Shown here one piece after another: positions 1 to 64,000 of a stretch of DNA of 64,000 nt. Numbering within the stretch: position 1 is the first letter of the stretch; every line of letters begins with the position of its first letter. Location of the stretch: IMG/VR virus record IMGVR_UViG_3300046507_000282, positions 1-64,000 of that record. One strand, 5' to 3'. This stretch comes from a virus. Made by a program: the position numbers and the translations under genes. The notes below the pieces were generated by a model. That model was not told the origin of the DNA, did no database searches, and saw only the letters and a program-made list of their open reading frames with translations.

Positions 1-86
1 ATATGCATTGAGCGCGTGCAGCGCCGCCGCGAAATGCGCATGGCAGAGATCGAGGACAAGCTGAAGCGTGACAGCAGGATGGGTAA

Positions 87-314
87 GTGCCAATAACCAC
101 CGATGGGAGCATTTTGAATCTTCACCCCACACCCGAAGAACTGCGCGCCCTTCGCCGGGCCGCAGGCATCAGTCACTCGAAGGCCGCCGCGCTTGTCCAC
201 CTGGGCCACGGTAAGCGCTGGCACGAATACGAGGCTGGGTCTCGCAACATCGATAAGGCCCGTTTCGAGCTATTCCTGATTAAGACGGGCCAGCACCCCA
301 CCATCAAAGCCTAA
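87..314 (+). CDS. Small XRE-family HTH regulator
   Basis: LRALRRAAGISHSKAAALVHL...WHEYEAG matches the XRE HTH pattern. Confidence 0.7.
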   Translation: MPITTDGSILNLHPTPEELRALRRAAGISHSKAAALVHLGHGKRWHEYEAGSRNIDKARFELFLIKTGQHPTIKA

Positions 315-2911
315 ACCTGTTCGAACATGTGGCATGCGTGCGCCGCTGGCATGACGATCACCTGCATTTCGTTGCAGTATTTGCGGTCGAAATCGAAGTG
401 AGCGCACCCGCCGCAGCGCTCCTCTGTGATTTGCTCCTTCTCCTGAATCAGCTTGTTCAGAATCGGGCTCTGCACCTGAGCGCTATCGCTAATCATAACC
501 TTGCCATCCCCTTCGTCAGCATCGGGAAACAGGAACGCCGTACCGCCGTGCGCGCGAGCCCACGCGACGTTCATCAACATGAAGGCGTAGGAGAAGTGGG
601 GGTCGATACCGACCTTCACCACTTTGCGCCGGAATTTCTTCTCTTCCTCGTCTTGCTCAACAATCAGCGCCGTTCGCGTGAAGTGCTTGAACACGCGTTC
701 GAGGATCGGCCCGAGTTGCTTCGTGCCGCGGATGCCGTTGTCTCCGTCGTCCGTCAGTTCCTGCAGCAATCCCTTCGGATCGGGGAACACGCATACGTGC
801 GCCGTGATGCGCGCGAGCGCCACCTGCATGCTCTTGTACTGGTCGAGCGTGACCGTGTAGCGGTCCTGCTCCTCTTCATCCGTCTTGCGCTCTGCCTTCG
901 TCGGCACGGCATCGCCCCAGCGCAGCGAAGCATCCTGGATGGTTGCGTAGCTCGCGAGAAACACGATGCCCTTGTGCCGGTTCGCGAAGCGGTGCGCATC
1001 GTTGTAATTCGGGAGGGTCTCACAGACGCAGACCTTCACGCCGTACTGCACGATCAGTTCCGAGCATCGCGCGAAGGGGTCGTCCGAATAGATTTCCTCT
1101 GCGTGGACGATTGCCATGTGGCCGCTAGCCAGCCGCTCGCAAATGATGATTACGTTGAACTTGCCCATTTGGTCGATACCGGCGAACGTGCCGCGCGCCC
1201 GGTCCTTCCACTCCACGCCGAGCCGCCGCCCCTCTTCCACGCACTCAGCGAGGATTTCAAGGTTGATCGGGATTTGCGTGGGGTCTGCATACGGCTTGCC
1301 GAGCTTCCGGTTATAGAAGTTCCGCATGTCTGCAGCGTTGTGATACGCCTCAATCATTTCGCGGGCGGAAATGGTCGGCGAAAGAGTCTGCGGAAAATGG
1401 ACGGATCGGTTGATGGCGTCCGGATTCTTCGCGATCCACTCGCCGCGCTGCGTGTCGTCAATCCAGCCGTCGCATTCCTTGCACTTGTAGCGATACTCGC
1501 CCGTGAGCCCGGCTTCGCGCTCGCGCTCATTCACGCGCAGCGCAGTCGGATCGTAGCCAATGCACGCCGGGAAGTTTTCATCTAGCACCTGCTTGACGAG
1601 GCAGTGCGGGCACTCCGTATGGAACTGGTATTGCTTCCCCTTTTTGAACCACCAGTGAATGTCGCCGTCGGGAAGGTTCGCGGTCGAGCCCATCAGCGTG
1701 TACTTCATTTTCGACGCCGACATACGCTCGCGGACCTTCTCCATGTCCGCGATCACCATTTCCTGCACTTCGTCAAAGCTAACCACGTCCATCGGATTCG
1801 ATTCCGTGGCCGTCTTGCCCGATGTCCAGAGGAAGTGATACCGCGATTCGCCGATGTTCCGCGTGAGCACGTTGCCGTCGCCGGTAACGCCGGATTCGGC
1901 GAGGCCCTCTTTCATCAGCCGGCGCACGGCGGGGATGGTCCGAACAATCGCCATGAAGCGGTGCGTTGACTTGCCCGCGGCGAGCATTTGCGACGGCATG
2001 AACATGCCGATCTTGGACGACGGGAAGCGCAGACCCAGGTAGATCATGGCGAGCATTTCCATGACCGTGAAACCCACCTGCGTACACTTCATGATGATAT
2101 CGACGCGCTGGTAGGCGTCTTTGACCGTGTGCGGAATCAGGTCGTAAATGAAGTGCATCGCCGGGCGATCATCCAGGCGGAACGGGTAGCCGTCCACGCG
2201 CAGCCCCTCGCGCGACAGGCGCTCACACCACTCGCGAAAGGTTTCGTCCGGGCCGATGATCTGCTGGCCGGGCGTCAGGTCAATCGGCGCATCCACGAAC
2301 TCGCCGAGGCGCTCTTGCCGGAACGTGTCGAGCGACATGTTCGCGCGGTCGAACTCGATAGCCGCGCGGTCGGCGTGTGGGTTACCTTCGCTCTTGAGTT
2401 GGAATGTCTCCCAGTCGCGTCCTGCGCCCCTGTACAGGGCCGCGAACGGCCCGCGCAGGCCCATGGGCTTACCGAAGTACCAAACCCGCCCATGGCGGTT
2501 TAAATGGACGCTCTCATGGAATTCCTGCACCCGGTCGATCTTGTGCGCGTCGTCCACGACGATAAGGTGGAACTCGTCGTAAATCGGTTCGGGCTTGTCG
2601 CGCGGAATGAACTTGATCGAGCCGCCGTTCACCAGGTCCCAGCGCATGTGCTCAGGACGGTTGATAAGCAGCGGGCGGATGACGCGCAGCAGCGCGGCCT
2701 TCATACGCTCCACGTCGTCGTCAGTGGGCACGACGAGCGCCGTCCTGAAGCCGTTGAGCGCGCCGAAGTGGGAAATCAGTAGGGTAACGAGCGCGAGCGT
2801 CGTCTTGCCTGAGTCGTTTCCGCCATGGACCAAGTTAAAGCGCGCAGTGCTGGCAAATGCCTGCGACTGCGCGCCGAAGAGAAGTGGAAGCCTGATTTCG
2901 TGCTGCTGCAC
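311..2911 (-). CDS. terL: Terminase large subunit (GpA-type) with an extra N-terminal terminase-type ATPase domain
   Basis: GpA motifs KCTQVGFT, VVSFDE, GSTA, CPHC/CKEC, FYNRKLGKPY, GIDQ; N-terminal GGNDSGKT / IVVDDAH / NPH...FRQERLGEF. Confidence 0.9.
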   Translation of the reverse strand: MQQHEIRLPLLFGAQSQAFASTARFNLVHGGNDSGKTTLALVTLLISHFGALNGFRTALVVPTDDDVERMKAALLRVIRPLLINRPEHMRWDLVNGGSIKFIPRDKPEPIYDEFHLIVVDDAHKIDRVQEFHESVHLNRHGRVWYFGKPMGLRGPFAALYRGAGRDWETFQLKSEGNPHADRAAIEFDRANMSLDTFRQERLGEFVDAPIDLTPGQQIIGPDETFREWCERLSREGLRVDGYPFRLDDRPAMHFIYDLIPHTVKDAYQRVDIIMKCTQVGFTVMEMLAMIYLGLRFPSSKIGMFMPSQMLAAGKSTHRFMAIVRTIPAVRRLMKEGLAESGVTGDGNVLTRNIGESRYHFLWTSGKTATESNPMDVVSFDEVQEMVIADMEKVRERMSASKMKYTLMGSTANLPDGDIHWWFKKGKQYQFHTECPHCLVKQVLDENFPACIGYDPTALRVNEREREAGLTGEYRYKCKECDGWIDDTQRGEWIAKNPDAINRSVHFPQTLSPTISAREMIEAYHNAADMRNFYNRKLGKPYADPTQIPINLEILAECVEEGRRLGVEWKDRARGTFAGIDQMGKFNVIIICERLASGHMAIVHAEEIYSDDPFARCSELIVQYGVKVCVCETLPNYNDAHRFANRHKGIVFLASYATIQDASLRWGDAVPTKAERKTDEEEQDRYTVTLDQYKSMQVALARITAHVCVFPDPKGLLQELTDDGDNGIRGTKQLGPILERVFKHFTRTALIVEQDEEEKKFRRKVVKVGIDPHFSYAFMLMNVAWARAHGGTAFLFPDADEGDGKVMISDSAQVQSPILNKLIQEKEQITEERCGGCAHFDFDRKYCNEMQVIVMPAAHACHMFEQV

Positions 2912-2948
2912 TGTGACGCCTCAAAAATCGTTGAGCTACATGCGATTT

Positions 2949-2963
2949 ATGCTGGCGTCACGA
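2949..2963 (-). promoter_or_regulatory. Putative late promoter TCGTGACGCCAGCAT (terL)
   Basis: Conserved 15-mer found upstream of nine late-type genes. Confidence 0.7.
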
Positions 2964-2966
2964 CGG

Positions 2967-3200
2967 CTAATCGACGTTCTGTTGCGTTTCGTTGACCCAT
3001 GCGGATTCGGTCGCAACCAGCCATGCGGTTCCGACTTCGACGTACGTGTAGGTTTTGACACGGACGATAGCGCCCTGCTCGATGCACGTATCGGTCAGGC
3101 GATTGCCGTTCGTGTCGTAGGTGTATGCATGCGGCAGGGCGGCCGGCTCGAACGGCTTGCCCAGGTTGTCCTTGACGACGACGCGCATCGGTGCGGCCAT
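2967..3200 (-). CDS. Small late protein with one YD-repeat-like motif
   Basis: YTYDTNGNRLTDT; AAGGAA RBS; late motif upstream. Confidence 0.65.
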   Translation of the reverse strand: MAAPMRVVVKDNLGKPFEPAALPHAYTYDTNGNRLTDTCIEQGAIVRVKTYTYVEVGTAWLVATESAWVNETQQNVD

Positions 3201-3236
3201 GGCTATTCCTTTTGGAAGTGGTGTATGGATGCCATG

Positions 3237-3251
3237 ATCGTCACGTCACGA
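3237..3251 (-). promoter_or_regulatory. Putative late promoter TCGTGACGTGACGAT
   Basis: Matches late motif consensus. Confidence 0.6.
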
Positions 3252-3259
3252 ACGCAATA

Positions 3260-3285
3260 GAAAAAGCCCGCGCGAGGCGGGCTTT
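3260..3285. terminator. Rho-independent terminator
   Basis: aaaaagcccgcgcgaggcgggcttt hairpin with flanking A/T runs. Confidence 0.75.
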
Positions 3286-3311
3286 ATTGGGCTGAAAGTA
3301 GCGTTGCTGGG

Positions 3312-3662
3312 TCAGTTCATTGCGTGGGCGATTATTCCGTTCGCCACTTGCTCTGCGCACTTGTCCATGTCTACCTTTTCGCCGACCGTGGCAGCCGCCG
3401 ACAACTGGCAGATTTTCCTGGCCTGAGCGACGATCTGCGCCTTGGCGTCGTCCATTTGCGCAACTGCTTGCGCGGGATGCGGATCGCTAGACAGCGGGCG
3501 ATTCTGTTCATGTCCGTAGACAAGAATGTCAGTGTCAACCGTAGAGGCTTGCGACTGCGCCACGGCATCCGGCGAGTACGTTGCTCGCTCGGCTCGCTGC
3601 GCACCATACGCTAGGGCGAAAACAGCCAAGGCGGCGATTGATACGGCGATTGCTTTTTTCAT
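3312..3662 (-). CDS. Exported hypothetical protein
   Basis: N-terminal signal/TM MKKAIAVSIAALAVFALAYG. Confidence 0.7.
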   Translation of the reverse strand: MKKAIAVSIAALAVFALAYGAQRAERATYSPDAVAQSQASTVDTDILVYGHEQNRPLSSDPHPAQAVAQMDDAKAQIVAQARKICQLSAAATVGEKVDMDKCAEQVANGIIAHAMN

Positions 3663-3835
3663 GACTGGGGTCCCTCGCTGGTTTTAGTGCGAGCATTGTA
3701 TTTTGCTCGAAAAGCGGGCGCAAGATAATCGTTGCACCGTCAATTTCTTTGTGCCGAGCAGATATGTCAATAAAAAAGGGGCGGCTTTGGGGCCGCCCCA
3801 AACACACGCGCTAGACGGGGGACCGCCCGCGCCCT

Positions 3836-4018
3836 TTACAACGCTGTCAGTTTGATGGAGCGATTCAGTTCCTGCAGGTATTGCAGGATCGGGACCGCTT
3901 CATATTTCGGCTTCGGGGCGGACACCGCGCGTTCGTTGAACGTCTCACAGATGACGCGCCCCGTCTCTTTCTCGCGGATGACCCATGAGGCCGTCCGCGA
4001 CAGGCTTTGCGTGAACAT
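3836..4018 (-). CDS. Hypothetical phage protein
   Basis: Coupled ORF in operon, ASWVIREKETG. Confidence 0.6.
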   Translation of the reverse strand: MFTQSLSRTASWVIREKETGRVICETFNERAVSAPKPKYEAVPILQYLQELNRSIKLTAL

Positions 4019-4239
4019 CAGCGCGCCAGAGTCAGTTCGTACAGCATCCCCTTTTCAATCGACATATCGACCGTGCCAGTGCGCCCGGGAAAGCACGCGA
4101 TGGAGCAGATGAAGTCGAAGGGGCCTTTGTACGCCAGCAACTGGACAATCGGCTGATCGCCGAACCAGGTGCGCACAACATCGCCCACCTTCAGTTCGGG
4201 ACCGAGCTTCCGGGCCACGATTGGGCTTTTCTCGCTCAT
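4018..4239 (-). CDS. Hypothetical protein
   Basis: Overlapping start/stop coupling with both neighbours. Confidence 0.6.
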   Translation of the reverse strand: MSEKSPIVARKLGPELKVGDVVRTWFGDQPIVQLLAYKGPFDFICSIACFPGRTGTVDMSIEKGMLYELTLAR

Positions 4240-4631
4240 GCGCCCCTCTGCTTGACGTAGGCAAGCGCCTGTTGAGCTATTGCGCGGGCCGCTGACAACT
4301 CATGTTCCTTGTACGCAATGCACGCGGCCATGAGGTACTTCGACTGCAACGAGTCTCCATGCACGTCGATATCGCCAGCGGCCTCCATGATGGCCTTCAC
4401 CGCCGCCTGATCTTCCTTGCTGAAGTCGTGGCCGATCCACTCCTGCGCCTCGCCACTGCCATCGCCGTAGGAATGGACGCCGGTACGCGAATCGTAGAAT
4501 CCGACATCGGCGCGTAGTTCCGCGCTATAGGTGAAATCGCGGAACACGTACACGCCGGGATGCGGCTCGGTCACGATGGCCGTCACGTTGCCGTTTGCGA
4601 CTACGCGCGCCTTTGCTTGATTCAGGTTCAC
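4236..4631 (-). CDS. Hypothetical protein
   Basis: GAGG RBS, coupled to downstream ORF. Confidence 0.65.
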   Translation of the reverse strand: MNLNQAKARVVANGNVTAIVTEPHPGVYVFRDFTYSAELRADVGFYDSRTGVHSYGDGSGEAQEWIGHDFSKEDQAAVKAIMEAAGDIDVHGDSLQSKYLMAACIAYKEHELSAARAIAQQALAYVKQRGA

Positions 4632-4764
4632 TGTCAGTCATCCTCGCAGTAGAAATCGACCGCCAGGCTGTATTGGGGGTCTAGGATGCGCACGACACTC
4701 CCGAAGTCATCGGTTGTTTGCCGTGCGAGCCAGAGCGCCGTGAAAAACAGGTCGCTCGGCATGT

Positions 4765-5127
4765 TCAGCGCTGCGGGTGCTTGCGGAAGCCGTGGCGCGG
4801 ACGCGTGCCGTACGCCGGGACCTCCTGCAACTCCTCCATGACGTGCCAGACTTGCATGTAGGCGTCGTGCAGGTGGCGATCCTTCGTGCTGCCCTTGAAG
4901 TTCGTATAGTCGATTTGCATCAGCGATGCGGCGATCACCTGGCCCGCGATGTCGCGGCGGATGAAGGCACGGAACTGATAATCTCGGCCCGGAATCGTGG
5001 TCACTTCGACCGACGGTCCGAACACGGCTTCGAGGTCGCCGTGACGACGGGCGCGAACCATCAGAACGGTATCGTCGCGGTCGCTGTTGACGATGGACAG
5101 GAAGGCGTTATTAAGCATGATCCACAT
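4765..5127 (-). CDS. Phage hypothetical protein
   Basis: MWIMLNNAFLSIV...VRAR...DYQFRA...IDYTNFK; GAGG RBS. Confidence 0.75.
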   Translation of the reverse strand: MWIMLNNAFLSIVNSDRDDTVLMVRARRHGDLEAVFGPSVEVTTIPGRDYQFRAFIRRDIAGQVIAASLMQIDYTNFKGSTKDRHLHDAYMQVWHVMEELQEVPAYGTRPRHGFRKHPQR

Positions 5128-5152
5128 GGTAGGAGTCCTCAAAAAGTTAGGC

Positions 5153-5314
5153 TTATTTTTTATCGCGGTTGATGCGGCAGATGTATTCCCGGTCGTCCTT
5201 GCTCAGTTCAATGGGCTTGACGGGACGGAGCACCAGGCGCACCACCACGAAAACGGTCAGAAGAAACAGGTCACACGCGAGGAACAGCAGAAACAGAATC
5301 GTGTTGTTGTCCAT
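5153..5314 (-). CDS. Small membrane protein
   Basis: Single hydrophobic segment, GGGGAG RBS. Confidence 0.55.
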   Translation of the reverse strand: MDNNTILFLLFLACDLFLLTVFVVVRLVLRPVKPIELSKDDREYICRINRDKK

Positions 5315-5425
5315 CGCTCCCCCGTGTGTTGTTTCGTTCAGTGAGGCTATTGTATTCTGCCTTTCTGGAAGAATCAATAGCCTTTGTGCTTTTTGCGCAG
5401 ATTTATTTTCGAGCGAAAACGGCGG

Positions 5426-6118
5426 TTAGAACAGATTGGTGCGATACGTGGCCATCAGCACCTGCGCGCCTGTTGCGAGCCCCGGCGTGCCGGTACTCCA
5501 ATCGGGGCGAATCTGATAGTAGCGATACGACAGCGAGAGATTGCCGCGCGATACGTTCGCGCCAGCGACGTAGCCGAACTGTGCCTTGGGATCGTGCTTG
5601 AAATGGTCCCAGTTATTCCCCAGGTCATACAGCGACTCGTGCCACGTCTGCCAATACACCCACGCGCCACCTTCAACGCCGAACCGGAAGCCGCGCCACG
5701 TATAGCCCACGTCGAGCGTCAGGGGCACGCCTTGCGTATGGCCCTGACCATTGAACGGGCTGTAACGCTCGCCAGCGGGCATGTTATGCACCGTGTGCGT
5801 CACAGGGTTGTAGTTGGCATCAGGCACGCCGTCAACGCTGGCCGTGTACGTGCCGAGATAGACGTAATCTGAGTGATAGCGAACATCGACGTTGCCACGT
5901 TGATAGAGCTTGCCCGTGAAGCCCGCCATCAGCGCCGGGCTGTTCAGATGCTCCTGATTGTTCTTCGCACCCTCTTGAATCCATGTGCCGTCGCCCATGT
6001 CGCTAACATGGCTTGCGCCGATACCGGCCTCTAGCTGAAACCAGCTTTCTGCATTTGCATGCGTTGCTTGCATTGCCATTGCTGAAACGAAAACACCAGC
6101 GATAACTGCCTTCATCAT
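5426..6118 (-). CDS. Outer-membrane beta-barrel protein
   Basis: Signal peptide ending ANA, alternating aromatic/Gly strands (LDVGYTW, LSLSYRY), C-terminal Phe. Confidence 0.7.
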   Translation of the reverse strand: MMKAVIAGVFVSAMAMQATHANAESWFQLEAGIGASHVSDMGDGTWIQEGAKNNQEHLNSPALMAGFTGKLYQRGNVDVRYHSDYVYLGTYTASVDGVPDANYNPVTHTVHNMPAGERYSPFNGQGHTQGVPLTLDVGYTWRGFRFGVEGGAWVYWQTWHESLYDLGNNWDHFKHDPKAQFGYVAGANVSRGNLSLSYRYYQIRPDWSTGTPGLATGAQVLMATYRTNLF

Positions 6119-6160
6119 TGCTGCCAGCCCTCTTGTCTGTTGAAAGTGAGGCTAGTTTAT

Positions 6161-6177
6161 TCTGCTCGATACGCAGA
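6161..6177. promoter_or_regulatory. Putative repressor operator TCTGC-N7-GCAGA
   Basis: Perfect palindrome, recurring in intergenic promoter regions. Confidence 0.65.
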
Positions 6178-6209
6178 TGCAAGCACTTTCTTCGCAGAAG
6201 GAAGATTTG

Positions 6210-6779
6210 TTACAGGGGCCGCAGGATGGTCCCGAACTGGCGGAAGTGCTCGGCGAACCGGCCAACGTCGCTATTCGTCGTGAAGTAGAGAAACGCCTGC
6301 CCGCGCGTGTTGGCGCGCTCGGCTTTGCCGTCCGTGTTGTAGAACTGGATGCGATGGTCAGTGAAGCAGATCGCGGATGCCTGAGCGGACAGTGCGCGGA
6401 ACATGCGGGTTTCCGTGGCGTTGTTCACCAGGACGATGCCGCGCTTGAACCGCTCGTAATCGAAGGCTTCCAGAAAGCGCGTGGCCGCATCGAGCGCAGG
6501 AGCGCCGGAATACGGCGGGTTCATCCAGCAGGAACCCACCTTCGGCCACGACACGCCGCGCGTCGGGTTCGGGTTGTCGAGCGTGCAGTACACGTCGGCG
6601 CACACGATCTGCTGCGCGTCGTCGCTGCTGTACGGGTCGAATCCGATTCCGCCGAGCACGGCGCGGGCCGCCTCGATGTACTTTGGCGGCGTGAACCACG
6701 CATCGGAATCGAGCCTCTTCGCGCCCGGCGAGCTACCCACGTAGCCGAGCGCGGCAGGGTTATCGGCGCGGCGCATCAT
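6210..6779 (-). CDS. Phage DNA N6-adenine methyltransferase (phage Dam family)
   Basis: DAWFTP, FDPYSS, WMNPPYS motifs. Confidence 0.88.
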   Translation of the reverse strand: MMRRADNPAALGYVGSSPGAKRLDSDAWFTPPKYIEAARAVLGGIGFDPYSSDDAQQIVCADVYCTLDNPNPTRGVSWPKVGSCWMNPPYSGAPALDAATRFLEAFDYERFKRGIVLVNNATETRMFRALSAQASAICFTDHRIQFYNTDGKAERANTRGQAFLYFTTNSDVGRFAEHFRQFGTILRPL

Positions 6780-8320
6780 TTGAGTTTCATCAGGTCGGCG
6801 CGGCGGGCGATCAGCTTGCGGGCCAGCTCCGCCTTCTGTTCGGGGTTGCCGGGCCCGAAGTCCATGACGAGCGACTTGATCTTGTCAGGGCTCACGCTCG
6901 CGACCTTGTTGACGCCGTTCAGCAGTTCCTTGTGCGTGATGCCGCCAAAGACGCTCGATGCCTGTGGATTCGTGCCGTCCGTCAGGGTGTCCAGTTCGCC
7001 CACCTTGTCGCCGAAGTGCTTGCCCTTGGGCTCGCCCTGCGCTCGAAACACCAGCGATCCGCCCACGTCCACGCGCACCGCGTTGCCGTCCCTGTCCTGC
7101 AGCAGGTTGTCATGCGCCAGCCCCACCACGTCCCAATTGGCGAGCCATGCATCCACGGCGAAGCCGTCCATGACGCTCTCGTTGCCCTCACCGAAGTCTT
7201 CGAGCTTGTCGAGCCCCGGGACGATCTTCGACGCGATGGCGGTTTTGTCGCCGACCGTGACTTCCTTCAGTTCCGGCACCTTCACGCCGGCCGCCTCGTA
7301 GAGCTTCCCAGCGAGAATCTCGTTGCGCGCGATGGCGGTTGACTTCGGGACTTTCACGTACCAGTCATGACCTTGCGGGTCTTTGAAAAAGCCGCCCGGG
7401 TTCGAGCCGAGTTGCTTGCCCGTCTTTTTCCAGTCGTCCACCGACTCGCGCAGCGGGCCGCTCGGCGTCAGGCCAGCCAGATCGGCAAGCGTGCGGTCGT
7501 ACTGGCGGTTCGCTGCGGCGTGGACCTTCCCGGGCGGCACCAGCATGACGGCCTGCGTCTCCCATCCGCAATCCGTCGGCGAGCCGCCCACGCGCCGCGC
7601 GCTGTAGTAGCGCGTCATGGTCTGGCCGCGTTCCACGTCGCCGACGAGCCCGGTAATCTCCACCTGAAGCCCGGACTCCTCAAACGCCTCTTTGATGGCC
7701 GTCGCCTGCAGATTGATGCCGTCGTCAGCGTGGCCCTTCGGGAACGTCGTGGCGTAGCCTGCAAAGCCGTTGGACGGCTTTACCATCCACACGCGGCCAT
7801 CGGGCTCGGTAATGAGCACGCCAGCGGCGGGCTCTTTGCCCTTCAGGTCCATTTCCGGTTCTTCGAGATCGGGCATTTGCCCTTCGACGTGCTCCCAGCC
7901 CTCGATGGTTTTCGGATGGCCGGTCCACGGCGCGAGAGCGACGCCATTCAGCTTCGCGGGGGCGTGGCCGCCCGGCGTGAAGGTCGCCGTCACCTGCGGA
8001 TCGTTCCAGGTGGACGTGTCGGATTGCTGCGAGGGGTATTTGACGACTACGTGCTTGCCGTCGTCGTCGCGCTTCGGATGGTTGATCGCGCCGGGCGGCA
8101 TGGCCCATGCGGGGTGCAGCGCATCCTTACCTTTCGGCTTGGACGCGAGCTTCTCGGCGGAATGCGTGGCGTTGCCGTGCAGCGAGTTGGTCCACTTTTT
8201 GGGCTGCGCTGCCTTGACGGCCTTTACCTGCTTGACTGCGCTGGTGTCGTATTCCTTGACGACCGTGCCATCGCGCTTCGTGTACTGCTTGACGTGGGCT
8301 TTGCTGAAGAGGAGGAGCAT
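6776..8320 (-). CDS. Polyvalent protein: N-terminal tag + Nudix hydrolase + HipA/PI3K-like kinase
   Basis: Nudix box FPKGHADDGINLQATAIKEAFEESG; kinase GSNPGG, WYVK, NE, DAWLANWD...DN, RVDVGG. Confidence 0.85.
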   Translation of the reverse strand: MLLLFSKAHVKQYTKRDGTVVKEYDTSAVKQVKAVKAAQPKKWTNSLHGNATHSAEKLASKPKGKDALHPAWAMPPGAINHPKRDDDGKHVVVKYPSQQSDTSTWNDPQVTATFTPGGHAPAKLNGVALAPWTGHPKTIEGWEHVEGQMPDLEEPEMDLKGKEPAAGVLITEPDGRVWMVKPSNGFAGYATTFPKGHADDGINLQATAIKEAFEESGLQVEITGLVGDVERGQTMTRYYSARRVGGSPTDCGWETQAVMLVPPGKVHAAANRQYDRTLADLAGLTPSGPLRESVDDWKKTGKQLGSNPGGFFKDPQGHDWYVKVPKSTAIARNEILAGKLYEAAGVKVPELKEVTVGDKTAIASKIVPGLDKLEDFGEGNESVMDGFAVDAWLANWDVVGLAHDNLLQDRDGNAVRVDVGGSLVFRAQGEPKGKHFGDKVGELDTLTDGTNPQASSVFGGITHKELLNGVNKVASVSPDKIKSLVMDFGPGNPEQKAELARKLIARRADLMKLK

Positions 8321-8347
8321 CGTGACGCCTTATGACTGGTTTAACCC

Positions 8348-8362
8348 AGTCTGGCGTCACGA
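8348..8362 (-). promoter_or_regulatory. Putative late promoter TCGTGACGCCAGACT in an RBS-occluding hairpin (8319-8363)
   Basis: Motif plus 11-bp inverted repeat ATCGTGACGCC/GGCGTCACGAT covering RBS and start. Confidence 0.7.
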
Positions 8363-8369
8363 TCACCCC

Positions 8370-8843
8370 TTAATACTTGACGCCCAGCAGGCGCTTCGTC
8401 ACGTCATCCATCATGTCGTCCATGGTGGCCTTGATTTCCGCTTCCGGCGTGCCATCGTTCATTTCCTGCGTCAGCGTCATGGTCTGCGCCGCCACCCACA
8501 TGAAGAACCCCGTACCGGGGTCGCCAAAGGCGATAGTTTCTTCCGGAACCAGCACGCGCATGACGTTGCCGAGCCGGTTCGGCGTATTCCACGGCTGTGC
8601 ATCAAAGCGCTCGTCATGGCCTTGGAAAATATCACTGAGCAGCTTAGCCTCTGCAGTGATCGCCGGGAGCGGGTCGCGGTCGCCCTTCCCTGCGCGGAAG
8701 TCGGAGTATGCACCGATGCAGAACTTGGCGAAGTTGCGTACCAGCCACGAGACCGTGTGCAGATCGCCCAGCGACGGCTTCCCAGTCGCCACCAGGTCGT
8801 CCAGATAAAGCCCCGTCGGGGGCAGTTGCTTGGCTTCGCTCAT
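8370..8843 (-). CDS. Hypothetical acidic protein coupled to the large polyvalent protein
   Basis: ATGA overlap with 8840 stop; helical and acidic. Confidence 0.75.
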   Translation of the reverse strand: MSEAKQLPPTGLYLDDLVATGKPSLGDLHTVSWLVRNFAKFCIGAYSDFRAGKGDRDPLPAITAEAKLLSDIFQGHDERFDAQPWNTPNRLGNVMRVLVPEETIAFGDPGTGFFMWVAAQTMTLTQEMNDGTPEAEIKATMDDMMDDVTKRLLGVKY

Positions 8844-11800
8844 TTATTCACCTTCGTAAGATTGTCAACGTAAGTCGGGTCAGGCGGCAGCATCAGAACT
8901 TCCAGTTCAAGACGCGGGGCTTTTTTGGACGACCCATGCTCAACGTCGGCGACCATTTTACGCGAAAGGACCATGAACCGCGCGCCGGGCAGCGTCGTGA
9001 TTTCCGCCTCTCCTGAGAAGCCGCCAGAACCGAATGTATCGGTCGCCGCGGCACCCTCTGCATAGTGGATCACAACACGATGCTTGCCAAACCCGCTCGT
9101 CGCCGTATCGTGCTGCGACGTACACATGGAACCCGGGTTCTGGAAAACCAGGCCCTCGGGGTTATCAAGGAACTGACTCACCATTTCATCGGACATTTCA
9201 ATCCACTTATTGATCGTCGTGCCCTCCTTGTGAGAGACAGCCGTTTTGTACAGGTCATCGAGAACCGTACGCGTTTTCTGGCCTTGGTTATCGGTTTCCT
9301 TGCCGTCGCGATACGGCTGGTTGTTCGAGCCAGAACCCTGCACCGCCTTAATGAACGTCGTAACGGTTTCTGGCAGCTTCTTAAACGCGTCGTAGGCCGC
9401 CTTCTTTGCCGCCTCTGTGAGCTTCACGCCTACGGTCTTCGGCCTGAACTTCTCAGGCGAATCCGCAACGCCCAGCGCGATCCAGAATCCCAGGCGCTCG
9501 CTTGCCTTCACGTCGGCAATCGAAACTCCATAGTCGTGCGGCTTGAACAGCGCAGACAGGGACGCCAGCGTGCTCGCCTTCTTAGCCGTGAAGTTGCGCA
9601 TCGGCTCGGGCGGGTTTGCAACCGTGTCCAGGTACGACACGACAGAGTCGTAATACTGCTTCACGTGATTCGAGCCGTGCTCACCAATCGGCTTCTTATC
9701 GCCAACAGCCTCGCCGGTCAACTTGTCAACCGGCTGAAACTGGTATTTCTTCAGCGCGATCAGGTCGCCCTTCAGCGCGAAGTCAAGGATGTCTTGCTCG
9801 GCCTTGATGTTGTGCTGTACGTACGGCTTGTCAGAGATCGGCTTGCCAGAGCCGCCCCAGTTCATGAAGTCGTGCATCGGCGGTACGAGCGCCGGGTTGA
9901 TTTTCAGGTTGCGCGGGTCCGGTTTCGCCTTATCGCCCTGCGCGCCAGCTTCCTTCTTTGCCTTGGCGGTCGGATACTGCTCGCTCATGTTGTGCTTGCG
10001 TGCGATCAACTTCGCGGCGAGGCGCGTCTTCTCGCTCGCCGAGCCCGGCCCGAACTCCATTACCAAGCCTTCGATTTCATGGTCAGGAATGTTGGCGATC
10101 TTTGCGACGGAGGCCGTGATGTCCGCGGCGCTCATTTTCCCGAACACAGCAGCCGTGTTGGCGTTCTTCGCCGGGTCCAGCATCGTCTTGAGGTCGGTTA
10201 CCTCGTTCTCGAAAGTCTGCTTCTTACCGCCTGCGCCGCCGTACAGCAGAGCGCCGCCCGCATCGATGCGCACAGCCGATCCATCGGGCTTGAAGAGGAT
10301 GTTGTCGAACCCCTTCCCGGCAGCCGGGTTGTTGCCCACCGTGTCCCAGTTCGCCAGCCATGCGTCGGCAGCGAAGCCAGACAGCAGGCCCGGCGCTTTT
10401 CCTTCGAGCAACGCGGACTTGTTCGCCACCGCGCCATCGATGATCTTCGACGCTAGCCCGATCTTGCCGCCCTGGTTGACGAGCTTGACTTCCGGAACTT
10501 CGACGCCAGCCAGCGCATACAGTTTCGTCGCAAGAAGTTCGTTTTTCACGATCTTCTCGCCGCCAGCCGGGAACTTGACGTACCACTTCTGGCCGCTCGC
10601 GTCCTCGAACGTGCCGCCCGGGTTGTAGCCTCCCTGCGGACCTACCTGCTTCCATCCATCCACGGATTCGGTTTCGGTCTTCGTCGTGCCCACCACCTTT
10701 GACGCGGCCTTCTTCGGTGCGGTAGCGGCAGCAGCCTCGCCGGCTCCTGTTGTGCCCGCCATAGCAGCCTTCAGAGCGAGCGCGTAGGCCGCCAGCGCCT
10801 TGCCGTTTTCGCTGGCATTGCCCGGCGCACCCTCTTTCCAGATTCCCCACTTGCCATCGTCCCCAGCGTCGATCATGACCTTGTGGCCGTTCGGCTTGCT
10901 GTCATAGATCGCCTTGTCGAGCCCAGCATCGCCATCCTTCAGGGCGATGGCTTGAAGCGCCTTGACCGTCTTGTTCATCTTGACGGAATTTTTGCCCTCA
11001 AACTTCGGCTTTGCTACCGACGCCACCTTCTTTACGAGTTCCTTTGGATCAGTGGCCTTCGGCTCGTCGCCACCCTGCTTGTGCCAGCGCCCATCCTTGA
11101 ACACCAGCATGCCGTCGGCACCCTGCTTCGTGTCGCCTTCCTTGGGGCCGCTATCGGCAGCGCCTGGCTGCTTCTCTGCCCACTCGGCGAGCGCGGAAGC
11201 ATATTGCTCCTCGGCGTCCTGCTGCGTCCCGGCGTCCACCTTGGCGAAGTTCTTCAGCTTCTCGATACCCTCTGCACCCTGCGTCGTCGCCCACTTCTTC
11301 AGGGTTTTGGCGGTCCCTTCATCGACGCCAGCCGACGGCTCAGGCATAACGCTCTGATCGGCTGAACCGATATGCTTCGCCTCTTCGCCCAGCGACGCGA
11401 GCGCATCCTTGGCGTATGCGGCGATCTTCTTATCATCCAGGTTGTTACCGGCGTAATCGAACGCACTGTAATAGTCCTGAAGGTTGCTCACTTGGCCGCC
11501 AACATGGCCGACGGCGCTACCCTTCGTAGTCAGGTCATGAATGGCCTTGGCGGCGTCTTTGTGAAGGTCACTCATGTCTGCGGTATCGAGGACCGGAAGC
11601 GACGGCGCAGAATCTGCGGTCATCTTCGTCGCGAGTTCGCCGATCTTCTTCGCGGCGTGCTCGGCGGTCTTCTGCATGCCGTTCTTCGCGGCGTAGGCTG
11701 CAATGTCCTTCAGCGTCTGCATGTCGCCCTTCTCGGCGGCAGCGTTGATGTCATCGAACAGGCCGCCAGTCGGCTCGGCGGCAGGCTTCGCGCCCATCGC

Positions 11801-13483
11801 GATCAGCACATTGCCGATCCAATCTTTGACTTCCGGAATGATTCCGTCTACCGCTTGCAGTTTCTTCAGGGCATCCGCATCGCCGTTGGCAGCATGCTTT
11901 GCAACAGAGTCCCATGTCTTCGGACCCATGCCATCCGGATGCGCGAGCAACGCGTCGGAAACAGCCTTCGGAAGTTCCGTGTCGGGAGCGGGAATGTCGG
12001 CTGGCGCGGACTCCATCGCGGGCTCATTGCCTTTGGCGTGCGCGAGCGCGGCATCGTAGAACGCCATCAGCGTCTTCGAGTTCGCCGTCTTGCCCTTCCA
12101 CGTGTTGCCGACCTTGCCGTTCTTCGGCGTCAGGCCGTCAGCCTTCATGTCTTCGAGCACCTGCACGTTTCCGGCTTCGGCGTGCTCTTTGATCTTCTTC
12201 GCGACTTTCGCGTAGTGCTCGGCATACTTGGTTTCGCCATCCTTGCTCGGGGCGAATTCGGGCACAGAGAGGCCGCCAGCGGTCGCTGCAGCGGCTTGCT
12301 CGCCTTGCTTGACCCAATGGCCGTCTTTGAGCACCAGCGTGCCGTCAGCGCCTTCCTTGGTATCGCCCTCTTTCGTGCCTTCGTCGGCAGCAGCGACCTT
12401 CGACGCGGCCAGCTTCTTCGACTCGGCCGCCAAGTGAGCGGTCGTAGCTTCAGACGGCTTTGCTGGGTTGAGCCACGACGGAGTCGGCTTCGCATCGGGC
12501 GCGGCGGCAGCGGGCTCCTGTTTCTTCTCACCTTCGTCCTTCAGCGCTGCATGCTCGCCCATCTTTTGGCCGGGCGCGACCGTGTGCTTCGAGCCCATCG
12601 CGGCGAGCGCCTCGTTGGCGAGCTTTGCAGCCTGCTTGCCGTACGTGTGCGACTGATAGCCGTGATTCAGGATGTCTTTCGGGTTGTCCGTCACCAGCGC
12701 GTGCGCAATCGCGTCCAGCTTCTTCTTCATGCCGGGCGTGATGTGATGGTCGGACGGCAGCTTCGCCTTGGCGGCTTCGATCTTATCGAGCACCGCGGCC
12801 TTCGCGTCGTTCTCAGCGCCGAGCTTCGCGCCCGTGGGCGGCTCTGACTTCGGTTCCGGCTTGGGCTCGGGTTTGGGTTCCGGCTTCGATTCTGGCTTGG
12901 GCTCAGGAGCGGGTGCAGCGGGCTTCGCTTCCTCTTTGGCCGCAACCACCTTCGGCGCTTCCTTTGGAGCCTCCTGCGCGGCTTCTGGCTCATCCTTGGG
13001 CGCACTCGCCTTCCATTGTTGGAAGCCCTCTGCGAACTCGTGCCACTTCCCGGCCTGCTTGAATGCCTCGCCAAACTCTTCCTGCTTCGCGCCGGGCAGC
13101 GAATGAAACGCCTTCCACTCGGCATTAATCGGCTTCTCGCCGGCAAGAATCTTTTTCTTCAGCGCGTTGGCGCGCGAGAGCATCGATGCCTTGTGTTGGA
13201 TCGCGGTCGCCTCTTTCAGGACGTGCGCCACCTTATGGTCGTGAGGCATCGCATTGAACCAGTCCTTTTTGGACAGCTTCTTATGCGCTTCCTTCTCGGT
13301 GTAGTTGCCTTGACCGGCGACAGCCTTGTGCTCGTCGTGGTCGGTCGAAACGTTGACCCAGTGCATGTGCCCGGCGACGGGCGTGCCATCGCGCTTGGTG
13401 TAGCCCGGAATCCACACCTGTTTCTTCGTCACCGCTTTCATGAAAAGCAGCAAAGGTGCGTACGGGCGAATGTCGTCGTTCAT
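8840..13483 (-). CDS. Large polyvalent (probably virion-internal) protein: tag + Ala/Lys-rich region + HipA/PI3K-like kinase + C-terminal ADP-ribosyltransferase-like domain
   Basis: Kinase GGYNPGG, WYVK, NE, DAWLANWD...DN, RIDAGG; ART-like GSMCTS and GEAEITTLPGARF; start set at ATG 13483 behind a GGGG RBS. Confidence 0.8.
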   Translation of the reverse strand: MNDDIRPYAPLLLFMKAVTKKQVWIPGYTKRDGTPVAGHMHWVNVSTDHDEHKAVAGQGNYTEKEAHKKLSKKDWFNAMPHDHKVAHVLKEATAIQHKASMLSRANALKKKILAGEKPINAEWKAFHSLPGAKQEEFGEAFKQAGKWHEFAEGFQQWKASAPKDEPEAAQEAPKEAPKVVAAKEEAKPAAPAPEPKPESKPEPKPEPKPEPKSEPPTGAKLGAENDAKAAVLDKIEAAKAKLPSDHHITPGMKKKLDAIAHALVTDNPKDILNHGYQSHTYGKQAAKLANEALAAMGSKHTVAPGQKMGEHAALKDEGEKKQEPAAAAPDAKPTPSWLNPAKPSEATTAHLAAESKKLAASKVAAADEGTKEGDTKEGADGTLVLKDGHWVKQGEQAAAATAGGLSVPEFAPSKDGETKYAEHYAKVAKKIKEHAEAGNVQVLEDMKADGLTPKNGKVGNTWKGKTANSKTLMAFYDAALAHAKGNEPAMESAPADIPAPDTELPKAVSDALLAHPDGMGPKTWDSVAKHAANGDADALKKLQAVDGIIPEVKDWIGNVLIAMGAKPAAEPTGGLFDDINAAAEKGDMQTLKDIAAYAAKNGMQKTAEHAAKKIGELATKMTADSAPSLPVLDTADMSDLHKDAAKAIHDLTTKGSAVGHVGGQVSNLQDYYSAFDYAGNNLDDKKIAAYAKDALASLGEEAKHIGSADQSVMPEPSAGVDEGTAKTLKKWATTQGAEGIEKLKNFAKVDAGTQQDAEEQYASALAEWAEKQPGAADSGPKEGDTKQGADGMLVFKDGRWHKQGGDEPKATDPKELVKKVASVAKPKFEGKNSVKMNKTVKALQAIALKDGDAGLDKAIYDSKPNGHKVMIDAGDDGKWGIWKEGAPGNASENGKALAAYALALKAAMAGTTGAGEAAAATAPKKAASKVVGTTKTETESVDGWKQVGPQGGYNPGGTFEDASGQKWYVKFPAGGEKIVKNELLATKLYALAGVEVPEVKLVNQGGKIGLASKIIDGAVANKSALLEGKAPGLLSGFAADAWLANWDTVGNNPAAGKGFDNILFKPDGSAVRIDAGGALLYGGAGGKKQTFENEVTDLKTMLDPAKNANTAAVFGKMSAADITASVAKIANIPDHEIEGLVMEFGPGSASEKTRLAAKLIARKHNMSEQYPTAKAKKEAGAQGDKAKPDPRNLKINPALVPPMHDFMNWGGSGKPISDKPYVQHNIKAEQDILDFALKGDLIALKKYQFQPVDKLTGEAVGDKKPIGEHGSNHVKQYYDSVVSYLDTVANPPEPMRNFTAKKASTLASLSALFKPHDYGVSIADVKASERLGFWIALGVADSPEKFRPKTVGVKLTEAAKKAAYDAFKKLPETVTTFIKAVQGSGSNNQPYRDGKETDNQGQKTRTVLDDLYKTAVSHKEGTTINKWIEMSDEMVSQFLDNPEGLVFQNPGSMCTSQHDTATSGFGKHRVVIHYAEGAAATDTFGSGGFSGEAEITTLPGARFMVLSRKMVADVEHGSSKKAPRLELEVLMLPPDPTYVDNLTKVNK

Positions 13484-13506
13484 GAGTACCCCATTGGAAT
13501 AGGGGT

Positions 13507-13521
13507 AGCTTGGCGTCACGA
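13507..13521 (-). promoter_or_regulatory. Putative late promoter TCGTGACGCCAAGCT
   Basis: Motif; downstream TACCCC/GGGGTA hairpin covers the RBS. Confidence 0.7.
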
Positions 13522-13539
13522 TCACACGGTTCAGAAACG

Positions 13540-13560
13540 AAAAAACCGCCCGAAGGCGGC
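13540..13560 (-). terminator. Rho-independent terminator
   Basis: ccgcccgaaggcgg hairpin with T-run on the minus strand. Confidence 0.65.
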
Positions 13561-13564
13561 ATTC

Positions 13565-15691
13565 TCAGTTGTAGTAGAGCGGCACTAACGCCATAGCGTC
13601 AGTCACCACATACCCGGTCGTGCCCGTGTTGCTCACGACGACCTTGTTATTTGCCGGATCGTTGGCCGTGAACGCATACGTGCCGAGCAACTTCCATGCG
13701 CCAGAAGTCGTGTTCAGTTCGTTGACGTTGATCGCCGCCTGCACTGCGCCAGCAGCCGTTACCGTGTGCGGCACCGAACCCGACCGCGTCCCGGTCGCAC
13801 CTTCCGGATAGAACACGTATGCGCTATACGTCCCGGCCTTTGGCAGGTTGAACTGGAATTCAACCGAGCACGAACCCTTGTTGGTCGATCCATCGCTCAG
13901 ATAGGTCGGGCCGAAAATGGATGCCTCGCTGAAGGTGCTAAGGGTCTGTAGTTCCTGCCACGCTCCCGCCACAACAATCTGACCGCTCCCATTAGGATCG
14001 GCGTACGTTCCAGCCGCGTTACTGCCCGGCTGAATATCGAGAACGACTGCGCCAGAAGGGTAATAGCCCATCGCTTCCTTGATCTTGTACGGGTCAACGG
14101 CTTGCACCGTCGCGCCCGTGTCGATTGCGCGGGCCGCAGCATAACCGGCTGCCTCGCCGAGTTGCATGGAGATTGGCTCAACACGAATCGATGCAAACGC
14201 CGCGTGTGACGCCGACACTGCGAAAGTGACCAGGAGGTTCGTGCATTCGGCAATTTTCGGGCAGAGCGCCTTGTAGCTGATCCAGTAGCGTCCATCAGCG
14301 CCGCCGCTCGCCGTCTTTTGAAAGAAGCCGCCTTCGAGCGCGACGAAGCCGTCATAAACGACCGTCTGGCAGTGGTGCGAGTCCATCGCGTAGAAGCCGA
14401 CTGCCACGCCATCGTTGACCGGCGCGATGCGCTGGCAGTGCTGGTCAGTCATAACGAAGTCGCCGACCATGCGCCTTCCCTCGCGTACGTAAAGCTGGCC
14501 CGGCAGGCCGCGCCGCGTCGGAATCTGCGAATATGGCGGCAGACCGAACCCGGCCAGCGTCGTCTTGATTCCAGCCGGCACGCGCGAATCTTCGCGAAGG
14601 AACTTGAACAGCCCCAGCGCCCAATCGACGTGCTGCTGATAGATGACGGCGCGCTGCGCATACGTCGCATTCGGCCATGCATCAGCGCCGCCAATGAAGT
14701 CGAGTTGCTGAAGCGCAGAGCCTGCATTCAGATCGGTCACGCCATCTTTGCAAAGGTGATCGTTGAACAGGCCGGGCGGGCTCGCGTTGTCACTCCATGC
14801 CGTGATTTGACCAGCAGCGAACTGACGACCGAGGATCTCGTAATTGAGCGGGTTGTAATTCGTCGGCTCGGGAAAGCGACGGTATGTGCCGGGGCCGCCA
14901 CTCGTTGACACGACATTCACACGGAACCCGTACGCCTGCACACGACTATCGCCCGTGCCCACGGCGGCGACTGTCGAATTCACGCCATGCAGCAATCCGG
15001 ATGCCGGCACGCCCGGCGTAACGTATGGGTCAATCTGCCATGCGCCCGCCTTGTTGTACGGCGTTACGACCCCGTTGTACGTCTCGCCGTACTGCGAATT
15101 AGCCTCACGCCCTACCGCGAACGAACACCCTGCGGCGGCCATCAAATCGCCTTCGTAGGTCGCGTCGATATAGACCGATGCGGTAACCGATAGCTGCGGC
15201 GCAGTCAGCGGCGTCAGCGCGTCTTCGAAGGTCACTGAGTCGATCTTCGTGCCCGACTTCTTTACGGCGGTCGCCACCACGCGATAGTTATTCCGCACCG
15301 CGATACGGATCGATGCGAGCATTGCCGTCAGTTGCGCGATTGTCGCTTTCGGCGAGCCGTTTAGGCTTTGCCCCCAAAAGGTCGGATAGTCCGTTGCATT
15401 CGCCGTGTAGTTCGCGCTCCAGATAGCGCGATAGAGGGTGTTGGCAAGCCCCTTCAAAACGTTGCAGTCACCGCCAGCGCGGTCGGTGTAACTAAGGCCG
15501 CCCTGCGCTGGCATGCCGCCGAATACGGCGTCAGGGTTGATTAGCTCAACCGACTTGCCATTCTGCGCGGCAGAGATCGCCGCCATGATGCCGCTAGCCG
15601 TCGCGCCATAGACACACACGTCCACGTTACGCGTTGCATAGAGGGCGTCCGCTTTGCTTTTGCTTACGCCGGGCGCGTCAAGAAATCCCAT
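13565..15691 (-). CDS. FAD-dependent oxidoreductase (FAD_oxidored-type) with C-terminal golvesin/xanthan-lyase-like beta-sandwich
   Basis: VDVCVYGATASG, IDATYEGDL, LYVREGRR, MDSHH, SASHAAFASIRVEP; C-terminal W..LGTY.F...V.DA. Confidence 0.85.
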   Translation of the reverse strand: MGFLDAPGVSKSKADALYATRNVDVCVYGATASGIMAAISAAQNGKSVELINPDAVFGGMPAQGGLSYTDRAGGDCNVLKGLANTLYRAIWSANYTANATDYPTFWGQSLNGSPKATIAQLTAMLASIRIAVRNNYRVVATAVKKSGTKIDSVTFEDALTPLTAPQLSVTASVYIDATYEGDLMAAAGCSFAVGREANSQYGETYNGVVTPYNKAGAWQIDPYVTPGVPASGLLHGVNSTVAAVGTGDSRVQAYGFRVNVVSTSGGPGTYRRFPEPTNYNPLNYEILGRQFAAGQITAWSDNASPPGLFNDHLCKDGVTDLNAGSALQQLDFIGGADAWPNATYAQRAVIYQQHVDWALGLFKFLREDSRVPAGIKTTLAGFGLPPYSQIPTRRGLPGQLYVREGRRMVGDFVMTDQHCQRIAPVNDGVAVGFYAMDSHHCQTVVYDGFVALEGGFFQKTASGGADGRYWISYKALCPKIAECTNLLVTFAVSASHAAFASIRVEPISMQLGEAAGYAAARAIDTGATVQAVDPYKIKEAMGYYPSGAVVLDIQPGSNAAGTYADPNGSGQIVVAGAWQELQTLSTFSEASIFGPTYLSDGSTNKGSCSVEFQFNLPKAGTYSAYVFYPEGATGTRSGSVPHTVTAAGAVQAAINVNELNTTSGAWKLLGTYAFTANDPANNKVVVSNTGTTGYVVTDAMALVPLYYN

Positions 15692-15700
15692 TGTTTTGCC

Positions 15701-16072
15701 TTACGTGATGGTGATAGCGGGTTGCGCCGTGACTGCGCCGTTGGCGTCGCGCGTGACTGCCGCCTGCGTGACGGTCTTTACGGTCGAGCCGTTGATGTAG
15801 GTCGCATGCCAAGCGTCGATTGCGCCAGGGAAAGCAGCGCTAGCAATGTCGGTAGTGAACTCGCCGGTCGAGCCATCCGGCCACACGATGCTTGCGGTGA
15901 CAATCGCGCCATTCGCGTCGCGCACGGCTTCAGTGGCGGCGAACGCCTGCGCATATGCCCATGCCAACAGCCCCGCGCTGGTCAATTGCTGCATCTTCGC
16001 AAGCGCCTGTTGCGCCTGATTCGCAGCCATGAACGCCTGCGCCAGCGAACTCTGGCTAATGTCCACAGTCAT
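15701..16072 (-). CDS. Putative virion/adaptor protein
   Basis: Two RDANGA motifs, WPDG; first gene behind a late motif. Confidence 0.65.
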   Translation of the reverse strand: MTVDISQSSLAQAFMAANQAQQALAKMQQLTSAGLLAWAYAQAFAATEAVRDANGAIVTASIVWPDGSTGEFTTDIASAAFPGAIDAWHATYINGSTVKTVTQAAVTRDANGAVTAQPAITIT

Positions 16073-16099
16073 AGAAACCCCTTCAATTCATTTACACGA

Positions 16100-16114
16100 A
16101 GGGTCGCGTCACGA
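16100..16114 (-). promoter_or_regulatory. Putative late promoter TCGTGACGCGACCCT
   Basis: Motif; CCCTTC/GAAGGG hairpin covers the RBS. Confidence 0.65.
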
Positions 16115-16185
16115 ATTCAGGGGCCAATCATGGTGATCGGAGATTGTCCGATTAGGACAAGGTTTAGATGGCGGCAGGATAAATG

Positions 16186-16214
16186 AAAAAGGCCCGGGGA
16201 TTAGCCGGGCCTTC
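16186..16214 (-). terminator. Rho-independent terminator
   Basis: aaaaaggcccgg...ccgggcctt. Confidence 0.7.
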
Positions 16215-16314
16215 TCACTCAAGGTCTCACCCTTCGGTGTCATGGCACCATCCGGGTTCCTACTGCGACCGTGCGCCCCATGAGGCAATCGCTTTCGCGC
16301 TTGAGGACCGCAGA

Positions 16315-16701
16315 TTAGCAGTTTCCGCCTTCGATGTCCACATGCTGCAGAAGCTCGGCGGCGACGACGTTGAGGCAATCCAGCACGAGGTCATGCGAGT
16401 AGCTACGAACCGACAGCAGGTGGCGGCCATTGCGGATAGCCGTTTCGATGGTGGCACGTGACTGCGTGATCGGAGCCTTGCGCCCAATGGGCAGCGCAGC
16501 ATTGTGAATCGCGAGCGCATCAGAATGGAACGTCGCTTCAATAAAGCGTGAGCATTCCTTGTCCCAGTAGAAGCACGCGACCTCGCTCTTGCACCGCGCC
16601 GAGTTCACGACCATTTTCGGGCCGTCGATCCCCTTCAGCGAGACCTGGTCGCCTGGCTGAAGCGGGCGCTCATCGGGCGGCGTATCTTGATTGATGCTCA
16701 T
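16315..16701 (-). CDS. YodC/DUF2158-like protein
   Basis: PGDQVSLKGIDGPKMVV...C.YW...F..DAL. Confidence 0.7.
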   Translation of the reverse strand: MSINQDTPPDERPLQPGDQVSLKGIDGPKMVVNSARCKSEVACFYWDKECSRFIEATFHSDALAIHNAALPIGRKAPITQSRATIETAIRNGRHLLSVRSYSHDLVLDCLNVVAAELLQHVDIEGGNC

Positions 16702-16846
16702 ATAAGTATTTGAGTAAATGAGTTGAGTTACAGGCAGGCGACGATCAGGCCGCCGAAGCCCATGAAGTACGCGAACACCGGAGCGGTATCAACCGCGCAC
16801 AGTGCGCACACGAATGCCGCGGTGATTGCGAGTCCCTTCCCGATGC

Positions 16847-18067
16847 TCATGCCGATACCTCGCCAGTGAGCTTCACGTTGCCAGTGAACACAACCGGCGC
16901 TTCCGTCTCGACGTTGACGCTGCCATCCGCATGCACCAGCACAGCCAGCTTTACCGGATAAACGCGTGCAGACCTCGTCTTCAAGGCTTCGAGCGCGTAG
17001 TGCGTGACGTTGCGGCGCAGGCTTTCGAGCGCCTCATTCTTCTCTGCGATCACGCCCTTCAGCGTCTTTACGTCAAGCTGGCGCTCCTCTTCCTTCGCTG
17101 CCAGCAGCTTTTCCAGCGAGGCGAGGGTTTCATTGCGGGCGGACAGCGCGCGGTCAGCCAGGCGGAAACTGGCCTTCGCGGTTTCGCGCTCGGTAATGAT
17201 CTCGTTCAGTTCGCGGCGGAACGATGCCAGCTTGCCATTGGCGTCAGAGAGAGCCTCGCGGATGTCGTTCATAGCCTGGTGAGCGACACTAATTTCGCTC
17301 GCGGCGTTGGCAGCTTCCGTGCGGCGCGCGGCGCGCTCGGCGGCTAGTTCTTCACGCAGGCGGGCAGCTTCCGCGTCGAACGAGCCCGCGCGCTGCTGAA
17401 AGCCGATGATCGTGTTGCGCTGGCAGTCGATACGCTTCAGCAGGTTCTCGCGCTCGACGCGCAGGTCATCGACAAGTTCCTCAACGTCGCCCTTCCGGCG
17501 AGCGAGGATTTTCATGGCCTCTGCGTCGCTCGCTGCCTTCTGCAGATACGCACCGCGCTCGGCCTGGAAGTTGCCAATGGTGATAGCCTGGTTCTTCAGG
17601 TGGCGCTCGTTGTCTTCGAGCACGCCAGCCTGCTCGCCGATGCGCGCATCAAGGCGAACGTGCTCGTCGGCGAACTGCTTATTCGCGGCGCGCAGATCCG
17701 TGCATTGACCGATCAGTGCGTCGCGCTGGCTTGTGCGCTGAACCAACTCGCCCGTAAGTTCTTCGATACGCACATTAAGGCGCGCGTTCTCGTCGCAGAA
17801 CTGCTTGTTGGAATGGCGCAGCGCGGTATGCTCGCGCTGGTATTGCGCGTTCTCTGAAACGATGGCCTGCACGTCGCGCAGGAAGAAATCGATAGCGTAG
17901 CCATCCACAACGATGTTCCGGCCCGGGGTGCTGAACCTGCAGCCGTTCAGCGAGTTGTACGGGTCGCGAACTTCGAATTTGCACTTCGCCAGCGAGTCAA
18001 TCGCCGCGGCAAACTGAACGTCATTCAGTGCGCGGCGCGGCTTGGTATCTTCGGTATTTTCTGACAT
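16847..18067 (-). CDS. Long coiled-coil protein
   Basis: Heptad-rich E/R/A/L sequence. Confidence 0.75.
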   Translation of the reverse strand: MSENTEDTKPRRALNDVQFAAAIDSLAKCKFEVRDPYNSLNGCRFSTPGRNIVVDGYAIDFFLRDVQAIVSENAQYQREHTALRHSNKQFCDENARLNVRIEELTGELVQRTSQRDALIGQCTDLRAANKQFADEHVRLDARIGEQAGVLEDNERHLKNQAITIGNFQAERGAYLQKAASDAEAMKILARRKGDVEELVDDLRVERENLLKRIDCQRNTIIGFQQRAGSFDAEAARLREELAAERAARRTEAANAASEISVAHQAMNDIREALSDANGKLASFRRELNEIITERETAKASFRLADRALSARNETLASLEKLLAAKEEERQLDVKTLKGVIAEKNEALESLRRNVTHYALEALKTRSARVYPVKLAVLVHADGSVNVETEAPVVFTGNVKLTGEVSA

Positions 18068-18250
18068 GTGGTTTCACTCTGAAGTTATAGACCGTCCTGC
18101 CCTTCGCCGTGCGCCCAATCTCTTCCGGCTCGCGCGGGTCGAAGAACAGGACGCAAAAATGCAGATAAAGCAGAACGGGGAACATATGGCCTTTTTAATC
18201 TGTGCCCGCCGCAGAACTGTATCCGCGACTAGGCACATGGTCAAGCGGTA

Positions 18251-18694
18251 TTACGCGGTTTGCGCAGGCGGAGATTGCTGGTTCATGCCGGCGAATGCGG
18301 ACATGATTGCCGCGGCGTCGCGGTCCATCCATTCCTTCTGTGCTTTCTTCTTCGCTTCGAGAATGCGGAGCCGCATGAGCGAGAGACCAAGGCAGGCGAC
18401 AAGCCACGCTACAGCAATGACGTAGTGCGTGAACCAGATCAGGCCGATCAGAATGAAGTACTGCGATACCACTTCCGCGCCGCGCCAGAACTTGCCAGCC
18501 AGACTCGCCTTAAGCGCCCCCTCGGGCTTCACTGGGAAGCACAGCGCCAGCAGCACCAGCAGAGCGACGCCGATCACATAAGCGCTCAGGACGTGCCCAG
18601 CGCCAGCGACGCCTTTAATCAGCCACGCGAACAACAGCGCCCACATGATGACGTTACGGAACAGCATGAAACAGGTTTTCAGGATTGACTTCAT
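18251..18694 (-). CDS. Multi-pass membrane protein
   Basis: About four hydrophobic segments; GGAG RBS. Confidence 0.7.
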   Translation of the reverse strand: MKSILKTCFMLFRNVIMWALLFAWLIKGVAGAGHVLSAYVIGVALLVLLALCFPVKPEGALKASLAGKFWRGAEVVSQYFILIGLIWFTHYVIAVAWLVACLGLSLMRLRILEAKKKAQKEWMDRDAAAIMSAFAGMNQQSPPAQTA

Positions 18695-18711
18695 CGTTCA
18701 AAACTCCAAGG

Positions 18712-19407
18712 TTAAGGGAACAGCTTCTTCAGGTTCTTCATGGTCAGCTTGCCCGTCTTGTAGCAGCCCGTATCCACGTAATACGTGTTTCCAAGGCTCG
18801 TCACTCGTTCGACGGGGGTATGACCTACGACTACCGCGTGGACGCCGCCAATGAGGCTGTCATCGAGCCGGTCGATCCTTCCGCGCGACCATATGGCCGT
18901 ATTGCGGATGGCCTGCGCCTGCATCGGCGGATATTTGTCGGCAAGCTCGGGCAATTGGGACTGGCGGAACGTGTCCCAGTGATCGAACGGGCACTGTGCA
19001 TGCACGATGCCAACCGTACGACCGCCGCCAATCTCTACCTCGATGGCGAGCGGCATGTTCAGCATCGCGTCAGCAAGAGCGACGCGCTCGGGATTCGTCT
19101 TGCCGACCATCCACGCGCCACCGATCCCGACGTACCAGTTCACATCGCGCAACGCGCCCATGGCGTACATGATCCCGGCGTCCTCATGGTTCCCCATGAC
19201 GGATACGAACCACGGCTCATCTAGCAGCTTCAGCGCACCCTCTGAGTCGCTGCCACGGTCAACCAGGTCGCCGGTTGCAAAGATGCGATCAACCGACGGG
19301 TCGAAGCGCTTTTCGTCCATCTTTGCGTGCAGAGCGTCAACGCATCCGTGCAAATCGCCAATGACGAAGTCGCGCCCGCGCGTGTTTTCAGGGTAGACAG
19401 GGATCAT
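18712..19407 (-). CDS. Ser/Thr protein phosphatase (NinI/PphA-like metallophosphoesterase)
   Basis: GDLHG, GDLVDRG, GNHE, GHT, DTG motifs. Confidence 0.93.
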   Translation of the reverse strand: MIPVYPENTRGRDFVIGDLHGCVDALHAKMDEKRFDPSVDRIFATGDLVDRGSDSEGALKLLDEPWFVSVMGNHEDAGIMYAMGALRDVNWYVGIGGAWMVGKTNPERVALADAMLNMPLAIEVEIGGGRTVGIVHAQCPFDHWDTFRQSQLPELADKYPPMQAQAIRNTAIWSRGRIDRLDDSLIGGVHAVVVGHTPVERVTSLGNTYYVDTGCYKTGKLTMKNLKKLFP

Positions 19408-19567
19408 GCAAAGTACTTCCCGATATAGAACATGGCGAAAGGGACGCCGACGAATACCCACCACTGCCAATTGCGCAGGCCGATGCGCCGACTGCAAAGA
19501 GCGCAACCGACTGCGGACCACGATATCGTCACAGCCGCGATGCCGAGCAGTTTGTGCAGCACCATCG

Positions 19568-20170
19568 CTATGCCTTCATCAAGTCGAGCAGAGCCAAGCC
19601 TGCGGTCACGTCCTCCTCGCGCATTTCCTGCCAGCGCTGCAGCGTGTCGATAGCTTCCTTCACGTCTTGCCCGATGTCCTTACCCGCGCCGCGCCCGCCT
19701 GCGACCATCAGCTTTTTGATGGCGTGGCCCAGCGCCTGGTCGGTGATACCGAACAGCGAGAGGATGCGGTAGATATCGACGGCGTCGTACGGGCACTTGC
19801 GGAAGTAGTGTGAGTGCTCACGCTCGGACAGGTTGACGAGCGCGGGCTTGAACTTCAGGCGCGTGCGCTCCTCCAGAAACTCACCTTGCGAGAGGTTGCC
19901 GGGCGCGTGCGGCGTCACGGGGATGCCAATGAAGCGCTCGGTCTGCGCGCTCATGGTCTCGCCCTTCACGGTGCGCGGCTTGTCGTTCTCGTTGGCGTAG
20001 CTGGCCCTCGGTTCGCCCTTCGCGATCTCGGTATCGAGCCATGCGATGCACGCCTTGGTCGAACGCAGCACGTTGGCAGCAGTCAGGTTATTGAACGTGT
20101 TGCGCATCGCCTTCAGGTCGTCCAGCTTGACTCCGATAGTGTCCGAATACGCGCTTTTATTTTCGGTCAT
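19568..20170 (-). CDS. Protein with C-terminal DUF3310-like domain
   Basis: HSHY...DIYRIL...HAIKKL..AGGRG.KD. Confidence 0.7.
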   Translation of the reverse strand: MTENKSAYSDTIGVKLDDLKAMRNTFNNLTAANVLRSTKACIAWLDTEIAKGEPRASYANENDKPRTVKGETMSAQTERFIGIPVTPHAPGNLSQGEFLEERTRLKFKPALVNLSEREHSHYFRKCPYDAVDIYRILSLFGITDQALGHAIKKLMVAGGRGAGKDIGQDVKEAIDTLQRWQEMREEDVTAGLALLDLMKA

Positions 20171-20210
20171 GTCCAAATGTTTCTCAGGTATAGATTTCGT
20201 ACAGTGTTGC

Positions 20211-20489
20211 TTAGGGCTGTTCGGAAACGGTCGATTGCGGACAGATAGCGCGGTGTTTGACGCGGCCATTGCGGGCCAGCATCGCGGTTACTTCCGGGTT
20301 CGCGCAGCCGCATGATTTGCTCCACCCCTGCACCAGGCTATCCGAACGAACGACAAGGCCACTCAGGCACTCGCATACGCATTCCCAATACTGACCGCGC
20401 CCCTTGGAACCTTCTGGGCGCGGAACGGGACCTACGACAAGCAAGCGCCCGAACGTCTGGCCGGTTAGGTCTTTGACGTACGGGTGCAT
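20211..20489 (-). CDS. Zn-binding domain of the AP2/HNH-associated type (possibly truncated)
   Basis: DLTGQTFGRLLV...WECVCEC...SKSCGC. Confidence 0.65.
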   Translation of the reverse strand: MHPYVKDLTGQTFGRLLVVGPVPRPEGSKGRGQYWECVCECLSGLVVRSDSLVQGWSKSCGCANPEVTAMLARNGRVKHRAICPQSTVSEQP

Positions 20490-20491
20490 GG

Positions 20492-20686
20492 CTACTCCTT
20501 CATGTTGAAGTCGAAACGCCACGACAGGCTAATCGAGCAGTCGCGATCCATGGCGCGCAGCGAGCGCTCAATGGCGGCAATGCGAGGCTTGTGCGCAGCT
20601 TCTATCTCTGACAGAAACGATGCAATGCACCGCTCTGTCAGACGCCCGTCATCGCCGAACTCAGGCGGCGTTTTGAGCGTCGTCAT
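20492..20686 (-). CDS. Hypothetical protein
   Basis: Tight operon packing. Confidence 0.55.
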   Translation of the reverse strand: MTTLKTPPEFGDDGRLTERCIASFLSEIEAAHKPRIAAIERSLRAMDRDCSISLSWRFDFNMKE

Positions 20687-21235
20687 TTACATGCCCGAAC
20701 GATCAAGCTGCTCGTACGGAACCGGCAGCGTGAGAATGCTCGGCTCGCTGCGCACCGGCAGCACCTTGCCTGCGGTCGTCAGGCACATCAGCAGCGTGCC
20801 CTCGGATGTGGCCGGCGAATACAGCCCAGTCGGATCGGCCTGGCCCACGACGGCGGTCGCAATGCCGCTGTTGCCCGTGTATTTCCATTCGCTTTGCAGC
20901 GGGTTCGTGTACTGCGTTCCCTCGTTGAAGCCGTAGCCCTGCGAGCGGCACAGCGGCACGGCCTTGCCGCTCAGGTTAACGATATAGCTGTACGTGATCA
21001 GGTTCGGCTGATCGAAGGCTTCGATGATGCTCTTAAGCTGTTTTTTTTGATTGAAATTGGTGATGTTCGGCATGCCCACGGTTGCCTGCGACTCGGCGCT
21101 CAGTTGCGCCTGTGCGCGTTGCTCGCGCTGATTGGCAGTCGGCGGCGTCGAGCCGTCGCACGATTCAGCGGTCAGGACGAAGAAAGCGCCGACGGCGATG
21201 GCGGATACGGCGAGGAGGCGGCGTGCTTTTTGCAT
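20687..21235 (-). CDS. Exported/lipoprotein-like phage protein
   Basis: Signal peptide followed by Cys; QYTNP, DPTGLYSP. Confidence 0.7.
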   Translation of the reverse strand: MQKARRLLAVSAIAVGAFFVLTAESCDGSTPPTANQREQRAQAQLSAESQATVGMPNITNFNQKKQLKSIIEAFDQPNLITYSYIVNLSGKAVPLCRSQGYGFNEGTQYTNPLQSEWKYTGNSGIATAVVGQADPTGLYSPATSEGTLLMCLTTAGKVLPVRSEPSILTLPVPYEQLDRSGM

Positions 21236-21237
21236 GA

Positions 21238-21567
21238 TTAACGAAGGGATTGGACAAACGATTGAACATCGGAAGGGAGCGGGCAGGCGTCGCTGTTTTG
21301 CGACTCTGCATCCTGCAGCACACGCTGGCGCAGAACAGCCTTACCAGCGGCGTCTGCAGTGCCGTACTGGTCCTGGTACTGGCGAATCTCGCGGGCCATG
21401 CCGTCGCTATGCGACTGCGAGCATTCGAACGTGTTGTGGCGCACTTGCTCCTCGCGCGGTGCGTAGTGAGCGTCCATGCGCAGCGCGAACTCGCGGCCAT
21501 AGATGCCCAGCAGCGATATAGCGACGATCACGCCGACGATGGCGAGAAAGCCTTTGATGAAGTCCAT
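21238..21567 (-). CDS. Membrane-anchored phage protein
   Basis: N-terminal TM; adjacent to the lipoprotein-like gene. Confidence 0.7.
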   Translation of the reverse strand: MDFIKGFLAIVGVIVAISLLGIYGREFALRMDAHYAPREEQVRHNTFECSQSHSDGMAREIRQYQDQYGTADAAGKAVLRQRVLQDAESQNSDACPLPSDVQSFVQSLR

Positions 21568-21684
21568 AGTCTCTCTTGTGGTTAGTGAATCGTTTTGCGG
21601 CCCGGCAGCGACGTGTTAGGCGGCCACGGTTGAGGCCAATTGAACGGTTGCGGCGCGGGCGCGGCGGGCGGGATCGGAATCTGT

Positions 21685-22221
21685 TTAGGCAGCACTCGGA
21701 GCCTCGTAAATCACCTTGTAGGCGACGCAGTCGTATTGCGTAGCCTCTGCGGAGTGCAGGCCGGGCAGCGCGGTCGCGTTGTACCAGCGAACGCTATCAG
21801 CCGGGCGTGGCTGGGTTACCTCGCCGTTGCGCTTGCGGATGATGACCTTCTCATGCGGAAGCAGTGGCTGCGGGCCGCCGTCGTGATCGGTCCACGGCTC
21901 ATCGAGGAGCCAATCAATCCACGCCAGACGAGCGGCGCGCAGCGTGTCTGTATGCACGCGGCGGCGAACCTTTGTCGATAACCAGTCTTCGAGACCGTAA
22001 CGGGCCTTGCGGCTGCTCGCTCCCGCGTTAAGCGCGCCCATGATGAAAATGCTTAGGCGGCAGCGCGAGTCACTCACTTCGGCGTGGCGGCTTTTGGGCA
22101 TCGTCTTCGTGAGTTCGACGGCGGCGTCAACAAGCGCGAAGCAAATGCGACTCGTCTTGCCGGAAGCGATCAGCTTGCGCGAGTCGATAAACAGGCGGCG
22201 CTCAATCTGATTCAGTGCCAT
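21685..22221 (-). CDS. Hypothetical protein
   Basis: Coupled to upstream ORF; RLAWIDWL. Confidence 0.6.
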   Translation of the reverse strand: MALNQIERRLFIDSRKLIASGKTSRICFALVDAAVELTKTMPKSRHAEVSDSRCRLSIFIMGALNAGASSRKARYGLEDWLSTKVRRRVHTDTLRAARLAWIDWLLDEPWTDHDGGPQPLLPHEKVIIRKRNGEVTQPRPADSVRWYNATALPGLHSAEATQYDCVAYKVIYEAPSAA

Positions 22222-22427
22222 CAGAAGCCCCCATGAAAGTACGTGTACATGGCGGCACTCAGAACTGCGCCGATGATGGCACCACAAGCAGCGGCGCTCA
22301 GTTTGTCATTGCGTACGCGGCGAGCTTTGCGCTTTGCTTCCGCTTGCGCGATCTCAATGCGGGCGCGTTCGGCAAGGAGGTCGCCCCTACTGTGCGCTGT
22401 CACGGCGCGGAACTCTGCGAGGTTCAT
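22221..22427 (-). CDS. Small protein with C-terminal TM
   Basis: AAGG RBS, hydrophobic C-terminus. Confidence 0.55.
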   Translation of the reverse strand: MNLAEFRAVTAHSRGDLLAERARIEIAQAEAKRKARRVRNDKLSAAACGAIIGAVLSAAMYTYFHGGF

Positions 22428-22596
22428 TTCGAAGCCTTGTAGGTCGTTTGGGCAGTCAGGTCGATAGCGTTGCGACCAGTCACCGATGCGGCATCGGCGA
22501 TAGCGCCAGATTCAGTGAAGCACCGACACGAATGCACCAGCACACCGGCGCGGTCGTACACGTACCACCATGTTTGCGATGCGTGGTTTCCCATGG

Positions 22597-22788
22597 TCAC
22601 TCAGCCCTCGTAGAGCGCGCGGTGAGCTTCTCGAAATCCAAGCTGCGCTCACGCGCGATCTCGCGGCGGGCGGCCTCTTCGTGGTAGCAGCCGTGCGAGC
22701 CGAGATACTTGCCATCGGCGTCGTACACGAAGAACTTGCGCCAGCCGTTAGGTATGCGTACGGCGGGCAGATCGCGGACTGACGGCAT
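22597..22788 (-). CDS. Hypothetical protein
   Basis: GAGGAG RBS, operon position. Confidence 0.55.
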   Translation of the reverse strand: MPSVRDLPAVRIPNGWRKFFVYDADGKYLGSHGCYHEEAARREIARERSLDFEKLTARSTRAE

Positions 22789-22790
22789 GC

Positions 22791-23165
22791 TTACTCCTCG
22801 ATCTCGACGGGCACAGCAACGGCGAGAACCTTCCATGTGGTCTCGCGCAGGTTGTCCTCTGCGTCGCCCTTGTCTTTGTACGCGACGGCCTTGTACGCGT
22901 CCGATTCGCCGTCAATCGGCTTGTCGAAAATCTGCACGTACACCGTGCGCTTCTTCGGGGCCATGAACAGGTCTTCAGGGCGCTCGCAGCCGCCTATGTA
23001 AGCGCCGTCTTTGGCATGTGAGCGAAGCACGCCACCAACGATAGCAATGCACGAATACGCGTTGCCGTTCGTCGTTTCGAAGTGGTGAAATTCGTCAACC
23101 GAATCACCACAGCGCGTCACCAGCTTCTCGCCGCGCTTAGCGGCTTCAAGATTGAATGGCTTCAT
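22791..23165 (-). CDS. Phage protein (KPFNLEAAK..LVTR family), paralog 1
   Basis: Similar to 23166..23543. Confidence 0.75.
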   Translation of the reverse strand: MKPFNLEAAKRGEKLVTRCGDSVDEFHHFETTNGNAYSCIAIVGGVLRSHAKDGAYIGGCERPEDLFMAPKKRTVYVQIFDKPIDGESDAYKAVAYKDKGDAEDNLRETTWKVLAVAVPVEIEE

Positions 23166-23543
23166 TTAAACCTCAATCTCAATCGGAAGGGCGCGGACCA
23201 AAACAGGCATTTCATTGCGGTCTGCGTTCGTTTCGGCAGCGCTCTTGTTGTCGAACACGTACGAGTTATTCCCCTCGTAGCTGCCATTGCTGCTGCCGTA
23301 CACGTTCAGATACTTCGTGACGGCCTTCGGGGCCATGAACAGGTCGCGCGACGATTCTTCGCCGCTCGCGTAGAACATGCCATCTTCGCGGAACCAGCTA
23401 GCGTTGCCGTTATCGCCAATGTAAGCGGCGCACAGCTGCTTTGAGTTGTCGCACTCGAAATGGTGAAATCCTTTCACTTCGCGGCCATCGCGAGTCACCA
23501 GCTTTGCGCCAGCCTTTTCGGCGGCGAGATCAAACGGCTTCAT
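23166..23543 (-). CDS. Phage protein (KPFDLAAEK..LVTR family), paralog 2
   Basis: Similar to 22791..23165 (FHHFE, DLFMAPK). Confidence 0.75.
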   Translation of the reverse strand: MKPFDLAAEKAGAKLVTRDGREVKGFHHFECDNSKQLCAAYIGDNGNASWFREDGMFYASGEESSRDLFMAPKAVTKYLNVYGSSNGSYEGNNSYVFDNKSAAETNADRNEMPVLVRALPIEIEV

Positions 23544-23768
23544 TAACGGGGGTCCTTCTGTTGTACGCACGACGGGCACTGGGCCACGTGCGGCGCGTTG
23601 ATATGAGTGCATGCCGGGCATTTCCAGCCGGTCGGCACTGCTGCAGGGGTTGCCTTTTGCAGGGCGTCGAAGCCCTTCGGCAAGTCATCGATACGGAACA
23701 CGTTGATTCTCCGGTTAGGCAGAATCCACGGTTCGTTATGGGATTCTGCGCCACGACCCGAATACTAC

Positions 23769-23785
23769 TCTGCTCGTAGCGCAGA
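23769..23785. promoter_or_regulatory. Putative operator TCTGC-N7-GCAGA
   Basis: Perfect palindrome, intergenic. Confidence 0.65.
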
Positions 23786-23802
23786 TTCAAGCGGAAAATG
23801 AA

Positions 23803-24303
23803 TCAGGTCTGCTCGTTGTACTTCTGCCCACAATGCGGGCACGTCGGGCGGTCATCTTCGGCCTTCTCGGGCTCAGGGTCCGGTAGCTCGGGATTGATCA
23901 GGTCGTTTAGCTCGACTTCATCGAAGCCGGTCAGCGACAGATCGCAGCCAGCCGCACCGAGTTCGAGCACTTCCAGCTTGAGCACTTCCAAGTCCCAGCC
24001 GCCGTTCAGCGTCAGCTTGTTGTCGGCGATCACGTACAGGCGCTGCTGCTCGGGCGTCAGGTGCGTGACATCGATGACCGGCACGCGCTTGATGCGCAGG
24101 TGCAGCGCGGCCAGCCGGCGGCCATGCCCGGCAAGAATCAGGTTGCTCGCGCCAACGATGATCGGGTTCGTCCATCCGAACTCGACAATCGACGCGGCGA
24201 TTTGCTCCACCTGCTCGTCGCTGTGCGTCCGCGCGTTGCGGTCGTAGGGCACGAGATCGGCCACGTCCACCAGGCGCGGCAGAATCAGTTCAACGGACTT
24301 CAT
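23803..24303 (-). CDS. ParB/Srx N-terminal domain protein
   Basis: PYDRNARTH..QVEQIAASI.EFGW.NPI, AGHGR, IADNKL, C-terminal CPHCG. Confidence 0.88.
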   Translation of the reverse strand: MKSVELILPRLVDVADLVPYDRNARTHSDEQVEQIAASIVEFGWTNPIIVGASNLILAGHGRRLAALHLRIKRVPVIDVTHLTPEQQRLYVIADNKLTLNGGWDLEVLKLEVLELGAAGCDLSLTGFDEVELNDLINPELPDPEPEKAEDDRPTCPHCGQKYNEQT

Positions 24304-24590
24304 GATTGCTGCACTCCATACTTGACAAGACCAAACCAAACGCCGTCTTCGCAACCATGCCCAGCGAATGAGTTTACCGGGAAGAAGGCATCATCCGCCA
24401 CTTCATCGCCCGCGCACACGATCAGGAATTCCATAGCCTGCAGGCGGGCCTCGTTCGGGTCCACCCATACCCACGCATACGGCGAGCCTTCCCACGTCCC
24501 AATGCGCGCTACAAAGCACGCATACGGCAGCATTTCATGCCTCACCTGCCCGCGCGATTCGAGCAACACCTTGCGAATGACCCTAGCCAT
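24300..24590 (-). CDS. Hypothetical phage protein
   Basis: Coupled ORF; weak similarity to its neighbour. Confidence 0.6.
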   Translation of the reverse strand: MARVIRKVLLESRGQVRHEMLPYACFVARIGTWEGSPYAWVWVDPNEARLQAMEFLIVCAGDEVADDAFFPVNSFAGHGCEDGVWFGLVKYGVQQS

Positions 24591-24861
24591 TGATGCGGCC
24601 CACCACGAACAGCTTCGCGCCCAGGTTCACGCGGTCGTCCACTATGCCGATGAACTGCATGCCTCCATTGAACGACTCACCCTCGCGAACGACTTGCACT
24701 TCCCAGTAGGTTTGACCGCTCCCCCACGCCTGCCCTTCGGCGTACGCGAATAGTTGATCGCCCTCGTAACCGACGGCTACGAACTTCGAGCCGAACGGCA
24801 CTGGCACGCTTGTATAGCCGCCCATGCTTGCCGAGAGCGCATGTTTTTGAATCGTCTTCAC
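24583..24861 (-). CDS. Hypothetical phage protein
   Basis: Coupled ORF. Confidence 0.6.
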   Translation of the reverse strand: MKTIQKHALSASMGGYTSVPVPFGSKFVAVGYEGDQLFAYAEGQAWGSGQTYWEVQVVREGESFNGGMQFIGIVDDRVNLGAKLFVVGRING

Positions 24862-26213
24862 AGAAAACCCCTTCCAAGTTCGTTGTTGAGATACTGCTTG
24901 AGGCGAAGCCCGATCCAGCCCATTACTGGCGTCGCCATCGAGTTGCCGATTGCCTTGTAACGCGGCCCATCCGCAGCGGGTTTGCCGCGGTGAGGCACGA
25001 GCGTGTAGCCATCCGGAAAGCCCTGCAGGCGCTCACACTCGACCGGCATCAGGCGGCGCACGCGCAGCCCGGATAGCGCGACAGGAGCCGCGCGAGAGCG
25101 ATCCTGGCTAGTGGTCAGGGTGCGAGCTACTGCGACCTCCTCAAACGTCCCTTCCTTGTAGTCAACGGCGCTGAATGCCACCGGCACGATAGGCTGACCG
25201 CGCCCCGTGCAATCCTCGCTCGCGTCGAATCCTTCAGCCTTCAGCGTATGAGTGATATCGCCGGTCACGCATACGGCAAGCGCGTCACCACCATCGCCGC
25301 GCGGTCGCTCCACGCCGCTCGTAATGGTCGGCGCGACTTCCGTAATGAATGTCTCGGTCTCGTAGTCGATCCGCCCCATACCGCCCGCGTTCAAGCAGTG
25401 TGATATGTCGCCCGTCGAAGCGATCAGGTGTCCAGCTTGGGCCTGGTTGTCGTCTGCGCCACATGTTCCAACGCCGTTTGCAGTGAGTGCGGCAACGTGC
25501 GTTTGCGATTCGCGGCGCGGCGCAGAATCCCGGCGCACGCCGTCCCACTCAAAAAGTACTGCGCTGGGATCGAAACCCTTACGAGCACTTGCGACAACGA
25601 AGACACGCTTGCGTTGTTGAGCCAAACCTGCATATTGGGCATCCAGGGTGCGCCATGCGACTGCGCGCTTGGGTCCAAGCACAAAACCAGCGTGCGCCCA
25701 TTTTTTCCCTGGCGCGACGAGGGGCACTTCTTCGCCGGCAAGCCCTGCAAGGAAGCATCCAAATGCGTTGTCTTTGGTTGAGAGGACGCCGGGGACGTTT
25801 TCCCACACGGCGATACAGGGAGGAAGTCCGGATCGTTGGCGAACAAAGTCGATTGCATCGAGGAGCCGCATGTAAGTAAGGGTCAACTGGCCGCGGTCGT
25901 CATCGAGAGCCTCGCGCAGGCCAGCAAGGGAGAACGCCTGGCATGGCGTACCGCCAACCAGCACGTCAGGGGCTTTGGCCTCGCCTACCAGGATGGCACG
26001 CGCGATCTTGCGCATGTCGCCGAGATTGGGGACAGCCGGATAGTGGTGTTTGAGCACGCTGCAGGGGTAAGCCTCAATCTCAGAGAACCATGCGGCTTTC
26101 ATGCCGAGCGGCTCCCATGCGACGGTCGCGGCCTCAATCCCACTGCACACAGATCCATAGGTAACAGCGGGCGGCATCGGATCGCGGCCCGTCTTCAGTT
26201 TTTTCCTCTTCAT
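24858..26213 (-). CDS. DNA (cytosine-5) methyltransferase
   Basis: SVCSGIE, GGTPCQAFS, WENVPG, QQRKRVF, RRLMPVECERLQGFP, IGNSM. Confidence 0.95.
   Translation of the reverse strand: MKRKKLKTGRDPMPPAVTYGSVCSGIEAATVAWEPLGMKAAWFSEIEAYPCSVLKHHYPAVPNLGDMRKIARAILVGEAKAPDVLVGGTPCQAFSLAGLREALDDDRGQLTLTYMRLLDAIDFVRQRSGLPPCIAVWENVPGVLSTKDNAFGCFLAGLAGEEVPLVAPGKKWAHAGFVLGPKRAVAWRTLDAQYAGLAQQRKRVFVVASARKGFDPSAVLFEWDGVRRDSAPRRESQTHVAALTANGVGTCGADDNQAQAGHLIASTGDISHCLNAGGMGRIDYETETFITEVAPTITSGVERPRGDGGDALAVCVTGDITHTLKAEGFDASEDCTGRGQPIVPVAFSAVDYKEGTFEEVAVARTLTTSQDRSRAAPVALSGLRVRRLMPVECERLQGFPDGYTLVPHRGKPAADGPRYKAIGNSMATPVMGWIGLRLKQYLNNELGRGFL
25424..25858 (-). CDS. Nested alternative-frame ORF resembling the beta polypeptide of EcoHK31I-type methyltransferases
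   Basis: SSLSQVL...YFLS..ACAGILRRA..R...LP..L..ALE in a second frame inside the MTase gene. Confidence 0.6.
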   Translation of the reverse strand: MQSTLFANDPDFLPVSPCGKTSPASSQPKTTHLDASLQGLPAKKCPSSRQGKNGRTLVLCLDPSAQSHGAPWMPNMQVWLNNASVSSLSQVLVRVSIPAQYFLSGTACAGILRRAANRKRTLPHSLQTALEHVAQTTTRPKLDT

Positions 26214-26455
26214 CTTTTGGTCTTGGGCTCGCGTTGAATTGCTTTCTTCAGTTCGACGGCGCAAACATCAGCCGCCTTGTCGCCATGGCTCGCGCGCACG
26301 GTCGCGATGATTGATTCGGACTGGCGATAGTCCCGGCGCTTGCCAGCCGCTACAGCGGCGTTAAAACGCGCCAGGCACGCCTCTTTGTCCCGATTCCATG
26401 CGTCCTCCTGCGCCTGTACCTCGGGCGGTACGGCGGGCCTTCCAAATAAGCTCAT
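26210..26455 (-). CDS. Hypothetical protein
   Basis: AAGGA RBS; ATGA overlap with the MTase. Confidence 0.7.
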   Translation of the reverse strand: MSLFGRPAVPPEVQAQEDAWNRDKEACLARFNAAVAAGKRRDYRQSESIIATVRASHGDKAADVCAVELKKAIQREPKTKR

Positions 26456-26492
26456 GGGGATTCCTTAAATCTGCGGGCGAAGCATATCACTT

Positions 26493-26509
26493 TCTGCTGT
26501 ACGCGCAGA
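26493..26509. promoter_or_regulatory. Putative operator TCTGC-N7-GCAGA
   Basis: Perfect palindrome; variant copy near 26470. Confidence 0.65.
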
Positions 26510-26529
26510 TTAGACCCCGCAAAAAAACA

Positions 26530-26635
26530 TGCGTACGAAACCGCTCGATTTCGACCACGCCGTCAGCAGGTGTCCGAAAATTACCCTTGACACATTCTGC
26601 ACATAAGGCAGAATACGGACATCCATTCCGAACAC
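26530..26635 (+). other. Putative res site of the adjacent resolvase (contains an operator at 26596-26612)
   Basis: Imperfect inverted subsites cgtacgaaa..tttcgacca, tgtccgaaa..ttgacaca, ..tacggaca. Confidence 0.45.
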
Positions 26636-26650
26636 CCCAGGAGATACCGA

Positions 26651-27229
26651 ATGCGCACCTTCCTCTACGCCCGTGTCAGCACCGCCGACCAAACCACGTC
26701 CAATCAAGTGTTGGAGGTAAGCGCTGCTGGCTTCGCAATAGAGCCCCATCGCGTCGTCAGCGAGTGTGTTAGTGGCAGCGTTCCAAGCGGCGAACGCGCG
26801 GGCTTCGTCAAGCTGCTCGACCGCCTTGAGACCGGCGACGTTCTCATAGTGACTAAGCTCGACCGGCTGGGCCGGAACGCGATGGACGTGCGCGCGACCG
26901 TTGAGAAGCTCGCCAACATGGGGGTTCGCGTCCACTGCCTCGCGCTCGGCGGAATCGATCTCTGCAGCCCAGCGGGGAAGATGACCATGGGCGTTATCAC
27001 GGCAGTCGCTGAGTTCGAGCGCGACCTGATCGTTGAACGGACGCAGGCCGGTCTCAAGCGCGCGATTGCAGAAGGGAAGAAGCTCGGACGCACCCCGGCG
27101 CTCAACGCGGAACAGCGGGCCACGGTCAAGGAACGCCTTGAGGCGGGAATCGCAATCGCCAGCATTGCTCGCGAATTCACAACGTCCCGCCAGACCATCA
27201 TGCGCGAGCGCGCCGCGCTGGCCGTTTGA
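26651..27229 (+). CDS. Small serine recombinase (resolvase/invertase)
   Basis: [34 protein letters not shown]-terminal HTH. Confidence 0.95.
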
Positions 27230-27230
27230 G

Positions 27231-27872
27231 CTAGACAAGTTTGCCCCCTTCCTGTTGATGCACAATGATCGTGGCGGCGGGCGGCGCATCATTGCCACCG
27301 CCACCACCGCCCCGGCTTACCCCAATCCCCCACGCCTGGCGCTCGGCATCGTGCAGCGCCCTGAATGCCTCTGTGAGCGTCTTAGCGACGCGCGCATGTG
27401 TCAGACCATCCTTCGTACCCGCCTTCTTCACCGCGCCGTATAGCTGCGCGCGGATCGCCCCCAGTTCGTGCCGATGGCGTTCAATGAGCGCGACACGCTT
27501 CGACTCCGCGGCGTCGCGCACGATTTCAGTCACCTTGTGGGGCGGCGTCCCGTCGGGAATGACGGGCATCGAGCGATCTAATTCGGGTTCGCGGGGCTTG
27601 ACTTTTGGATCGGTCCCGTAAACCTCATTTCCTTGCGTCCCGACTTCTACGGAACTTTCTGTAACTTTAGAATCTGCAATGCGATGCACTTTCCCTTCAA
27701 TGGCAATCGCATCTGTTCCCTTCTGCCACTTCTCACGGATAGCCCGCTGGCGTACACCCTGCCGTGTCACGCCTAGCGACTGGGCGATTTCCTCGAACGT
27801 GATAACCGGGTCGGCTTCCCAAATTGCGCGGACCTTTGCCCACGTCTCTTTGCTAATCGTCGGCGCTGGCAT
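27231..27872 (-). CDS. terS: Terminase small subunit (probable)
   Basis: N-terminal HTH W..VR..WE...EIAQSLGVTRQGV..RA..EKW, helical core, ERQAWGI; late motif upstream. Confidence 0.7.
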   Translation of the reverse strand: MPAPTISKETWAKVRAIWEADPVITFEEIAQSLGVTRQGVRQRAIREKWQKGTDAIAIEGKVHRIADSKVTESSVEVGTQGNEVYGTDPKVKPREPELDRSMPVIPDGTPPHKVTEIVRDAAESKRVALIERHRHELGAIRAQLYGAVKKAGTKDGLTHARVAKTLTEAFRALHDAERQAWGIGVSRGGGGGGNDAPPAATIIVHQQEGGKLV

Positions 27873-28021
27873 GTTGTCACCTGTTGTCCGTGTGTTTCAT
27901 CAGCACCCACTCTAGGGTCACGACAACGCGAAACACCGACAACACCGACAACAAGCGGCAACTGGGCGATACCGGATTCCCATGTTGAATTTGAGAAACA
28001 AGGCGACAACATACCGACAAC
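27873..28021. repeat. Cluster of CGACAAC direct repeats and inverted GTTGTC copies
   Basis: CGACAAC at 27921, 27937, 27946, 28004, 28015; GTTGTC at 27873, 27883. Confidence 0.7.
27909..27923 (-). promoter_or_regulatory. Putative late promoter TCGTGACCCTAGAGT (terS)
   Basis: Matches late motif. Confidence 0.6.
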
Positions 28022-28050
28022 ATTTATCTGCGTCAAGCGCCGAAAAGGTG

Positions 28051-28079
28051 TTGACAGTCATCTGCTGCATAGGCAGAAT
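28051..28079 (+). promoter_or_regulatory. Sigma70-type early promoter TTGACA-17-CAGAAT overlapped by operator 28061-28077
   Basis: Consensus -35, 17-bp spacer, perfect palindrome. Confidence 0.75.
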
Positions 28080-28119
28080 AACTACATCGCAGCAAACAAC
28101 CCCTACCCGGAGATACCCC

Positions 28120-28458
28120 ATGGCCGCAACGAAGACCACAGCCGCAGCAATCGCCACCCGCGCACGTCTCGACGCAATCACGAAGCTGGGTAGACTTTTC
28201 AAATGCACGCCGCAGAAGGCAGAGGAGCGCATGCTGCGACCCAACCCGAAGTACGCGCCCTATCGCGTGGCGTTCTCGAATTTCGTGGATGACGCAATCT
28301 CGAACGTCTTCGCTCACGTCGATAACGGGCATTGCACCCTCGTGCCGATGCATTGGGCCGCTGTTGAGCGCGCCGATGCGAACGTGCAGGCAAATCCGCT
28401 GGGCCGCCTGCATGGCTCGAACGTCTCCTACTGGGTTCCGTCGAAGGCGGCTGCGTAA
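28120..28458 (+). CDS. Early hypothetical protein
   Basis: GGAG RBS directly after the promoter. Confidence 0.7.
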   Translation: MAATKTTAAAIATRARLDAITKLGRLFKCTPQKAEERMLRPNPKYAPYRVAFSNFVDDAISNVFAHVDNGHCTLVPMHWAAVERADANVQANPLGRLHGSNVSYWVPSKAAA

Positions 28459-28585
28459 TGCATACGACCTTCAAGCAAAAGCTGTTCACGGCCTTCTGTG
28501 TGGCCTTCACGGGCACAGTTCTCGGCTCTTTCTTTTGGGCGGCGCTCGGCGCTGGCGTTTCTCACCTGACGCATTGAGGTATCGA

Positions 28586-28882
28586 ATGAATGCATCACAA
28601 ATTGCAGAAGGGCTCCAAGCTGCGACGGGCTGCACGAAGCTGGCAGCAGAGTCGGCGGCCTGCATGGCGCTCAGCTATTGCCGCAACGTCAAGACATATG
28701 CCGAGAGCATGAGCATCGTGCGCGCGGCTACGGCTATCCCGACGTTCGATCACCTCACCATCAAATGCACCACGAACCCGAACTTCATGGAGCAATGGTC
28801 ATTTGACGCGCGGGACCAAGCGAAAGACCGCTGCGACGAGTTGAATCGCAATCTCGCCCATCCGGCGTATTTCATCGCCTAG
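28586..28882 (+). CDS. Hypothetical protein
   Basis: GAGGT RBS. Confidence 0.65.
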   Translation: MNASQIAEGLQAATGCTKLAAESAACMALSYCRNVKTYAESMSIVRAATAIPTFDHLTIKCTTNPNFMEQWSFDARDQAKDRCDELNRNLAHPAYFIA

Positions 28883-28934
28883 TAATCTGTGCCAGAAGTA
28901 GATTTTCCCTCAACCCTTGTAGGAAACGAAAAAA

Positions 28935-29666
28935 ATGAAAGTATCTAACGATGTTCTCGCCGTCCTGAGCGGAGCACAAACGAATGCAAACGCACTGGCG
29001 CTCGTCGGCCAACTGGATCGCAAGCTGTACGCAGCGACTAACAAAGTCATCGAAGCGGCTGGCGGCAAGTGGAACCGAAAGGCGAAGGCGCATCTGTTCG
29101 ACGGCGATGCAGCCGAGCGCATCGACCAAATCATCCTCACGGGCGACATCACAATTCCGCAGGACTTCGGCTACTTCCCGACTCCTACCGCTGTAGTGGC
29201 GCGGCTGGTCGAACTGGCGGACGTGCCGGGCAATGCACGACTGCTGGAGCCGAGCGCCGGGCGCGGAAACATCGCGAGCGCATATCTCGGCATCTGCTTT
29301 ATCGACTGCATTGAACTTCTGCCCGAAAACGTGGCGCATTTGCGCAAGCAGTCATTCGATAGCGTCACCGAAGCGGACTTCCTCACCATCGCGCCGACGC
29401 CGATCTATGACCGCATCGTCATGAACCCGCCGTTCGCCAAGCAGGACGACATCAAGCACGTCATGCACGCGAGCCAGTTCCTTGCGGTCGGCGGTCGCCT
29501 GGTATCCGTCATGTCGGCGGGCGTGTTGTTCCGTCAAGACAAGCGCACGACAGCGTTCCGCGAGTTCGTGGACGCACGCGGCGGAGTGTTCGAAGACGTT
29601 CCAGAAGGCTCGTTCAAGTCGTCCGGAACGATGGTCAACACGGTCATCGTCACCATCGACGCCTAA
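28935..29666 (+). CDS. DNA N6-adenine methyltransferase
   Basis: YFPTP, LLEPSAGRG, DFL, IVMNPPF, GGRLV. Confidence 0.88.
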   Translation: MKVSNDVLAVLSGAQTNANALALVGQLDRKLYAATNKVIEAAGGKWNRKAKAHLFDGDAAERIDQIILTGDITIPQDFGYFPTPTAVVARLVELADVPGNARLLEPSAGRGNIASAYLGICFIDCIELLPENVAHLRKQSFDSVTEADFLTIAPTPIYDRIVMNPPFAKQDDIKHVMHASQFLAVGGRLVSVMSAGVLFRQDKRTTAFREFVDARGGVFEDVPEGSFKSSGTMVNTVIVTIDA

Positions 29667-29731
29667 CTTTTCGCCTGGGAATCTGCTCACAGAGTAGATT
29701 CCACCTTCAACCTCTGTAGGAGAAGCAAAAA

Positions 29732-30025
29732 ATGACGATCAAATCCGCAATCATCGGCCTGTTTGTTACGCCGAGCGCCGAGCAGCAAGACAGAATCCGC
29801 CTCTCTCGCGCAAAAGTAGAGCTGGCCGAACTCGAATGCAACCTCGAAGCGACGAAGGCGCATCGCGACATGCTGAAGGCGCGCATCGAACGCCTCGAAG
29901 GCGTCGTTGAGATGCGCCCGGCGCGCAGCAGCACTCAAGCGCCGCATCCCGGACCGGCTCACTTCAATGCCGGTAGCGGTCAGTTCCCCGCGCCGATCAT
30001 GCGCGACCGCAGCGCGACCGCCTAA
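29732..30025 (+). CDS. Hypothetical protein
   Basis: AGGAG RBS, short coiled coil. Confidence 0.65.
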   Translation: MTIKSAIIGLFVTPSAEQQDRIRLSRAKVELAELECNLEATKAHRDMLKARIERLEGVVEMRPARSSTQAPHPGPAHFNAGSGQFPAPIMRDRSATA

Positions 30026-30047
30026 CCACGCACAAGGGAGCGCGACC

Positions 30048-30332
30048 ATGAATGGACGCCGCAGAGAACAATTCAAGGGCATCTATCCCGGCCCATACCG
30101 CGCACGGGAGCGCACCAAGTCGGATATCGCCGTGACGGCGGAAGGCCCGGAAGGTCCGGTTGTCGTTGGCCGCTTCTACGCGACCAAGTCGATTGACGCA
30201 GAGGCACAGGCGCGGGCGTACGCAGCGCTGCCTGACCTTCTCAATGCGCTTCGTGCCGTCCACTTGGCAATGCATCCTGACGTGCGCCTGCGCGAACAGG
30301 TTTGGGATGCACTCGAAAAGGCGGGGCTCTAA
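30048..30332 (+). CDS. Hypothetical phage protein
   Basis: PGPY...ARAYAALPDLL.AL pattern. Confidence 0.65.
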   Translation: MNGRRREQFKGIYPGPYRARERTKSDIAVTAEGPEGPVVVGRFYATKSIDAEAQARAYAALPDLLNALRAVHLAMHPDVRLREQVWDALEKAGL

Positions 30333-30553
30333 TGGCGCTGCACGGCTGCCACAACTTGCCGCGCGAAGGAAAGCCGTTGCTCGTACAGGACGGCTGGACT
30401 GTCGTAGGGAACAACTACAACTTCATGACGCATGAGCACTTCACCACGCGCAAGCCCGTCATGGTCGAAATCCCGTTCGTGAATTCAATCGATTGCAGGC
30501 ACGACAAGCGTTTGACCGATCCCGGCTGTACCGATTGCACCCATGCAAAGTAA
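30332..30553 (+). CDS. Small Cys-rich protein
   Basis: GCHN...DCRHD...DPGCTDC. Confidence 0.65.
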   Translation: MALHGCHNLPREGKPLLVQDGWTVVGNNYNFMTHEHFTTRKPVMVEIPFVNSIDCRHDKRLTDPGCTDCTHAK

Positions 30554-31172
30554 TCAGCGAAGCATCTACATGCGCGGCCTGTTCGACGGGCTTCGCGAAG
30601 GAATGAGCAAGGAAATGACGCCGAAGAAGTTCAAGTTGACGCTCGACGGTATGAGCGCGATCTGCATCAAACTTTTCGATCACGTTCCGATTCAGGAGGC
30701 GTGGACGGCTAATCAAATCACGACCGCCATGCGCCGCCAGGCTGGCACGTCGCCCGACCTGAAAACGGTCACCGGCTGCCTCAACAGCCTGAAGGAAGCC
30801 GGGCTCGTCAAAGAGACTGAGCGCGGCCTGTTCCGCCAGGTAGTGCCTCGCGAGACGCCCGCGCCCATTGGCGAGCACATCGCCAGCCTGCCGAAGGTTC
30901 CGATCACGGCGTCACCGTCATTCACTGGCACTCTGACGACCACCGCAATCGCCGAGCGCCCCGAACCCCTCTGGACCCCGGCGCTGGCACGCGAAGCGAG
31001 CCCGGCGCAAACATTCGGCGTAATTGCCGATGGATTACGTATCCAAGCCGCAGGGCTCTTGAAGAAGGCGGATGAAATGGATGCTGCTGCGCTCGCGTTC
31101 GAGCAGCAGATCGAAGACGCGAACAAGCGCCTCGAACGCTTCAACCAACTGAAAGCGCTTCTCGCATCCTAA
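30543..31172 (+). CDS. Winged-HTH/coiled-coil hypothetical protein
   Basis: GCLNSLKEAGLVKE; C-terminal coiled coil. Confidence 0.7.
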   Translation: MQSNQRSIYMRGLFDGLREGMSKEMTPKKFKLTLDGMSAICIKLFDHVPIQEAWTANQITTAMRRQAGTSPDLKTVTGCLNSLKEAGLVKETERGLFRQVVPRETPAPIGEHIASLPKVPITASPSFTGTLTTTAIAERPEPLWTPALAREASPAQTFGVIADGLRIQAAGLLKKADEMDAAALAFEQQIEDANKRLERFNQLKALLAS

Positions 31173-31222
31173 GCGCGTAGGGCTCCCCGGCCACTTACCC
31201 ATATTCAACAAGGATTTCAAGC

Positions 31223-31957
31223 ATGACGAATGAACTGAAAGAAGCGAACCCGGCACCGTGGACGCGCATTCAAGAGCCGACTATCACGCCCGGAAAATAC
31301 GGCGGAGAGCGCGAAACGAAGTACGAACACCCCGCGTACGGCATGATCGGCGCGTCGCGCGTGAGCGGTGGAACGATGCTCTATGGATCGGACTTCCAAC
31401 ACAACTCGTTCATTCGAATCACCGTGCGCGAGTCCTACCTGAAGCGCGGCCTTTCGACTGATTGGCCCCACGGCCATGACGAACTTATCGAACTCGACGT
31501 GAGCGAGGCGCAGTGGGCCCAGTTCGTAAGCGCTATGAATGTCGGATTCGGCGTCCAATGCACGCTGCGCCATGTGCAAGGCGAGTTCCGCCCCGGTCTG
31601 CCAAAGCCAGCGAGCCGCGTCGATCAATTTGCAGGCGAAGCCAAGGCGAAGCTCACCCGCGCGCTTGACGAACTCACGGCGCTCCACAGCGCGATTGACG
31701 AACTCAAACTGAGCGAGAAGCAGAAGAACGCGCTGAAGTCCCATGTTCAGCAGGCCCGCCAGCAGTTCACAAGCAATCTTCCATTCGTGTTGCAGCAGTT
31801 CAAGGAACACATGGAAGAAACGGTTCACAAGGCGCGCACAGAAGTGAATGCCTATGCGGTCCACGCTCTCATGAAAACCGGCCTAGCCGCGCTTCCTGAC
31901 GGCGGACAAAGCCTCAAGATGCTGCACTCTGAATCGTCAGAAACCGATAAGGAATAA
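31223..31957 (+). CDS. Phage hypothetical protein
   Basis: HPAYGMI..SRVSG...LYGSD, SEAQWAQFVS. Confidence 0.8.
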   Translation: MTNELKEANPAPWTRIQEPTITPGKYGGERETKYEHPAYGMIGASRVSGGTMLYGSDFQHNSFIRITVRESYLKRGLSTDWPHGHDELIELDVSEAQWAQFVSAMNVGFGVQCTLRHVQGEFRPGLPKPASRVDQFAGEAKAKLTRALDELTALHSAIDELKLSEKQKNALKSHVQQARQQFTSNLPFVLQQFKEHMEETVHKARTEVNAYAVHALMKTGLAALPDGGQSLKMLHSESSETDKE

Positions 31958-31964
31958 GGCTTTT

Positions 31965-32219
31965 ATGGCAACCCGCCTCGACCTCACGAAATGCCCCATC
32001 GCCGGCATCAAGCGCAAGGCGCGCGAGATTCTCGACGCGGTCGCGGGCGGCACTCACCCGCTGAAACTCGGCGGCCAGACACTCGAATCGACCGAGAGCA
32101 CCGTGATATCGGTTCCGGTCGGCCTGCGGTTCCGGCTGCTGTTCAGAGCGCGCACGCTTGAACCGTTCGATTTCATGACTCACGAGCAGTACAACAAATT
32201 CATCCGCAGTCGTCGTTAA
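31965..32219 (+). CDS. Small basic protein, possible ParE/RelE-like fold
   Basis: ISVPVGLRFRLL...MTHEQYN. Confidence 0.5.
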   Translation: MATRLDLTKCPIAGIKRKAREILDAVAGGTHPLKLGGQTLESTESTVISVPVGLRFRLLFRARTLEPFDFMTHEQYNKFIRSRR

Positions 32220-32246
32220 AACCCTTATTCAACAAGGAATTCAAGC

Positions 32247-32819
32247 ATGTCCAACATCATCGATCTGTCCGCAGCAACGCCCGCGACGCGCAACGCCGTC
32301 GGCGAGGCCGCGCACGACGCGCAACTGCAGCAGACCGTGCTGGCGCAAATGCTCAGCCTCATCAACATGAGCAAGACGAGCCTGCCCGCGCTTCAACTGC
32401 AGGCCATCGAGCTTCTGCAAACGGAAGGGATCGCCGTGGCCGTCGAATTCCTGGCGCAGAAATGCGACCTCGAAGGAAACGAATGGGTCAAGCTGATCCG
32501 CTCGCAGATCGTGGCCGCTCACGCCAAGGGCGCGGCGGATGCAGAGGCCGCCTACCAGGCGCAGCAGGAAGCCGCTGCAGCCGCTCCTGCGCCCGCGCCG
32601 AGTACCGATGGATACCTCAACGTTTCCGTTGGCTTCGCACCGACTGCAACCGCCGAGAACGCAGGCGCGATCCGCACGGCTCTGCTTCTGGCGTTTGTAC
32701 AGGTCTCTCAGCAGTTCCCCGATAGCGTCATCGAACCGGAAACGGCGCGCATCGCGGAGACATGGCTGCCGACTGAAGACGAGGGCGACGATTGCGAGGA
32801 AGGCAGCCGCCCGGCGTAA
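32247..32819 (+). CDS. Hypothetical protein
   Basis: AAGGA RBS; followed by a terminator. Confidence 0.7.
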   Translation: MSNIIDLSAATPATRNAVGEAAHDAQLQQTVLAQMLSLINMSKTSLPALQLQAIELLQTEGIAVAVEFLAQKCDLEGNEWVKLIRSQIVAAHAKGAADAEAAYQAQQEAAAAAPAPAPSTDGYLNVSVGFAPTATAENAGAIRTALLLAFVQVSQQFPDSVIEPETARIAETWLPTEDEGDDCEEGSRPA

Positions 32820-32840
32820 CCCGACCGCTCCCCAGCACCA

Positions 32841-32862
32841 CCCCGCTTAGGCGGGTTTTTTT
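32841..32862 (+). terminator. Rho-independent terminator
   Basis: cccgcttaggcggg followed by a T-run. Confidence 0.75.
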
Positions 32863-32893
32863 GCGTCCGCTTGTCTGTAAATTTCTCTTGTCT

Positions 32894-32910
32894 TCTGCGC
32901 TACACGCAGA
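32894..32910. promoter_or_regulatory. Putative operator within promoter TTGTCT-17-TACTAT
   Basis: Perfect TCTGC-N7-GCAGA; variant copy at 32917. Confidence 0.65.
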
Positions 32911-32960
32911 TACTATTCTTTCGTTGCAGCAGATTCCCTTTACCTACCGAGGTTTTCGCC

Positions 32961-33131
32961 ATGAGCACCAGCAGACAGAACTACCGCATCACCTTCGCGT
33001 CCCAAAATTTCGACGCGATGGCAGCCGTGGATGTGAAGGCTTACGACGAAGCCCATGCGATCCGTCTGGCGGAATCTGCGCTGCATCCCGACTTCAACCC
33101 CCAACTTCACCATATCGAATTGCTCGCCTGA
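32961..33131 (+). CDS. Hypothetical protein
   Basis: GAGGT RBS. Confidence 0.55.
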   Translation: MSTSRQNYRITFASQNFDAMAAVDVKAYDEAHAIRLAESALHPDFNPQLHHIELLA

Positions 33132-33132
33132 C

Positions 33133-34137
33133 ATGAAAGACTCAGACATCCAAGCCGTGGCGCTTAAGCACGGCCTGCCCATGACTCACGCATATGACCA
33201 CCCGTGGGCGTACACCGACCAGGTTATGGCCTTTGGCCGAGAACTCGCTGGCGATACGCCGCCGCGCCGCGTGTTTCCGCCGCTCCCCCTGTCCGTGTTC
33301 GAGCATCCGAAGCTCGGCGAAATGTGGATGCGCTTTGACCTGCACTCGTATGCCGAGCGCCACGCGCGCAATGTGCAGGACGAACTCGACGCACTGAAGA
33401 ACGCCGCGCGCACCGTGCTCGCAAACGGCACGCAGCACGACGTTGGCGGCGGAGACGTATTCCTTAGCACGTGTGACTCGACGGAAGCGCTACAGCGCGC
33501 GTGCGACTGTGCCGAGGGCAAGATTTTCAGCGACGTGGAACCCGATGGCTCGACGTGCCCGGCATGCACAGCTATTCACGAGATCGGCGGTCGCATGGTC
33601 TCCCGCATCGAAGCGCCGAAAGGCTTCAGGGTCCGCACCGTATCGGAAGGTCTCGGCGTCACGCTCGTTATCGTTGAGCCATCAGTGCCAGCCATTGAGT
33701 GCGCGGCACGCAAGCAAGGCACCGCAGGCGGCAACGCGCCCGCCGATTGCGACTGGCCCGGCTGCGACTGCGATCCGGAAGCAGGAAAGGTTATCGAAGC
33801 GTTGCTCGAACAGCACAACGTCGCCACGACGTTCGCGCAGCGTGACGTGTTGCGTGAGCGCAGCGAGCAAGGCACTCGCGAGGGATTCGGCCCGGCGCAT
33901 GACGACGCGCACCGCCCCGGCGTTCTCTCCAAGGCTGCGGCAGCGTACGCGCTCGCTGCGAGCGACGAACTGACGGGCGGCGCTGGTGGGTTCTTCCGGA
34001 TGCCGTCCCGCATGTGGCCTTTCTCCATGACCTGGTGGAAGCCGAAGAACCCGCGCACAGCGATGGTGAAGGCTGCCGCACTCCTGATCGCCGAAATCGA
34101 GAAGATCGACCGCGCAGACGCGCAAAGGACCAAGTAA
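33133..34137 (+). CDS. Mosaic phage accessory protein
   Basis: Modules DCDWPGCDCDP and ER..Q...EG....HDD...WP....WKP...KAAAL..AEIE.IDR. Confidence 0.75.
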   Translation: MKDSDIQAVALKHGLPMTHAYDHPWAYTDQVMAFGRELAGDTPPRRVFPPLPLSVFEHPKLGEMWMRFDLHSYAERHARNVQDELDALKNAARTVLANGTQHDVGGGDVFLSTCDSTEALQRACDCAEGKIFSDVEPDGSTCPACTAIHEIGGRMVSRIEAPKGFRVRTVSEGLGVTLVIVEPSVPAIECAARKQGTAGGNAPADCDWPGCDCDPEAGKVIEALLEQHNVATTFAQRDVLRERSEQGTREGFGPAHDDAHRPGVLSKAAAAYALAASDELTGGAGGFFRMPSRMWPFSMTWWKPKNPRTAMVKAAALLIAEIEKIDRADAQRTK

Positions 34138-34898
34138 TGAACACTGAAAAATATTTCGATGAATGGCTGCACCGCGAATACGGACTCACGCCGAATTCAG
34201 CCAAGCGCGCGTCGTTTGGCCTGAGCGGGCTTATGGCCGCATGGCATGCCGCGCCCGGCGAGCGGTTCCAAGCGCGCGTCGCGCCGTGGATGCTTGCGTG
34301 CTTCGGCGAAATAATCGCGGGCGACCGCGAGGAGCGAAATCACCGCTTCATTGAAGAGGCGCTCGAACTGATTCAGGCATGCGGATGCAGCGCGAGCGAG
34401 GCGCATCAGCTTGTCGATTACGTGTTCAATCGTCCGGTCGGCGAGCCGCACCAGGAAGTCGGCGGCGTCATGGTCACGCTGGCCGCGCTGTGCCTCGCGA
34501 ATGATCTTGATATGCACGCGCATGCCGAAACCGAACTGGCCCGCGTGTGGACGAAGGTCGAAGCCATCCGTGCCAAGCAGGCAGCGAAGCCGAAGTATTC
34601 CGCGCTCCCGATTGCGCCACCGAAGTTCCTGTTCGTTGCAATGGACGACGACAAGCGCGGCCATCAGACCTACTGCGCCGACGAAGCCGCCGTGCGTGTA
34701 GCCGTGCGCAATGCGATCTATTTCGGCGACGCCGAGCTTACGCCAGAAGGCAATGAGGAAGTGGCCGGCATCACTGACGACCTGATCGAATGCGGCGCGC
34801 ATCACTTCGAAGGCGACGCGCCTCTCTACCTGTTCCGCCTGCCCGATCCGGTCGGCGACGAATCGCACCACTCGAACCTGAATGGGGGATCGCTGTGA
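34137..34898 (+). CDS. MazG-like NTP pyrophosphohydrolase domain protein
   Basis: RFIEEALEL...QEVGGVMVTLAAL helical motif. Confidence 0.6.
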   Translation: MNTEKYFDEWLHREYGLTPNSAKRASFGLSGLMAAWHAAPGERFQARVAPWMLACFGEIIAGDREERNHRFIEEALELIQACGCSASEAHQLVDYVFNRPVGEPHQEVGGVMVTLAALCLANDLDMHAHAETELARVWTKVEAIRAKQAAKPKYSALPIAPPKFLFVAMDDDKRGHQTYCADEAAVRVAVRNAIYFGDAELTPEGNEEVAGITDDLIECGAHHFEGDAPLYLFRLPDPVGDESHHSNLNGGSL

Positions 34899-35338
34899 GC
34901 GAACTGATCCCTGAACGCGTGCTCGACAAGCTCTGGCAGGGCGCGTTCCTGTCCTCGTATCACCCTGAAGGCGACCAGCGCTTCAAGCTGCTGAATTATG
35001 GTCGCGCCGTGGTCGCCGAGACCATCGCGCGCATTCCTAGCGGCTGGCATACCGGCAACCCCGACATCCCGAAGGGCACCGAGTGCGAATTCATCGTGGC
35101 CGTGCTCCGCAAGCATCGCAGCAAGCCGTTCGTGTTCTCCGCTCAATACGCGAATGAGTACACCGACGACGACAGCATTGAAGACCGCGACGGCAAAGCG
35201 CTCACGTTGAGCGGCTGGTATCTCTGCGGTCTCGACATGAGCGGCGAGTTCAATAACGTGTACGAAAAACTGACGATCAACGAAGGCGACGAGATCGTTG
35301 GCTGGCAGCCGCTCCCGACATGGGGCGAACCAGCATGA
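34895..35338 (+). CDS. Hypothetical protein (DUF551-like C-terminus)
   Basis: Ends IVGWQPLP. Confidence 0.6.
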   Translation: MSELIPERVLDKLWQGAFLSSYHPEGDQRFKLLNYGRAVVAETIARIPSGWHTGNPDIPKGTECEFIVAVLRKHRSKPFVFSAQYANEYTDDDSIEDRDGKALTLSGWYLCGLDMSGEFNNVYEKLTINEGDEIVGWQPLPTWGEPA

Positions 35339-35700
35339 GCAAGTTCGCAGTCCTCTTCCGCTGCAAGGAAGTACTCGTGCATGAGTCTCTGCGCAACTCC
35401 CGCGTCGATCCCGTAATGACGAAGGCTGGCATGCTCGCCTGGCTTGTCGATAGCGAAGGTTACTGGTGTGGCGAAACTTTCAGCGAGTACGGACGCAGGA
35501 CGGACAGGAAAAATATCCCGCACAACGTCGTCACGTTCGAGTCGCGTGAGAAGGCCGAAAAGAAGTGGCCGCCGTTCATGCGAGGAGAAAGCCACGGAAC
35601 CATCGGCCCGTGGTGGATCGACCCCGATGGCTGGTACGAGATTGTCGAAATTAAACCGAAGTTCAAACAAGTCCCCGACGGATACGAGGAAGTGAAATGA
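35335..35700 (+). CDS. Hypothetical protein
   Basis: Coupled ORF. Confidence 0.6.
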   Translation: MSKFAVLFRCKEVLVHESLRNSRVDPVMTKAGMLAWLVDSEGYWCGETFSEYGRRTDRKNIPHNVVTFESREKAEKKWPPFMRGESHGTIGPWWIDPDGWYEIVEIKPKFKQVPDGYEEVK

Positions 35701-35993
35701 ACGTCGAAATGCCGAAGTTTCTCGGCTGCCCGTTTTGCGGGAATCAGCCAAAGATCGAGATTCAAGAGCCCGTTGAATACGACACGCGCGGCGTATGGGT
35801 ATGGCTTCGCTGCAACTGCTTCGAAGTCCCGCAGCACAAGGGCGTCAATCGCTCGACGCATCGCCGCGAGAACTATCCGCACGGCGAAGAGACCCGCTAC
35901 CGCACCAACGAAGCGGCGGCGCAGGATGCACTTAACGACATGGCGCGCTATTGGAACACCCGCGCGCCGATCAACAACGAGGCAGCGAAGTGA
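35697..35993 (+). CDS. Lar-like restriction-alleviation zinc protein
   Basis: CPFCG...C.C...WNTRA. Confidence 0.65.
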   Translation: MNVEMPKFLGCPFCGNQPKIEIQEPVEYDTRGVWVWLRCNCFEVPQHKGVNRSTHRRENYPHGEETRYRTNEAAAQDALNDMARYWNTRAPINNEAAK

Positions 35994-36409
35994 GCGACAC
36001 CCTGAAGAAACCGAACAGCATCCCGGCAGCAATCGCGGCCATCCGCACGCTTGAGGCAGCGGGCTACACCTACAACGAAGGCGCGAGCCTTTGGAGGCCG
36101 CCGCTTGGCAAGCGTCCGGACTTCACGAAAAGCCTGCTCGCGCGCCAGGTTGAGAACGGCAATTACTGGGTCTACCAAGGCGACGGAGAAGACCACCTTG
36201 AAAGCCTGACGTGCCCCGTGATCATCAATCCGATGCGCCTGAAGGGCGCAATCGACAACTGCAATGCGTACGGAATTGCGCTGCAGAAGATCGGCTCGGC
36301 GCTGGACATCATGCCCGGCGAGGACATTGGTGAAGTAGCACTGAAGGCCGTCCTGAAAATTAAGTCCGCGCGCCACAACGCAACGCTCGCCGACGCAGGG
36401 GGCGTTTGA
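35990..36409 (+). CDS. Hypothetical protein
   Basis: Coupled ORF; WVYQGDGEDHLESL.CPV. Confidence 0.65.
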   Translation: MSDTLKKPNSIPAAIAAIRTLEAAGYTYNEGASLWRPPLGKRPDFTKSLLARQVENGNYWVYQGDGEDHLESLTCPVIINPMRLKGAIDNCNAYGIALQKIGSALDIMPGEDIGEVALKAVLKIKSARHNATLADAGGV

Positions 36410-36666
36410 TGAAATACATCGTCGCCTCCCTAAAAGGCAAGGAAATGATGTTCGTGTTTCCGCGCAGCATCGACCACGACAAAATGTATGAGGCTATCGG
36501 CGCGATCCGCGTGGGCACAGATCGCGACTGGTCCCGCGACTTCCGCGGCGGCGAAGCAGTCTCGGCCGGCTTCATCGATGGCGGCGTGTGCCATGGCCGC
36601 AGCGAAACCCTTAACCTCGATTCGCGCGGCGCTGCAGATGCCGCGCTGCTGCGTGGAGTTCAGTAA
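36409..36666 (+). CDS. Phage hypothetical protein
   Basis: FVFP..IDH, VSAGF, CHGRSETL. Confidence 0.7.
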   Translation: MKYIVASLKGKEMMFVFPRSIDHDKMYEAIGAIRVGTDRDWSRDFRGGEAVSAGFIDGGVCHGRSETLNLDSRGAADAALLRGVQ

Positions 36667-37082
36667 TGCAAATCCGCACGGCAACGCAGGCCGATTACGA
36701 AGGCTGGACGCAAATGGTCTCCGACTACGTGCCCGCCGCCGCGAGTAGCTGCCCGCGCGCCTGGGCCCGCTTCAATGCGCCGAACCCGAAAGATTTCTGC
36801 GTGGTGGCGATTGAAGACGGCCAGCCGGTCGCGTTCATGCAGTACACGTTCCACGACTTCCCGTTTGCCACCAAGCCGATCTGCTACATGGATTCGCTCT
36901 ACACGCGCCCCGAGTATCGCGGTCAGGGCATCGCGAGCGCGCTGCTCGGCTATCTGACGAGCATGGCGGCCATGAATGGCTGGGGTCGTGTGTACTGGGT
37001 AACCGAGACAAACAACCCGGCCCGCCCGCTCTACGACAAGATCGCGGCGAGCGGTTTCGTCCGCTATAACGTGGATCTCTAA
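36666..37082 (+). CDS. GNAT-family acetyltransferase
   Basis: YMDSLYTRPEYRGQGIASAL, VYW.T..N..AR.LYDK. Confidence 0.9.
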   Translation: MQIRTATQADYEGWTQMVSDYVPAAASSCPRAWARFNAPNPKDFCVVAIEDGQPVAFMQYTFHDFPFATKPICYMDSLYTRPEYRGQGIASALLGYLTSMAAMNGWGRVYWVTETNNPARPLYDKIAASGFVRYNVDL

Positions 37083-37312
37083 TGCGCATCCACATTTCAT
37101 ACGGCCCGGCGCGCAAAAAGCCCATGGTCGGCGACCGCAGGACCACGAAGAAACACGGTGAGCAAATTCGTGTGTTCGAGCGGTCGCAAGGCTGCTACGT
37201 CGTGAGCAACGGACGCCCCTGCTATCAGTGGGTCCCGATCTCCGAAGCAAAGCAGCACATGGCAGACCACCACTGGACGAAAGAGGAGCGCGAGAAGTAT
37301 GCCGGTACATGA
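37082..37312 (+). CDS. Hypothetical protein
   Basis: Coupled ORF. Confidence 0.55.
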   Translation: MRIHISYGPARKKPMVGDRRTTKKHGEQIRVFERSQGCYVVSNGRPCYQWVPISEAKQHMADHHWTKEEREKYAGT

Positions 37313-45935: not shown

Positions 45936-46259
45936 TTAATGTGCAGATTCGGTGGTAGGATTCTCAGGTGCGGAGTCCTTCAGGTGCGCAAGTTTGAGGA
46001 CTTGAGACTGTGTCGGCTCCCAGCCTTTGTAACGCTCCGGATAGATCAGGTGCATTTCGGTCAGTTCGCTGCGGAACAGGGCGGAGATTTTTTCGGCGGC
46101 GAGCGGAGACGGGCGATTCAGGCCGTTCTCCAGCTTGGAAATCCAGCCGTTGTCCATGCCGACCATGGCACCGAGTTCTACTGTTGTGAGGCCGATGGCA
46201 CGGCGCAGCTTGCCGAGCGGCGTCTGAAACGAAAGGGGGTTTTCTGCTTTGCGCGCCAT
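45936..46259 (-). CDS. Cro-like XRE regulator
   Basis: HTH WISKLENG, LIYPERY; divergent from the repressor. Confidence 0.8.
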   Translation of the reverse strand: MARKAENPLSFQTPLGKLRRAIGLTTVELGAMVGMDNGWISKLENGLNRPSPLAAEKISALFRSELTEMHLIYPERYKGWEPTQSQVLKLAHLKDSAPENPTTESAH

Positions 46260-46452
46260 AAAATTCTCTGAAAATGGTTGTTGAGCCGCAATTATGCTGG
46301 GCAAGCAGATTTAAGGCAAGGCAGTACGGTCTGACCCCGTGAAATAGCGGAGAAATGAAACTTGTATCTGAGTTGCATCAAAGCAACAATTTAGCGACTG
46401 CTTATTGAAATCTAATTGAAAGTTTTACTGAATGTTACAGGGGAGTCTCTAA

Positions 46453-47181
46453 ATGAACCAGGAAATCGGCAGCATCATCAAACATCATCGCAAGCGGCTG
46501 GGCCTTACGCTGCTTGAGTTGCAGAAGAGGACGGGCATAAACAACGGCAATCTGTCGAAGATCGAGCGCGGGCAACAATCCCTTACAAATGACTCTATGA
46601 AGTCGATTGCGTCTGCCCTCGGAATGTCGTTGTCGGATCTTTTTTCTGCGCAACAAGCACAACCCGTAATTTTGGGACACAATAGCGCCGCGGCGAAGGT
46701 GCAACATCTGGTGCGGCTAGCCAGCGAGTTAGAAACATTTGACCAAATTTCTGAGGATGAAAACGTGGCAATCGGGATGGTTTCGCCTGTTGTGGACGCG
46801 GTTCGAGGTGGAATAAAAGTAGAGGTAGACGAGAAAAACGCCCATCTTTTTACGGGCAGCGAACTGAAGGAGATTACAAGCGCTCCGTCGCATGTTGGTG
46901 CATACGTGATCGGCGACGATTTGATGGAGCCGCGTCTGTACAAGGGCGATACCGTCCTGGTTGACCTGGCTGACACACAGATTCCTGCCGCTGGTGGCGT
47001 GTTCTGCGTGGTAATGGATGATGAGATCGGCGTGCGTCGTCTGCTGCCCTACCCGGGTCGCGGCATGCGCATAATTTGTGACAATTCGAAGTATCCGGAA
47101 GCGGTGCTCGACCAGCGTCAGGCGCTCGCTGTTCACATCGTCGGACGCCTCAAGATGGTCCGCAGCAAGCAGGGACTGTAA
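46453..47181 (+). CDS. CI-like repressor (XRE HTH + degenerate S24 domain)
   Basis: NLSKIERG HTH; GDDLMEP..GD.VLVD, VRRL, DN..YP, IVGR. Confidence 0.88.
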   Translation: MNQEIGSIIKHHRKRLGLTLLELQKRTGINNGNLSKIERGQQSLTNDSMKSIASALGMSLSDLFSAQQAQPVILGHNSAAAKVQHLVRLASELETFDQISEDENVAIGMVSPVVDAVRGGIKVEVDEKNAHLFTGSELKEITSAPSHVGAYVIGDDLMEPRLYKGDTVLVDLADTQIPAAGGVFCVVMDDEIGVRRLLPYPGRGMRIICDNSKYPEAVLDQRQALAVHIVGRLKMVRSKQGL

Positions 47182-47203
47182 AGCCCTCGCCGCAGTAGAA
47201 ATG

Positions 47204-47228
47204 AAGCCCGGTTCGCCGGGCTTTTTTA
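47204..47228 (+). terminator. Rho-independent terminator
   Basis: aagcccggttcgccgggctttttt. Confidence 0.8.
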
Positions 47229-47317
47229 ATGCCCTCTGCAGATTCTGCTTGATTCTTCTTTTTAGGCAGAATAGAATGGTTTCCATCGCAGCAACGAACC
47301 CCGATGGAGACCAAGCC

Positions 47318-47650
47318 ATGAACCGAAATCAAGAAATCGCTCAAACCATCCTCTCGCAAATCGGCGGCCAGCGTCGCCTGGTTTTGATGACCGGCGCAAA
47401 GCACTTCGTCGCCATCGAGTCTGGCCTGCAATTCAAGATCGGCGGTGGCGCGAAGGACGGCATCAACTGCGTGCGCATCACCCTGACGCCGATGGATGAA
47501 TACAAGGTCGAATTCATCCGGACGCGCGGCATGAAGGCCACGCCGGTAGCGACGCACGACGGCGCACACGCCGAAGACCTCGTAACCCTGTTCCAGAAAG
47601 AAACCGGCTTCACGCTCGCAATCCCGCGCATTCGCGGCATCAACGCCTAA
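47318..47650 (+). CDS. Early phage hypothetical protein
   Basis: IAQTILSQIGG...MTGAK...D.Y.VEF...F...TG. Confidence 0.75.
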   Translation: MNRNQEIAQTILSQIGGQRRLVLMTGAKHFVAIESGLQFKIGGGAKDGINCVRITLTPMDEYKVEFIRTRGMKATPVATHDGAHAEDLVTLFQKETGFTLAIPRIRGINA

Positions 47651-47691
47651 GACAACCGTGCCCGGTTCGCCGGGCTCACCAGGAGACCACC

Positions 47692-48018
47692 ATGAAAGCA
47701 GACCTCAAAGTTCTCACCGCAATCGTCGGCGCACTCAACGTCCTAATCCACATGCGCGACACGTCCCGCTACAACGAAGCGGGTAAGATTGGCCCGGATC
47801 GTACCGCACGCGACCTCTGCCGCTCGGCTCGCAGCATCGCGCAGGAGGCTATTGTCTCGGCTATGCAAATCGACAATGATGGCAGCGACAAGGCGCAGGA
47901 AATCCTCTCAAACGCACGTAAGCAGTGCATCGCCATAATCGCCGCACTGAAGGAAATGGATACCGATCCGTCGTTTCGGATTGCCGAAGTGTTTGACCTT
48001 ATCGACTACTGCGCGTGA
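47692..48018 (+). CDS. Hypothetical protein
   Basis: AGGAG RBS. Confidence 0.7.
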   Translation: MKADLKVLTAIVGALNVLIHMRDTSRYNEAGKIGPDRTARDLCRSARSIAQEAIVSAMQIDNDGSDKAQEILSNARKQCIAIIAALKEMDTDPSFRIAEVFDLIDYCA

Positions 48019-48028
48019 GGAAAGCGAT

Positions 48029-48253
48029 ATGAAAGTCCTGACCCAATCTGAAGCGCAGTCGCTCTACACTGCGATGACGCACCTGAATAATCTCGACGCA
48101 GAATTCACCTTCTCTGTGACGAACGCATTCGGCGACGTTACCGTGAAGTCCATTAGCAATGGCTGGGGCGTCGCTGTCCTGCTCGGCGATACGATCATCG
48201 CGCAGTATGACAACCAGGCTGAATTCGCAACCGACTACGGCGTGAGCATCTGA
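48029..48253 (+). CDS. Hypothetical protein
   Basis: GAGG RBS. Confidence 0.65.
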   Translation: MKVLTQSEAQSLYTAMTHLNNLDAEFTFSVTNAFGDVTVKSISNGWGVAVLLGDTIIAQYDNQAEFATDYGVSI

Positions 48254-48254
48254 C

Positions 48255-48623
48255 ATGATCGAAACGAACAACGAAGCGCCCGTGAGCCTGACAGAGGCAC
48301 TCAGCGCGCACCGCATCGGCCTGACCGCCGTCGCTGCGAACAAGGTATTGCACAGTGCGGGCATGACGGAACTGCGTTGGCGTGCGTCGTCCGTCGCCAC
48401 ACGCCCGCCGAAGTCGTACCGCGCAGCATCGCCGAAGGGCGAGCAATACGGCGCGATTAACGAGAAGAACTCAGTCCCCAGCGGCGACCCGATCTTGCTG
48501 AAGTATCTGCCGTCGCGCTTCGCTGCGCTGTGGAACCATCCTGACGTGCAGGAAACGCTGGCCGCGATGGTCAAGGAAGGCGAGGTTCGCTACCGCGCTA
48601 CGGATACCGCAGACGCTTTCTAG
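48255..48623 (+). CDS. Hypothetical protein, KilA-C-like
   Basis: SLTEAL...A..NKVL...G..KG..YG. Confidence 0.6.
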   Translation: MIETNNEAPVSLTEALSAHRIGLTAVAANKVLHSAGMTELRWRASSVATRPPKSYRAASPKGEQYGAINEKNSVPSGDPILLKYLPSRFAALWNHPDVQETLAAMVKEGEVRYRATDTADAF

Positions 48624-48688
48624 TCATCCGAGCCCGCCGAGAGCGGGCTTTTCTTCGCCTGAAAACCTTCTTCTGCCGCAGAAAATGC

Positions 48689-48722
48689 TTGCCGACAATC
48701 TGTGATCTGCGTATAGTACAGA
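48689..48722 (+). promoter_or_regulatory. Sigma70 promoter TTGCCG-17-TATAGT with overlapping operator variant
   Basis: Hexamers at 48689 and 48712; TCTGC-N7-ACAGA at 48706. Confidence 0.65.
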
Positions 48723-48770
48723 TTCTAGTTTGTCGGGGGCTGGCTCCCGGTACGAATAAAGGTTATTGGG

Positions 48771-49598
48771 ATGTCCGAAGCATTCAAACGTGTTATTGAA
48801 GTCCGCGCATCCTCATGGGGCGCGCTGTTCGACTGCAGCTACAAATGGCAGGGCGAACACCTTCTCGGAATGCGCCGCCCTTCTGGCATCCGAGCACTTC
48901 TCGGCACCGCAGTTCATGCGGGAACCGCCGCATTCGATCAGGCAAAGATGGACCGCAGGCCGATCACGGCCATGGAAGCGGCAGACTATCTGCTCGAAGC
49001 GCTTCACCAGCCTACCGACGATGTCGATTACAAGCAGGACACGTCAATCAACATGCGCCAGGCCGAACAGATCGGCCTCACGCTTCTGACTAAGTACTGC
49101 CACGAAATCAGCCCGCGCTACGAATTCCGCGCCATCGAAATGAAGATGGAGCCGATGGATATCGACTGCGGCGACGGCCTGATTATCCGCCTGAAGGGAA
49201 CCATGGACCGTTCGCGCGTCGCGGAGTCGAACGACGGCGACGGCGATGTTATTCCGGACGTGAAAACGGGCGCTCGCCTGTTCGATTCTGAAGGTGGCGT
49301 TCTGCTGAAGGCGCGCTCTGCGCAGCTTGGCGCGTACTCGCTCATGTACGAGAACCAGACCGACCGCCATACCGTCGGCGGCCAGATCATCGCACTCGAA
49401 ACCGCGTCTCAAGCACGCGTCGGCGTGAGTCCAATTTTCAATGTCAAGCAGCCCATGACGGGAACGCCTACTCAGAAGGGTTTGATCGAGTACGCCGCTG
49501 GCATGTTCAAGTCCGGGGACTTTCTCCCCAATCCGCAAAGCGCGCTCTGTAGCGAGAAGTTCTGTGCGCGTTACAACACCTGCATTTTCCACGACTAA
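48771..49598 (+). CDS. RecB/Cas4-like PD-(D/E)XK exonuclease
   Basis: GTAVH, GTMD, DVKTG, Q...Y, C-terminal Cys cluster. Confidence 0.85.
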   Translation: MSEAFKRVIEVRASSWGALFDCSYKWQGEHLLGMRRPSGIRALLGTAVHAGTAAFDQAKMDRRPITAMEAADYLLEALHQPTDDVDYKQDTSINMRQAEQIGLTLLTKYCHEISPRYEFRAIEMKMEPMDIDCGDGLIIRLKGTMDRSRVAESNDGDGDVIPDVKTGARLFDSEGGVLLKARSAQLGAYSLMYENQTDRHTVGGQIIALETASQARVGVSPIFNVKQPMTGTPTQKGLIEYAAGMFKSGDFLPNPQSALCSEKFCARYNTCIFHD

Positions 49599-49611
49599 GA
49601 GGACTCCTGAA

Positions 49612-50886
49612 GTGGCAACCGCAATTTCAGCACTGAAGCAGCCGGAACAACAGGCTGTAGCGAAGAAGCCGAAGACGATTTTCGATCTTCTCACTGAAGA
49701 CAAGGCCCGTCGCGCGATTGCATCCGTGGCCGGTCAGTACATGACGCCTGAGCGCTTCCTGCGCCTGGCTATCAACTGCCTCAAAAAGACTCCGAAGCTC
49801 ATGGAGTGCGACCCGCAAAGCGTTCTCGGCTCGTTCATGGCGAGCGCGGCGCTCGGGCTCGAACCGAACACGGTTCTGCAGCAGGCGTTTCTGATTCCCT
49901 ACGGCGTGCGCGGCAAGATTCCCGGCACAAATGACTGGGGCATCACGCACTATGACTGCCAGTTTCAGATCGGCTATCGCGGCTTTATCACGCTGGCGCA
50001 CCGCTCGCCGCACATTACCACCATCGAAGCCGAAGCCATCCACTCGGGCGACCACTTCAAGCACCGCAAGGGCTCCGTATCCTTCCTCGAATACGAGAAG
50101 GCGCTTATCAATCGCGGCGACCTGATCGGCTCGTACGCTTACTCGAAGCTCGAAGGCGGCGGCGAGGCGGCAACCATTCTCCCGCTGGACGAAATCCACA
50201 AAATCCGCTCGCGCTCGGAAACGTATCAGGCGCTGATTCGCGGCGCGGACAAGCAGGGCTTGAAGGACTGGGAGAAAAAGAAGGCCGAAGAGAAGCTGGC
50301 CGGTACGCCGTGGGTTATGTGGGAAGACGATATGTCGGCGAAGTCAGCAATCAAAAAGCACTCGAAGCAGTTGCCGATGAATCCGGGCGACCCCATGGCC
50401 GCCGCAGTGTCGCTCGATGCCGACCGCGAAGACGGCAAGACGATTGACATGGCCGATCTCACCGACGTGGAAAAGATGCGCGCGGTCATGGAAGACGGCG
50501 ACGCACCGCCCGAAATGGCTGGCGATGCACCGGCAGCACTGACGAACGAACAAGGCGGCGAAACGCTGGACTTCGGCAGCGCGCAGCAAGGTGAGAAGGT
50601 GGACGTGGGCCACTTCAATGCGCAGCAGCGCGAGCAGGCTAAGCAGCAAGCGACGGACGTGGATTCTACGCCGAAGGGCAACGCACCAGAAGGTAGCGGT
50701 CTGGCGCAACTGGAGGCGGCGATCAAGTCGGAAACGAACACCGACGAACTCGACCTTCTGGCCGACCAAATCCGCTCGCTGGCAGCCGCAGACCAGCCGC
50801 GCATGAACAAGCTGTACCGCACTCGCCGCGCCGAACTCGCGAACGCAGGCAAGCCCGCTCAACAAGACGCTTTTTCGATGGACTAA
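49612..50886 (+). CDS. recT: RecT-family single-strand annealing recombinase
   Basis: C.PQS..G..M.SA.LGLEP, LIPY, QFQIGYRG...LA.RS, PW...M..K. Confidence 0.92.
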   Translation: MATAISALKQPEQQAVAKKPKTIFDLLTEDKARRAIASVAGQYMTPERFLRLAINCLKKTPKLMECDPQSVLGSFMASAALGLEPNTVLQQAFLIPYGVRGKIPGTNDWGITHYDCQFQIGYRGFITLAHRSPHITTIEAEAIHSGDHFKHRKGSVSFLEYEKALINRGDLIGSYAYSKLEGGGEAATILPLDEIHKIRSRSETYQALIRGADKQGLKDWEKKKAEEKLAGTPWVMWEDDMSAKSAIKKHSKQLPMNPGDPMAAAVSLDADREDGKTIDMADLTDVEKMRAVMEDGDAPPEMAGDAPAALTNEQGGETLDFGSAQQGEKVDVGHFNAQQREQAKQQATDVDSTPKGNAPEGSGLAQLEAAIKSETNTDELDLLADQIRSLAAADQPRMNKLYRTRRAELANAGKPAQQDAFSMD

Positions 50887-50889
50887 CAA

Positions 50890-52692
50890 ATGCGCTTCAA
50901 CCATATCAAGATCAGCAATATCTTCGGCGCGCGCCATATCGACATGGAATTTACGACGCCGATCACCCTGTTTTGCGGCCCCAACGGGGCCTGCAAGTCC
51001 AGTATCCAAGAGGGCGTCCGGATGGCGTTCTCGGGCGACACGACGCGCGTCAATCTGAAGCGCGACTACCCGCTGATCGTCACCGAAGGCGCGAAGGCTG
51101 GCGGCGTGCGCGTGACGACTGACGAAGGATTCGCATCCATCGCCATGCCGAAGGGTCTGCATGCGCTCGGCGACGGGCTCGAAAAGGGATTACCTGACGC
51201 CCTGCCCTACGTCCTGAATGCGCAGCAGTTCGCCGGGATGAAAGAGGACGACCGCCGCACCTTCCTGTTCGGCCTGACGAATAGCCAGGTCACGGTTGAA
51301 TCGCTCAAGCGCATGCTGAAAGAGGCGGAGTGCGATGACGCCCGCGTGGCGCAAGTTCTCCCGCTGCTGAAGTCGATCATCGGGTTCCCTGCGGCAGAAA
51401 AGTTCGCAGCCGGGAAGGCGACCGAAGCAAAAGGCGCGTGGCAGCAAGTCACGGGCGAGAAGTACGGTTCGGTAAAGGGCGAATCGTGGGAAGCCGATAA
51501 GCCGACGTTCGACGTGGACGCGCTGGAGTACTGGCAAGAGGAAGTCACGCACCGCCGTGAAGACCTCAATAAGGCTTCTCAGGCGCTCGGCAGCCTCAAG
51601 ACGATGCACGCTCAGGCCGCGACCGAAGCGGGCCGCCGTGAGCTTCTTACGAACCGCGCAGGCCGCGTCGCGGAACTGACGGCCATCTTGAACAAGGAAA
51701 CGTCGTCGCTGGTTGATCTCGAAGAGAAGGTCAAGGAACTCGAAGCGATGGCTGGCGAGGCCCCGAAGGTCGGTATCGAGCACGACTTCGCCCGCGCCAT
51801 TGAATTTGCTCTCGATGCGCTCGGCGACGATCAGCGCGCAAGCGTCATGGCGACCGTCGAAAAGCTGAAGGTCCCGTTCAATGCATACGTGGCAAAGAAT
51901 GGCCTTCCGAGCAATAGCGGCGACGAGGCAGCGCGCGATGCGCTTCCGGAGGCACGCGCAAAGGTCACCGCGAAGAAAAACGCAGTACAGACCAACACCC
52001 GCGCGCTGAAGGAATGCGAGACCGCGGCGGCGCAACTGGCCGACATGGGCGAGATCGAGACCGTCACCGACGAAGCGCTCACCGAAGGCGCGGCGATCAT
52101 TGCCAAGCTGCAGGCGCACCTGGACGAAGCCAGCACGGAACTCGCCAAGATCGCGACGGTACGCGACGCCGCCGACGGCGCAGAGCAAAAGACGAAGGAT
52201 GCGAAGGCCGCGCACGTCGAAGCAACCGAGTGGACGAAGCTCGCGAAGGCGCTCGGTGCGGACGGCATCCCGGCGCAGATTCTGGCGAACGCGCTCAAGC
52301 CGATCAATACGGAACTTCGCAAGTCGTCGCTGGCGACTGGCTGGCGTCAGGCGGCCATCAACGCCGACATGTCGATCACCGCCGAGGGCCGCATCTATAG
52401 CCTGCTGTGCGAGTCTGAAAAGTGGCGCGTGGACGCAATGATTGCCGAGGCTATCAGCGGCATCAGCGGGCTCGGCGTGCTCATGCTTGACCGTGTGGAC
52501 GTGCTCGAACCGAAGGCCCGCCCGGAACTGATTCGCTGGCTCCATGGTCGCGCCACCGAAGGGGCGATCAACACCGCGATCCTCTGCGCGACCCTGAAGG
52601 AGCGCCCGAAGGGAATGCCCCCGACGATTCAGCCGGTATGGCTCGAAGAAGGCGAAGTCGTGGAAGCCGCAGAACTGGCGGCGGCAGCTTAA
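50890..52692 (+). CDS. SbcC/Rad50-like ABC ATPase
   Basis: GPNGACKSS Walker A, long coiled coil, LCESE signature, LMLD. Confidence 0.85.
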   Translation: MRFNHIKISNIFGARHIDMEFTTPITLFCGPNGACKSSIQEGVRMAFSGDTTRVNLKRDYPLIVTEGAKAGGVRVTTDEGFASIAMPKGLHALGDGLEKGLPDALPYVLNAQQFAGMKEDDRRTFLFGLTNSQVTVESLKRMLKEAECDDARVAQVLPLLKSIIGFPAAEKFAAGKATEAKGAWQQVTGEKYGSVKGESWEADKPTFDVDALEYWQEEVTHRREDLNKASQALGSLKTMHAQAATEAGRRELLTNRAGRVAELTAILNKETSSLVDLEEKVKELEAMAGEAPKVGIEHDFARAIEFALDALGDDQRASVMATVEKLKVPFNAYVAKNGLPSNSGDEAARDALPEARAKVTAKKNAVQTNTRALKECETAAAQLADMGEIETVTDEALTEGAAIIAKLQAHLDEASTELAKIATVRDAADGAEQKTKDAKAAHVEATEWTKLAKALGADGIPAQILANALKPINTELRKSSLATGWRQAAINADMSITAEGRIYSLLCESEKWRVDAMIAEAISGISGLGVLMLDRVDVLEPKARPELIRWLHGRATEGAINTAILCATLKERPKGMPPTIQPVWLEEGEVVEAAELAAAA

Positions 52693-52740
52693 AGAACCAT
52701 GTCGCCCGGCCACGCGCCGGGCACTCACCGGGGAAACGAT

Positions 52741-53004
52741 ATGGCGGGCAAAAAGAAGGCCGCACTGAGTCCAGAAGAACTCGCGGCCATCGCAGAGGAA
52801 AAACAGAAGATCGAAGATATGCGCGAACAGATTTTGTGCGCGTGCGCATCGGTTCCTGACTACATCAAAGACAAGGCGGGCGTCGTCGCGGTTCGCAACT
52901 GGAAGGCGGCGATGCTGCGCGCACGACGCGCGGCAGCAAGGGGAACACTTCCTTCCATGACGAAGGCTTTCAACGCACTGAATGCAGCATCAATTAAATC
53001 CTAA
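52741..53004 (+). CDS. Hypothetical protein
   Basis: GGGGA RBS. Confidence 0.6.
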   Translation: MAGKKKAALSPEELAAIAEEKQKIEDMREQILCACASVPDYIKDKAGVVAVRNWKAAMLRARRAAARGTLPSMTKAFNALNAASIKS

Positions 53005-53015
53005 GGATTATCACC

Positions 53016-53513
53016 GTGGCGAAAAGTAAGAACCTCTGCATTTTCATCGGGAACTTGGGGAAAGACCCGGAAGTGCGCTACATGCCGAGCGGCGACGCAC
53101 TGTGCAGCTTCAGCATCGCCTGCACGGAAACGTGGAAGGACAAGCAGAGCGGCGATATTAAAGAGGCGACCGAGTGGATTCGCGTTAGCGCATTCGGGCG
53201 TCTCGCCGAGGTCTGCGGCGAGTACCTGAAGCAGGGCTCGCGCGTGTACATCGAGGGCAAGTTCAAGACGCGCAAATATCAGGCGGCGGATGGCACCGAC
53301 CGCTACACGACCGAAATCAAGCTCGAAGAAATGATGATGCTCGATGGACGCCAGGCGGGAGAAGGTGGCGGCGAGCGCCCGGCGCGCAGCACGAACGCGG
53401 GCAACGGCAGCCAGCGGCAGCCGCAGGAACGCCAGGGCGCGAAGACGGGCAGCGCGGGCCGTGGTGGCGGATTGGGACCGGAAGATTACGACGACTCGGA
53501 CATTCCTTTCTAA
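53016..53513 (+). CDS. ssb: Single-stranded DNA-binding protein
   Basis: IGNLGKDPEVRY, TEW, C-terminal DDSDIPF. Confidence 0.96.
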   Translation: MAKSKNLCIFIGNLGKDPEVRYMPSGDALCSFSIACTETWKDKQSGDIKEATEWIRVSAFGRLAEVCGEYLKQGSRVYIEGKFKTRKYQAADGTDRYTTEIKLEEMMMLDGRQAGEGGGERPARSTNAGNGSQRQPQERQGAKTGSAGRGGGLGPEDYDDSDIPF

Positions 53514-53545
53514 TTTTTCGCCCTCTAATCTGCTTTAGAAGCATC

Positions 53546-53986
53546 ATGAAACTTTGCAAACTTTGCGACGAGCAGAAACCGCTCTCCGACTTCTATTCGC
53601 AGGTGGCTCGTTGCAAGGAATGCCACAAGGCAGCAATGGCAAAGCGGCGCGCAGAAAACCTTGACGCGATCAGAGCATACGACCGGGCGCGGGGGAGTCT
53701 CCCGCACCGGGTCGAAGCGCGCACCAAGTTCCAAAAAACGGACGCATACAAGCGCTCGCACAAGGACGCAACGGCGAAGTACGTAGCCAAGCATCCGAAG
53801 CGGCGCGCAGCACAAATCGCGGTCGGAAACGCGATCCGCGACGGGCGGCTCACTAAGAAGCCATGTCAGGTCTGCGGATGCGAGCGCACCGAGGCGCATC
53901 ACCCCGATTACGACGCACCGCTTGACGTTGTCTGGCTGTGCGTTCCGCACCACGTAGAAGTCCACCAACTTGTAGAGACACACTGA
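53546..53986 (+). CDS. HNH-type zinc endonuclease-like protein
   Basis: CKLC..KP..DFY, CQVCG..EAHHPDY..PL.V.WLC..HH. Confidence 0.8.
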   Translation: MKLCKLCDEQKPLSDFYSQVARCKECHKAAMAKRRAENLDAIRAYDRARGSLPHRVEARTKFQKTDAYKRSHKDATAKYVAKHPKRRAAQIAVGNAIRDGRLTKKPCQVCGCERTEAHHPDYDAPLDVVWLCVPHHVEVHQLVETH

Positions 53987-53987
53987 A

Positions 53988-54923
53988 ATGAACGAAGTAA
54001 AACTCCGCGACAGCACTATCACCTTCACGGACCCGGAGACCGGCGAGCAGCACACGCTTGATATCGCCGACGTACGCACCATGGTCGCAGGCATCGCAAA
54101 AGACGTTCCGGAACTCGGCGATATGCCGCCCGAATTGCGCCAACTGTTCGCCGACGGAAAGCACACCATCACGCTCGAAGCGCAGGACATGAATTTCAAC
54201 CCGGACGTGATCGAGGCGCTCGGGCTGAAGGATCAACTGGACGCGCAGCCGAAAACGCTGAAGCCAGACGTGCTTGAAGTCCAGGCCGCTCCCGCGCCGC
54301 GCGGAATGGTCTCGCCGAATCGCAAGCAGCGCCGCGCACAAGAGAAGCGCCGCCGCTCGAAGGTGTTTCAGAAGGCCGAAGCGAAGCGCCTGGAGCCGAT
54401 CCGCAAGAAAATGCAGGCGCAGATTGACGCTGAGCGCGCCGCGAAGGAGCAAGAGGCGCTGCAGGACGTGGTTTTCGCCGACCCGCGCCATATCGGCAAG
54501 ATCGTGAAGGTGTTCGAGCCTATCGAGAAGGCGCTGCATAACTTCGTGGATGGCGAAGTCGCCACCATGGACGACGGCACGACGCTCTTGTGGGCCACTG
54601 AAGACGGCTGCTGGTATCCCGCCGTCGCATGCCTGCGCAGCGTGCTCGAAACGTACGCGAAGCTCGGCGATACGTTCGGCTGGGCCAACCACAACGCCGG
54701 GCTCGCTCGCGTTGCGACCCTGCTGGAGAACGGCGAGCCGATCCACAAGGCGGACGTAGACGAAGCGCTGAAGACGGTCGAATGGATGAAGTACTGCACC
54801 CTGACGATCACGCCGCGCCAGTTCACGAAAGAGGCGGTCGAAATCCAGATCGCCAACGAACTGCGCGACGCCGGGCTCGCACCGGAGCCGACCGACGCGG
54901 ACCTCACGCGCGATGTCGTTTAA
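53988..54923 (+). CDS. Hypothetical protein
   Basis: Operon position, phage-like codon usage. Confidence 0.75.
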   Translation: MNEVKLRDSTITFTDPETGEQHTLDIADVRTMVAGIAKDVPELGDMPPELRQLFADGKHTITLEAQDMNFNPDVIEALGLKDQLDAQPKTLKPDVLEVQAAPAPRGMVSPNRKQRRAQEKRRRSKVFQKAEAKRLEPIRKKMQAQIDAERAAKEQEALQDVVFADPRHIGKIVKVFEPIEKALHNFVDGEVATMDDGTTLLWATEDGCWYPAVACLRSVLETYAKLGDTFGWANHNAGLARVATLLENGEPIHKADVDEALKTVEWMKYCTLTITPRQFTKEAVEIQIANELRDAGLAPEPTDADLTRDVV

Positions 54924-55368
54924 CTCGACGTTTAAGAGCCCCGGCAAGGGGCTCGCGCGCAGTAGCTTCAAGCGCAAGAGCCCCATGTCGAAGACGGCCA
55001 TCGCCAAAGCAGCCGGCGAGCCCGTGAAGGCGAAGCCGCGCGCCGCGCTGAAGGCGACACGCCCGAAGGCCACGCCGATCCGTCAGAGCGCTCGGCACGA
55101 GCACTGCACCCTGCGCCTGTTCGGCGTATGCCGCGAGGAAGAGGGGAACGTCGTGTGGGCTCACTCGAACCGCGGCGAGCACGGGAAAGGCGGCGGCCTG
55201 AAGGCCGAAGACCAGTACGGCGCGTATGCCTGTTTCTTCTGCCATGGCGTTTATGACAGGCAGATCAAGCGCCCGGCAGGTATGACGCTGGAATACGTCG
55301 AAGACCGCTTCACGGCGGGCATGAATGAATCGCGCGAGAAGCTCCGCGCCAAAGGATTGTTGCGATGA
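54913..55368 (+). CDS. DUF1364/YbcO-like nuclease domain protein
   Basis: SAR.E.C.LR..GVC....V.WAH, G.K..D..GAYAC..CH. Confidence 0.8.
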   Translation: MSFNSTFKSPGKGLARSSFKRKSPMSKTAIAKAAGEPVKAKPRAALKATRPKATPIRQSARHEHCTLRLFGVCREEEGNVVWAHSNRGEHGKGGGLKAEDQYGAYACFFCHGVYDRQIKRPAGMTLEYVEDRFTAGMNESREKLRAKGLLR

Positions 55369-55637
55369 ACACTGTCTTCCTTCTCATGGCCCAGTACAAC
55401 GGCCAGGCAATCGTGCCGGCAGAGCGCGTGTGCGAGGACTACTTCGCCCCACTGAAGCCGGTCAACTTCCTGCGCAAGATCGCCGCTGGCGAGATTCGCT
55501 TGCCGCTCGTTCGCATGGAAGAGTCACAGAAGGGCGCGAGGGGTGTCCACCTGAGCGACCTGGCCGCATATATCGACGCCAAGCGCGCGGCGGCGGTCAA
55601 GGAATGCGAGAAACTTTGCGGTGCAACAAACGGGTAA
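55365..55637 (+). CDS. PrtN-family DNA-binding protein, probable excisionase
   Basis: MNTVFLLMAQY, DYF, SQK.A.GVHL.DLA.YID; adjacent to attP/int. Confidence 0.85.
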   Translation: MNTVFLLMAQYNGQAIVPAERVCEDYFAPLKPVNFLRKIAAGEIRLPLVRMEESQKGARGVHLSDLAAYIDAKRAAAVKECEKLCGATNG

Positions 55638-55880
55638 CATCAAATTCACTGAGGCCGGAATTCCTTTGCGTACCGGGCGTTCCGGACAAGTGATCGTTCC
55701 CATCCATCATCGGGGCCACAGATACTCGTCTTGGCGTTGATTTCATTGAGAATCCAGATAATTCAAGGGTTTCAGCCCCACTCCATCGGTGCAACATTCA
55801 TGCGGGTTTACGTGAGTTTTTGCAGGTTTCAGAGGACTGGGGTAACATTGTTGCACCACTCCCCACTCCTGTTACACCGA
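55620..55880. other. attP with dusA 5' replacement fragment (55690-55746, minus strand) and arm-type repeats
   Basis: Minus strand reads MKSTPRRVSVAPMMD then diverges; repeats GGTGCAACA and GGGTAACAT flank it. Confidence 0.8.
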
Positions 55881-55885
55881 AAACC

Positions 55886-56968
55886 ATGGGCACAATCATG
55901 CAACGCGTCCGAAAGGACGGAAGCATAGGATACACCGCAGTCGTTCGCGTCAAGCGCGGCGGAAAGGTCATCCACACCGAGACTGAGACCTTCGACCGCG
56001 AGCCGCCCGCGAAGGCATGGATCGCAAAGCGCGAAAAAGTGCTGGCCGCGCCGGGCGGAATCGAGAGCGTCGTGAAAGAGGACCCAACCCTTTCCGAGGC
56101 GATAAAGCGCTATAAGAAAGAGTCGAAAAAGGACATTGGTCGGACGAAAGCCCAAGTCCTGCGCTGCATAGAAGAGGCTGAAATTGGCGCGCTGAAGTGC
56201 TCTGAGGTAACGAGCCAGACAATCGTCGCATTCGCCCACGAACTCAAGGTGAAGCCTCAGACCGTCAGTAACTATGTCTCTCACCTGGCCGCCGTCTTCA
56301 CCGTCGCGAAACCGGCTTGGGGCTACCCGCTCGAAATGCAGCAGATAAACGATGCGCGAGTGGTCCTGAAGAAACTGGGCTCAAGCAGCCGATCACGGGA
56401 GCGCGACCGCCGCCCGACAGTCGGCGAAATGGACCATATCCTCGCCCACTACGCAGAAATGGAAAAGCGCGAGCGGGCCGAAATCCCGATGATCAAGATC
56501 ATCCTGTTCGCGATGTTCTCGGCTCGCCGCCAGGAAGAAATCTGCCGACTCGCGTGGGCCGACTACGAGGGAGACCGCGCGCTGGTACGCGACATGAAGC
56601 ACCCGGGCCAGAAGATCGGGAACGATACTTGGGTTGACCTTCCGCCCGAAGCGCGGCGCATTATTGACTCGATGCCACGCACCGGGGCGCTGCTGTTCCC
56701 GTACAACCACCGGAGCGTCAGCGCGAGCTTCACAAAGGCTACCAGCTTCCTCTCAATAGACGACCTTCATTTCCACGATCTGAGGCACGAGGGAGCCTCT
56801 AGGCTGTTCGAGCTAGGCTGGAACATCCCGCACGTCGCCGCAGTCACCGGGCACCGCTCATGGGCGTCCCTGAAGCGCTATTCGCACCTGCGCCAGACCG
56901 GCGACAAGTGGGCGGGCTGGGAATGGATCGAAAATCTGCAAGACGCATCGCAAAACGTAGCCGCTTGA
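55886..56968 (+). CDS. int: Tyrosine integrase (dusA-associated type)
   Basis: SARRQEEI, HFHDLRHEG.SRLFE, TGHRSW..LKRY. Confidence 0.95.
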   Translation: MGTIMQRVRKDGSIGYTAVVRVKRGGKVIHTETETFDREPPAKAWIAKREKVLAAPGGIESVVKEDPTLSEAIKRYKKESKKDIGRTKAQVLRCIEEAEIGALKCSEVTSQTIVAFAHELKVKPQTVSNYVSHLAAVFTVAKPAWGYPLEMQQINDARVVLKKLGSSSRSRERDRRPTVGEMDHILAHYAEMEKRERAEIPMIKIILFAMFSARRQEEICRLAWADYEGDRALVRDMKHPGQKIGNDTWVDLPPEARRIIDSMPRTGALLFPYNHRSVSASFTKATSFLSIDDLHFHDLRHEGASRLFELGWNIPHVAAVTGHRSWASLKRYSHLRQTGDKWAGWEWIENLQDASQNVAA

Positions 56969-57010
56969 CCCTTCAATTTCGCACTAAACTAGAACAAAGG
57001 AACCAACCCC

Positions 57011-57238
57011 ATGACGGTAGCCGTGATCGATACCCTAAAACTCGTCAAGCGCCTGCGCGAGACGATGGACCCCAAGCAGGCGGAAGCATTCGCCGAAGCT
57101 CTCAATGAATCGCTCGGCGAGAAGGTCGCTACTAAAGCCGATATCGAAGCGTCCGAAGCTCGGCTCACCAACAAGCTGTACGCAGTCGGATTAACGGTCG
57201 TGCTTGCGACCGGCGTCATGCAGCACTTCCTCAAATGA
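57011..57238 (+). CDS. DUF1640/CCDC90-like protein
   Basis: DTLKLVKRL...QAEA...ATKADI plus C-terminal TM. Confidence 0.75.
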   Translation: MTVAVIDTLKLVKRLRETMDPKQAEAFAEALNESLGEKVATKADIEASEARLTNKLYAVGLTVVLATGVMQHFLK

Positions 57239-57453
57239 TAGGCCCCGGAAAATACGACCGCCTCTGCACAATCGTCCGCGAGGAAGCTGGCGCGGCCGGC
57301 GCTCTAGTCCTGGTGATCGACGGCGAGAAAGGATCTGGCTTTTCGGTGCAAGCAGACATCGAAACGCAAATGCGGCTGCCCGATCTGCTTGAGGCGATGG
57401 CGCGGCAAATCCGGATGGATACAAGCGACCCCGCCAGCTTCGCGGGACAGTAA
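57235..57453 (+). CDS. Hypothetical protein
   Basis: GPGKYD..C...G.GFSVQ; followed by a terminator. Confidence 0.7.
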   Translation: MIGPGKYDRLCTIVREEAGAAGALVLVIDGEKGSGFSVQADIETQMRLPDLLEAMARQIRMDTSDPASFAGQ

Positions 57454-57584
57454 AAAGAGCAAACGAAGATGCACGCCGACGGCCCCGCGCCACGGCGTGC
57501 ATTTTTTTGTCTAATTTTCTTCCCTAAAAGCAGATTCGTGGGGTATTATTCTTTTCAAGCAGAAACGAACCGGAGCAAACCCCT

Positions 57585-57806
57585 ATGACCACCAAGATCG
57601 AAATTCAAGTAATCAGCGACGAAAACTTCACCGTCCTAGTTGACAGCGAACCCCAAGCACGCCGCGACAACGCATCGCAAGCAACCCTCTACGCTCTGCA
57701 CCTGTTCTTCGGCTTCATGGAAGACGGCTTTCGCGCTCGAATCATCTACCCGGAAGCGGACCCGCGCTTCGGTCGCCTCACCCGCGTCTATCAGGAGTTC
57801 GCATGA
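57585..57806 (+). CDS. Hypothetical protein
   Basis: GGAG RBS after operator variants. Confidence 0.6.
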   Translation: MTTKIEIQVISDENFTVLVDSEPQARRDNASQATLYALHLFFGFMEDGFRARIIYPEADPRFGRLTRVYQEFA

Positions 57807-57997
57807 CGACTGCCTACGTCATCTCCTGCGCCCCTAAGGACCGCAAGCCATTCCGCATCGAGTGTCCGGACACGATGACGCGAGCCGACGTGAGAAAGAT
57901 TGCACTTGACCTGATCGGCATTTACACCCCGGAGCGCGTGGCAGTGAGCGCCGTTTCGTTCACCAACATTGACGAAGACCTTTTCGGCGACGCCTGA
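57803..57997 (+). CDS. Hypothetical protein
   Basis: AGGAG RBS, ATGA coupling. Confidence 0.6.
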   Translation: MTTAYVISCAPKDRKPFRIECPDTMTRADVRKIALDLIGIYTPERVAVSAVSFTNIDEDLFGDA

Positions 57998-58005
57998 GAA
58001 TCCCC

Positions 58006-58287
58006 ATGACCACCAACACCAAACACGTCGAAATCATCAAGCACATGCTCGGCATGGGCAGCAGCCGCCGCCAATCGTGGGGCACGCGCAACTACTTCGC
58101 CACCTACAAAGACGGCACTGAATTTCAGACGCTACAGGACATGCAGCGCGCCGGTCTAGTCAAGGAAACGCAGGTATCGCCGAGCGGCATGCACTACTAC
58201 GCTGCGACAGACAAGGGCCTGACTGCGGTCGGCATGCGCCGCGCTAACAACGGCTACCTTATTCCGACCGAGGAAGTGGTGGAATGA
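58006..58287 (+). CDS. Hypothetical phage protein
   Basis: HMLG...RNYF...GL....T.KG. Confidence 0.65.
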   Translation: MTTNTKHVEIIKHMLGMGSSRRQSWGTRNYFATYKDGTEFQTLQDMQRAGLVKETQVSPSGMHYYAATDKGLTAVGMRRANNGYLIPTEEVVE

Positions 58288-58489
58288 TGGATGACTTCGG
58301 GAACACGTTCTACGACTGGTTGACGAAGCCAGAATCTGCGGCAGCGTTCATTCGGTTCACACTGAGCGACGAAGCGATTGCCGCACGCACCCGCGACGAA
58401 GACCTTCGGCAATACGGCGTGATCGCCTGAGTCGGGACCGCAAAATAAACGAGAGCCCCGCACCGGGGCCGTTAAACGGTAGAAAGAGA

Positions 58490-58753
58490 ATGAGTCAGGA
58501 AGATACCGCGCAAATCCATGAGGCTATGGATTGGGAGCGCAACAACCGCCCGCGCGAGGTCGCCGCGACGTTCGCACCAGCAGACAAGGGATACGGCCCA
58601 GCGACGTGCAACGGGCGCGAGAAGCGCACCGGGCCGGGCGTGCAATTGGAGGATGATTGCGGGGAAGAGTTGCCGCCCCTGCGTCGCGCAATGGGGCGGC
58701 ATTTGTGCGTGGCCTGCCAGGAGTTGCTTGAGGCAGGAAGGCTGTTCGGCTAA
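58490..58753 (+). CDS. TraR/DksA-like zinc-finger protein
   Basis: DCGEELP..RRA....CVACQE. Confidence 0.7.
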   Translation: MSQEDTAQIHEAMDWERNNRPREVAATFAPADKGYGPATCNGREKRTGPGVQLEDDCGEELPPLRRAMGRHLCVACQELLEAGRLFG

Positions 58754-59379
58754 GCGGTGGCGTGCGCTAGAGTGGCGGAAGCCGCGCGCACCGTCGATAG
58801 AGCAAGTGCGAGCGTGACGCGATCAAGCATATGATCGGTCACGTTTGGAATCGGCAGAAACGCATGGCCGATATCCGACACCTTTGCAGCATGATCCAAA
58901 TGAAGCGGGACATCGGGAACCACGTCGTTCCCGTTTTTTGTCAGAAGGATCGGAACACCCTTCAGCAGCTTCGCAACGCGCGGACCATCGCACACACGCG
59001 GCGGCTCGAAGCCGTAGACGGCAACAGGCGGATTCCCCGACGCCGTCATATCCGCCGCAGCCATCAGCGCAATAGCCGCGCCGAGAGAGTGCCCAACGAG
59101 CGTCACCGGCTGCCCGGCGATGGCCGCAAGAACCGGCACCCGGATAGCCTGCCACGCGTCCCAAAATCCCTCATGAACCTCACCCACACCCGGGACGTTG
59201 ACCGTCAGGATATCCAGATCGGCGAGCCATGATGCGATGTTGTTCGTGCCTGGGAAGGCCACGACAAAGCCAGCGGGCGTATGCCGCAAGATCGCGCGAG
59301 AGGCGCTATCCGCAATACCGATATCCGGCACAGCGTCATATGCCTCCTGCGCGATCAGCGCAAAGTCGCGCGGCGTCAT
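58750..59379 (-). CDS. Class 3 lipase
   Basis: VAFPGT, VHEGF, GHSLG, FEPPRV, DVVP.VP, DH. Confidence 0.9.
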   Translation of the reverse strand: MTPRDFALIAQEAYDAVPDIGIADSASRAILRHTPAGFVVAFPGTNNIASWLADLDILTVNVPGVGEVHEGFWDAWQAIRVPVLAAIAGQPVTLVGHSLGAAIALMAAADMTASGNPPVAVYGFEPPRVCDGPRVAKLLKGVPILLTKNGNDVVPDVPLHLDHAAKVSDIGHAFLPIPNVTDHMLDRVTLALALSTVRAASATLAHATA

Positions 59380-59757
59380 TTACGACGAGGCCGCCGACGG
59401 CGCGGATGCGGCGACGGGAGCCGACGCGCCGGGCGACGCGGCAGCGGCGGGAGCCGAGGCACCGGGAACGGCAGAAGCCGGGGCGGTCGCCGCGATGGCC
59501 TTGTTCACGGCGCAAAACACGCCGTTACCAGCCGCGACAACGGACAACGTCGGGTCAGCTACAGCAGCGGCAGTGACAGCAGCCTGACCGACCGGGCACG
59601 CTGCGTTCACTGCAGCGGCGGTAGTCTGGAGCGCGCCGACCGCTGCGCTGTTCACGGTTGCGACGTTGTTCGCCGCGGTCTGGATTTGCGTGGCCGAGCA
59701 CGCGGCGAGCATTGCGATGCCCGCCAAAGCACAAGCCATCAAAAGACGCTTTTTCAT
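59380..59757 (-). CDS. Ala-rich lipoprotein in the lysis cassette
   Basis: Lipobox LAAC after a signal peptide. Confidence 0.85.
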   Translation of the reverse strand: MKKRLLMACALAGIAMLAACSATQIQTAANNVATVNSAAVGALQTTAAAVNAACPVGQAAVTAAAVADPTLSVVAAGNGVFCAVNKAIAATAPASAVPGASAPAAAASPGASAPVAASAPSAASS

Positions 59758-59805
59758 ATCGATTCCTTTACCGATGGTTTTAAGAGACGGTCTAGCCGAC
59801 CGAAT

Positions 59806-60027
59806 TTATGCTGGCGTCACGTCCGTCTTGACAGCGACAGGAGCGTTGCGCGACAACCACTTCTGAATGAGCCAGTGGCCTGCAGTGACGACGCCGATAG
59901 CAATGGATACCTGTTCCTGCGGATCGATTCCGAGCTTCCAGTGAGCATCGAGAACGCCGAGCGCGGCAACGAGGCCAGCGGTGATTGCGCCAGCCGCGCC
60001 GGTTGCAGCGGGAGAGGTTTGGTTCAT
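59806..60027 (-). CDS. Small two-TM protein (holin candidate)
   Basis: Two hydrophobic segments, next to the endolysin; AGGAG RBS. Confidence 0.6.
   Translation of the reverse strand: MNQTSPAATGAAGAITAGLVAALGVLDAHWKLGIDPQEQVSIAIGVVTAGHWLIQKWLSRNAPVAVKTDVTPA
59808..59822 (-). promoter_or_regulatory. Putative late promoter ACGTGACGCCAGCAT
   Basis: Shares CGTGACGCCAGCATAAAT with the terL promoter. Confidence 0.65.
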
Positions 60028-60044
60028 AAGTACTCCTATTCGAA

Positions 60045-60557
60045 TTAATGCGAGGTATGACAGAGAGAACAATGCGCACCCAGCCTGAAAAGTGCGGCTT
60101 CGGCACTGCGCCGCTTCACAAGCCCGGCCAGCACCTTTCCGCCTGCCTTATTCCACACCGAGAACTGCGCAATCGCGCCATCGATGTCGCCGGCATTCAA
60201 AAGGCGCAGAAGCGTCGATCCGTCGAAGTTGCCCGTACCGATGTTGAATGTCAGATCGCACAGCGCAATGAACTCGTCTTGCGTAAGCGGTATTTCCACC
60301 ACTGCGCGGACATTCGCTTCGGCTACCGACATGTCCTTCAGAAGCTGCGCATCCGCTTGCTCCTGAGTCCATACAAGCCCTTCGTGGACTTCGGGGCCGG
60401 TATGCCCCCAGCCGACAGTCCACGGAGCCCCTGAAGACCCCCTTCCTAGCGCGAGCGGAGAAGCTGGGTCCGGGTATGCCTTGAGCCTGCAGCTTTCGCT
60501 CTGCTTTGTGATGGTCAGGTCGCCAGCACCGAGCACAAGCCCGCTATTGACGCCCAT
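60045..60557 (-). CDS. Endolysin (GH24 lysozyme)
   Basis: SE.CRLKAY.D, WTVGWGHTG, FNIG.GNF..STLL, GLVKRR.AE. Confidence 0.93.
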   Translation of the reverse strand: MGVNSGLVLGAGDLTITKQSESCRLKAYPDPASPLALGRGSSGAPWTVGWGHTGPEVHEGLVWTQEQADAQLLKDMSVAEANVRAVVEIPLTQDEFIALCDLTFNIGTGNFDGSTLLRLLNAGDIDGAIAQFSVWNKAGGKVLAGLVKRRSAEAALFRLGAHCSLCHTSH

Positions 60558-60907
60558 TACTTGTCCTGCTTCGTGTCTACTTTCCCGTAGAGATCCTTGA
60601 ACCCTTGGCGCGTCTCCTGCATGTTGTCTTTGACGGCCTGCACGAGAGAGCCAATGGTTACCTCAAGGTTTTTGATTGCCGTCGTCAGGCCCTCTTGCGT
60701 CACGTATGTGCGGGCGCAGTAGAGTTGATGGGCAGCAAGGGCTTCAGAAGCCCTCTTCGCGTCTTCTGAGGCCGCCTTCGCCGCATCAGCGCCAGCCGTA
60801 GCCTCCTGCTTCAGGTCCCGAATCATGTATGTGGCAAAGAAGCCGATGATCAGGAAGAGAACGTTGATAACCGCGAGGGCTACTTCAAAAATCTGTTTGC
60901 TATCCAT
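60557..60907 (-). CDS. Membrane-anchored coiled-coil protein (holin/antiholin candidate)
   Basis: N-terminal TM plus coiled coil, coupled to the endolysin. Confidence 0.6.
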   Translation of the reverse strand: MDSKQIFEVALAVINVLFLIIGFFATYMIRDLKQEATAGADAAKAASEDAKRASEALAAHQLYCARTYVTQEGLTTAIKNLEVTIGSLVQAVKDNMQETRQGFKDLYGKVDTKQDK

Positions 60908-60966
60908 TAAAAATCCAATGAGTGAAAAGGGAAAAGTGAGGCCCTCTATGTGGCTCATTGGATTTC

Positions 60967-60981
60967 ATGTTGGCGTCACGA
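60967..60981 (-). promoter_or_regulatory. Putative late promoter TCGTGACGCCAACAT (lysis operon)
   Basis: Motif; AAATCCAATGAG/CTCATTGGATTT hairpin next to the start codon. Confidence 0.7.
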
Positions 60982-60989
60982 ATACGCGT

Positions 60990-61013
60990 AAAAAAGCCGC
61001 CTCACAGGGCGGC
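60990..61013 (-). terminator. Rho-independent terminator
   Basis: gccgcc..ggcggc with T-run on the minus strand. Confidence 0.7.
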
Positions 61014-61037
61014 ATTTTCAAGCGCTACTGGCGCGTT

Positions 61038-61775
61038 TTACGGCCAGACAATTGCCTGTACGGCGGCGACAGTTTCAGCCTGCGAAACCTGCGTTGATAA
61101 CTGAACGTTCGTCGCCATGTTCGCGAGGATCGCCTGCTTGCCGTCCTGACCGACCTTCTGGATTTGCGGCGACGTGTGATTCACGAATGCCCAGTTACCG
61201 CCGCTATCCGAGCACCAGAACGGCGTCACCCACAGTTCCCACTGAGCGCCGCCATCGCTGGCGATCTGACCGGACACAGTGGGCCATACGGGCTCTGTAG
61301 CGCCGCTTGGACCCGAAACTACGCACGTGTAAAGCTGGCCGCCAGCGGAGACGATATGGCCCGCTTCGAATGCCGTATCAGCAGTCCACGGATACGCCTG
61401 ACCTGCTGCGAGCAACGCCGCGATAACTGACGCGGACAGGTTCGCCTGGTCGGTCGCCTTCGACGGGTACGTGTAGGGCACGCCGAGCGCCGAGGATGTG
61501 AAGCCTGCCACGATAGCAGCCGCGCATGCCGAAGAAAGTGCTGCCAGTTGCGACGATTGCGCCGCGGCGAGAAGCTCTGCAGCCGTCGGCGGAAGCGGGG
61601 CGACGAGCGCGCCATTTGCTACCGTGAACGGCGGTTGCGAATTGATGCACACCAGCCATTGCGCCTGCGTGATCGCAATGACGCTGGTGACGCCAGCGGG
61701 AACCGGGCTATCGACGCTATCGTAGAAGCCGATGATCGCGCCTTGCGCGTTATATGCTGCGAATTTTTGACCCAT
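61038..61775 (-). CDS. Tail-fibre assembly-like protein (DUF4376-like) with an inserted small carbohydrate-binding-like module
   Basis: GFYD, GF.SSALG....YPS...DQ.NL; insert WTADTAF..G...YTC...G.SG..EP.WP. Confidence 0.7.
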   Translation of the reverse strand: MGQKFAAYNAQGAIIGFYDSVDSPVPAGVTSVIAITQAQWLVCINSQPPFTVANGALVAPLPPTAAELLAAAQSSQLAALSSACAAAIVAGFTSSALGVPYTYPSKATDQANLSASVIAALLAAGQAYPWTADTAFEAGHIVSAGGQLYTCVVSGPSGATEPVWPTVSGQIASDGGAQWELWVTPFWCSDSGGNWAFVNHTSPQIQKVGQDGKQAILANMATNVQLSTQVSQAETVAAVQAIVWP

Positions 61776-61777
61776 GA

Positions 61778-62554
61778 TTAGTTTCCGATTGCGATCCATG
61801 TACCCGTGGTTGCCAAACGAACCGTCGAACTAGCCCACGTAGACCCCGAGAAGCCAGTCAGAGACCCAGTCCCCGTAGTCGTTCCGAAAGAACCCGCACC
61901 GGACGCAGTCCATGAAGTGACATTCAGTGACAGAGCAGCATTAGGAAATGCGATAGGATAGGTTACGGGCGTATCAGCCGATCCACTCCCATTGAACCTA
62001 CCCCACTGGAAAATCAGGCCGCTCGGCAGCTTTTGATAGCCGTTGGCAGCGAGGGATGCGCCGAACGATCCCGATCCCTTGAGTTGCCCCGCCCCGTCTA
62101 CGGCCATCCAGACATTTGAGCCGTTCGAAACAAGGGTTACCGTGTCACCGGCCAGAAGCGGGTAGCTTGCGACCGACGCTGCACCATTATTGATGACCCC
62201 GTTCCCGCCAGTCGCAGCAAGCGCGAGGGTTCCCGTACCGAAATTAAGAATCTCGATTCTGGCTCCGGCAGGAACCGACGACAATACTGGAAGATTGAGC
62301 GTGCCAGCTCCCGCCACAGTGCTGATGACCGTCGAACCAATGGCCGCAAGCCCAGGGGTAAAAGATGCGGCACTGTTCGAGATGACCGACGCAGACTGCA
62401 TGCCAAGTTGGCGGACAAACGACGTCGTCGCCACATTAAGCGAGTTGTCAAACTGCGGCGGCGACTGCGCAATCTGAATATTGCCGAGGCCGTCAGGCAG
62501 AAGCAGCGCGGCAACCGCCGCCAGAATTGCGGATTTAGTACCAGCGAACGCCAT
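61778..62554 (-). CDS. Short tail-fibre protein (gp53-like C-terminus)
   Basis: [36 protein letters not shown]. Confidence 0.85.
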   Translation of the reverse strand: MAFAGTKSAILAAVAALLLPDGLGNIQIAQSPPQFDNSLNVATTSFVRQLGMQSASVISNSAASFTPGLAAIGSTVISTVAGAGTLNLPVLSSVPAGARIEILNFGTGTLALAATGGNGVINNGAASVASYPLLAGDTVTLVSNGSNVWMAVDGAGQLKGSGSFGASLAANGYQKLPSGLIFQWGRFNGSGSADTPVTYPIAFPNAALSLNVTSWTASGAGSFGTTTGTGSLTGFSGSTWASSTVRLATTGTWIAIGN

Positions 62555-62997
62555 TATTTGGCTCCAATGAAATCAGGTGCAACCGGCAGCGCAACGTTCG
62601 GGAATCCCTTCGCCGACGGCAGATCGCGCAGCGCCTTGCGGTATGCGCCGAGCGCCTTTACTTGGTCTGGCGCGAGCGTCGTGGTCTGCATCGCCATTTG
62701 TTCGTCCATGTGGCGGCAGGCAAGCCAGTCCGTTGCGGCGAGAGCGGCATTGCGCTGTACGCGCAGGGATGCGGCGAGTTGATCGGCGGTCGGCGGCGCA
62801 GGGTCAACGAGAAGCGGCTTGCCCTTCTTATCGACCTTCATGCGCTTGCCCGATGCCTGACCTTCGATGAGCGCAATGTGATGCGCATCGTCAATCGGAA
62901 CCGCGCCAGCGGGAATTTGATGATCCGCATGGATGTCATCGGCATAGAAGCCAATGACAAATCCGGCGTCGTCAAGGTGTGCGTATTTTTGACCCAT
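62554..62997 (-). CDS. Tail-fibre assembly chaperone
   Basis: GFY....H...P..AV.I, RN..L..TDW, YRKALRDLP...GFP. Confidence 0.85.
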   Translation of the reverse strand: MGQKYAHLDDAGFVIGFYADDIHADHQIPAGAVPIDDAHHIALIEGQASGKRMKVDKKGKPLLVDPAPPTADQLAASLRVQRNAALAATDWLACRHMDEQMAMQTTTLAPDQVKALGAYRKALRDLPSAKGFPNVALPVAPDFIGAK

Positions 62998-62999
62998 GA

Positions 63000-64000
63000 T
63001 TAGAACCCCACCGCGAAATACCACATTTGAACCCCGCCAGCCGTCGAGCAGAGAACCGGCACTGAGCCACCTGCCGCTAAGAACGCATTCCATGTAAAGT
63101 TGGTTGCGCTCTTGAAGTTGACGACGGCGTATGCCTGCGAATTACCGGATGCCTGGTTGCCGCTGCCGGCGACGTTAAGGCACGAATTCGGGAAGGCAAT
63201 AGGAAACGTCGTAGTAGTAGACGTGTTAGCCGCGCAAGGCGCTTGACCCCACTGAATAATCAGGCCGCTCGGCAGCTTCTGCCATCCACCGCTTCCGATG
63301 AGGGATGCAGAGCCGACGCCACTAATGACGAGCCAGTTTGATCCATCGCTCACCATGTCGAACGCGCAGCCTGATGGGATGGATACCGACGTGGAGCCCG
63401 TCAACGCATTGAAGATCACGCCGCTTGGCGTAGCAATAGTTCCAACCGCCGTAGATGCGTTGTAGAAGGTGAAGCGGAGGTTTTGCGTGGTAGGCGGCGG
63501 CAGCGTGGCCGTAATAGCCGATGAGCCAGACAGTTCAATGAGCGACCCCGTCTGAGACGACGAGAGAACACCCGATGCGGCCAAAATGGTATGCGCCTGG
63601 AAATTACCGAGCGCACGCTGCACAAACGCAGTCGTCGCCAGCGACAAATCGTTATCGAACTGCGCAGGCGTAACGCCCGTATCTCCGCCGAACAGTTGCA
63701 GCGCACCCTGCATCGTGCCGCCCGCCCACGTCACGGCATTCGATACCGTGAACGATGAGAACGCGAGCACCTGAATTTCGTCGTTGAGCGGAGCGGCGAT
63801 ATCCAGAATGACGTTCGCGCCGTCGGTCGCCGTATAGTTCGCCGAGGCGAGCACCGCACCATCCTGGATAACCATGATGTTGCCGGGCGTGTACGAGCAC
63901 GGGAAAGTGGTCTGCCCTGCCGTCGCCGTGAACGTGTGATACGAGAACGACGAGGATGCGGCAGCGCCCGCCAGAATGACGTTGACGCCGTCCGAGTAGA
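63000..64000 (-). CDS. Tail-fibre protein (5' part outside the window)
   Basis: [44 protein letters not shown]. Confidence 0.88.

Follow-up and report, generated by a model that had tools for sequence, protein, structure and literature searches.

A large terminase carrying an additional, degenerate TerL-type ATPase domain in a 94-kb tailed phage and its relatives

Does the large terminase (TerL) of a tailed phage really carry two ATPase domains from different terminase lineages, and what might the additional one do? The question is raised by one gene in the 64,000 nucleotides analysed here, positions 1 to 64,000 of the IMG/VR virus record IMGVR_UViG_3300046507_000282, referred to as the window. 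It encodes the TerL of a tailed phage, complete at 94 kb, and has the following features:

311..2911, minus strand: terminase gene with the fusion, starting at GTG and encoding 866 aa before the stop, open reading frame read from the sequence
2919..2922, minus strand: GAGG Shine-Dalgarno, 7 nt upstream of the GTG, read directly
2291..2911, minus strand: N-domain, aa 1-207, degenerate T4/Terminase_6N-type TerL ATPase fold, a probable pseudo-ATPase (phrog_2, Foldseek, Z-score, pLDDT)
2801..2824, minus strand: Walker A of the N-domain, GGNDSGKT, aa 30-37, GK[ST] core retained and P-loop Arg gone (N32)
2549..2566, minus strand: Walker B of the N-domain, LIVVDD, aa 116-121, Asp121 in place of the catalytic Glu
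2126..2290, minus strand: junction, aa 208-262, with the invariant landmark ETF..WC.RL common to unfused TerLs
1277..2125, minus strand: GpA-type ATPase domain, aa 263-545 (Pfam match, invariant columns, structural match to T4 gp17)
542..1276, minus strand: RNase H-like TerL nuclease domain, aa 546-790 (Z 16.3 to Sf6 gp2 nuclease and matches to others; phrog_675 coverage to aa 790)
314..541, minus strand: variable C-terminal tail, aa 791-866, ending with an invariant Cys4 cluster (C833, C836, C846, C860)

The open reading frame is present exactly as the initial annotation had claimed, and an identical protein (P0002) is found in the database. The motifs quoted in that annotation were all located in the translation, both for the N-terminal part (AQ at 14-15, GGNDSGKT at 30-37, IVVDDAH at 117-123, GKP at 147-149, NPH at 177-179 and FRQERLGEF at 197-205) and for the GpA-type part (KCTQVGFT, VVSFDE, GSTA and two Cys4 clusters).

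The N-terminal part has a terminase ATPase fold. Residues 11-208 match phrog_2, the T4-type TerL family, in a profile search (E 4.4e-13), and the closest non-fused relatives are canonical TerLs of 390-450 aa, which align to the domain end to end with phmmer E-values of 1e-15 to 1e-7. The match to Terminase_6N (Pfam: PF03237) spans profile positions 4-202 of 215 and stays below the gathering threshold, with 13.1 bits against 22 (E 0.077). The AlphaFold model of the domain has a pLDDT of 95.4, the top ~30 Foldseek matches are all TerL ATPases (E 5e-12), and residues 5-207 align to the ATPase domain of P74-26 TerL (4ZNL) with Z 21.6 and an rmsd of 2.6 Å. The domain is followed by a GpA-type ATPase instead of its cognate Terminase_6C nuclease. 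The extra domain of ~207 aa descends from a different TerL lineage, that of the small Terminase_6N+6C terminases, and should therefore be left out when packaging strategy is predicted from TerL phylogeny.

The remainder of the protein, residues 220-790, is a complete GpA-type TerL with an active-looking ATPase, an RNase H-like nuclease and two Cys4 clusters. Residues 222-790 match phrog_675 (GpA-type TerL) with E 1.1e-91 over profile positions 21-553 of 576, and GpA_ATPase (Pfam: PF05876) is matched with 46.4 bits at a cut-off of 25.6. By structure, residues 220-785 align to HK97 TerL as a whole (Z 19.4), residues 263-545 to the ATPase of T4 gp17 (Z 18) and residues 546-787 to the TerL nucleases of Sf6, G20c, E217 and P74-26 (Z 14-16.3, rmsd ~3 Å). 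K275 of KCTQVGFT, D380-E381 and S409-T410 are invariant among 71 aligned homologues, and the ATPase domain bears an inserted Cys4 cluster (C434, C437, C477, C480). A full GpA-type terminase, ATPase plus nuclease, thus lies downstream of the N-terminal part as proposed, and the reading of two ATPases in one protein is borne out by sequence (phrog_2 and phrog_675) and by structure within one model.

The fusion is genuine and conserved across a family of ~90-kb phages. It is kept as a single open reading frame in more than 120 database proteins, in 8 cultured ~90-kb phages (Mecenats66, Dolphis, Jeremy, ST4, Touem01, ECML-606-1, phiT5282EW and fHe-Yen8-01) and at 10 IMG/VR loci; homologues with two separate genes would have spoken against it. 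Among 73 IMG/VR loci the N-domain was never found as a separate ORF, and short matches of 49-295 aa, taken as candidates for stand-alone N-domain proteins, proved to be pieces of fused or canonical TerLs, cut off at a contig end or broken by a frameshift. The phage PHB04 seemed to offer a split gene, a 217-aa ORF of N-domain length abutting an unfused TerL. This ORF encodes an HTH protein and is unrelated to the N-domain (BLASTP E 20; hhalign probability 0.2%). In unfused TerLs a stop codon lies 40-98 codons ahead of the shared landmark, and the tree of fused and unfused TerLs requires at least 3-4 gains or losses. A metagenome scan for nested fused subclades recovered only unfused relatives. 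By these sequence comparisons, evolution has alternated between the domain and a short TerL N-terminus with a TerS-like gene directly ahead of it.

By comparing the fused domains with their canonical relatives, it is clear that the catalytic residues have been lost. The residue after the Walker B Asp (position 121) is Glu in 116 of 116 canonical relatives and in 0 of 124 fused domains, where it is D (112), N (8), G (2) or Q (1), with D121 in the protein studied here. The P-loop Arg (position 32) is present in 115 of 116 canonical relatives versus 17 of 124 fused domains, most of which have Glu (73), and is N32 here. We mapped the lost residues onto R39 (the gamma-phosphate P-loop Arg) and R139 (the trans-acting arginine finger) of P74-26 TerL, the roles of which are taken from PMC5389665. 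The position of R139 is Y111 here and F, W or Y across the fused family, and the STP C-motif is degraded to G/S-K/G-P/A. The substitution of DD for DE and of GKP for the coupling motif, both noted in the initial annotation, are indeed seen, the loss of the Glu is family-wide, and its description of the first domain as catalytically dead is strongly supported by the comparison. The adenine- and phosphate-binding residues Q15, G31, G35, K36, T37 and D120 are retained. Q15 is near-invariant among fused domains, the Walker A Lys (K36) is kept in 118 of 124, T/S37 in 122 and the Walker B Asp in 121; the Lys is replaced in some members by L, S or N, and by M in P0370. So marked a retention of the P-loop Lys and the Walker B Asp could also point to residual catalysis. 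The near-invariant set remains recognisable down to ~28% identity. Most probably, the GpA ATPase is the translocation motor and the N-domain is a pseudo-ATPase that binds nucleotide and hydrolyses ATP poorly or not at all. With a mean identity of 38.8% and 10% of columns at least 90% conserved, compared to 65-67% and 40% for the motor domains, the N-domain evolves about twice as fast as they do.

No TerS match by Pfam or PHROG was found in the six ORFs upstream of the terminase gene or in the HTH_31 ORF downstream. There is, further away, one gene which speaks against this genome lacking a small terminase:

27231..27872, minus strand: unlinked TerS-like gene, 213 aa, with an N-terminal HTH, a helical core and a hydrophobic C-tail ...ATIIVHQQEGGKLV (TerS-slot HMM E 2.5e-16)

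This gene lies 24.3 kb upstream of TerL on the same strand, and 10-26 kb away in 8 other fused genomes. Its product aligns over the full length with the TerL-adjacent protein of locus L019 (BLASTP E 1e-12), which itself matches phrog_1206 TerS at E 1e-15. The direct PHROG matches of the 213-aa protein are weak and cover the HTH region only (phrog_1206 E 7.9e-5, phrog_2606 E 1.5e-3). We therefore regard it as a candidate TerS, on the basis of homology to TerS-position proteins together with these weak matches. A full-length TerS-slot homologue is retained in 9 of 9 sufficiently complete fused genomes, and a homologue of the 213-aa gene is absent from all 5 genomes with the other TerS-slot class. 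An HTH TerS-like ORF sits beside TerL at no fused locus (0/10) and at no fewer than 42 unfused loci. Adjacency of TerS to TerL is not universal (PMC9611059), and with a candidate TerS at a distance of 10-26 kb from TerL, the annotation of the fused ~90-kb phages should be corrected, as they are probably not TerS-less.

The two types of TerS-like protein also differ in their C-tails. The adjacent type has a helical tail with ...TDEQLEAL..G, while the unlinked type of the fused phages has a short hydrophobic strand-like tail. The difference is consistent in 9 of 9 fused and 6 of 6 adjacent-type proteins, and the co-variation of tail and N-domain is statistically weak because it possibly reflects a single ancestral split.

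The best overall explanation, to which we give a probability slightly above one half (about 0.55), is a GpA-type TerL with a pseudo-ATPase of foreign lineage as a TerS-docking or regulatory module. Taken as a separate claim about the N-domain, a docking or regulatory function for the small terminase is plausible, at a little under even odds; the regulatory role, already suggested in the initial annotation, is inferred. The domain occupies the extreme N-terminus of TerL, and in lambda and P22 this is the part of TerL to which the TerS C-tail binds (PMC9611059). Sister lineages such as that of PHB04 have, in its place, a ~40-aa N-terminal peptide and the abutting HTH TerS-like gene; in the fused phages the homologous TerS-like gene is unlinked and has the strand-like tail in exchange for the helical one. 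This hydrophobic tail could join the beta-sheet of the N-domain at its edge, and nucleotide occupancy of the domain possibly gates the interaction. The full-protein model has a pTM of 0.57, and its inter-domain geometry is uncertain. More tentatively, a captured foreign TerL ATPase domain, stripped of catalysis, might have become a folded and possibly nucleotide-gated receptor for the TerS tail, a cassette swapped repeatedly with the short TerS-binding peptide and abutting TerS gene. Such a cassette would determine the TerS, and through it the pac specificity, available to a GpA-type motor, and it would be the first description of a pseudo-enzyme acting as an adaptor in a viral packaging motor.

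Alternatively, the dead ATPase domains might add a second tier, itself a ring, to the pentameric motor, helping TerL to oligomerise or, in an ATP-bound-like state, to grip DNA for the initial nuclease cut. When locked in the ATP state, the TerL of P74-26 holds DNA by means of its ATPase domain (PMC5389665), and the N-domain keeps its nucleotide-binding residues and a basic-patch equivalent, R90, conserved in 105 of 120. R90 is, however, the sole conserved basic equivalent among the four DNA-gripping arginines of P74-26, the other three not being conserved, which speaks neither for nor against a DNA-holding role. The arginine finger and other interface residues behind ring assembly in P74-26 are lost. 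A second tier also leaves the alternation with an adjacent TerS gene and the altered TerS tail unexplained. We consider it unlikely. This alternation, together with the different C-tail of the unlinked TerS-like protein, makes TerS docking or regulation likelier than a second motor.

The N-domain could also be a built-in substitute for the small terminase, responsible for pac recognition and TerL activation, with the 213-aa HTH protein having another job. It sits exactly at the place of the TerS-like gene of unfused relatives, a tail-fibre gene directly precedes TerL in two phages, and no TerS was found by the authors of the Mecenats66 description (PMC9503643). Yet the fused genomes keep a full-length TerS-slot homologue, and the 213-aa homologue is missing where the other TerS-slot class is used, as expected if it is the TerS. 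As the N-domain is also without an HTH or other sequence-reading module, a substitute of this kind is quite improbable.

Equally improbable is an active second ATPase, with Asp121 as the catalytic base or with a site completed in cis by the GpA domain, comparable to the tandem RecA domains of SF1/SF2 helicases. The near-invariance of Q15, Walker A Lys and Walker B Asp would fit, and helicases do align across both ATPase domains with Z 12-13. The alignments spanning both domains have an rmsd of 12-15 Å, so that no domain geometry is shared with helicases. Against activity are the complete absence of the catalytic Glu, the loss of the P-loop Arg and arginine finger, the loss of the Walker A Lys itself in some members and the fast evolution of the domain. 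Conservative E-to-D changes at the catalytic Glu position of T4 gp17 have been reported as null, which also counts against it.

Finally, a functionless gene-fusion remnant or an assembly or frameshift artefact would agree with the N-domain being less conserved than any other folded part of the protein, but it is effectively refuted by the recurrence of the same ORF structure in independent proteins, sequenced isolates and IMG/VR loci, by the very confident AlphaFold model and by the near-invariant residues that persist between distant members.

Terminases serve as the model for work on viral DNA-packaging motors, and the way in which their small subunit engages and controls the large one is poorly understood. 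The family provides a natural experiment, and some of its members can be cultured (Mecenats66, Dolphis, Jeremy, ST4). At the end that faces TerS, TerL has either a short peptide or an entire degenerate ATPase domain, and the TerS tail and gene linkage change to match. Our literature search found no paper describing this architecture, or a terminase with two ATPase domains or a pseudo-ATPase, and the papers naming the fused phages do not describe the extra domain.

Among known systems, the TerL of Bordetella phage vB_BbrM_PHB04 (698 aa, lambda gpA family) is a full-length homologue of residues 222-866 with 44% identity. It shares the deviant Walker A KxxxxG[FY][ST], the Walker B DE, the GST C-motif, the RNase H-like nuclease and both Cys4 clusters. 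In PHB04 and about 114 relatives, by contrast, TerL starts ~40 residues before the TF..WC..L landmark, with an abutting HTH gene ahead; the fused protein has a 207-aa TerL-type ATPase domain in place of this short N-terminus. The same fused architecture is found in ORF56 of Morganella phage Mecenats66 (873 aa) and in seven other phages, where the proteins are 36-53% identical across 99% of the length. Mecenats66 uses headful packaging, with initiation at a preferred site, and its published description notes only the GpA domain (PMC9503643); its extra ATPase domain and unlinked TerS-like gene (18427-18888) are additions made here. To the canonical small T4-type TerL (Terminase_6N + Terminase_6C, ~400-450 aa; P74-26 4ZNI/4ZNL) the N-domain aligns end to end with ~30% identity and E-values down to 1e-15. 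Both have the Q motif, GK[ST], Walker B Asp, NP motif and lid-helix Q199, whereas the N-domain has no nuclease of the same lineage, has Asp for the Glu and G/S-K/G-P/A for STP, and has lost the R39 and R139 equivalents. In lambda gpNu1-gpA and P22 gp3-gp2 the TerS C-tail docks on the extreme N-terminus of TerL (PMC9611059); the module that varies among the phages compared here is likewise the TerL N-terminus, and it co-varies with the C-tail of the TerS-like protein. The docking side of lambda and P22 TerL is a short peptide of 23-58 residues; by analogy, it would here be a whole folded pseudo-ATPase domain.

The terminase gene and the features around it at the start of the window are as follows.

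87-314, plus strand: ORF of a 75-aa Xre-type HTH protein (PF13560 HTH_31, E 6e-6)
311-2911, minus strand: fused terminase ORF of 866 aa with a GTG start, within the first 3 kb of the window
7 nt upstream of the terminase GTG start, minus strand: Shine-Dalgarno GAGG, read in the sequence
2967-3200, minus strand: ORF of 77 aa immediately upstream of TerL, with the YD-repeat-like motif AYTYDTNGN
3312-3662, minus strand: ORF of 116 aa with a signal-peptide-like N-terminal segment, amid small unknown ORFs upstream of TerL

The source record, whose first 64 kb make up the window, is a complete 93,887-bp IMG/VR virus with direct terminal repeats and is therefore a phage genome and not a bacterial chromosome. 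The HTH_31 ORF is convergent with TerL, and its 3' end and the TerL stop share 4 nt. At the equivalent position, two other fused loci (L061 and L062) have a clear 72-aa homologue of the 77-aa ORF, and in Yersinia phage fHe-Yen8-01 and Escherichia phage ECML-606-1 the gene in that place encodes a large tail fibre; the 77-aa ORF may be an accessory gene or a remnant of something related to tail fibres. No family match was found for the 116-aa ORF.

The best 120 database matches to the fused terminase are all 840-893 aa long, with 96-100% query cover and 50-100% identity. The one-ORF architecture is also found, at 36-53% identity, in eight cultured phages with genomes of 86-95 kb: Aeromonas ST4, Pseudomonas Touem01, Jeremy and Dolphis, Escherichia ECML-606-1, Enterobacter phiT5282EW, Yersinia fHe-Yen8-01 and Morganella Mecenats66. 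When the N-domain HMM was run on 73 IMG/VR loci of relatives, 10 were positive, each within the ORF of the GpA part, and none of the 73 loci carried the N-domain as a separate gene. The same single ORF recurs across the database proteins, the eight isolates and the 10 IMG/VR loci, which excludes an artefact of assembly or frameshift; the fusion described in the initial annotation is kept in all of these homologues, and the motifs listed there were all found in the translation of the 311-2911 ORF. Fused-family proteins are labelled 'terminase' or 'hypothetical protein' in public databases, and in the literature we found no paper describing a second ATPase domain or an unlinked TerS.

Terminase normally departs from the head once packaging is done, and association with the particle is unusual. 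The fused terminase of fHe-Yen8-01 (locus L006, OR620963.1 89171-91783) carries the GenBank note 'phage particle associated protein'. A temperate or cell-carried lifestyle is possible for part of the ~90-kb fused-terminase phages, as some members appear in bacterial contigs (P0100, a protein from a 1.44-Mb contig of Microvirga lupini) or are classed as 'provirus' in IMG/VR (genome G009).

The two ATPase domains are of separate lineages. Pfam GpA_ATPase matches aa 263-493 with 46.4 bits (cut-off 25.6), and Terminase_6N, run on the N-part alone, reaches 13.1 bits, below its cut-off of 22, while spanning profile positions 4-202 of 215. Among the PHROGs, aa 222-790 match phrog_675 (GpA-type TerL) nearly end to end (E 1e-91) and aa 11-208 match phrog_2 (E 4e-13), a large family of T4-type TerLs. 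With aa 1-220 as query, phmmer was run exhaustively over 1.84 billion representatives and gave 404 proteins at E <= 1e-3. The best matches outside the fused family are canonical TerLs of ~390-450 aa (E 1e-15 to 1e-7), composed of Terminase_6N and the Terminase_6C nuclease; the part of them that matches is the first ~210 residues, at ~30% identity. A profile made solely of fused-family proteins matches the solved P74-26 TerL ATPase domain across aa 11-215.

AlphaFold predicted aa 1-212 very confidently (pLDDT 95.4, pTM 0.91), and when Foldseek compared this model with the PDB, TerL ATPase domains took all of the top ~30 places (E 5e-12 to 2e-6), among them P74-26, Sf6 gp2, D6E and T4 gp17. In the full-length model (pLDDT 85.4, pTM 0.57), aa 5-207 superpose on the P74-26 TerL ATPase (Z 21.6, rmsd 2.6 A), aa 220-785 on HK97 TerL in its entirety (Z 19.4) and aa 546-787 on TerL nuclease domains (Z about 16). 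From the Pfam, PHROGs, phmmer and structure matches, the order is therefore a TerL-type ATPase domain, a complete TerL (ATPase and nuclease) and a Cys4 tail. There are two invariant Cys4 clusters, C434/C437/C477/C480 (aa 434-480) and C833/C836/C846/C860 (aa 833-860), which are common to fused and unfused members of the GpA subfamily and are probably zinc ribbons. The second cluster forms the extreme C-terminus of the fused terminase; in lambda gpA the extreme C-terminus is the portal-binding end.

In ASCE ATPases the catalytic base is the residue after the Walker B Asp, which is E256 in T4 gp17. By aligning 124 fused N-domains with 116 canonical relatives, we found Glu at this position in 116/116 canonical but 0/124 fused sequences (D112, N8, G2, Q1). 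The first P-loop Arg position holds Arg in 115/116 canonical and only 17/124 fused sequences (E73), the coupling motif is S-T-P in the canonical and S/G-K/G-A/P in the fused group, and the segment ahead of Walker B is basic and RGRKY-like in the former and aromatic or acidic in the latter. P74-26 TerL R39, which contacts the gamma-phosphate, and R139, which acts in trans as an arginine finger and is critical to hydrolysis (PMC5389665), align to N32 and Y111 of the N-domain in the HMM alignment. Both groups keep Q15 (Q motif), R24, G31, G35, K36, T/S37, D120, G141, G151, N177-P178 and Q199, and the Walker A Lys is gone in a few fused members (K to M in the database protein P0370).

Mean identity to the query is 38.8% in the N-domain, with 10% of columns at least 90% conserved; the corresponding values for the GpA ATPase and nuclease are 65-67% and 40%. 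K275, D380-E381 and S409-T410 of the GpA part are invariant, and all membership tests that were run placed this part in the gpA family. The N-domain has the homology and fold of T4-type TerL ATPase domains but lacks their catalytic features, which makes it a derived pseudo-enzyme rather than a working member of that family. Judged from the sequences, the GpA ATPase would be the motor; the N-domain has probably kept nucleotide binding but appears catalytically crippled. Two further proposals of the initial annotation are thus supported: the origin of the ATPases in different terminase families by the phrog_2 and phrog_675 matches, phmmer and the model superpositions, and a catalytically dead first domain by the loss of the catalytic Glu, the P-loop Arg and the arginine finger.

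The TerL of Bordetella phage PHB04 is unfused, 698 aa long and 44% identical to aa 222-865 of the fused terminase, and a 217-aa ORF overlaps the start of its gene (ATGA). This ORF has an HTH-like segment at its start and, among cultured phages, is found only in PHB04; we rejected it as a split-off N-domain, as no relationship to the N-domain was found. Searching with the PHB04 TerL gave about 114 unfused relatives of 650-745 aa and also six proteins of 836-887 aa with the same N-domain type. We inferred a maximum-likelihood phylogeny from the GpA part that fused and unfused proteins have in common, using 109 rows and Thermus-phage TerLs as the root. In it the early-branching ingroup is all fused, namely Mecenats66 with P0123, a 47-row clade including the 866-aa terminase, and P0124 (the P-handles are database proteins). 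Unfused proteins make up most of the PHB04-like clade, within which two fused subclades are nested with good support; the tree calls for at least 3-4 gains or losses of the N-domain.

Unfused TerL genes are truly short. They have a stop 40-98 codons and an ATG about 34-44 codons ahead of the TF..WC..L landmark; in fused genes the frame stays open there for at least 230 codons. Next to unfused TerLs, the abutting ORF usually encodes an HTH protein of 175-230 aa, of two classes, and the class-2 member of locus L019 matches phrog_1206 'terminase small subunit' (E 1e-15). With HMMs of the two classes, this TerS-slot gene was detected adjacent to TerL in at least 42 unfused loci, compared with 0/10 fused loci. 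A large tail fibre gene lies directly upstream of TerL in fHe-Yen8-01 and ECML-606-1. Between the TerS-like gene and TerL, three unfused relatives carry an inserted HNH endonuclease gene (PF01844, E 5e-12; L014:1195-2085, L034:1554-2456 and L050:3015-3905).

Two TerS-like genes away from TerL are relevant here.

Window 27231-27872, minus strand: TerS-like gene of a 213-aa HTH protein (class-2 HMM, E 2.5e-16)
Mecenats66 18427-18888: TerS-like gene, homologue of the 213-aa protein

That fused phages are TerS-less is rejected for this genome by the class-2 homologue at 27231-27872. This gene, 24 kb away from TerL, has a DNA methyltransferase (24858-26264, phrog_116) in its vicinity, and its product aligns over the full length with the TerL-adjacent L019 protein (E 1e-12), direct TerS-family matches being weak. 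With the class-2 profile, 5/5 cultured fused phages and the three IMG/VR fused genomes that are more complete each gave a single gene of this kind, which shares the strand of TerL in every case and is located 10-26 kb upstream of it. The profile has no match in 5/5 complete unfused genomes with a class-1 gene at the TerS slot, and class 1 was not found in 5/5 fused phages. Thus there is one TerS-like gene per genome, which supports the identity of the unlinked gene as TerS. The 213-aa HTH protein is a probable small terminase, unannotated in these phages including Mecenats66, whose authors reported being unable to locate its TerS (PMC9503643).

Beyond the conserved GER.AWG[IL]D core, class-2 proteins have C-terminal tails of two types. 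All six TerL-adjacent tails read ...[LM][ST]D.[EQ]LE[AE][LI]..G... and look helical; in all nine from fused genomes, a linker rich in Gly and Pro leads into a short hydrophobic run (e.g. TVVVLERG, TIIIERN or VQVVIERE, and ATIIVHQQEG in the window protein), a split of 9 versus 6 that perhaps reflects a single evolutionary event. Our functional statements all derive from sequence, structure prediction and comparative genomics. Our preferred reading, with a probability of about 0.45, is that the pseudo-ATPase N-domain would serve as a regulatory module or as a docking module for the putative TerS. In lambda and P22, it is the extreme N-terminus of TerL that is bound by the C-terminal region of TerS (PMC9611059).

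Follow-up and report, generated by a model that had tools for sequence, protein, structure and literature searches.

A strand-confined box marks virion and lysis genes and may act as an own-start late promoter in a clade of temperate myoviruses

Distribution of the box

The window analysed here comprises bases 1-64000 of the 93,887-bp genome (~94 kb) of a temperate phage, in which a short recurrent box precedes minus-strand genes such as terL, an HU-like gene and the lysis cassette (Table 1). A whole-genome search for TCGTGA-N4-A-N3-T gave 18 minus-strand hits and none on the plus strand, about one copy per strand being expected under a Markov-1 model. Seventeen of the 18 lie outside credible genes and just 5' of minus-strand virion, packaging or lysis genes, and the copy at 82513 is intragenic. 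The distance from an intergenic box to its minus-strand start is either 20-60 nt or 6-7 nt. The exact core CGTGACGCCA is present six times in the window and always on the minus strand, against roughly 0.2 expected by our own estimate from base composition. Two near-matches on the plus strand, at 8320 and 69691, are hairpin 3' arms rather than independent copies, and at three sites (2949, 8348 and 69702) the box forms a stem with its own inverted copy.

The original prediction, made from the window alone, had listed nine minus-strand copies, and every one of them was recovered at its position. The single motif offered for all nine, TCGTGACGCCANNNT, is exact at five; the copy at 59808 starts with A, and those at 3237, 16100 and 27909 deviate in the 'gcc' part. 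The looser TCGTGA-N4-A-N3-T pattern adds 39509 inside the window and 65495, 69702, 70305, 75739, 79883, 82295, 85865 and 89157 beyond it. Among the gene labels that had been given, terL, HU-like and the endolysin unit hold, as do homologues of ADP-ribosyltransferase and Nudix proteins annotated in relatives, whereas 'terS', 'oxidoreductase operon' and 'small YD protein' are without PHROGs support. The presence of a strand-confined box near late-type genes is confirmed, and it extends past the window.

Table 1. Features of the window. Opening energies of the ribosome-binding site (RBS) are predicted, in kcal/mol, for a long RNA and a short RNA (defined in the text); the last column gives the non-cognate upstream segments that reach the long-RNA value.
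Feature	Coordinates	Strand	Sequence, pairing and context	Long/short	Non-cognates
Box before terL (start GTG at 2911)	2949..2963	-	TCGTGACGCCAGCAT; 5' arm GTGACGCC (2954-2961) complementary to GGCGTCAC (2913-2920), just before GTG	18.3/9.4	0/16
Box before 77-aa gene (start 3200)	3237..3251	-	directly after intrinsic terminator; complementary arms CATGGC (3231-3236)/GCCATG (3198-3203)		
Box before Nudix/kinase-like gene (start 8320)	8348-8362; element 8319..8363	-	start codon buried by 11-bp stem, ATCGTGACGCC + GGCGTCACGAT	23.2/6.1	0/16
Box before large ADP-ribosyltransferase-like gene (start 13483)	13507-13521; element 13487..13521	-	terminator precedes; arms TACCCC/GGGGTA	15.8/5.1	0/16
Box before 123-aa gene (start 16072)	16100-16114; element 16079..16114	-	arms CCCTTC/GAAGGG	15.6/3.5	0/16
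Box before 213-aa gene (start 27872)	27909..27923	-	heads leftward block; gene N-terminus DNA-binding or TerS-like; weak occlusion	8.7/4.5	1/16
Extra box	39509..39523	-	TCGTGAAACGAACGT; within leftward tRNA/ncRNA region, tRNA-Tyr on one side and tRNA-Asn on the other		
Box before HU-like gene (start 41644)	41686-41700; element 41652..41723	-	5' arm TTCCCTTTG (41715-41723), 5' of the box, pairs with Shine-Dalgarno region CAAGGGGAG (41652-41660)	21.6/9.3	0/16
g75, partner gene	42568..42945	-	125 aa; zinc-ribbon core		
g76, candidate specificity factor	42948..43523	-	191 aa; invariant Cys/His clusters		
Sigma70-type early promoter	46291..46319	-	TTGCCT-17-CATAAT; before Cro-like HTH gene		
Variant box before 125-aa gene (start 59757), then esterase gene	59808..59822	-	ACGTGACGCCAGCAT; gene N-terminus resembles lipoprotein signal peptide with lipobox		
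Box before lysis cassette (116-aa gene, start 60907, then endolysin)	60967-60981; element 60911..60981	-	terminator precedes; 12-bp stem AAATCCAATGAG/CTCATTGGATTT, then T-run, then ATG	14.3/6.6	0/16

Of eight cultured relatives examined, seven share the box and its strand bias, with 8-15 copies on the structural-gene strand; hosts of the cultured relatives are E. coli, Yersinia, Pseudomonas, Aeromonas and Bordetella. Counts on the structural-gene strand and on the other strand were 11/1 in ST4, 13/1 in Dolphis, 15/2 in PHB04, 9/0 in ECML-606-1, 8/0 in fHe-Yen8-01 and 14/2 in Touem01; for the last three, reversed-pattern controls gave 0-1. The ST4 homologue of the 213-aa gene likewise has a box. 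Judged from these comparisons, confinement of the box to the virion and lysis strand and its conservation across host genera are supported. It is a previously undescribed, putative promoter box that marks virion and lysis genes in this phage and its cultured relatives; a literature search found no paper on promoters of any clade member.

Promoter architecture

When 57 sites from four genomes are pooled, the boxes contain no conserved -35 element, and no information is found upstream of the G preceding the box (i.e. beyond -22). A-11 and T-7 are invariant by construction, being fixed by the search pattern A-N3-T; the base before the final T is A in 35/57 sites, of the TG at -15/-14 expected in extended -10 sigma70 promoters, G stands at -14 in 36/57 but T at -15 in only 13/57. 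Within this genome T at -15 is seen only at 65495 among 18 sites, C being usual there. The earlier reading of the last six bases as a -10-like xANNNT, with TCGTGAC immediately upstream and no obvious -35, is supported. Taking A-N3-T as a -10 depends on the start codon: ATG lies exactly 6-7 nt after the last T in 25 of the 57 boxes, against a background of 3% (binomial, 3e-23), so that the transcription start would be fixed and leaderless mRNAs would be implied.

This second, putatively leaderless mode had been overlooked in the original prediction. Three genes of this genome have such geometry (starts at 69694, 79876 and 85857) and most sites here have leaders; in the relatives the leaderless mode is dominant. 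Leaderless mRNAs are not the norm in Proteobacteria. The portal N-terminus (Met-Thr...) is identical whether the gene is leaderless, as in ST4, Dolphis and PHB04, or leadered, as in this genome, and a one-codon ATG-TAG at the terL box shows the 6-7-nt spacing as well. Early promoters of the immunity region are of the ordinary -35/-10 type. The pooled sites support a box that behaves as a -35-less promoter, made up of a sigma70-type -10 (A-11, T-7) and a specific upstream element.

A box so strictly strand-specific, so near to start codons and able at three sites to pair with its own inverted copy could instead act in RNA, as a processing site or as the operator of a translational regulator. 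Such a role is very improbable in our estimation, since five boxes in this genome are immediately preceded by an intrinsic terminator (within ~10 nt of its T-run) and would therefore rarely be transcribed, those at 27909 and 89157 head divergent units without an upstream transcript, the distance to ATG is either exactly 6-7 nt or a variable 20-60 nt with an ordinary Shine-Dalgarno sequence between, and A-N3-T matches -10 geometry.

Ribosome-site occlusion

Predicted RBS opening energies were compared between a long RNA, carrying the pre-start sequence, and a short RNA beginning at the putative +1. The extra opening cost from the pre-start sequence averaged 6.4 kcal/mol. At 89 control genes the mean was 1.2 kcal/mol (p = 1.4e-4, Mann-Whitney), and for the 39 of them whose gap was 40 nt or longer it was 1.4 kcal/mol (p = 7e-4). 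At seven of the 14 leadered sites the cognate upstream segment surpassed all 16 non-cognates, with a gain in opening energy of 7.7-17 kcal/mol, and 27909 is a borderline eighth; a cognate-specific effect was absent at six (3237, 59808, 65495, 75739, 82295 and 89157). The comparison of opening energies gave no net thermodynamic occlusion at 3237 and none at 59808. All six complementarities between motif and RBS or start codon listed in the original prediction are present; where it spoke of most cases, strong occlusion is predicted at about half of the leadered sites. Accessibility changes in a step between the first base of the box and the putative +1 at 2949, 8348, 13507, 16100, 27909, 60967, 65495 and 70305. 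At 60967 the stem lies partly downstream of +1 and would remain in the short RNA. The folding models support an occlusion of the ribosome site by pre-start sequence far stronger than at control genes, and probably only messages begun at the gene's own box can be translated.

The RNA to be silenced had been proposed to be early read-through. This fits clearly at 41686, toward which the sigma70-type early operon from the promoter at 46291..46319 runs, and at that site only; much of the upstream transcription being insulated against is late itself, as where the unit from 13507 reads into 8348. Boxes that follow a terminator may receive little read-through in need of silencing.

Occlusion was also predicted in relatives, at 4/6 leadered sites of ST4 and 3/5 of PHB04. 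Relatives whose TerL is 85% identical retain the terL pairing, as does one at 61%; it is weakened in the relative L027 and lost in the close relative L019. The 8348-site stem is conserved in L023 and L028, and the equivalent of the 3237 site in L027 has other arms (TGACTAT/ATAGTCA) at the same position. Orthologous hairpins keep their place and differ in sequence, for example GCCCTCATA/TATGAGGGC in ECML-606-1 and ACCCTCATA/TATGAGGGT in fHe-Yen8-01, and several hairpins in relatives are complete intrinsic terminators with T-runs.

These data also bear on whether the hairpins act as a translational lock. The box could be a real late promoter while the hairpins are 5' stabilisers, terminator leftovers, sites for RNase III or structures that arose by chance in GC-rich spacers, and the leaderless spacing merely reflects compact genomes. 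Absence of the effect at half of the leadered sites agrees with this, as does L019, which retains the terL gene without the terL pairing; the complete terminators of relatives fit transcriptional rather than translational insulation, and RNase III might act on the long coaxial stem at 8348. We nevertheless consider it unlikely, given that the 5' arms are consistently located upstream of the putative +1, that the predicted occlusion is cognate-specific and amounts to about five times the value at control genes, that the 3' arms fall on the Shine-Dalgarno sequence or start codon and not on arbitrary leader positions, and that arm positions are kept while sequences turn over.

Candidate specificity factor

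The early operon noted above contains g76 and g75. Among 50,697 phage records g76 was found only in nine phages sharing full-length TerL; it has no Pfam, PHROG or PDB relative, and its AlphaFold model is a mixed alpha/beta, zinc-type protein. The partner gene g75 lies directly 3' of g76 in every relative checked. Its best structural matches are generic zinc ribbons only (Elf1, TFIIS; Z 3.5-3.7), the predicted folds of the pair gave no functional match, and a Yersinia phage homologue of g75 is annotated 'particle associated protein'. Both genes were detected in all four whole-genome relatives compared, in which the only other gene common to all is SSB, a phosphatase and a TraR-like gene being shared by three. 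Mecenats66 possesses the pair, yet has just two strict copies of the box. Gene content and conservation make this Cys-rich pair the best candidate for a box-specific factor.

The sizes of gp55 and gp33 of T4 are similar to those of this adjacent conserved pair (191 and 125 aa), which raises the question whether the 15-nt element is read by a minimal sigma-like phage protein that replaces sigma70, as T4 gp55 does, rather than by sigma70 holoenzyme with an activator. A promoter consisting of a -10-proximal element only, with no -35, is likewise found in T4 late promoters (PMC3014915). The modelled fold of g76 is not that of the helical sigma region 2, however, no annotated sigma or RNA polymerase gene is present in ST4, Dolphis, PHB04 or Mecenats66, and both the retention of A-11/T-7 and the TG that many sites of ST4 and Dolphis have at -15/-14 agree with sigma70. 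A sigma replacement appears to us quite improbable, and the reading with host sigma70 and a phage activator is preferred.

Proposed mechanism

In the preferred reading, the full consensus G-TCGTGA-(C/T)-G-N-C-A-N-N-A-T would be the late promoter of a clade of ~90-kb temperate myoviruses. The last six bases would serve as a sigma70-type -10 hexamer of which only A-11 and T-7 are fixed, with TCGTGA at -21 to -16 and no -35, and host RNA polymerase would need a phage-encoded specificity factor at the boxes, for which g76 and g75 are the best candidates. Transcription would begin at about the seventh base after the final T. In the first mode the ATG would stand at +1 and the mRNA would be leaderless; in the second, a leader of 15-55 nt would carry a Shine-Dalgarno sequence, and the ribosome site would pair with sequence 5' of +1 that lies within the promoter or directly after it, this hairpin being in some relatives a complete intrinsic terminator. 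A message from the gene's own promoter would be open to translation, while RNA arriving from upstream would have a buried ribosome site or an internal AUG without Shine-Dalgarno sequence, or would be terminated, so that the expression of each late gene would be tied to the firing of its own promoter. Motif, distribution, conservation and predicted pairing are observations, and to the explanation as a whole, which adds start site, timing, factor and translational effect, we assign a probability of roughly 60%. The original interpretation is partly supported.

Comparison with known systems

P1 is likewise a temperate myovirus of ~94 kb, and its late promoters (~11, dispersed) consist of a -10 hexamer with a short specific element upstream replacing the -35. 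P1 LPpac reads ATGTGACTT-tcgt-TACCCT and shares the core GTGAC with the present box. The analogy to Lpa-dependent promoters drawn in the original prediction holds for this architecture only. The P1 element, however, is a 9-bp inverted repeat (centred near -22) ending 4 nt before the hexamer, whereas here a barely palindromic box of 6-8 nt, GTCGTGAC, with 3-bp dyad arms only, ends 2-3 nt before it. Moreover, P1 Lpa (gp10) had no homologue in tblastn against this genome, ST4, Dolphis, PHB04 and Mecenats66 (best E = 1.9), and no structural genes are in common with P1.

Many dispersed -35-less late promoters with a private consensus around a TANNNT-type -10 are also known from the Thermus phages Lalka27a and phiYS40, where transcription starts 6 bp downstream, transcripts are mostly leaderless and a phage factor has been inferred (bioRxiv 10.64898/2026.04.20.719267). 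The likeness lies in many -35-less putative late promoters with one private consensus (18 sites here, 8-15 in seven relatives). TerL is distantly related between the two groups (~25% identity), and a search of phage records gave no g76 homologue in Thermus phages. The consensus differs (TAGGGT with C at -25 there, TCGTGA at -21 to -16 with cAnnaT here), the hosts here are Proteobacteria, and the putative leaderless mode alternates with hairpin-gated leaders.

On long transcripts of the T4 genes e, soc, 49 and I-TevI, a helix covers the Shine-Dalgarno sequence or AUG, and a late promoter within the DNA encoding the 5' strand yields late transcripts that lack this strand and are translated (Uzan and Miller 2010, PMC3014915). 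The present phage resembles T4 in that the ribosome site is predicted to be paired on upstream-derived RNA and, at most of the sites concerned, the 5' arm lies in or just after the putative promoter. T4 does so at a handful of genes, from the promoter TATAAATA, which gp55 and gp33 read; in the present phage the prediction concerns about half of the leadered sites, with the box TCGTGA-N4-A-N3-T. Unlike T4, this is a temperate phage, other genes of it would use a leaderless start or an embedded terminator instead, and the RNA to be silenced is often late itself.

As a tentative extension, which we hold to be possible rather than likely, g76, perhaps with g75, may found a new family of zinc-dependent late-transcription factors that read TCGTGA at -21 to -16 for host RNA polymerase, and the clade may hold all its late genes to an 'own promoter only' rule by means of three promoter-fused devices that can replace one another: a start without leader, a hairpin that masks the RBS, or a terminator with an untranscribed 5' arm. 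The logic of T4 gene e, used systematically, and leaderless late mRNAs of the Thermus-phage type would then be joined in one phage clade.

Phage and its relatives

The window covers positions 1-64000 of a 93,887-bp viral record (60% G+C) that carries a 127-bp terminal repeat. Composition-based gene calling gave long leftward (minus-strand) blocks with the terminase, ADP-ribosyltransferase/Nudix-type, lysis, tail, baseplate, head and portal genes, and rightward blocks with the genes for recombination, SSB and integrase. Around 46-47 kb the genome has an immunity-like region. Megablast of positions 1-20000 against 50,697 phage records returned no nucleotide match, and relatives were reached via the TerL protein only. 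These are nine phages of ~90 kb with 36-53% TerL identity, aligned over the full length except for PHB04 (74% of length): Aeromonas ST4, Pseudomonas Touem01, Jeremy and Dolphis, Escherichia ECML-606-1, Enterobacter phiT5282EW, Yersinia fHe-Yen8-01, Morganella Mecenats66 and Bordetella PHB04.

Members of the clade have been cultured on E. coli, Y. enterocolitica, P. putida, P. syringae, A. hydrophila and B. bronchiseptica. The host of the present phage is probably a member of the Burkholderiaceae, since ~90 kb contigs of Paraburkholderia, Burkholderia and Pararobbsia assemblies carry homologues of one phage protein. Close homologues of the Cys-rich protein g76 (P0008, P0016, P0018) were located on contigs of 89.8-92.6 kb from Paraburkholderia sediminicola, Pararobbsia silviterrae and Burkholderia anthina, which suggests whole-phage, possibly episomal, prophages.

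A strand-biased motif across the clade

The motif TCGTGA-N4-A-N3-T (the box, each site being named by its first coordinate) is real and clade-wide, and it is almost certainly a late promoter. All nine minus-strand copies put forward in the original prediction were found at their positions, and significance was confined to the structured pattern and its strand bias. Neither the bare heptamer TCGTGAC nor the 15-mer with two mismatches allowed was enriched over shuffles; the structured pattern occurs 18 times on the minus strand of the whole genome versus 0 on the plus strand, with ~1 expected per strand. It recovers eight of the nine predicted sites, the ninth, 59808, starting with A, and only the copy at 82513 falls within a credible gene.

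Boxes 27909 and 89157 head divergent units, and an intrinsic terminator lies at most ~10 bases before the box at 3237, 13507, 60967, 75739 and 82295. The few near-matches on the plus strand are 3' arms of hairpins; inverted copies at 8320 and 69691 were considered as divergent promoters and rejected, being without the A-N3-T part. In the leftward tRNA/ncRNA region a box stands between the tRNA-Tyr and tRNA-Asn genes and may provide the last two tRNAs with a late promoter of their own. One gene of the structural block is opposed to all its neighbours, also in ST4, Dolphis and PHB04, and has no late box on its own strand.

Bias toward the structural-gene strand was recorded for seven relatives, with counts (structural/other strand) of 11/1 in ST4, 13/1 in Dolphis, 15/2 in PHB04, 9/0 in ECML-606-1, 8/0 in fHe-Yen8-01 and 14/2 in Touem01; reversed-pattern controls yielded 0-1 copies. 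The box is also present in partial IMG/VR relatives. Mecenats66, the most distant member (49% G+C), has two strict copies only, and its upstream regions resemble GTGAT-type elements fused to near-consensus TATAAT hexamers. Pooling 57 sites from four genomes gave the consensus G-TCGTGA-(C/T)-G-n-C-A-n-n-A-T with no -35 element and zero information farther upstream, whereas promoters of the immunity region have ordinary -35/-10 elements. Full-text literature searches returned no account of this box, nor of any promoter from the clade.

Positions of the boxes, genes, start codons and embedded terminators discussed in the text (each terminator is listed by the coordinates of its box)
Feature	Genome	Position	Remark
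Boxes of the original prediction (-)	this phage	2949, 3237, 8348, 13507, 16100, 27909, 41686, 59808, 60967	
Further box in the window	this phage	39509-39523	
Further boxes beyond the window	this phage	65495, 69702, 70305, 75739, 79883, 82295, 85865, 89157	
tRNA-Tyr	this phage	39801-39885	
tRNA-Asn	this phage	39155-39229	
g76	this phage	42948-43523 (-)	Cys-rich
g75	this phage	42568-42945 (-)	Cys-rich
Early-operon promoter	this phage	46291-46319	sigma70-type
TraR-like gene	this phage	58526-58753	75 aa
One-codon ORF at terL box	this phage	2937-2942 (-)	ATG-TAG
Baseplate ATG	this phage	69694	leaderless
Adaptor ATG	this phage	79876	leaderless
Protease ATG	this phage	85857	leaderless
Opposed gene	this phage	80328-80783	outside window
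Portal start region	ST4	70060-70171 (L010)	annotated start 70060, box-predicted 70150
gp15 adaptor start region	Dolphis	14299-14482 (L013)	
g75 homologue	fHe-Yen8-01	2046-2390 (L032)	
Embedded terminator	ST4	3882-3896 (L009)	
Embedded terminator	Dolphis	28082-28096 (L013)	
Embedded terminator	PHB04	90374-90388 (L016)	
Embedded terminator	ECML-606-1	7544	
Embedded terminator	fHe-Yen8-01	30138	
Embedded terminator	fHe-Yen8-01	60225	

Predicted transcription start and leaderless genes

Typically, 6-7 bases separate the T-7 of a -10 hexamer from +1. An ATG stands exactly 6 or 7 bases after the box at 25 of the 57 pooled sites against a background of 3% (binomial ~3e-23), and this spacing is seen at most boxes of the relatives, for example before the terL, portal, protease and adaptor genes. 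Because the distance is the canonical one, the A-N3-T part can be taken as a -10 element and the genes as being read from leaderless mRNAs, with the ATG at +1; we infer from this arrangement that transcription starts near the seventh nucleotide after the box. All four genomes encode a portal protein that starts with Met-Thr, its ATG lying at the predicted +1 in ST4, Dolphis and PHB04 and behind a 16-nt leader in the present genome, where the baseplate, adaptor and protease genes have the leaderless layout through in-frame N-terminal extensions of the initial gene calls.

Seven nucleotides past the terL box, at the position of the leaderless terL ATG of relatives, lies a one-codon ORF, ATG-TAG, and the real GTG start follows 31 nt beyond it. 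The equivalent spot before another gene reads ATG-TTT-TGA in the E. coli and Yersinia phages (L040, L045). The terL element could be what is left of a leaderless start, or it could act as a start-stop element.

The deposited starts of some relatives' genes lie downstream of the ATG found 6-7 nt past the box, as in the ST4 portal and Dolphis gp15 adaptor genes, which suggests longer, leaderless ORFs for both. The box can be used to correct start codons of deposited annotations.

Predicted hairpins at leadered sites

Occlusion of the ribosome site had been predicted for most boxes. The energy needed to open this site (-15 to +4) was computed for the 14 sites of this genome having an SD-bearing leader between +1 and the start codon, and RNA beginning 30 nt upstream of the box was compared with RNA beginning at the inferred +1. 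The extra cost of the long form averaged 6.4 kcal/mol, versus 1.2 in 89 control genes from this genome (Mann-Whitney p = 1.4e-4) and 1.4 in the 39 controls whose upstream gap was 40 nt or longer (p = 7e-4).

Occlusion disappeared when the upstream segments of other sites were put before each leader. The cognate segment exceeded all 16 others at 2949, 8348, 13507, 16100, 41686, 60967 and 70305 and nearly all at 27909, whereas no cognate-specific occlusion was detected at 3237, 59808, 65495, 75739, 82295 and 89157; the prediction is therefore borne out at half of the leadered sites, and nearly so at one more, rather than at most of them. When the 5' end was moved inward, most occluded sites opened as it passed from the first base of the box to +1; the 5' arm of 41686 lies upstream of the box.

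In ST4, four of the six leadered boxes likewise gave cognate-specific occlusion, and in PHB04 three of five did, with 5' arms typically from -6, directly after the constrained box. Arms differ while their position stays the same, as in GCCCTCATA/TATGAGGGC of the E. coli phage versus ACCCTCATA/TATGAGGGT of the Yersinia phage, or CATGGC/GCCATG here versus TGACTAT/ATAGTCA in the relative locus L027. A common repressor operator was rejected as the explanation, given that arm sequences vary between sites. At terL, pairing of the box with the bases before the start persists in a relative with a 61% identical TerL and a leader that cannot be aligned elsewhere; counter-examples are L019, where this pairing is lost, and L027, where it is weakened.

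The hairpin amounts to a full intrinsic terminator in several relatives, with its 5' arm at -6 to +2, and the 60967 hairpin of the present genome also precedes a T-run. Such embedded terminators would stop only upstream-derived transcripts, before the gene. Coupling between promoter and translation is statistically supported on the basis of predicted structures and the inferred start site.

Candidate late factor

Comparison by tblastn with the four whole-genome relatives (ST4, Dolphis, PHB04, Mecenats66) picked up three non-structural genes in every one of them: g76, g75 and SSB. ST4, Dolphis and PHB04, but not Mecenats66, also share a phosphatase and a small TraR-like gene beside the integrase module. 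The Dolphis copy of the latter is annotated as a TraR-type protein, and the copy in this genome has no Pfam match.

Cys/His clusters are invariant in the g76 protein, which also shows a CVSCFNRE...KGA.PKKW signature and is limited to nine clade phages among the 50,697 phage records. Nothing significant was found in Pfam or PHROGs, Atlas returned unnamed clusters only, and a profile search of PDB sequences gave no match. Its confident structure model (pLDDT 82) was also unmatched (Foldseek against PDB, best E-value 0.93; VIA-align wide, best Z 3.4). In every relative checked, g75 comes directly after g76; its zinc-ribbon core showed a weak, generic zinc-ribbon likeness only (Elf1, TFIIS; Z 3.5-3.7). 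In ECML-606-1 the homologues of g76 and g75 are ECML606-1_000100 and _000099. For the fHe-Yen8-01 homologue of g75 the deposited annotation reads 'particle associated protein'; virions may contain the zinc-ribbon protein if this annotation holds. Evidence for g76/g75 as the putative late factor is circumstantial. An AraC-family regulator annotated beside a box in ST4 and Dolphis was rejected as the activator, having no homologue in this genome.

Comparison with known systems and proposed mechanism

Transcript-specific hairpin logic is used by T4 genes e, soc, 49 and I-TevI (PMC3014915). The predicted hairpins of the present phage follow this logic, but its promoter and putative factor differ from those of T4, and the device would be used far more widely here. 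Thermus phages Lalka27a and phiYS40 have dispersed -35-less late promoters, leaderless mRNAs and a presumed phage factor, much as is proposed here, with a different consensus. Phage P1 has 11 late promoters, in each of which Lpa binds a 9-bp inverted repeat next to a -10 element. The box of the present phage retains only a vestigial dyad and differs in spacing, and Lpa was rejected as the activator as the genome encodes no homologue.

A promoter-gated design is the best reading of these observations. Host RNA polymerase with a phage factor reading TCGTGA at -21 to -16, in place of the -35 contact, would begin transcription ~7 nt past the box, and only such transcripts would present an accessible start codon. 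On RNA arriving from upstream, the ribosome site would be buried, the AUG would be internal without a Shine-Dalgarno sequence, or the transcript would be terminated. Silencing of early read-through, the role originally proposed, fits 41686, where the sigma70-type early operon (Cro-like, replication, g76, g75 and Ant genes) leads into the HU-like gene, but elsewhere the upstream RNA would be late too, as in read-in from 13507 to 8348. The function would therefore be insulation of each late gene rather than early/late discrimination.

Overall, the analysis points toward a late-gene activator without known relatives, and the box and hairpins are potential parts for tightly insulated expression. 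For this clade of large temperate phages, which has been little studied, it provides a predicted map of transcription. It also suggests a general means by which a prophage could avoid expressing its virion, lysis and toxin-like genes when stray transcription reaches them, with translation depending on the start point of the message.

Follow-up and report, generated by a model that had tools for sequence, protein, structure and literature searches.

The T4 protein Alt is a late product that is carried in the phage particle and acts at entry (summarized in PMC9503650). For myoviruses, head-packaged ADP-ribosyltransferases (ARTs), Nudix enzymes and polyvalent proteins have been predicted in two surveys (Iyer et al., 2017, PMC5512222; a 2022 survey of NAD and ADP-ribose systems, PMC9503650), and their available text predicts packaging and injection of the polyvalent proteins and describes Nudix and ART domains as often virion-associated. 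The kinase treated in the available text of PMC5512222 has no C-terminal lobe, carries a His...Asp pair and is found chiefly in Verrucomicrobia, Chlamydiae and Bacteroidetes, and the same text makes no mention of HipA or CtkA. The CtkA kinase of H. pylori sits on a mobile element, the tfs4 ICE (PMC7366825). The phage kinases T7 Gp0.7 and JSS1_004 have a large number of host proteins as substrates, and several defence systems are inactivated by them (PMC13645617, PMC12345140).

The window, a stretch of 64,000 nucleotides, belongs to the 93.9-kb (~94 kb) genome of a tailed phage, which is a Mecenats66/Dolphis/fHe-Yen8-01-like myovirus. A preliminary description had claimed that it contains a module of three genes, two of which share a kinase-like domain. 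All three genes were found on the minus strand (ORF calls, translation), and the motifs quoted for the shared domain were all present. The features of the module are as follows.

13545–13560, minus strand: intrinsic-terminator-like hairpin GCCGCCTTCGGGCGGT followed by TTTTTT, which ends the upstream FAD-oxidoreductase gene
13511–13521, minus strand: late-promoter-like motif TCGTGACGCCA, located directly after the terminator and 38 nt ahead of the big-gene ATG
8840–13483, minus strand: gene of the big protein, a putative polyvalent effector of 1547 aa from the ATG at 13483 (ORF and translation)
13367–13453, minus strand: N-terminal tag of the big protein, LLLFMKA...GYTKRDGTPVAGH, common to the Nudix protein
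10694–13360, minus strand: low-complexity linker rich in Ala, Lys, Glu and Pro (composition, family consensus)
9956–10693, minus strand: protein-kinase-like domain of the CtkA/HipA/PI4KII-like clade (AF2 model, VIA, Foldseek)
9461–9955, minus strand: MidX, a conserved, mostly helical domain of ~165 aa between kinase and ART (confident model)
8843–9460, minus strand: C3/Vip2/Alt-type ADP-ribosyltransferase domain (profile, Foldseek, VIA, motif conservation)
8370–8843, minus strand: small partner of 157 aa, of no known family; its ATG overlaps the TGA of the big gene as ATGA
8352–8362, minus strand: the late-promoter-like motif in its second copy, which precedes the Nudix-kinase gene by 42 nt
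6776–8320, minus strand: gene of the Nudix-kinase protein, 514 aa (Pfam NUDIX, kinase paralogy)

The longest open reading frame of the big gene starts with the GTG at 13525 and comprises 1561 codons for amino acids, and residues of the big protein are numbered accordingly below. Two features, the late motif and a ribosome-binding site (GGGG), led to the choice of the ATG at 13483 as the start. The preliminary description had also spoken of a late motif and of a coupled small partner, and both proposals held. The motif TCGTGACGC[CG]A is present in 10 copies in the genome, all on the minus strand and each 21–56 nt upstream of an ORF start, and the ORFs behind it include the portal, tape-measure-like, virion structural and TerL genes as well as both large genes of the module. 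A 15-nt form of the motif, which is identical upstream of the big gene and the Nudix-kinase gene, has 4 matches in the window versus 0.26 expected by chance. The ATGA overlap supports translational coupling of the small partner to the big gene.

Comparison with other genomes showed that the earlier term "undescribed system" was too far-reaching. The same triad is present, and partly annotated, in cultured phages (Dolphis gp117–119, ST4_109–107, genes 47–45 of ECML-606-1, genes 129–131 of fHe-Yen8-01), and computational studies have already described virion-packaged effectors of the ART, Nudix and polyvalent kinds (available text of PMC5512222 and PMC9503650). The hosts of cultured phages with the module are E. 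coli, Pseudomonas, Yersinia, Aeromonas and Morganella. The gene order big protein, small protein, Nudix protein was kept in 57 of 68 IMG/VR loci. Another 5 of these loci had the Nudix domain as part of the big protein, with no Nudix gene of its own seen, which constitutes a Rosetta-stone link. The big protein has homologues in more than 100 clusters, which are 1000–2000 aa long and are encoded on contigs of ~85–95 kb, and the TerL gene lies just downstream of the module in at least 35 related loci. Genes 129, 130 and 131 of fHe-Yen8-01 carry the label "particle associated protein" in their GenBank record, and their homology to the module genes was checked. Residues 7–280 of the Nudix-kinase protein are 41% identical to fHe-Yen8-01 gp131 (E 1e-70), and the small partner exhibits a weak but significant similarity to gp130 (E 4e-6) and to ST4_108 (E 4e-12).

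In 66 of the 68 loci the gene that immediately follows the ART gene encoded a homologue of the small partner, and searches of Pfam, PHROG, NCBIfam, PDB and Atlas yielded no match for it. It is also not similar to the ARH-type immunity proteins that accompany Tre1 or Lmo0066. Complex prediction of the small partner with the ART block gave a score of 0.52 (0.00, 0.52 and 0.72 in the single runs), while the best control had a score of 0.00. The runs disagreed, with agreement in at least 0% of the contacts, and the pLDDT of the partner was at least 68. The mark used for the complex score was passed by 58 of 80 solved complexes and by 2 of 110 mismatched pairs; with a score at or under 0.60 it was passed by only 7 of the 80 solved complexes and by both passing mismatches. 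The prediction thus weakly suggests that the small partner may contact the ART block.

The big protein consists of the N-terminal tag, the long Ala/Lys/Glu/Pro-rich linker, the kinase-like domain, MidX and the ART. The linker accounts for ~900 residues of low complexity and contains two WGR-like hairpins (GDTKxGADGxLVxKDGxWxKQG) that start at residues 387 and 797. Homologues of the big protein matched Pfam WGR, whereas the linker of the protein encoded here had no Pfam match. In homologues the linker site is occupied by variable cargo, namely ART-PolyVal/ADPrib_exo_Tox, Zeta_toxin plus NUDIX, or NUDIX plus Acb1. Acb1 is an anti-CBASS protein, and together with it zeta toxin, NUDIX and additional ARTs are swapped into these linkers, which points to a role in conflict. 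Polyvalent proteins of phages and conjugative elements are recognized by at least two unrelated effector domains in a single chain and by architectures that are shuffled between homologues; here kinase, MidX and ART were found, and homologues add ART-PolyVal, Zeta_toxin, NUDIX, Acb1 and WGR. The big protein resembles them in being a large multidomain protein with an ART and other effector enzymes, with cargo shuffled among homologues and a gene beside packaging genes in a myovirus. A fixed kinase-MidX-ART block, a universal small partner and a shared N-terminal tag are not described in the available text of PMC5512222 and PMC9503650.

A search of the whole genome revealed the tag in the big protein and the Nudix protein only. 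Among the related loci, 31 of 40 big proteins had a tag of this kind, as had 46 of the 51 Nudix proteins; the count for other ORFs was 26 of 1235. It may direct the incorporation of both proteins into the particle. T4 Alt is targeted to the capsid and proteolytically processed, and any comparable role of the tag described here is hypothetical. A Pfam search of the big protein did not retrieve MuF, portal or any other recognized head-targeting domain.

The preliminary description had assigned the kinase-like domains to a HipA/PI3K-like type, and per-domain analyses agreed. The two domains are paralogous (44% identity over 229 aa, E 1e-45), and both VIA and Foldseek recovered a bilobal kinase fold of the HipA/PI3-4K-like clade. 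For the AF2 model of the domain in the big protein (pLDDT 92.8) the best structural match was H. pylori CtkA (PDB 3akj/3akk/3akl), with a Z of 15.8 over 207 aa in VIA (rmsd 3.2, 20% identity) and an E of 6e-8 in Foldseek; by sequence or by profile no similarity to CtkA was detected. CtkA is secreted as a protein on its own and reportedly acts on human cells, while the domain discussed here is embedded in phage proteins. Further Z values were 13.9 for CotH, 12.8 for PI4KIIa, 12.7 for MavQ and 10.3 for actin-fragmin kinase. The HipA toxin kinases belong to the same atypical clade (Z 11.8 and 10.5–11.0), but the phage proteins have neither a HipA N-terminal domain nor a HipB-type antitoxin or a toxin-antitoxin context. 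In contrast to the polyvalent kinase in the available text of PMC5512222, the domain has kept a helical C-lobe, has the motifs NWD...DN...RxDxGG and is CtkA/HipA/PI4KII-like.

The big-protein kinase has a Gly-rich loop at 966, and its putative catalytic residues are the beta3 Lys 984, the alphaC Glu 996, Asp 1061, Asn 1075 and Asp 1088; their counterparts in the 514-aa protein are Lys 323, Glu 334, Asp 397, Asn 405 and Asp 418. Their roles were assigned by motif and position, not from superposed coordinates, and the positions fit the secondary structure of the model. The catalytic residues are kept in both copies; in 27 kinase-domain sequences D117, N131 and D144 (domain numbering) were invariant and E52 nearly so, and WYxK is nearly invariant in the family consensus. 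The search for the family retrieved 4278 cluster representatives at E<=1e-3, and its size is at least 4278 clusters at 50% identity. Pfam HipA_C reached 19.2 bits on the domain alone, which is under its gathering score of 30.5, and gave sub-threshold matches in 10 of 27 family members. Phage_Mu_F was fused to the kinase domain in 3 of 27 members, and the protein P0124 combines MuF, kinase and ART.

Between kinase and ART, MidX accompanies the ART in nearly all related loci. No clear known fold could be assigned to it, since VIA returned weak helical matches alone (Z<=6). For the C-terminal domain the proposed ADP-ribosyltransferase-like fold, a split beta-sandwich with an NAD pocket, was corroborated by several methods. 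The family profile matched Vip2 in the PDB (E 3.3e-7), Foldseek retrieved CDTa, Vip2 and C3bot with the model (pLDDT 92.3) at E ~1e-7, and VIA retrieved C3bot2 (Z 13.4, 174 aa, rmsd 3.0), CPILE-a (13.0) and Vip2 (12.6). A Pfam ART match was absent from the big protein at E<=0.1 (the gathering score of ADPrib_exo_Tox, PF03496, was not reached). GSMCTS, GEAE and TINKW align to the STS, ExE and Arg positions of Vip2, with TINKW opposite the YRW of Vip2, and the catalytic site would consist of Lys 1440 at the canonical Arg site, the SMCTS ending with Ser 1470, and Glu 1506-x-Glu 1508. To our knowledge, the characterized R-S-E ART enzymes all have Arg at the first catalytic position. The preliminary description had pointed out the Lys in TINKW as a replacement; the Lys is indeed present, but it is no defect peculiar to one gene, since the family alternates between Lys (59 of 106 homologues) and Arg (47 of 106). 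Both Glu of ExE (GEAEI here) were found in 106 of 106 homologues; in the STS motif, which is M-C-T-S here, the last Ser was kept in 105 of 106, and the first position was Cys instead of Ser in 105 of 106. The conservation of ExE and of the STS Ser, with only Lys or Arg at the first site, is the pattern of purifying selection on a putative active site, not of decay.

The ART shares the fold and the ExE motif, and in the variant form M-C-T-S the STS motif, with C3, Vip2, iota, CDTa, Certhrax and Tre1, but its identity to them is only ~12–16%, and the Lys/Arg alternation distinguishes it. Unlike the C3/Vip2-type toxins, it is found in a putative phage-virion context with no B-component or secretion domain. 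T4 Alt belongs to the same Vip2/C3-type R-S-E fold class, but it is a single-domain enzyme with the canonical Arg, whereas the ART of the big protein ends a chain of several domains and carries a Lys.

The Nudix-kinase protein is composed of the tag (residues 2–24), a conserved N-terminal extension (~80–160), the Nudix domain (163–274) and the second kinase-like domain (292–510). Pfam NUDIX (PF00293) matched residues 163–274 with 50 bits, over the gathering score of 21.1 (E 3.9e-13). The Nudix domain claimed earlier is thus present, but its box is not intact in the strict sense: compared with GX5EX7REUXEEXGU, the first Glu is replaced by Ile and the Arg by Lys. This is a conserved variant, as homologues have I, L or M in place of the first Glu, and 51 of 57 have Lys in place of the Arg. 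The metal-binding residues E211, E214 and E215 as well as G196 and G217 were invariant in 57 homologues. Because of the Lys at the ART Arg site and the Nudix box without the first Glu and Arg, either enzyme could have a reduced or altered activity.

These results can be read in several ways. Our favoured and moderately probable reading is that the module is a late-gene set, the enzymes of which are loaded into the virion and injected with the DNA into the next host cell. The late-type motif on both large genes, which lie among morphogenesis genes, implies that their products appear at a time when the infected cell is beyond rescue, and late expression is also compatible with a function in the producing cell. 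The enzymes might modify host or phage proteins there while particles are being formed, or keep superinfecting phages out, with an incidental presence in the particle; a HipA-family kinase of "Gratiaviridae", the gene of which is flanked by portal and capsid genes, was read in this way by Benler et al. (PMC8008677), and the lack of a recognized head-targeting domain in the big protein (Pfam) would agree with it. We regard such a late action as distinctly improbable, because the particle-associated label is on all three fHe-Yen8-01 orthologues, because the kinase domain is repeatedly fused to MuF, which is a head component, and because soluble late enzymes would hardly be expected to share a specific conserved tag, as both proteins do. 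Also the Acb1 in the cargo of homologues would be of use early in infection only.

From a kinase fold it does not follow that proteins are the phosphate acceptors, and the close structural neighbours of the model include the lipid kinases PI4KII and MavQ. The kinase-like domains might target a small molecule or lipid in one pathway with the Nudix enzyme, e.g., by phosphorylation and hydrolysis of nucleotide- or NAD-derived immune signals or envelope precursors, which would still be compatible with virion delivery. PI4KII-alpha and MavQ have nearly equal Z values, PI3_PI4_kinase and LepB_N clusters are among the Atlas neighbours of the domain, and one multi-kinase homologue matches Pfam APH. 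Furthermore, the Nudix-kinase fusion is recurrent, as a separate protein in 7 of the 68 loci and at the N-terminus of the big protein in 5, and the Nudix-linked kinase copies form an old clade of their own with 100/100 support in the tree. However, CtkA, a Ser/Thr protein kinase, is the top match with a lead of ~2 Z units, the HipA toxins follow, and the kinase of the big protein always directly precedes an ART of protein-modifying type, so that this alternative seems unlikely to us. Very unlikely is that the big protein serves chiefly a structural purpose, as an internal or ejection protein, and that the catalytic domains, or at any rate the variant Nudix domain and the Lys-type ART, are decayed pseudo-enzymes kept for binding. 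The Lys in place of the catalytic Arg, the two missing hallmark residues of the Nudix box, the long low-complexity linker and the lack of a Pfam ART match would fit such a decay, but it is at odds with the conservation of ExE, STS Ser and Lys or Arg in the ART, with five kinase catalytic residues that are all invariant or nearly so, and with the invariant metal-binding Glu residues of the Nudix domain.

Returning to delivery with the virion, the idea of co-packaged effectors acting at entry, which the preliminary description had put forward, is backed by the fHe-Yen8-01 labels, the late motif, the MuF fusions and the Acb1 and zeta-toxin cargo of homologues. The predicted packaging in the 94-kb phage, ejection, enzymatic activities, substrates and small-protein role can be combined as follows. 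The big protein would be a polyvalent effector with a tag for particle entry, a flexible linker and an invariant C-terminal kinase-MidX-ART block, to which the small 157-aa protein would probably ride bound as a chaperone, adaptor or restraining inhibitor. The Nudix protein would enter with the same tag and, in the lineage analysed here, a second, anciently diverged kinase copy. After ejection, host targets would be phosphorylated by the kinases and ADP-ribosylated by the ART, and the Nudix enzyme would hydrolyse a nucleoside-diphosphate-X substrate, for which ADP-ribose, NAD-derived signals, dinucleoside polyphosphates and caps are candidates. That ART and Nudix enzyme are related as writer and processor is pure speculation. 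A phosphatase encoded at 18712 had been suggested as an eraser; this idea is not supported, as only 6 of the 68 related loci have a homologue of it at a distance of up to 7 kb from the module. The net effect would be host takeover or blunted defences before any phage gene expression.

In the favoured reading, the module is a variant of the polyvalent-protein and T4 Alt theme and no new category; its general idea is already known, but its kinase family is large and, it appears, undescribed. By analogy, T7 Gp0.7 and JSS1_004 are the best functional precedent for the putative module kinases, although they belong to another kinase family, are expressed early after injection whereas the kinases here would be pre-packaged, and have no link to ART or Nudix. 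It is tempting, albeit doubtful, to speculate further that the CtkA-like domain represents a very large unnamed family of phage-delivered kinases that habitually occur with an ART. Together with the small subunit and the Nudix enzyme, it may form here a pre-packaged "first-strike" cassette against several defences or against NAD/nucleotide immune signalling, which would act within seconds of injection and prior to expression; the two kinase paralogues may have different targets, and the Lys-type ART may have a chemistry or substrate unlike that of the Arg-type.

The viral record comprises 93,887 bp with direct terminal repeats, has a G+C content of about 60% and is rated complete; the window represents its first 64 kb. 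Three consecutive genes on the minus strand form the module analyzed here. The big protein contains an N-terminal tag, a linker, a kinase-like domain, a domain of about 165 residues named MidX and an ADP-ribosyltransferase (ART) domain, and it is followed by a small partner protein and by a protein combining a Nudix and a kinase-like domain.

13545-13560: terminator-like hairpin, which ends the gene preceding the big gene
8840-13483, minus strand: big gene (the longest open reading frame starts at GTG 13525)
8370-8843, minus strand: small gene, 157 codons
6776-8320, minus strand: Nudix-kinase gene, 514 codons

The ATG of the small gene overlaps with the TGA of the big gene in an ATGA sequence, and the small gene is translationally coupled to the big one. 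Downstream of the module a Dam-type methyltransferase and, farther along, the large terminase are encoded, while genes for a FAD-dependent oxidoreductase and a NinI-like phosphatase are found upstream. The terminase gene (311-2911, minus strand) contains two terminase PHROGs in tandem, phrog_2 (residues 11-220) and phrog_675 (residues 222-790). The oxidoreductase gene (13565-15691, minus strand; PF12831, E 1e-76; Golvesin_C, E 4e-16) lies directly upstream of the module and looks like a lineage-specific acquisition, because a homologue was absent from all 68 related loci retrieved in a scan of IMG/VR, to which all gene-neighborhood counts refer. The phosphatase had been suggested to be a dedicated eraser of the modifications, and this idea was dropped, since the enzyme is NinI-like and just 6 of the 68 loci have a homologue no farther than 7 kb from the module. 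A megablast comparison of the module region with 50,697 phage records yielded no match, and relatives were found at the protein level only.

Both large proteins share a paralogous domain (229 residues, 44% identity, E 1e-45), as the preliminary description had proposed, and all motifs quoted there were found. The big protein has no long internal repeats in a self-comparison. Its only Pfam match was a sub-threshold HipA_C hit, PHROGs matched neither the big nor the small protein, and Pfam, PHROGs and NCBIfam all lack a model for the kinase-like domain. The initial observation was thus right, and most of it would escape standard annotation. The domain is widespread: a search with the query 9956-10693 against 1.84 billion cluster representatives retrieved 4278 proteins at E<=1e-3 and 668 at E<=1e-30, nearly all of which are 1000-7000 amino acids long, some with two to five copies of the domain.

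A single-sequence search of PDB sequences with the kinase and ART part gave nothing meaningful, and a family profile matched ARTs and no kinase in the PDB, so that the kinase assignment depends on the predicted fold. The AlphaFold2 model, built from a 27-member alignment, had a pLDDT of 92.8. Foldseek ranked Helicobacter pylori CtkA at the top (E 6e-8), with HipA and actin-fragmin kinase next. The independent VIA comparison also revealed CtkA as the best match (Z 15.8, 207 residues, rmsd 3.2), followed by CotH (13.9), PI4KII-alpha (12.8), MavQ (12.7), HipA (11.8) and actin-fragmin kinase (10.3). A language-model atlas placed the domain with HipA_2, PI3_PI4_kinase and LepB_N clusters, in agreement with the structure searches. 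In the 27-member alignment DAWLxNxD, the Asn of DN, RxDxGG and one further Lys are invariant and an alphaC-type Glu is nearly invariant; the lysine of WYxK hardly varies in a second alignment. In the secondary structure of the model the conserved positions map to the Gly-rich loop, beta3, helix C, the catalytic loop and the DFG-equivalent position, with roles assigned by motif and position rather than from model coordinates, and all of them are retained in both copies. The domain therefore looks catalytically competent, as judged from the model.

The nearest solved structure to the phage domain is that of H. pylori CtkA (PDB 3akj). The gene for CtkA lies on the conjugative element tfs4 (PMC7366825), and CtkA may itself be derived from the mobile-element effector pool. 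In a maximum-likelihood tree the Nudix-linked kinases of this lineage formed a clade of their own (support 100/100), and the big-protein kinases of the same phages were placed apart (100/99). Therefore, the second kinase is an old, separately maintained paralogue; a recent duplication as its origin was rejected on account of this clade. The pairing of kinase and ART was also seen in unrelated architectures, e.g., in a MuF-kinase-kinase-ART protein, and Phage_Mu_F is present in 3 of the 27 family members.

The C-terminus of the big protein had been described as ADP-ribosyltransferase-like, and its predicted fold is that of an ART. A profile including the C-terminal part of the family matched Vip2 in the PDB (E 3.3e-7), as well as Vis, Lmo0066, CdtA, Tre1, SpvB and iota toxin, and the family motifs YRW, SMC[CT]S and ExE aligned with the R, STS and ExE motifs of these enzymes. 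The last 371 residues were modeled with a pLDDT of 92.3; residues 166-358 of the model superimposed on C3bot2 (Z 13.4, 174 residues, rmsd 3.0) and also matched CPILE-a, Vip2 and Certhrax, with Foldseek E-values of about 1e-7. MidX, the segment of about 165 residues before the ART, is confidently folded in the model, and a structure search retrieved generic helical matches only (Z<=6). Across 106 ART homologues neither Glu of ExE ever varies, and 105 of them have the final Ser of the STS-like motif. Only Lys (59 of 106) or Arg (47 of 106) is found at the first catalytic position, and the phage under study and its nearest relatives have the Lys type. Such conservation resembles what selection on a functional site would leave, rather than decay. 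To our knowledge, no Lys-type R-S-E enzyme has been characterized, and the family-wide alternation of Lys and Arg represents a natural experiment on ART chemistry.

For the 514-aa protein Pfam detected a NUDIX domain only (E 3.9e-13), NCBIfam gave weak Nudix matches only, and the nearest solved relatives of the domain by sequence are hydrolases of the Ap4A/Ap6A type (E 1.7e-5). G196, E211, E214, E215 and G217 are invariant in 57 Nudix homologues. The box had been called intact; the presence of a Nudix domain was borne out, yet the first Glu is replaced by a hydrophobic residue, and 51 of the 57 homologues have Lys in place of the Arg, so that "intact" is too strong for what is a conserved variant box with retained metal ligands. 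Before the Nudix fold lies a strongly conserved extension of about 80 residues (residues about 80-160; 7841-8083, minus strand), with the consensus HP...G..V....PS..S...TW..P.A.ATF.PGG..P..LNGV....W.D.P.T.EGW..V.G.

No family was detected for the small partner in Pfam, PHROGs, NCBIfam, the Atlas or the PDB: a profile search of the PDB gave no match, and the Atlas gave no feature match and only unrelated low-TM neighbors from a poor model (pLDDT 0.58). In an iterative search 66 of the 68 loci proved to have a homologue right behind the ART gene. Complex prediction of the small partner with MidX-ART gave a score of 0.52 (runs 0.00, 0.52 and 0.72; best control 0.00), where scores of 0.60 or below comprise just 7 of the 80 solved complexes and both mismatched pairs that pass; the mark itself is reached by 58 of these 80 complexes and by 2 of 110 mismatched pairs. 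Contact agreement between the runs was at least 0%, and the partner had a pLDDT of at least 68. This is weak support, and it is therefore put forward as a hypothesis that the small partner might be a bound subunit, a chaperone or an inhibitor of the ART block.

Protein comparisons also located the module in cultured myoviruses of about 90 kb, i.e., Aeromonas phage ST4 and Pseudomonas phages Dolphis, Jeremy and Touem01, and likewise in Escherichia phage ECML-606-1, Enterobacter phage phiT5282EW, Yersinia phage fHe-Yen8-01 and Morganella phage Mecenats66; the cultured carriers include a P. putida phage. ST4, Dolphis, ECML-606-1 and fHe-Yen8-01 share the order of big protein, protein of about 160 aa and Nudix protein. 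Annotations of the products read "ADP-ribosyltransferase", "NUDIX hydrolase", "nucleotide phosphatase" or hypothetical, and the paper on Mecenats66 says nothing about the genes. Among named organisms, the big and small proteins have their closest relatives in Paraburkholderia sediminicola (P0014 and P0249, on a phage-sized NCBI contig of 92,553 bp) and Paraburkholderia elongata (P0253), with 91% identity in the kinase domain and 60% in the small protein. Together with the G+C content, these relatives suggest a host belonging to the Burkholderiaceae.

A separate downstream Nudix gene is present in 50 of the 68 loci, and a separate Nudix-kinase fusion as in the window in 7. In 5 loci the Nudix domain, followed by the kinase, is fused to the N-terminus of the big protein and no separate Nudix gene was seen; in the remaining 6, at least 2 of which are cut by the contig end, no Nudix was seen. 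In four loci (L025, L027, L033 and L035) the Nudix-kinase is fused before MidX-ART and an N-terminus of the form ...RWPxGSxKGGQFAPK... replaces the usual tag; the starts of these big proteins lie at about 3000-3900 of the respective locus. While the block of kinase, MidX and ART is constant, the region before it is variable, containing ART-PolyVal/ADPrib_exo_Tox, zeta toxin and NUDIX, NUDIX and Acb1, or WGR in homologues. The first three of these cargo types, with ART-PolyVal/ADPrib_exo_Tox in canonical form, occur in the metagenomic proteins P0105, P0110 and P0069 in addition to the C-terminal ART, and the anti-CBASS protein Acb1 was matched with an E-value of 5e-38.

Several observations speak for loading into the virion. 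The database record of fHe-Yen8-01 labels genes 129, 130 and 131 as particle-associated. Gene 129 (2146 aa, "ADP-ribosyltransferase toxin") matches the kinase-ART part, gene 130 the small partner (E 4e-6; compare E 4e-12 for ST4_108) and gene 131 the Nudix part (41% identity, E 1e-70). The late-promoter-like motif TCGTGACGC[CG]A occurs in 10 copies in the genome, all on the minus strand and 21-56 nt upstream of open reading frame starts, which include those of the portal, a tape-measure-like protein, a virion structural protein, TerL and both large module genes; the 15-nt versions before the latter two are identical. In addition, the big and Nudix proteins are the only ones in the genome to share an N-terminal tag, in which a GYxRxDGxxVxxH hairpin comes after a hydrophobic-LLxKA segment.

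2953-2963, minus strand: late-promoter-like motif
8352-8362, minus strand: late-promoter-like motif
13511-13521, minus strand: late-promoter-like motif
16104-16114, minus strand: late-promoter-like motif
41690-41700, minus strand: late-promoter-like motif
60971-60981, minus strand: late-promoter-like motif
13367-13453, minus strand: N-terminal tag of the big protein
8249-8320, minus strand: N-terminal tag of the Nudix protein

The late-type motif at about 16104-16114 precedes a small gene (15701-16072, minus strand). Across the family the tag reads hydrophobic-LLxK[AS], followed by a GYxRxDGxxVxxH or a GYxLxxGRWHK hairpin. It was found in 46 of 51 Nudix proteins and 31 of 40 big proteins, compared with 26 of 1235 other open reading frames of the family loci (L001, L002 and most of L005-L072 are among the tag loci), and it is present in cultured phages, too. 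It may act as a signal for incorporation or processing. The module is located just upstream of TerL in at least 35 loci.

Taken together, the best-supported reading of the sequence data is that the module would be a pre-packaged effector set of the polyvalent-protein or T4 Alt kind. The enzymes would be produced late, carried in the particle and set free in the next host cell, where they would phosphorylate and ADP-ribosylate targets and hydrolyze a nucleotide-type compound. Action in the producing cell remains as another explanation. A further one concerns the substrates of the kinases, which could be small molecules or lipids; the structural neighbors PI4KII and MavQ and the recurrence of Nudix-kinase fusions speak for it. 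That the domains are pseudo-enzymes within a structural protein also remains on the list, but the conservation pattern speaks against it. As to the role of a pre-packaged effector set, homologues have Acb1 and domains of the toxin type in their variable region, which points to functions in defence and takeover.

Iyer et al. (PMC5512222) have described polyvalent proteins that include ARTs and a family of kinases, so the concept is known and the earlier designation "undescribed system" was overstated. That kinase is characterized by the lack of a C-terminal subdomain, a His/Asp pair and occurrence in Verrucomicrobia and Bacteroidetes, and the module kinase differs from it; the paper makes no mention of HipA and CtkA. 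What appears to be new is the size and identity of the CtkA-like family, the fact that Pfam, PHROGs and NCBIfam lack it, its fixed pairing with MidX and the Lys/Arg-type ART, the universal small partner, the tag common to the big and Nudix proteins, and the Nudix-kinase fusions.

A functional precedent is the T7-type kinase, an early-expressed phage kinase that, as recent work shows, can disarm many defence systems of bacteria simultaneously (PMC13645617, PMC12345140). If a kinase were delivered ready-made in the particle together with an ART and a Nudix enzyme, it would act even earlier, and it would belong to another lineage. As Pfam, PHROG and NCBIfam offer no model for the domain, although its relatives in giant proteins of phages and mobile elements number in the thousands, giving it a name and testing it would annotate much viral "dark matter". 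Since the module is present in cultured phages of E. coli, P. putida, Yersinia, Aeromonas and Morganella, the predictions are open to bench experiments.
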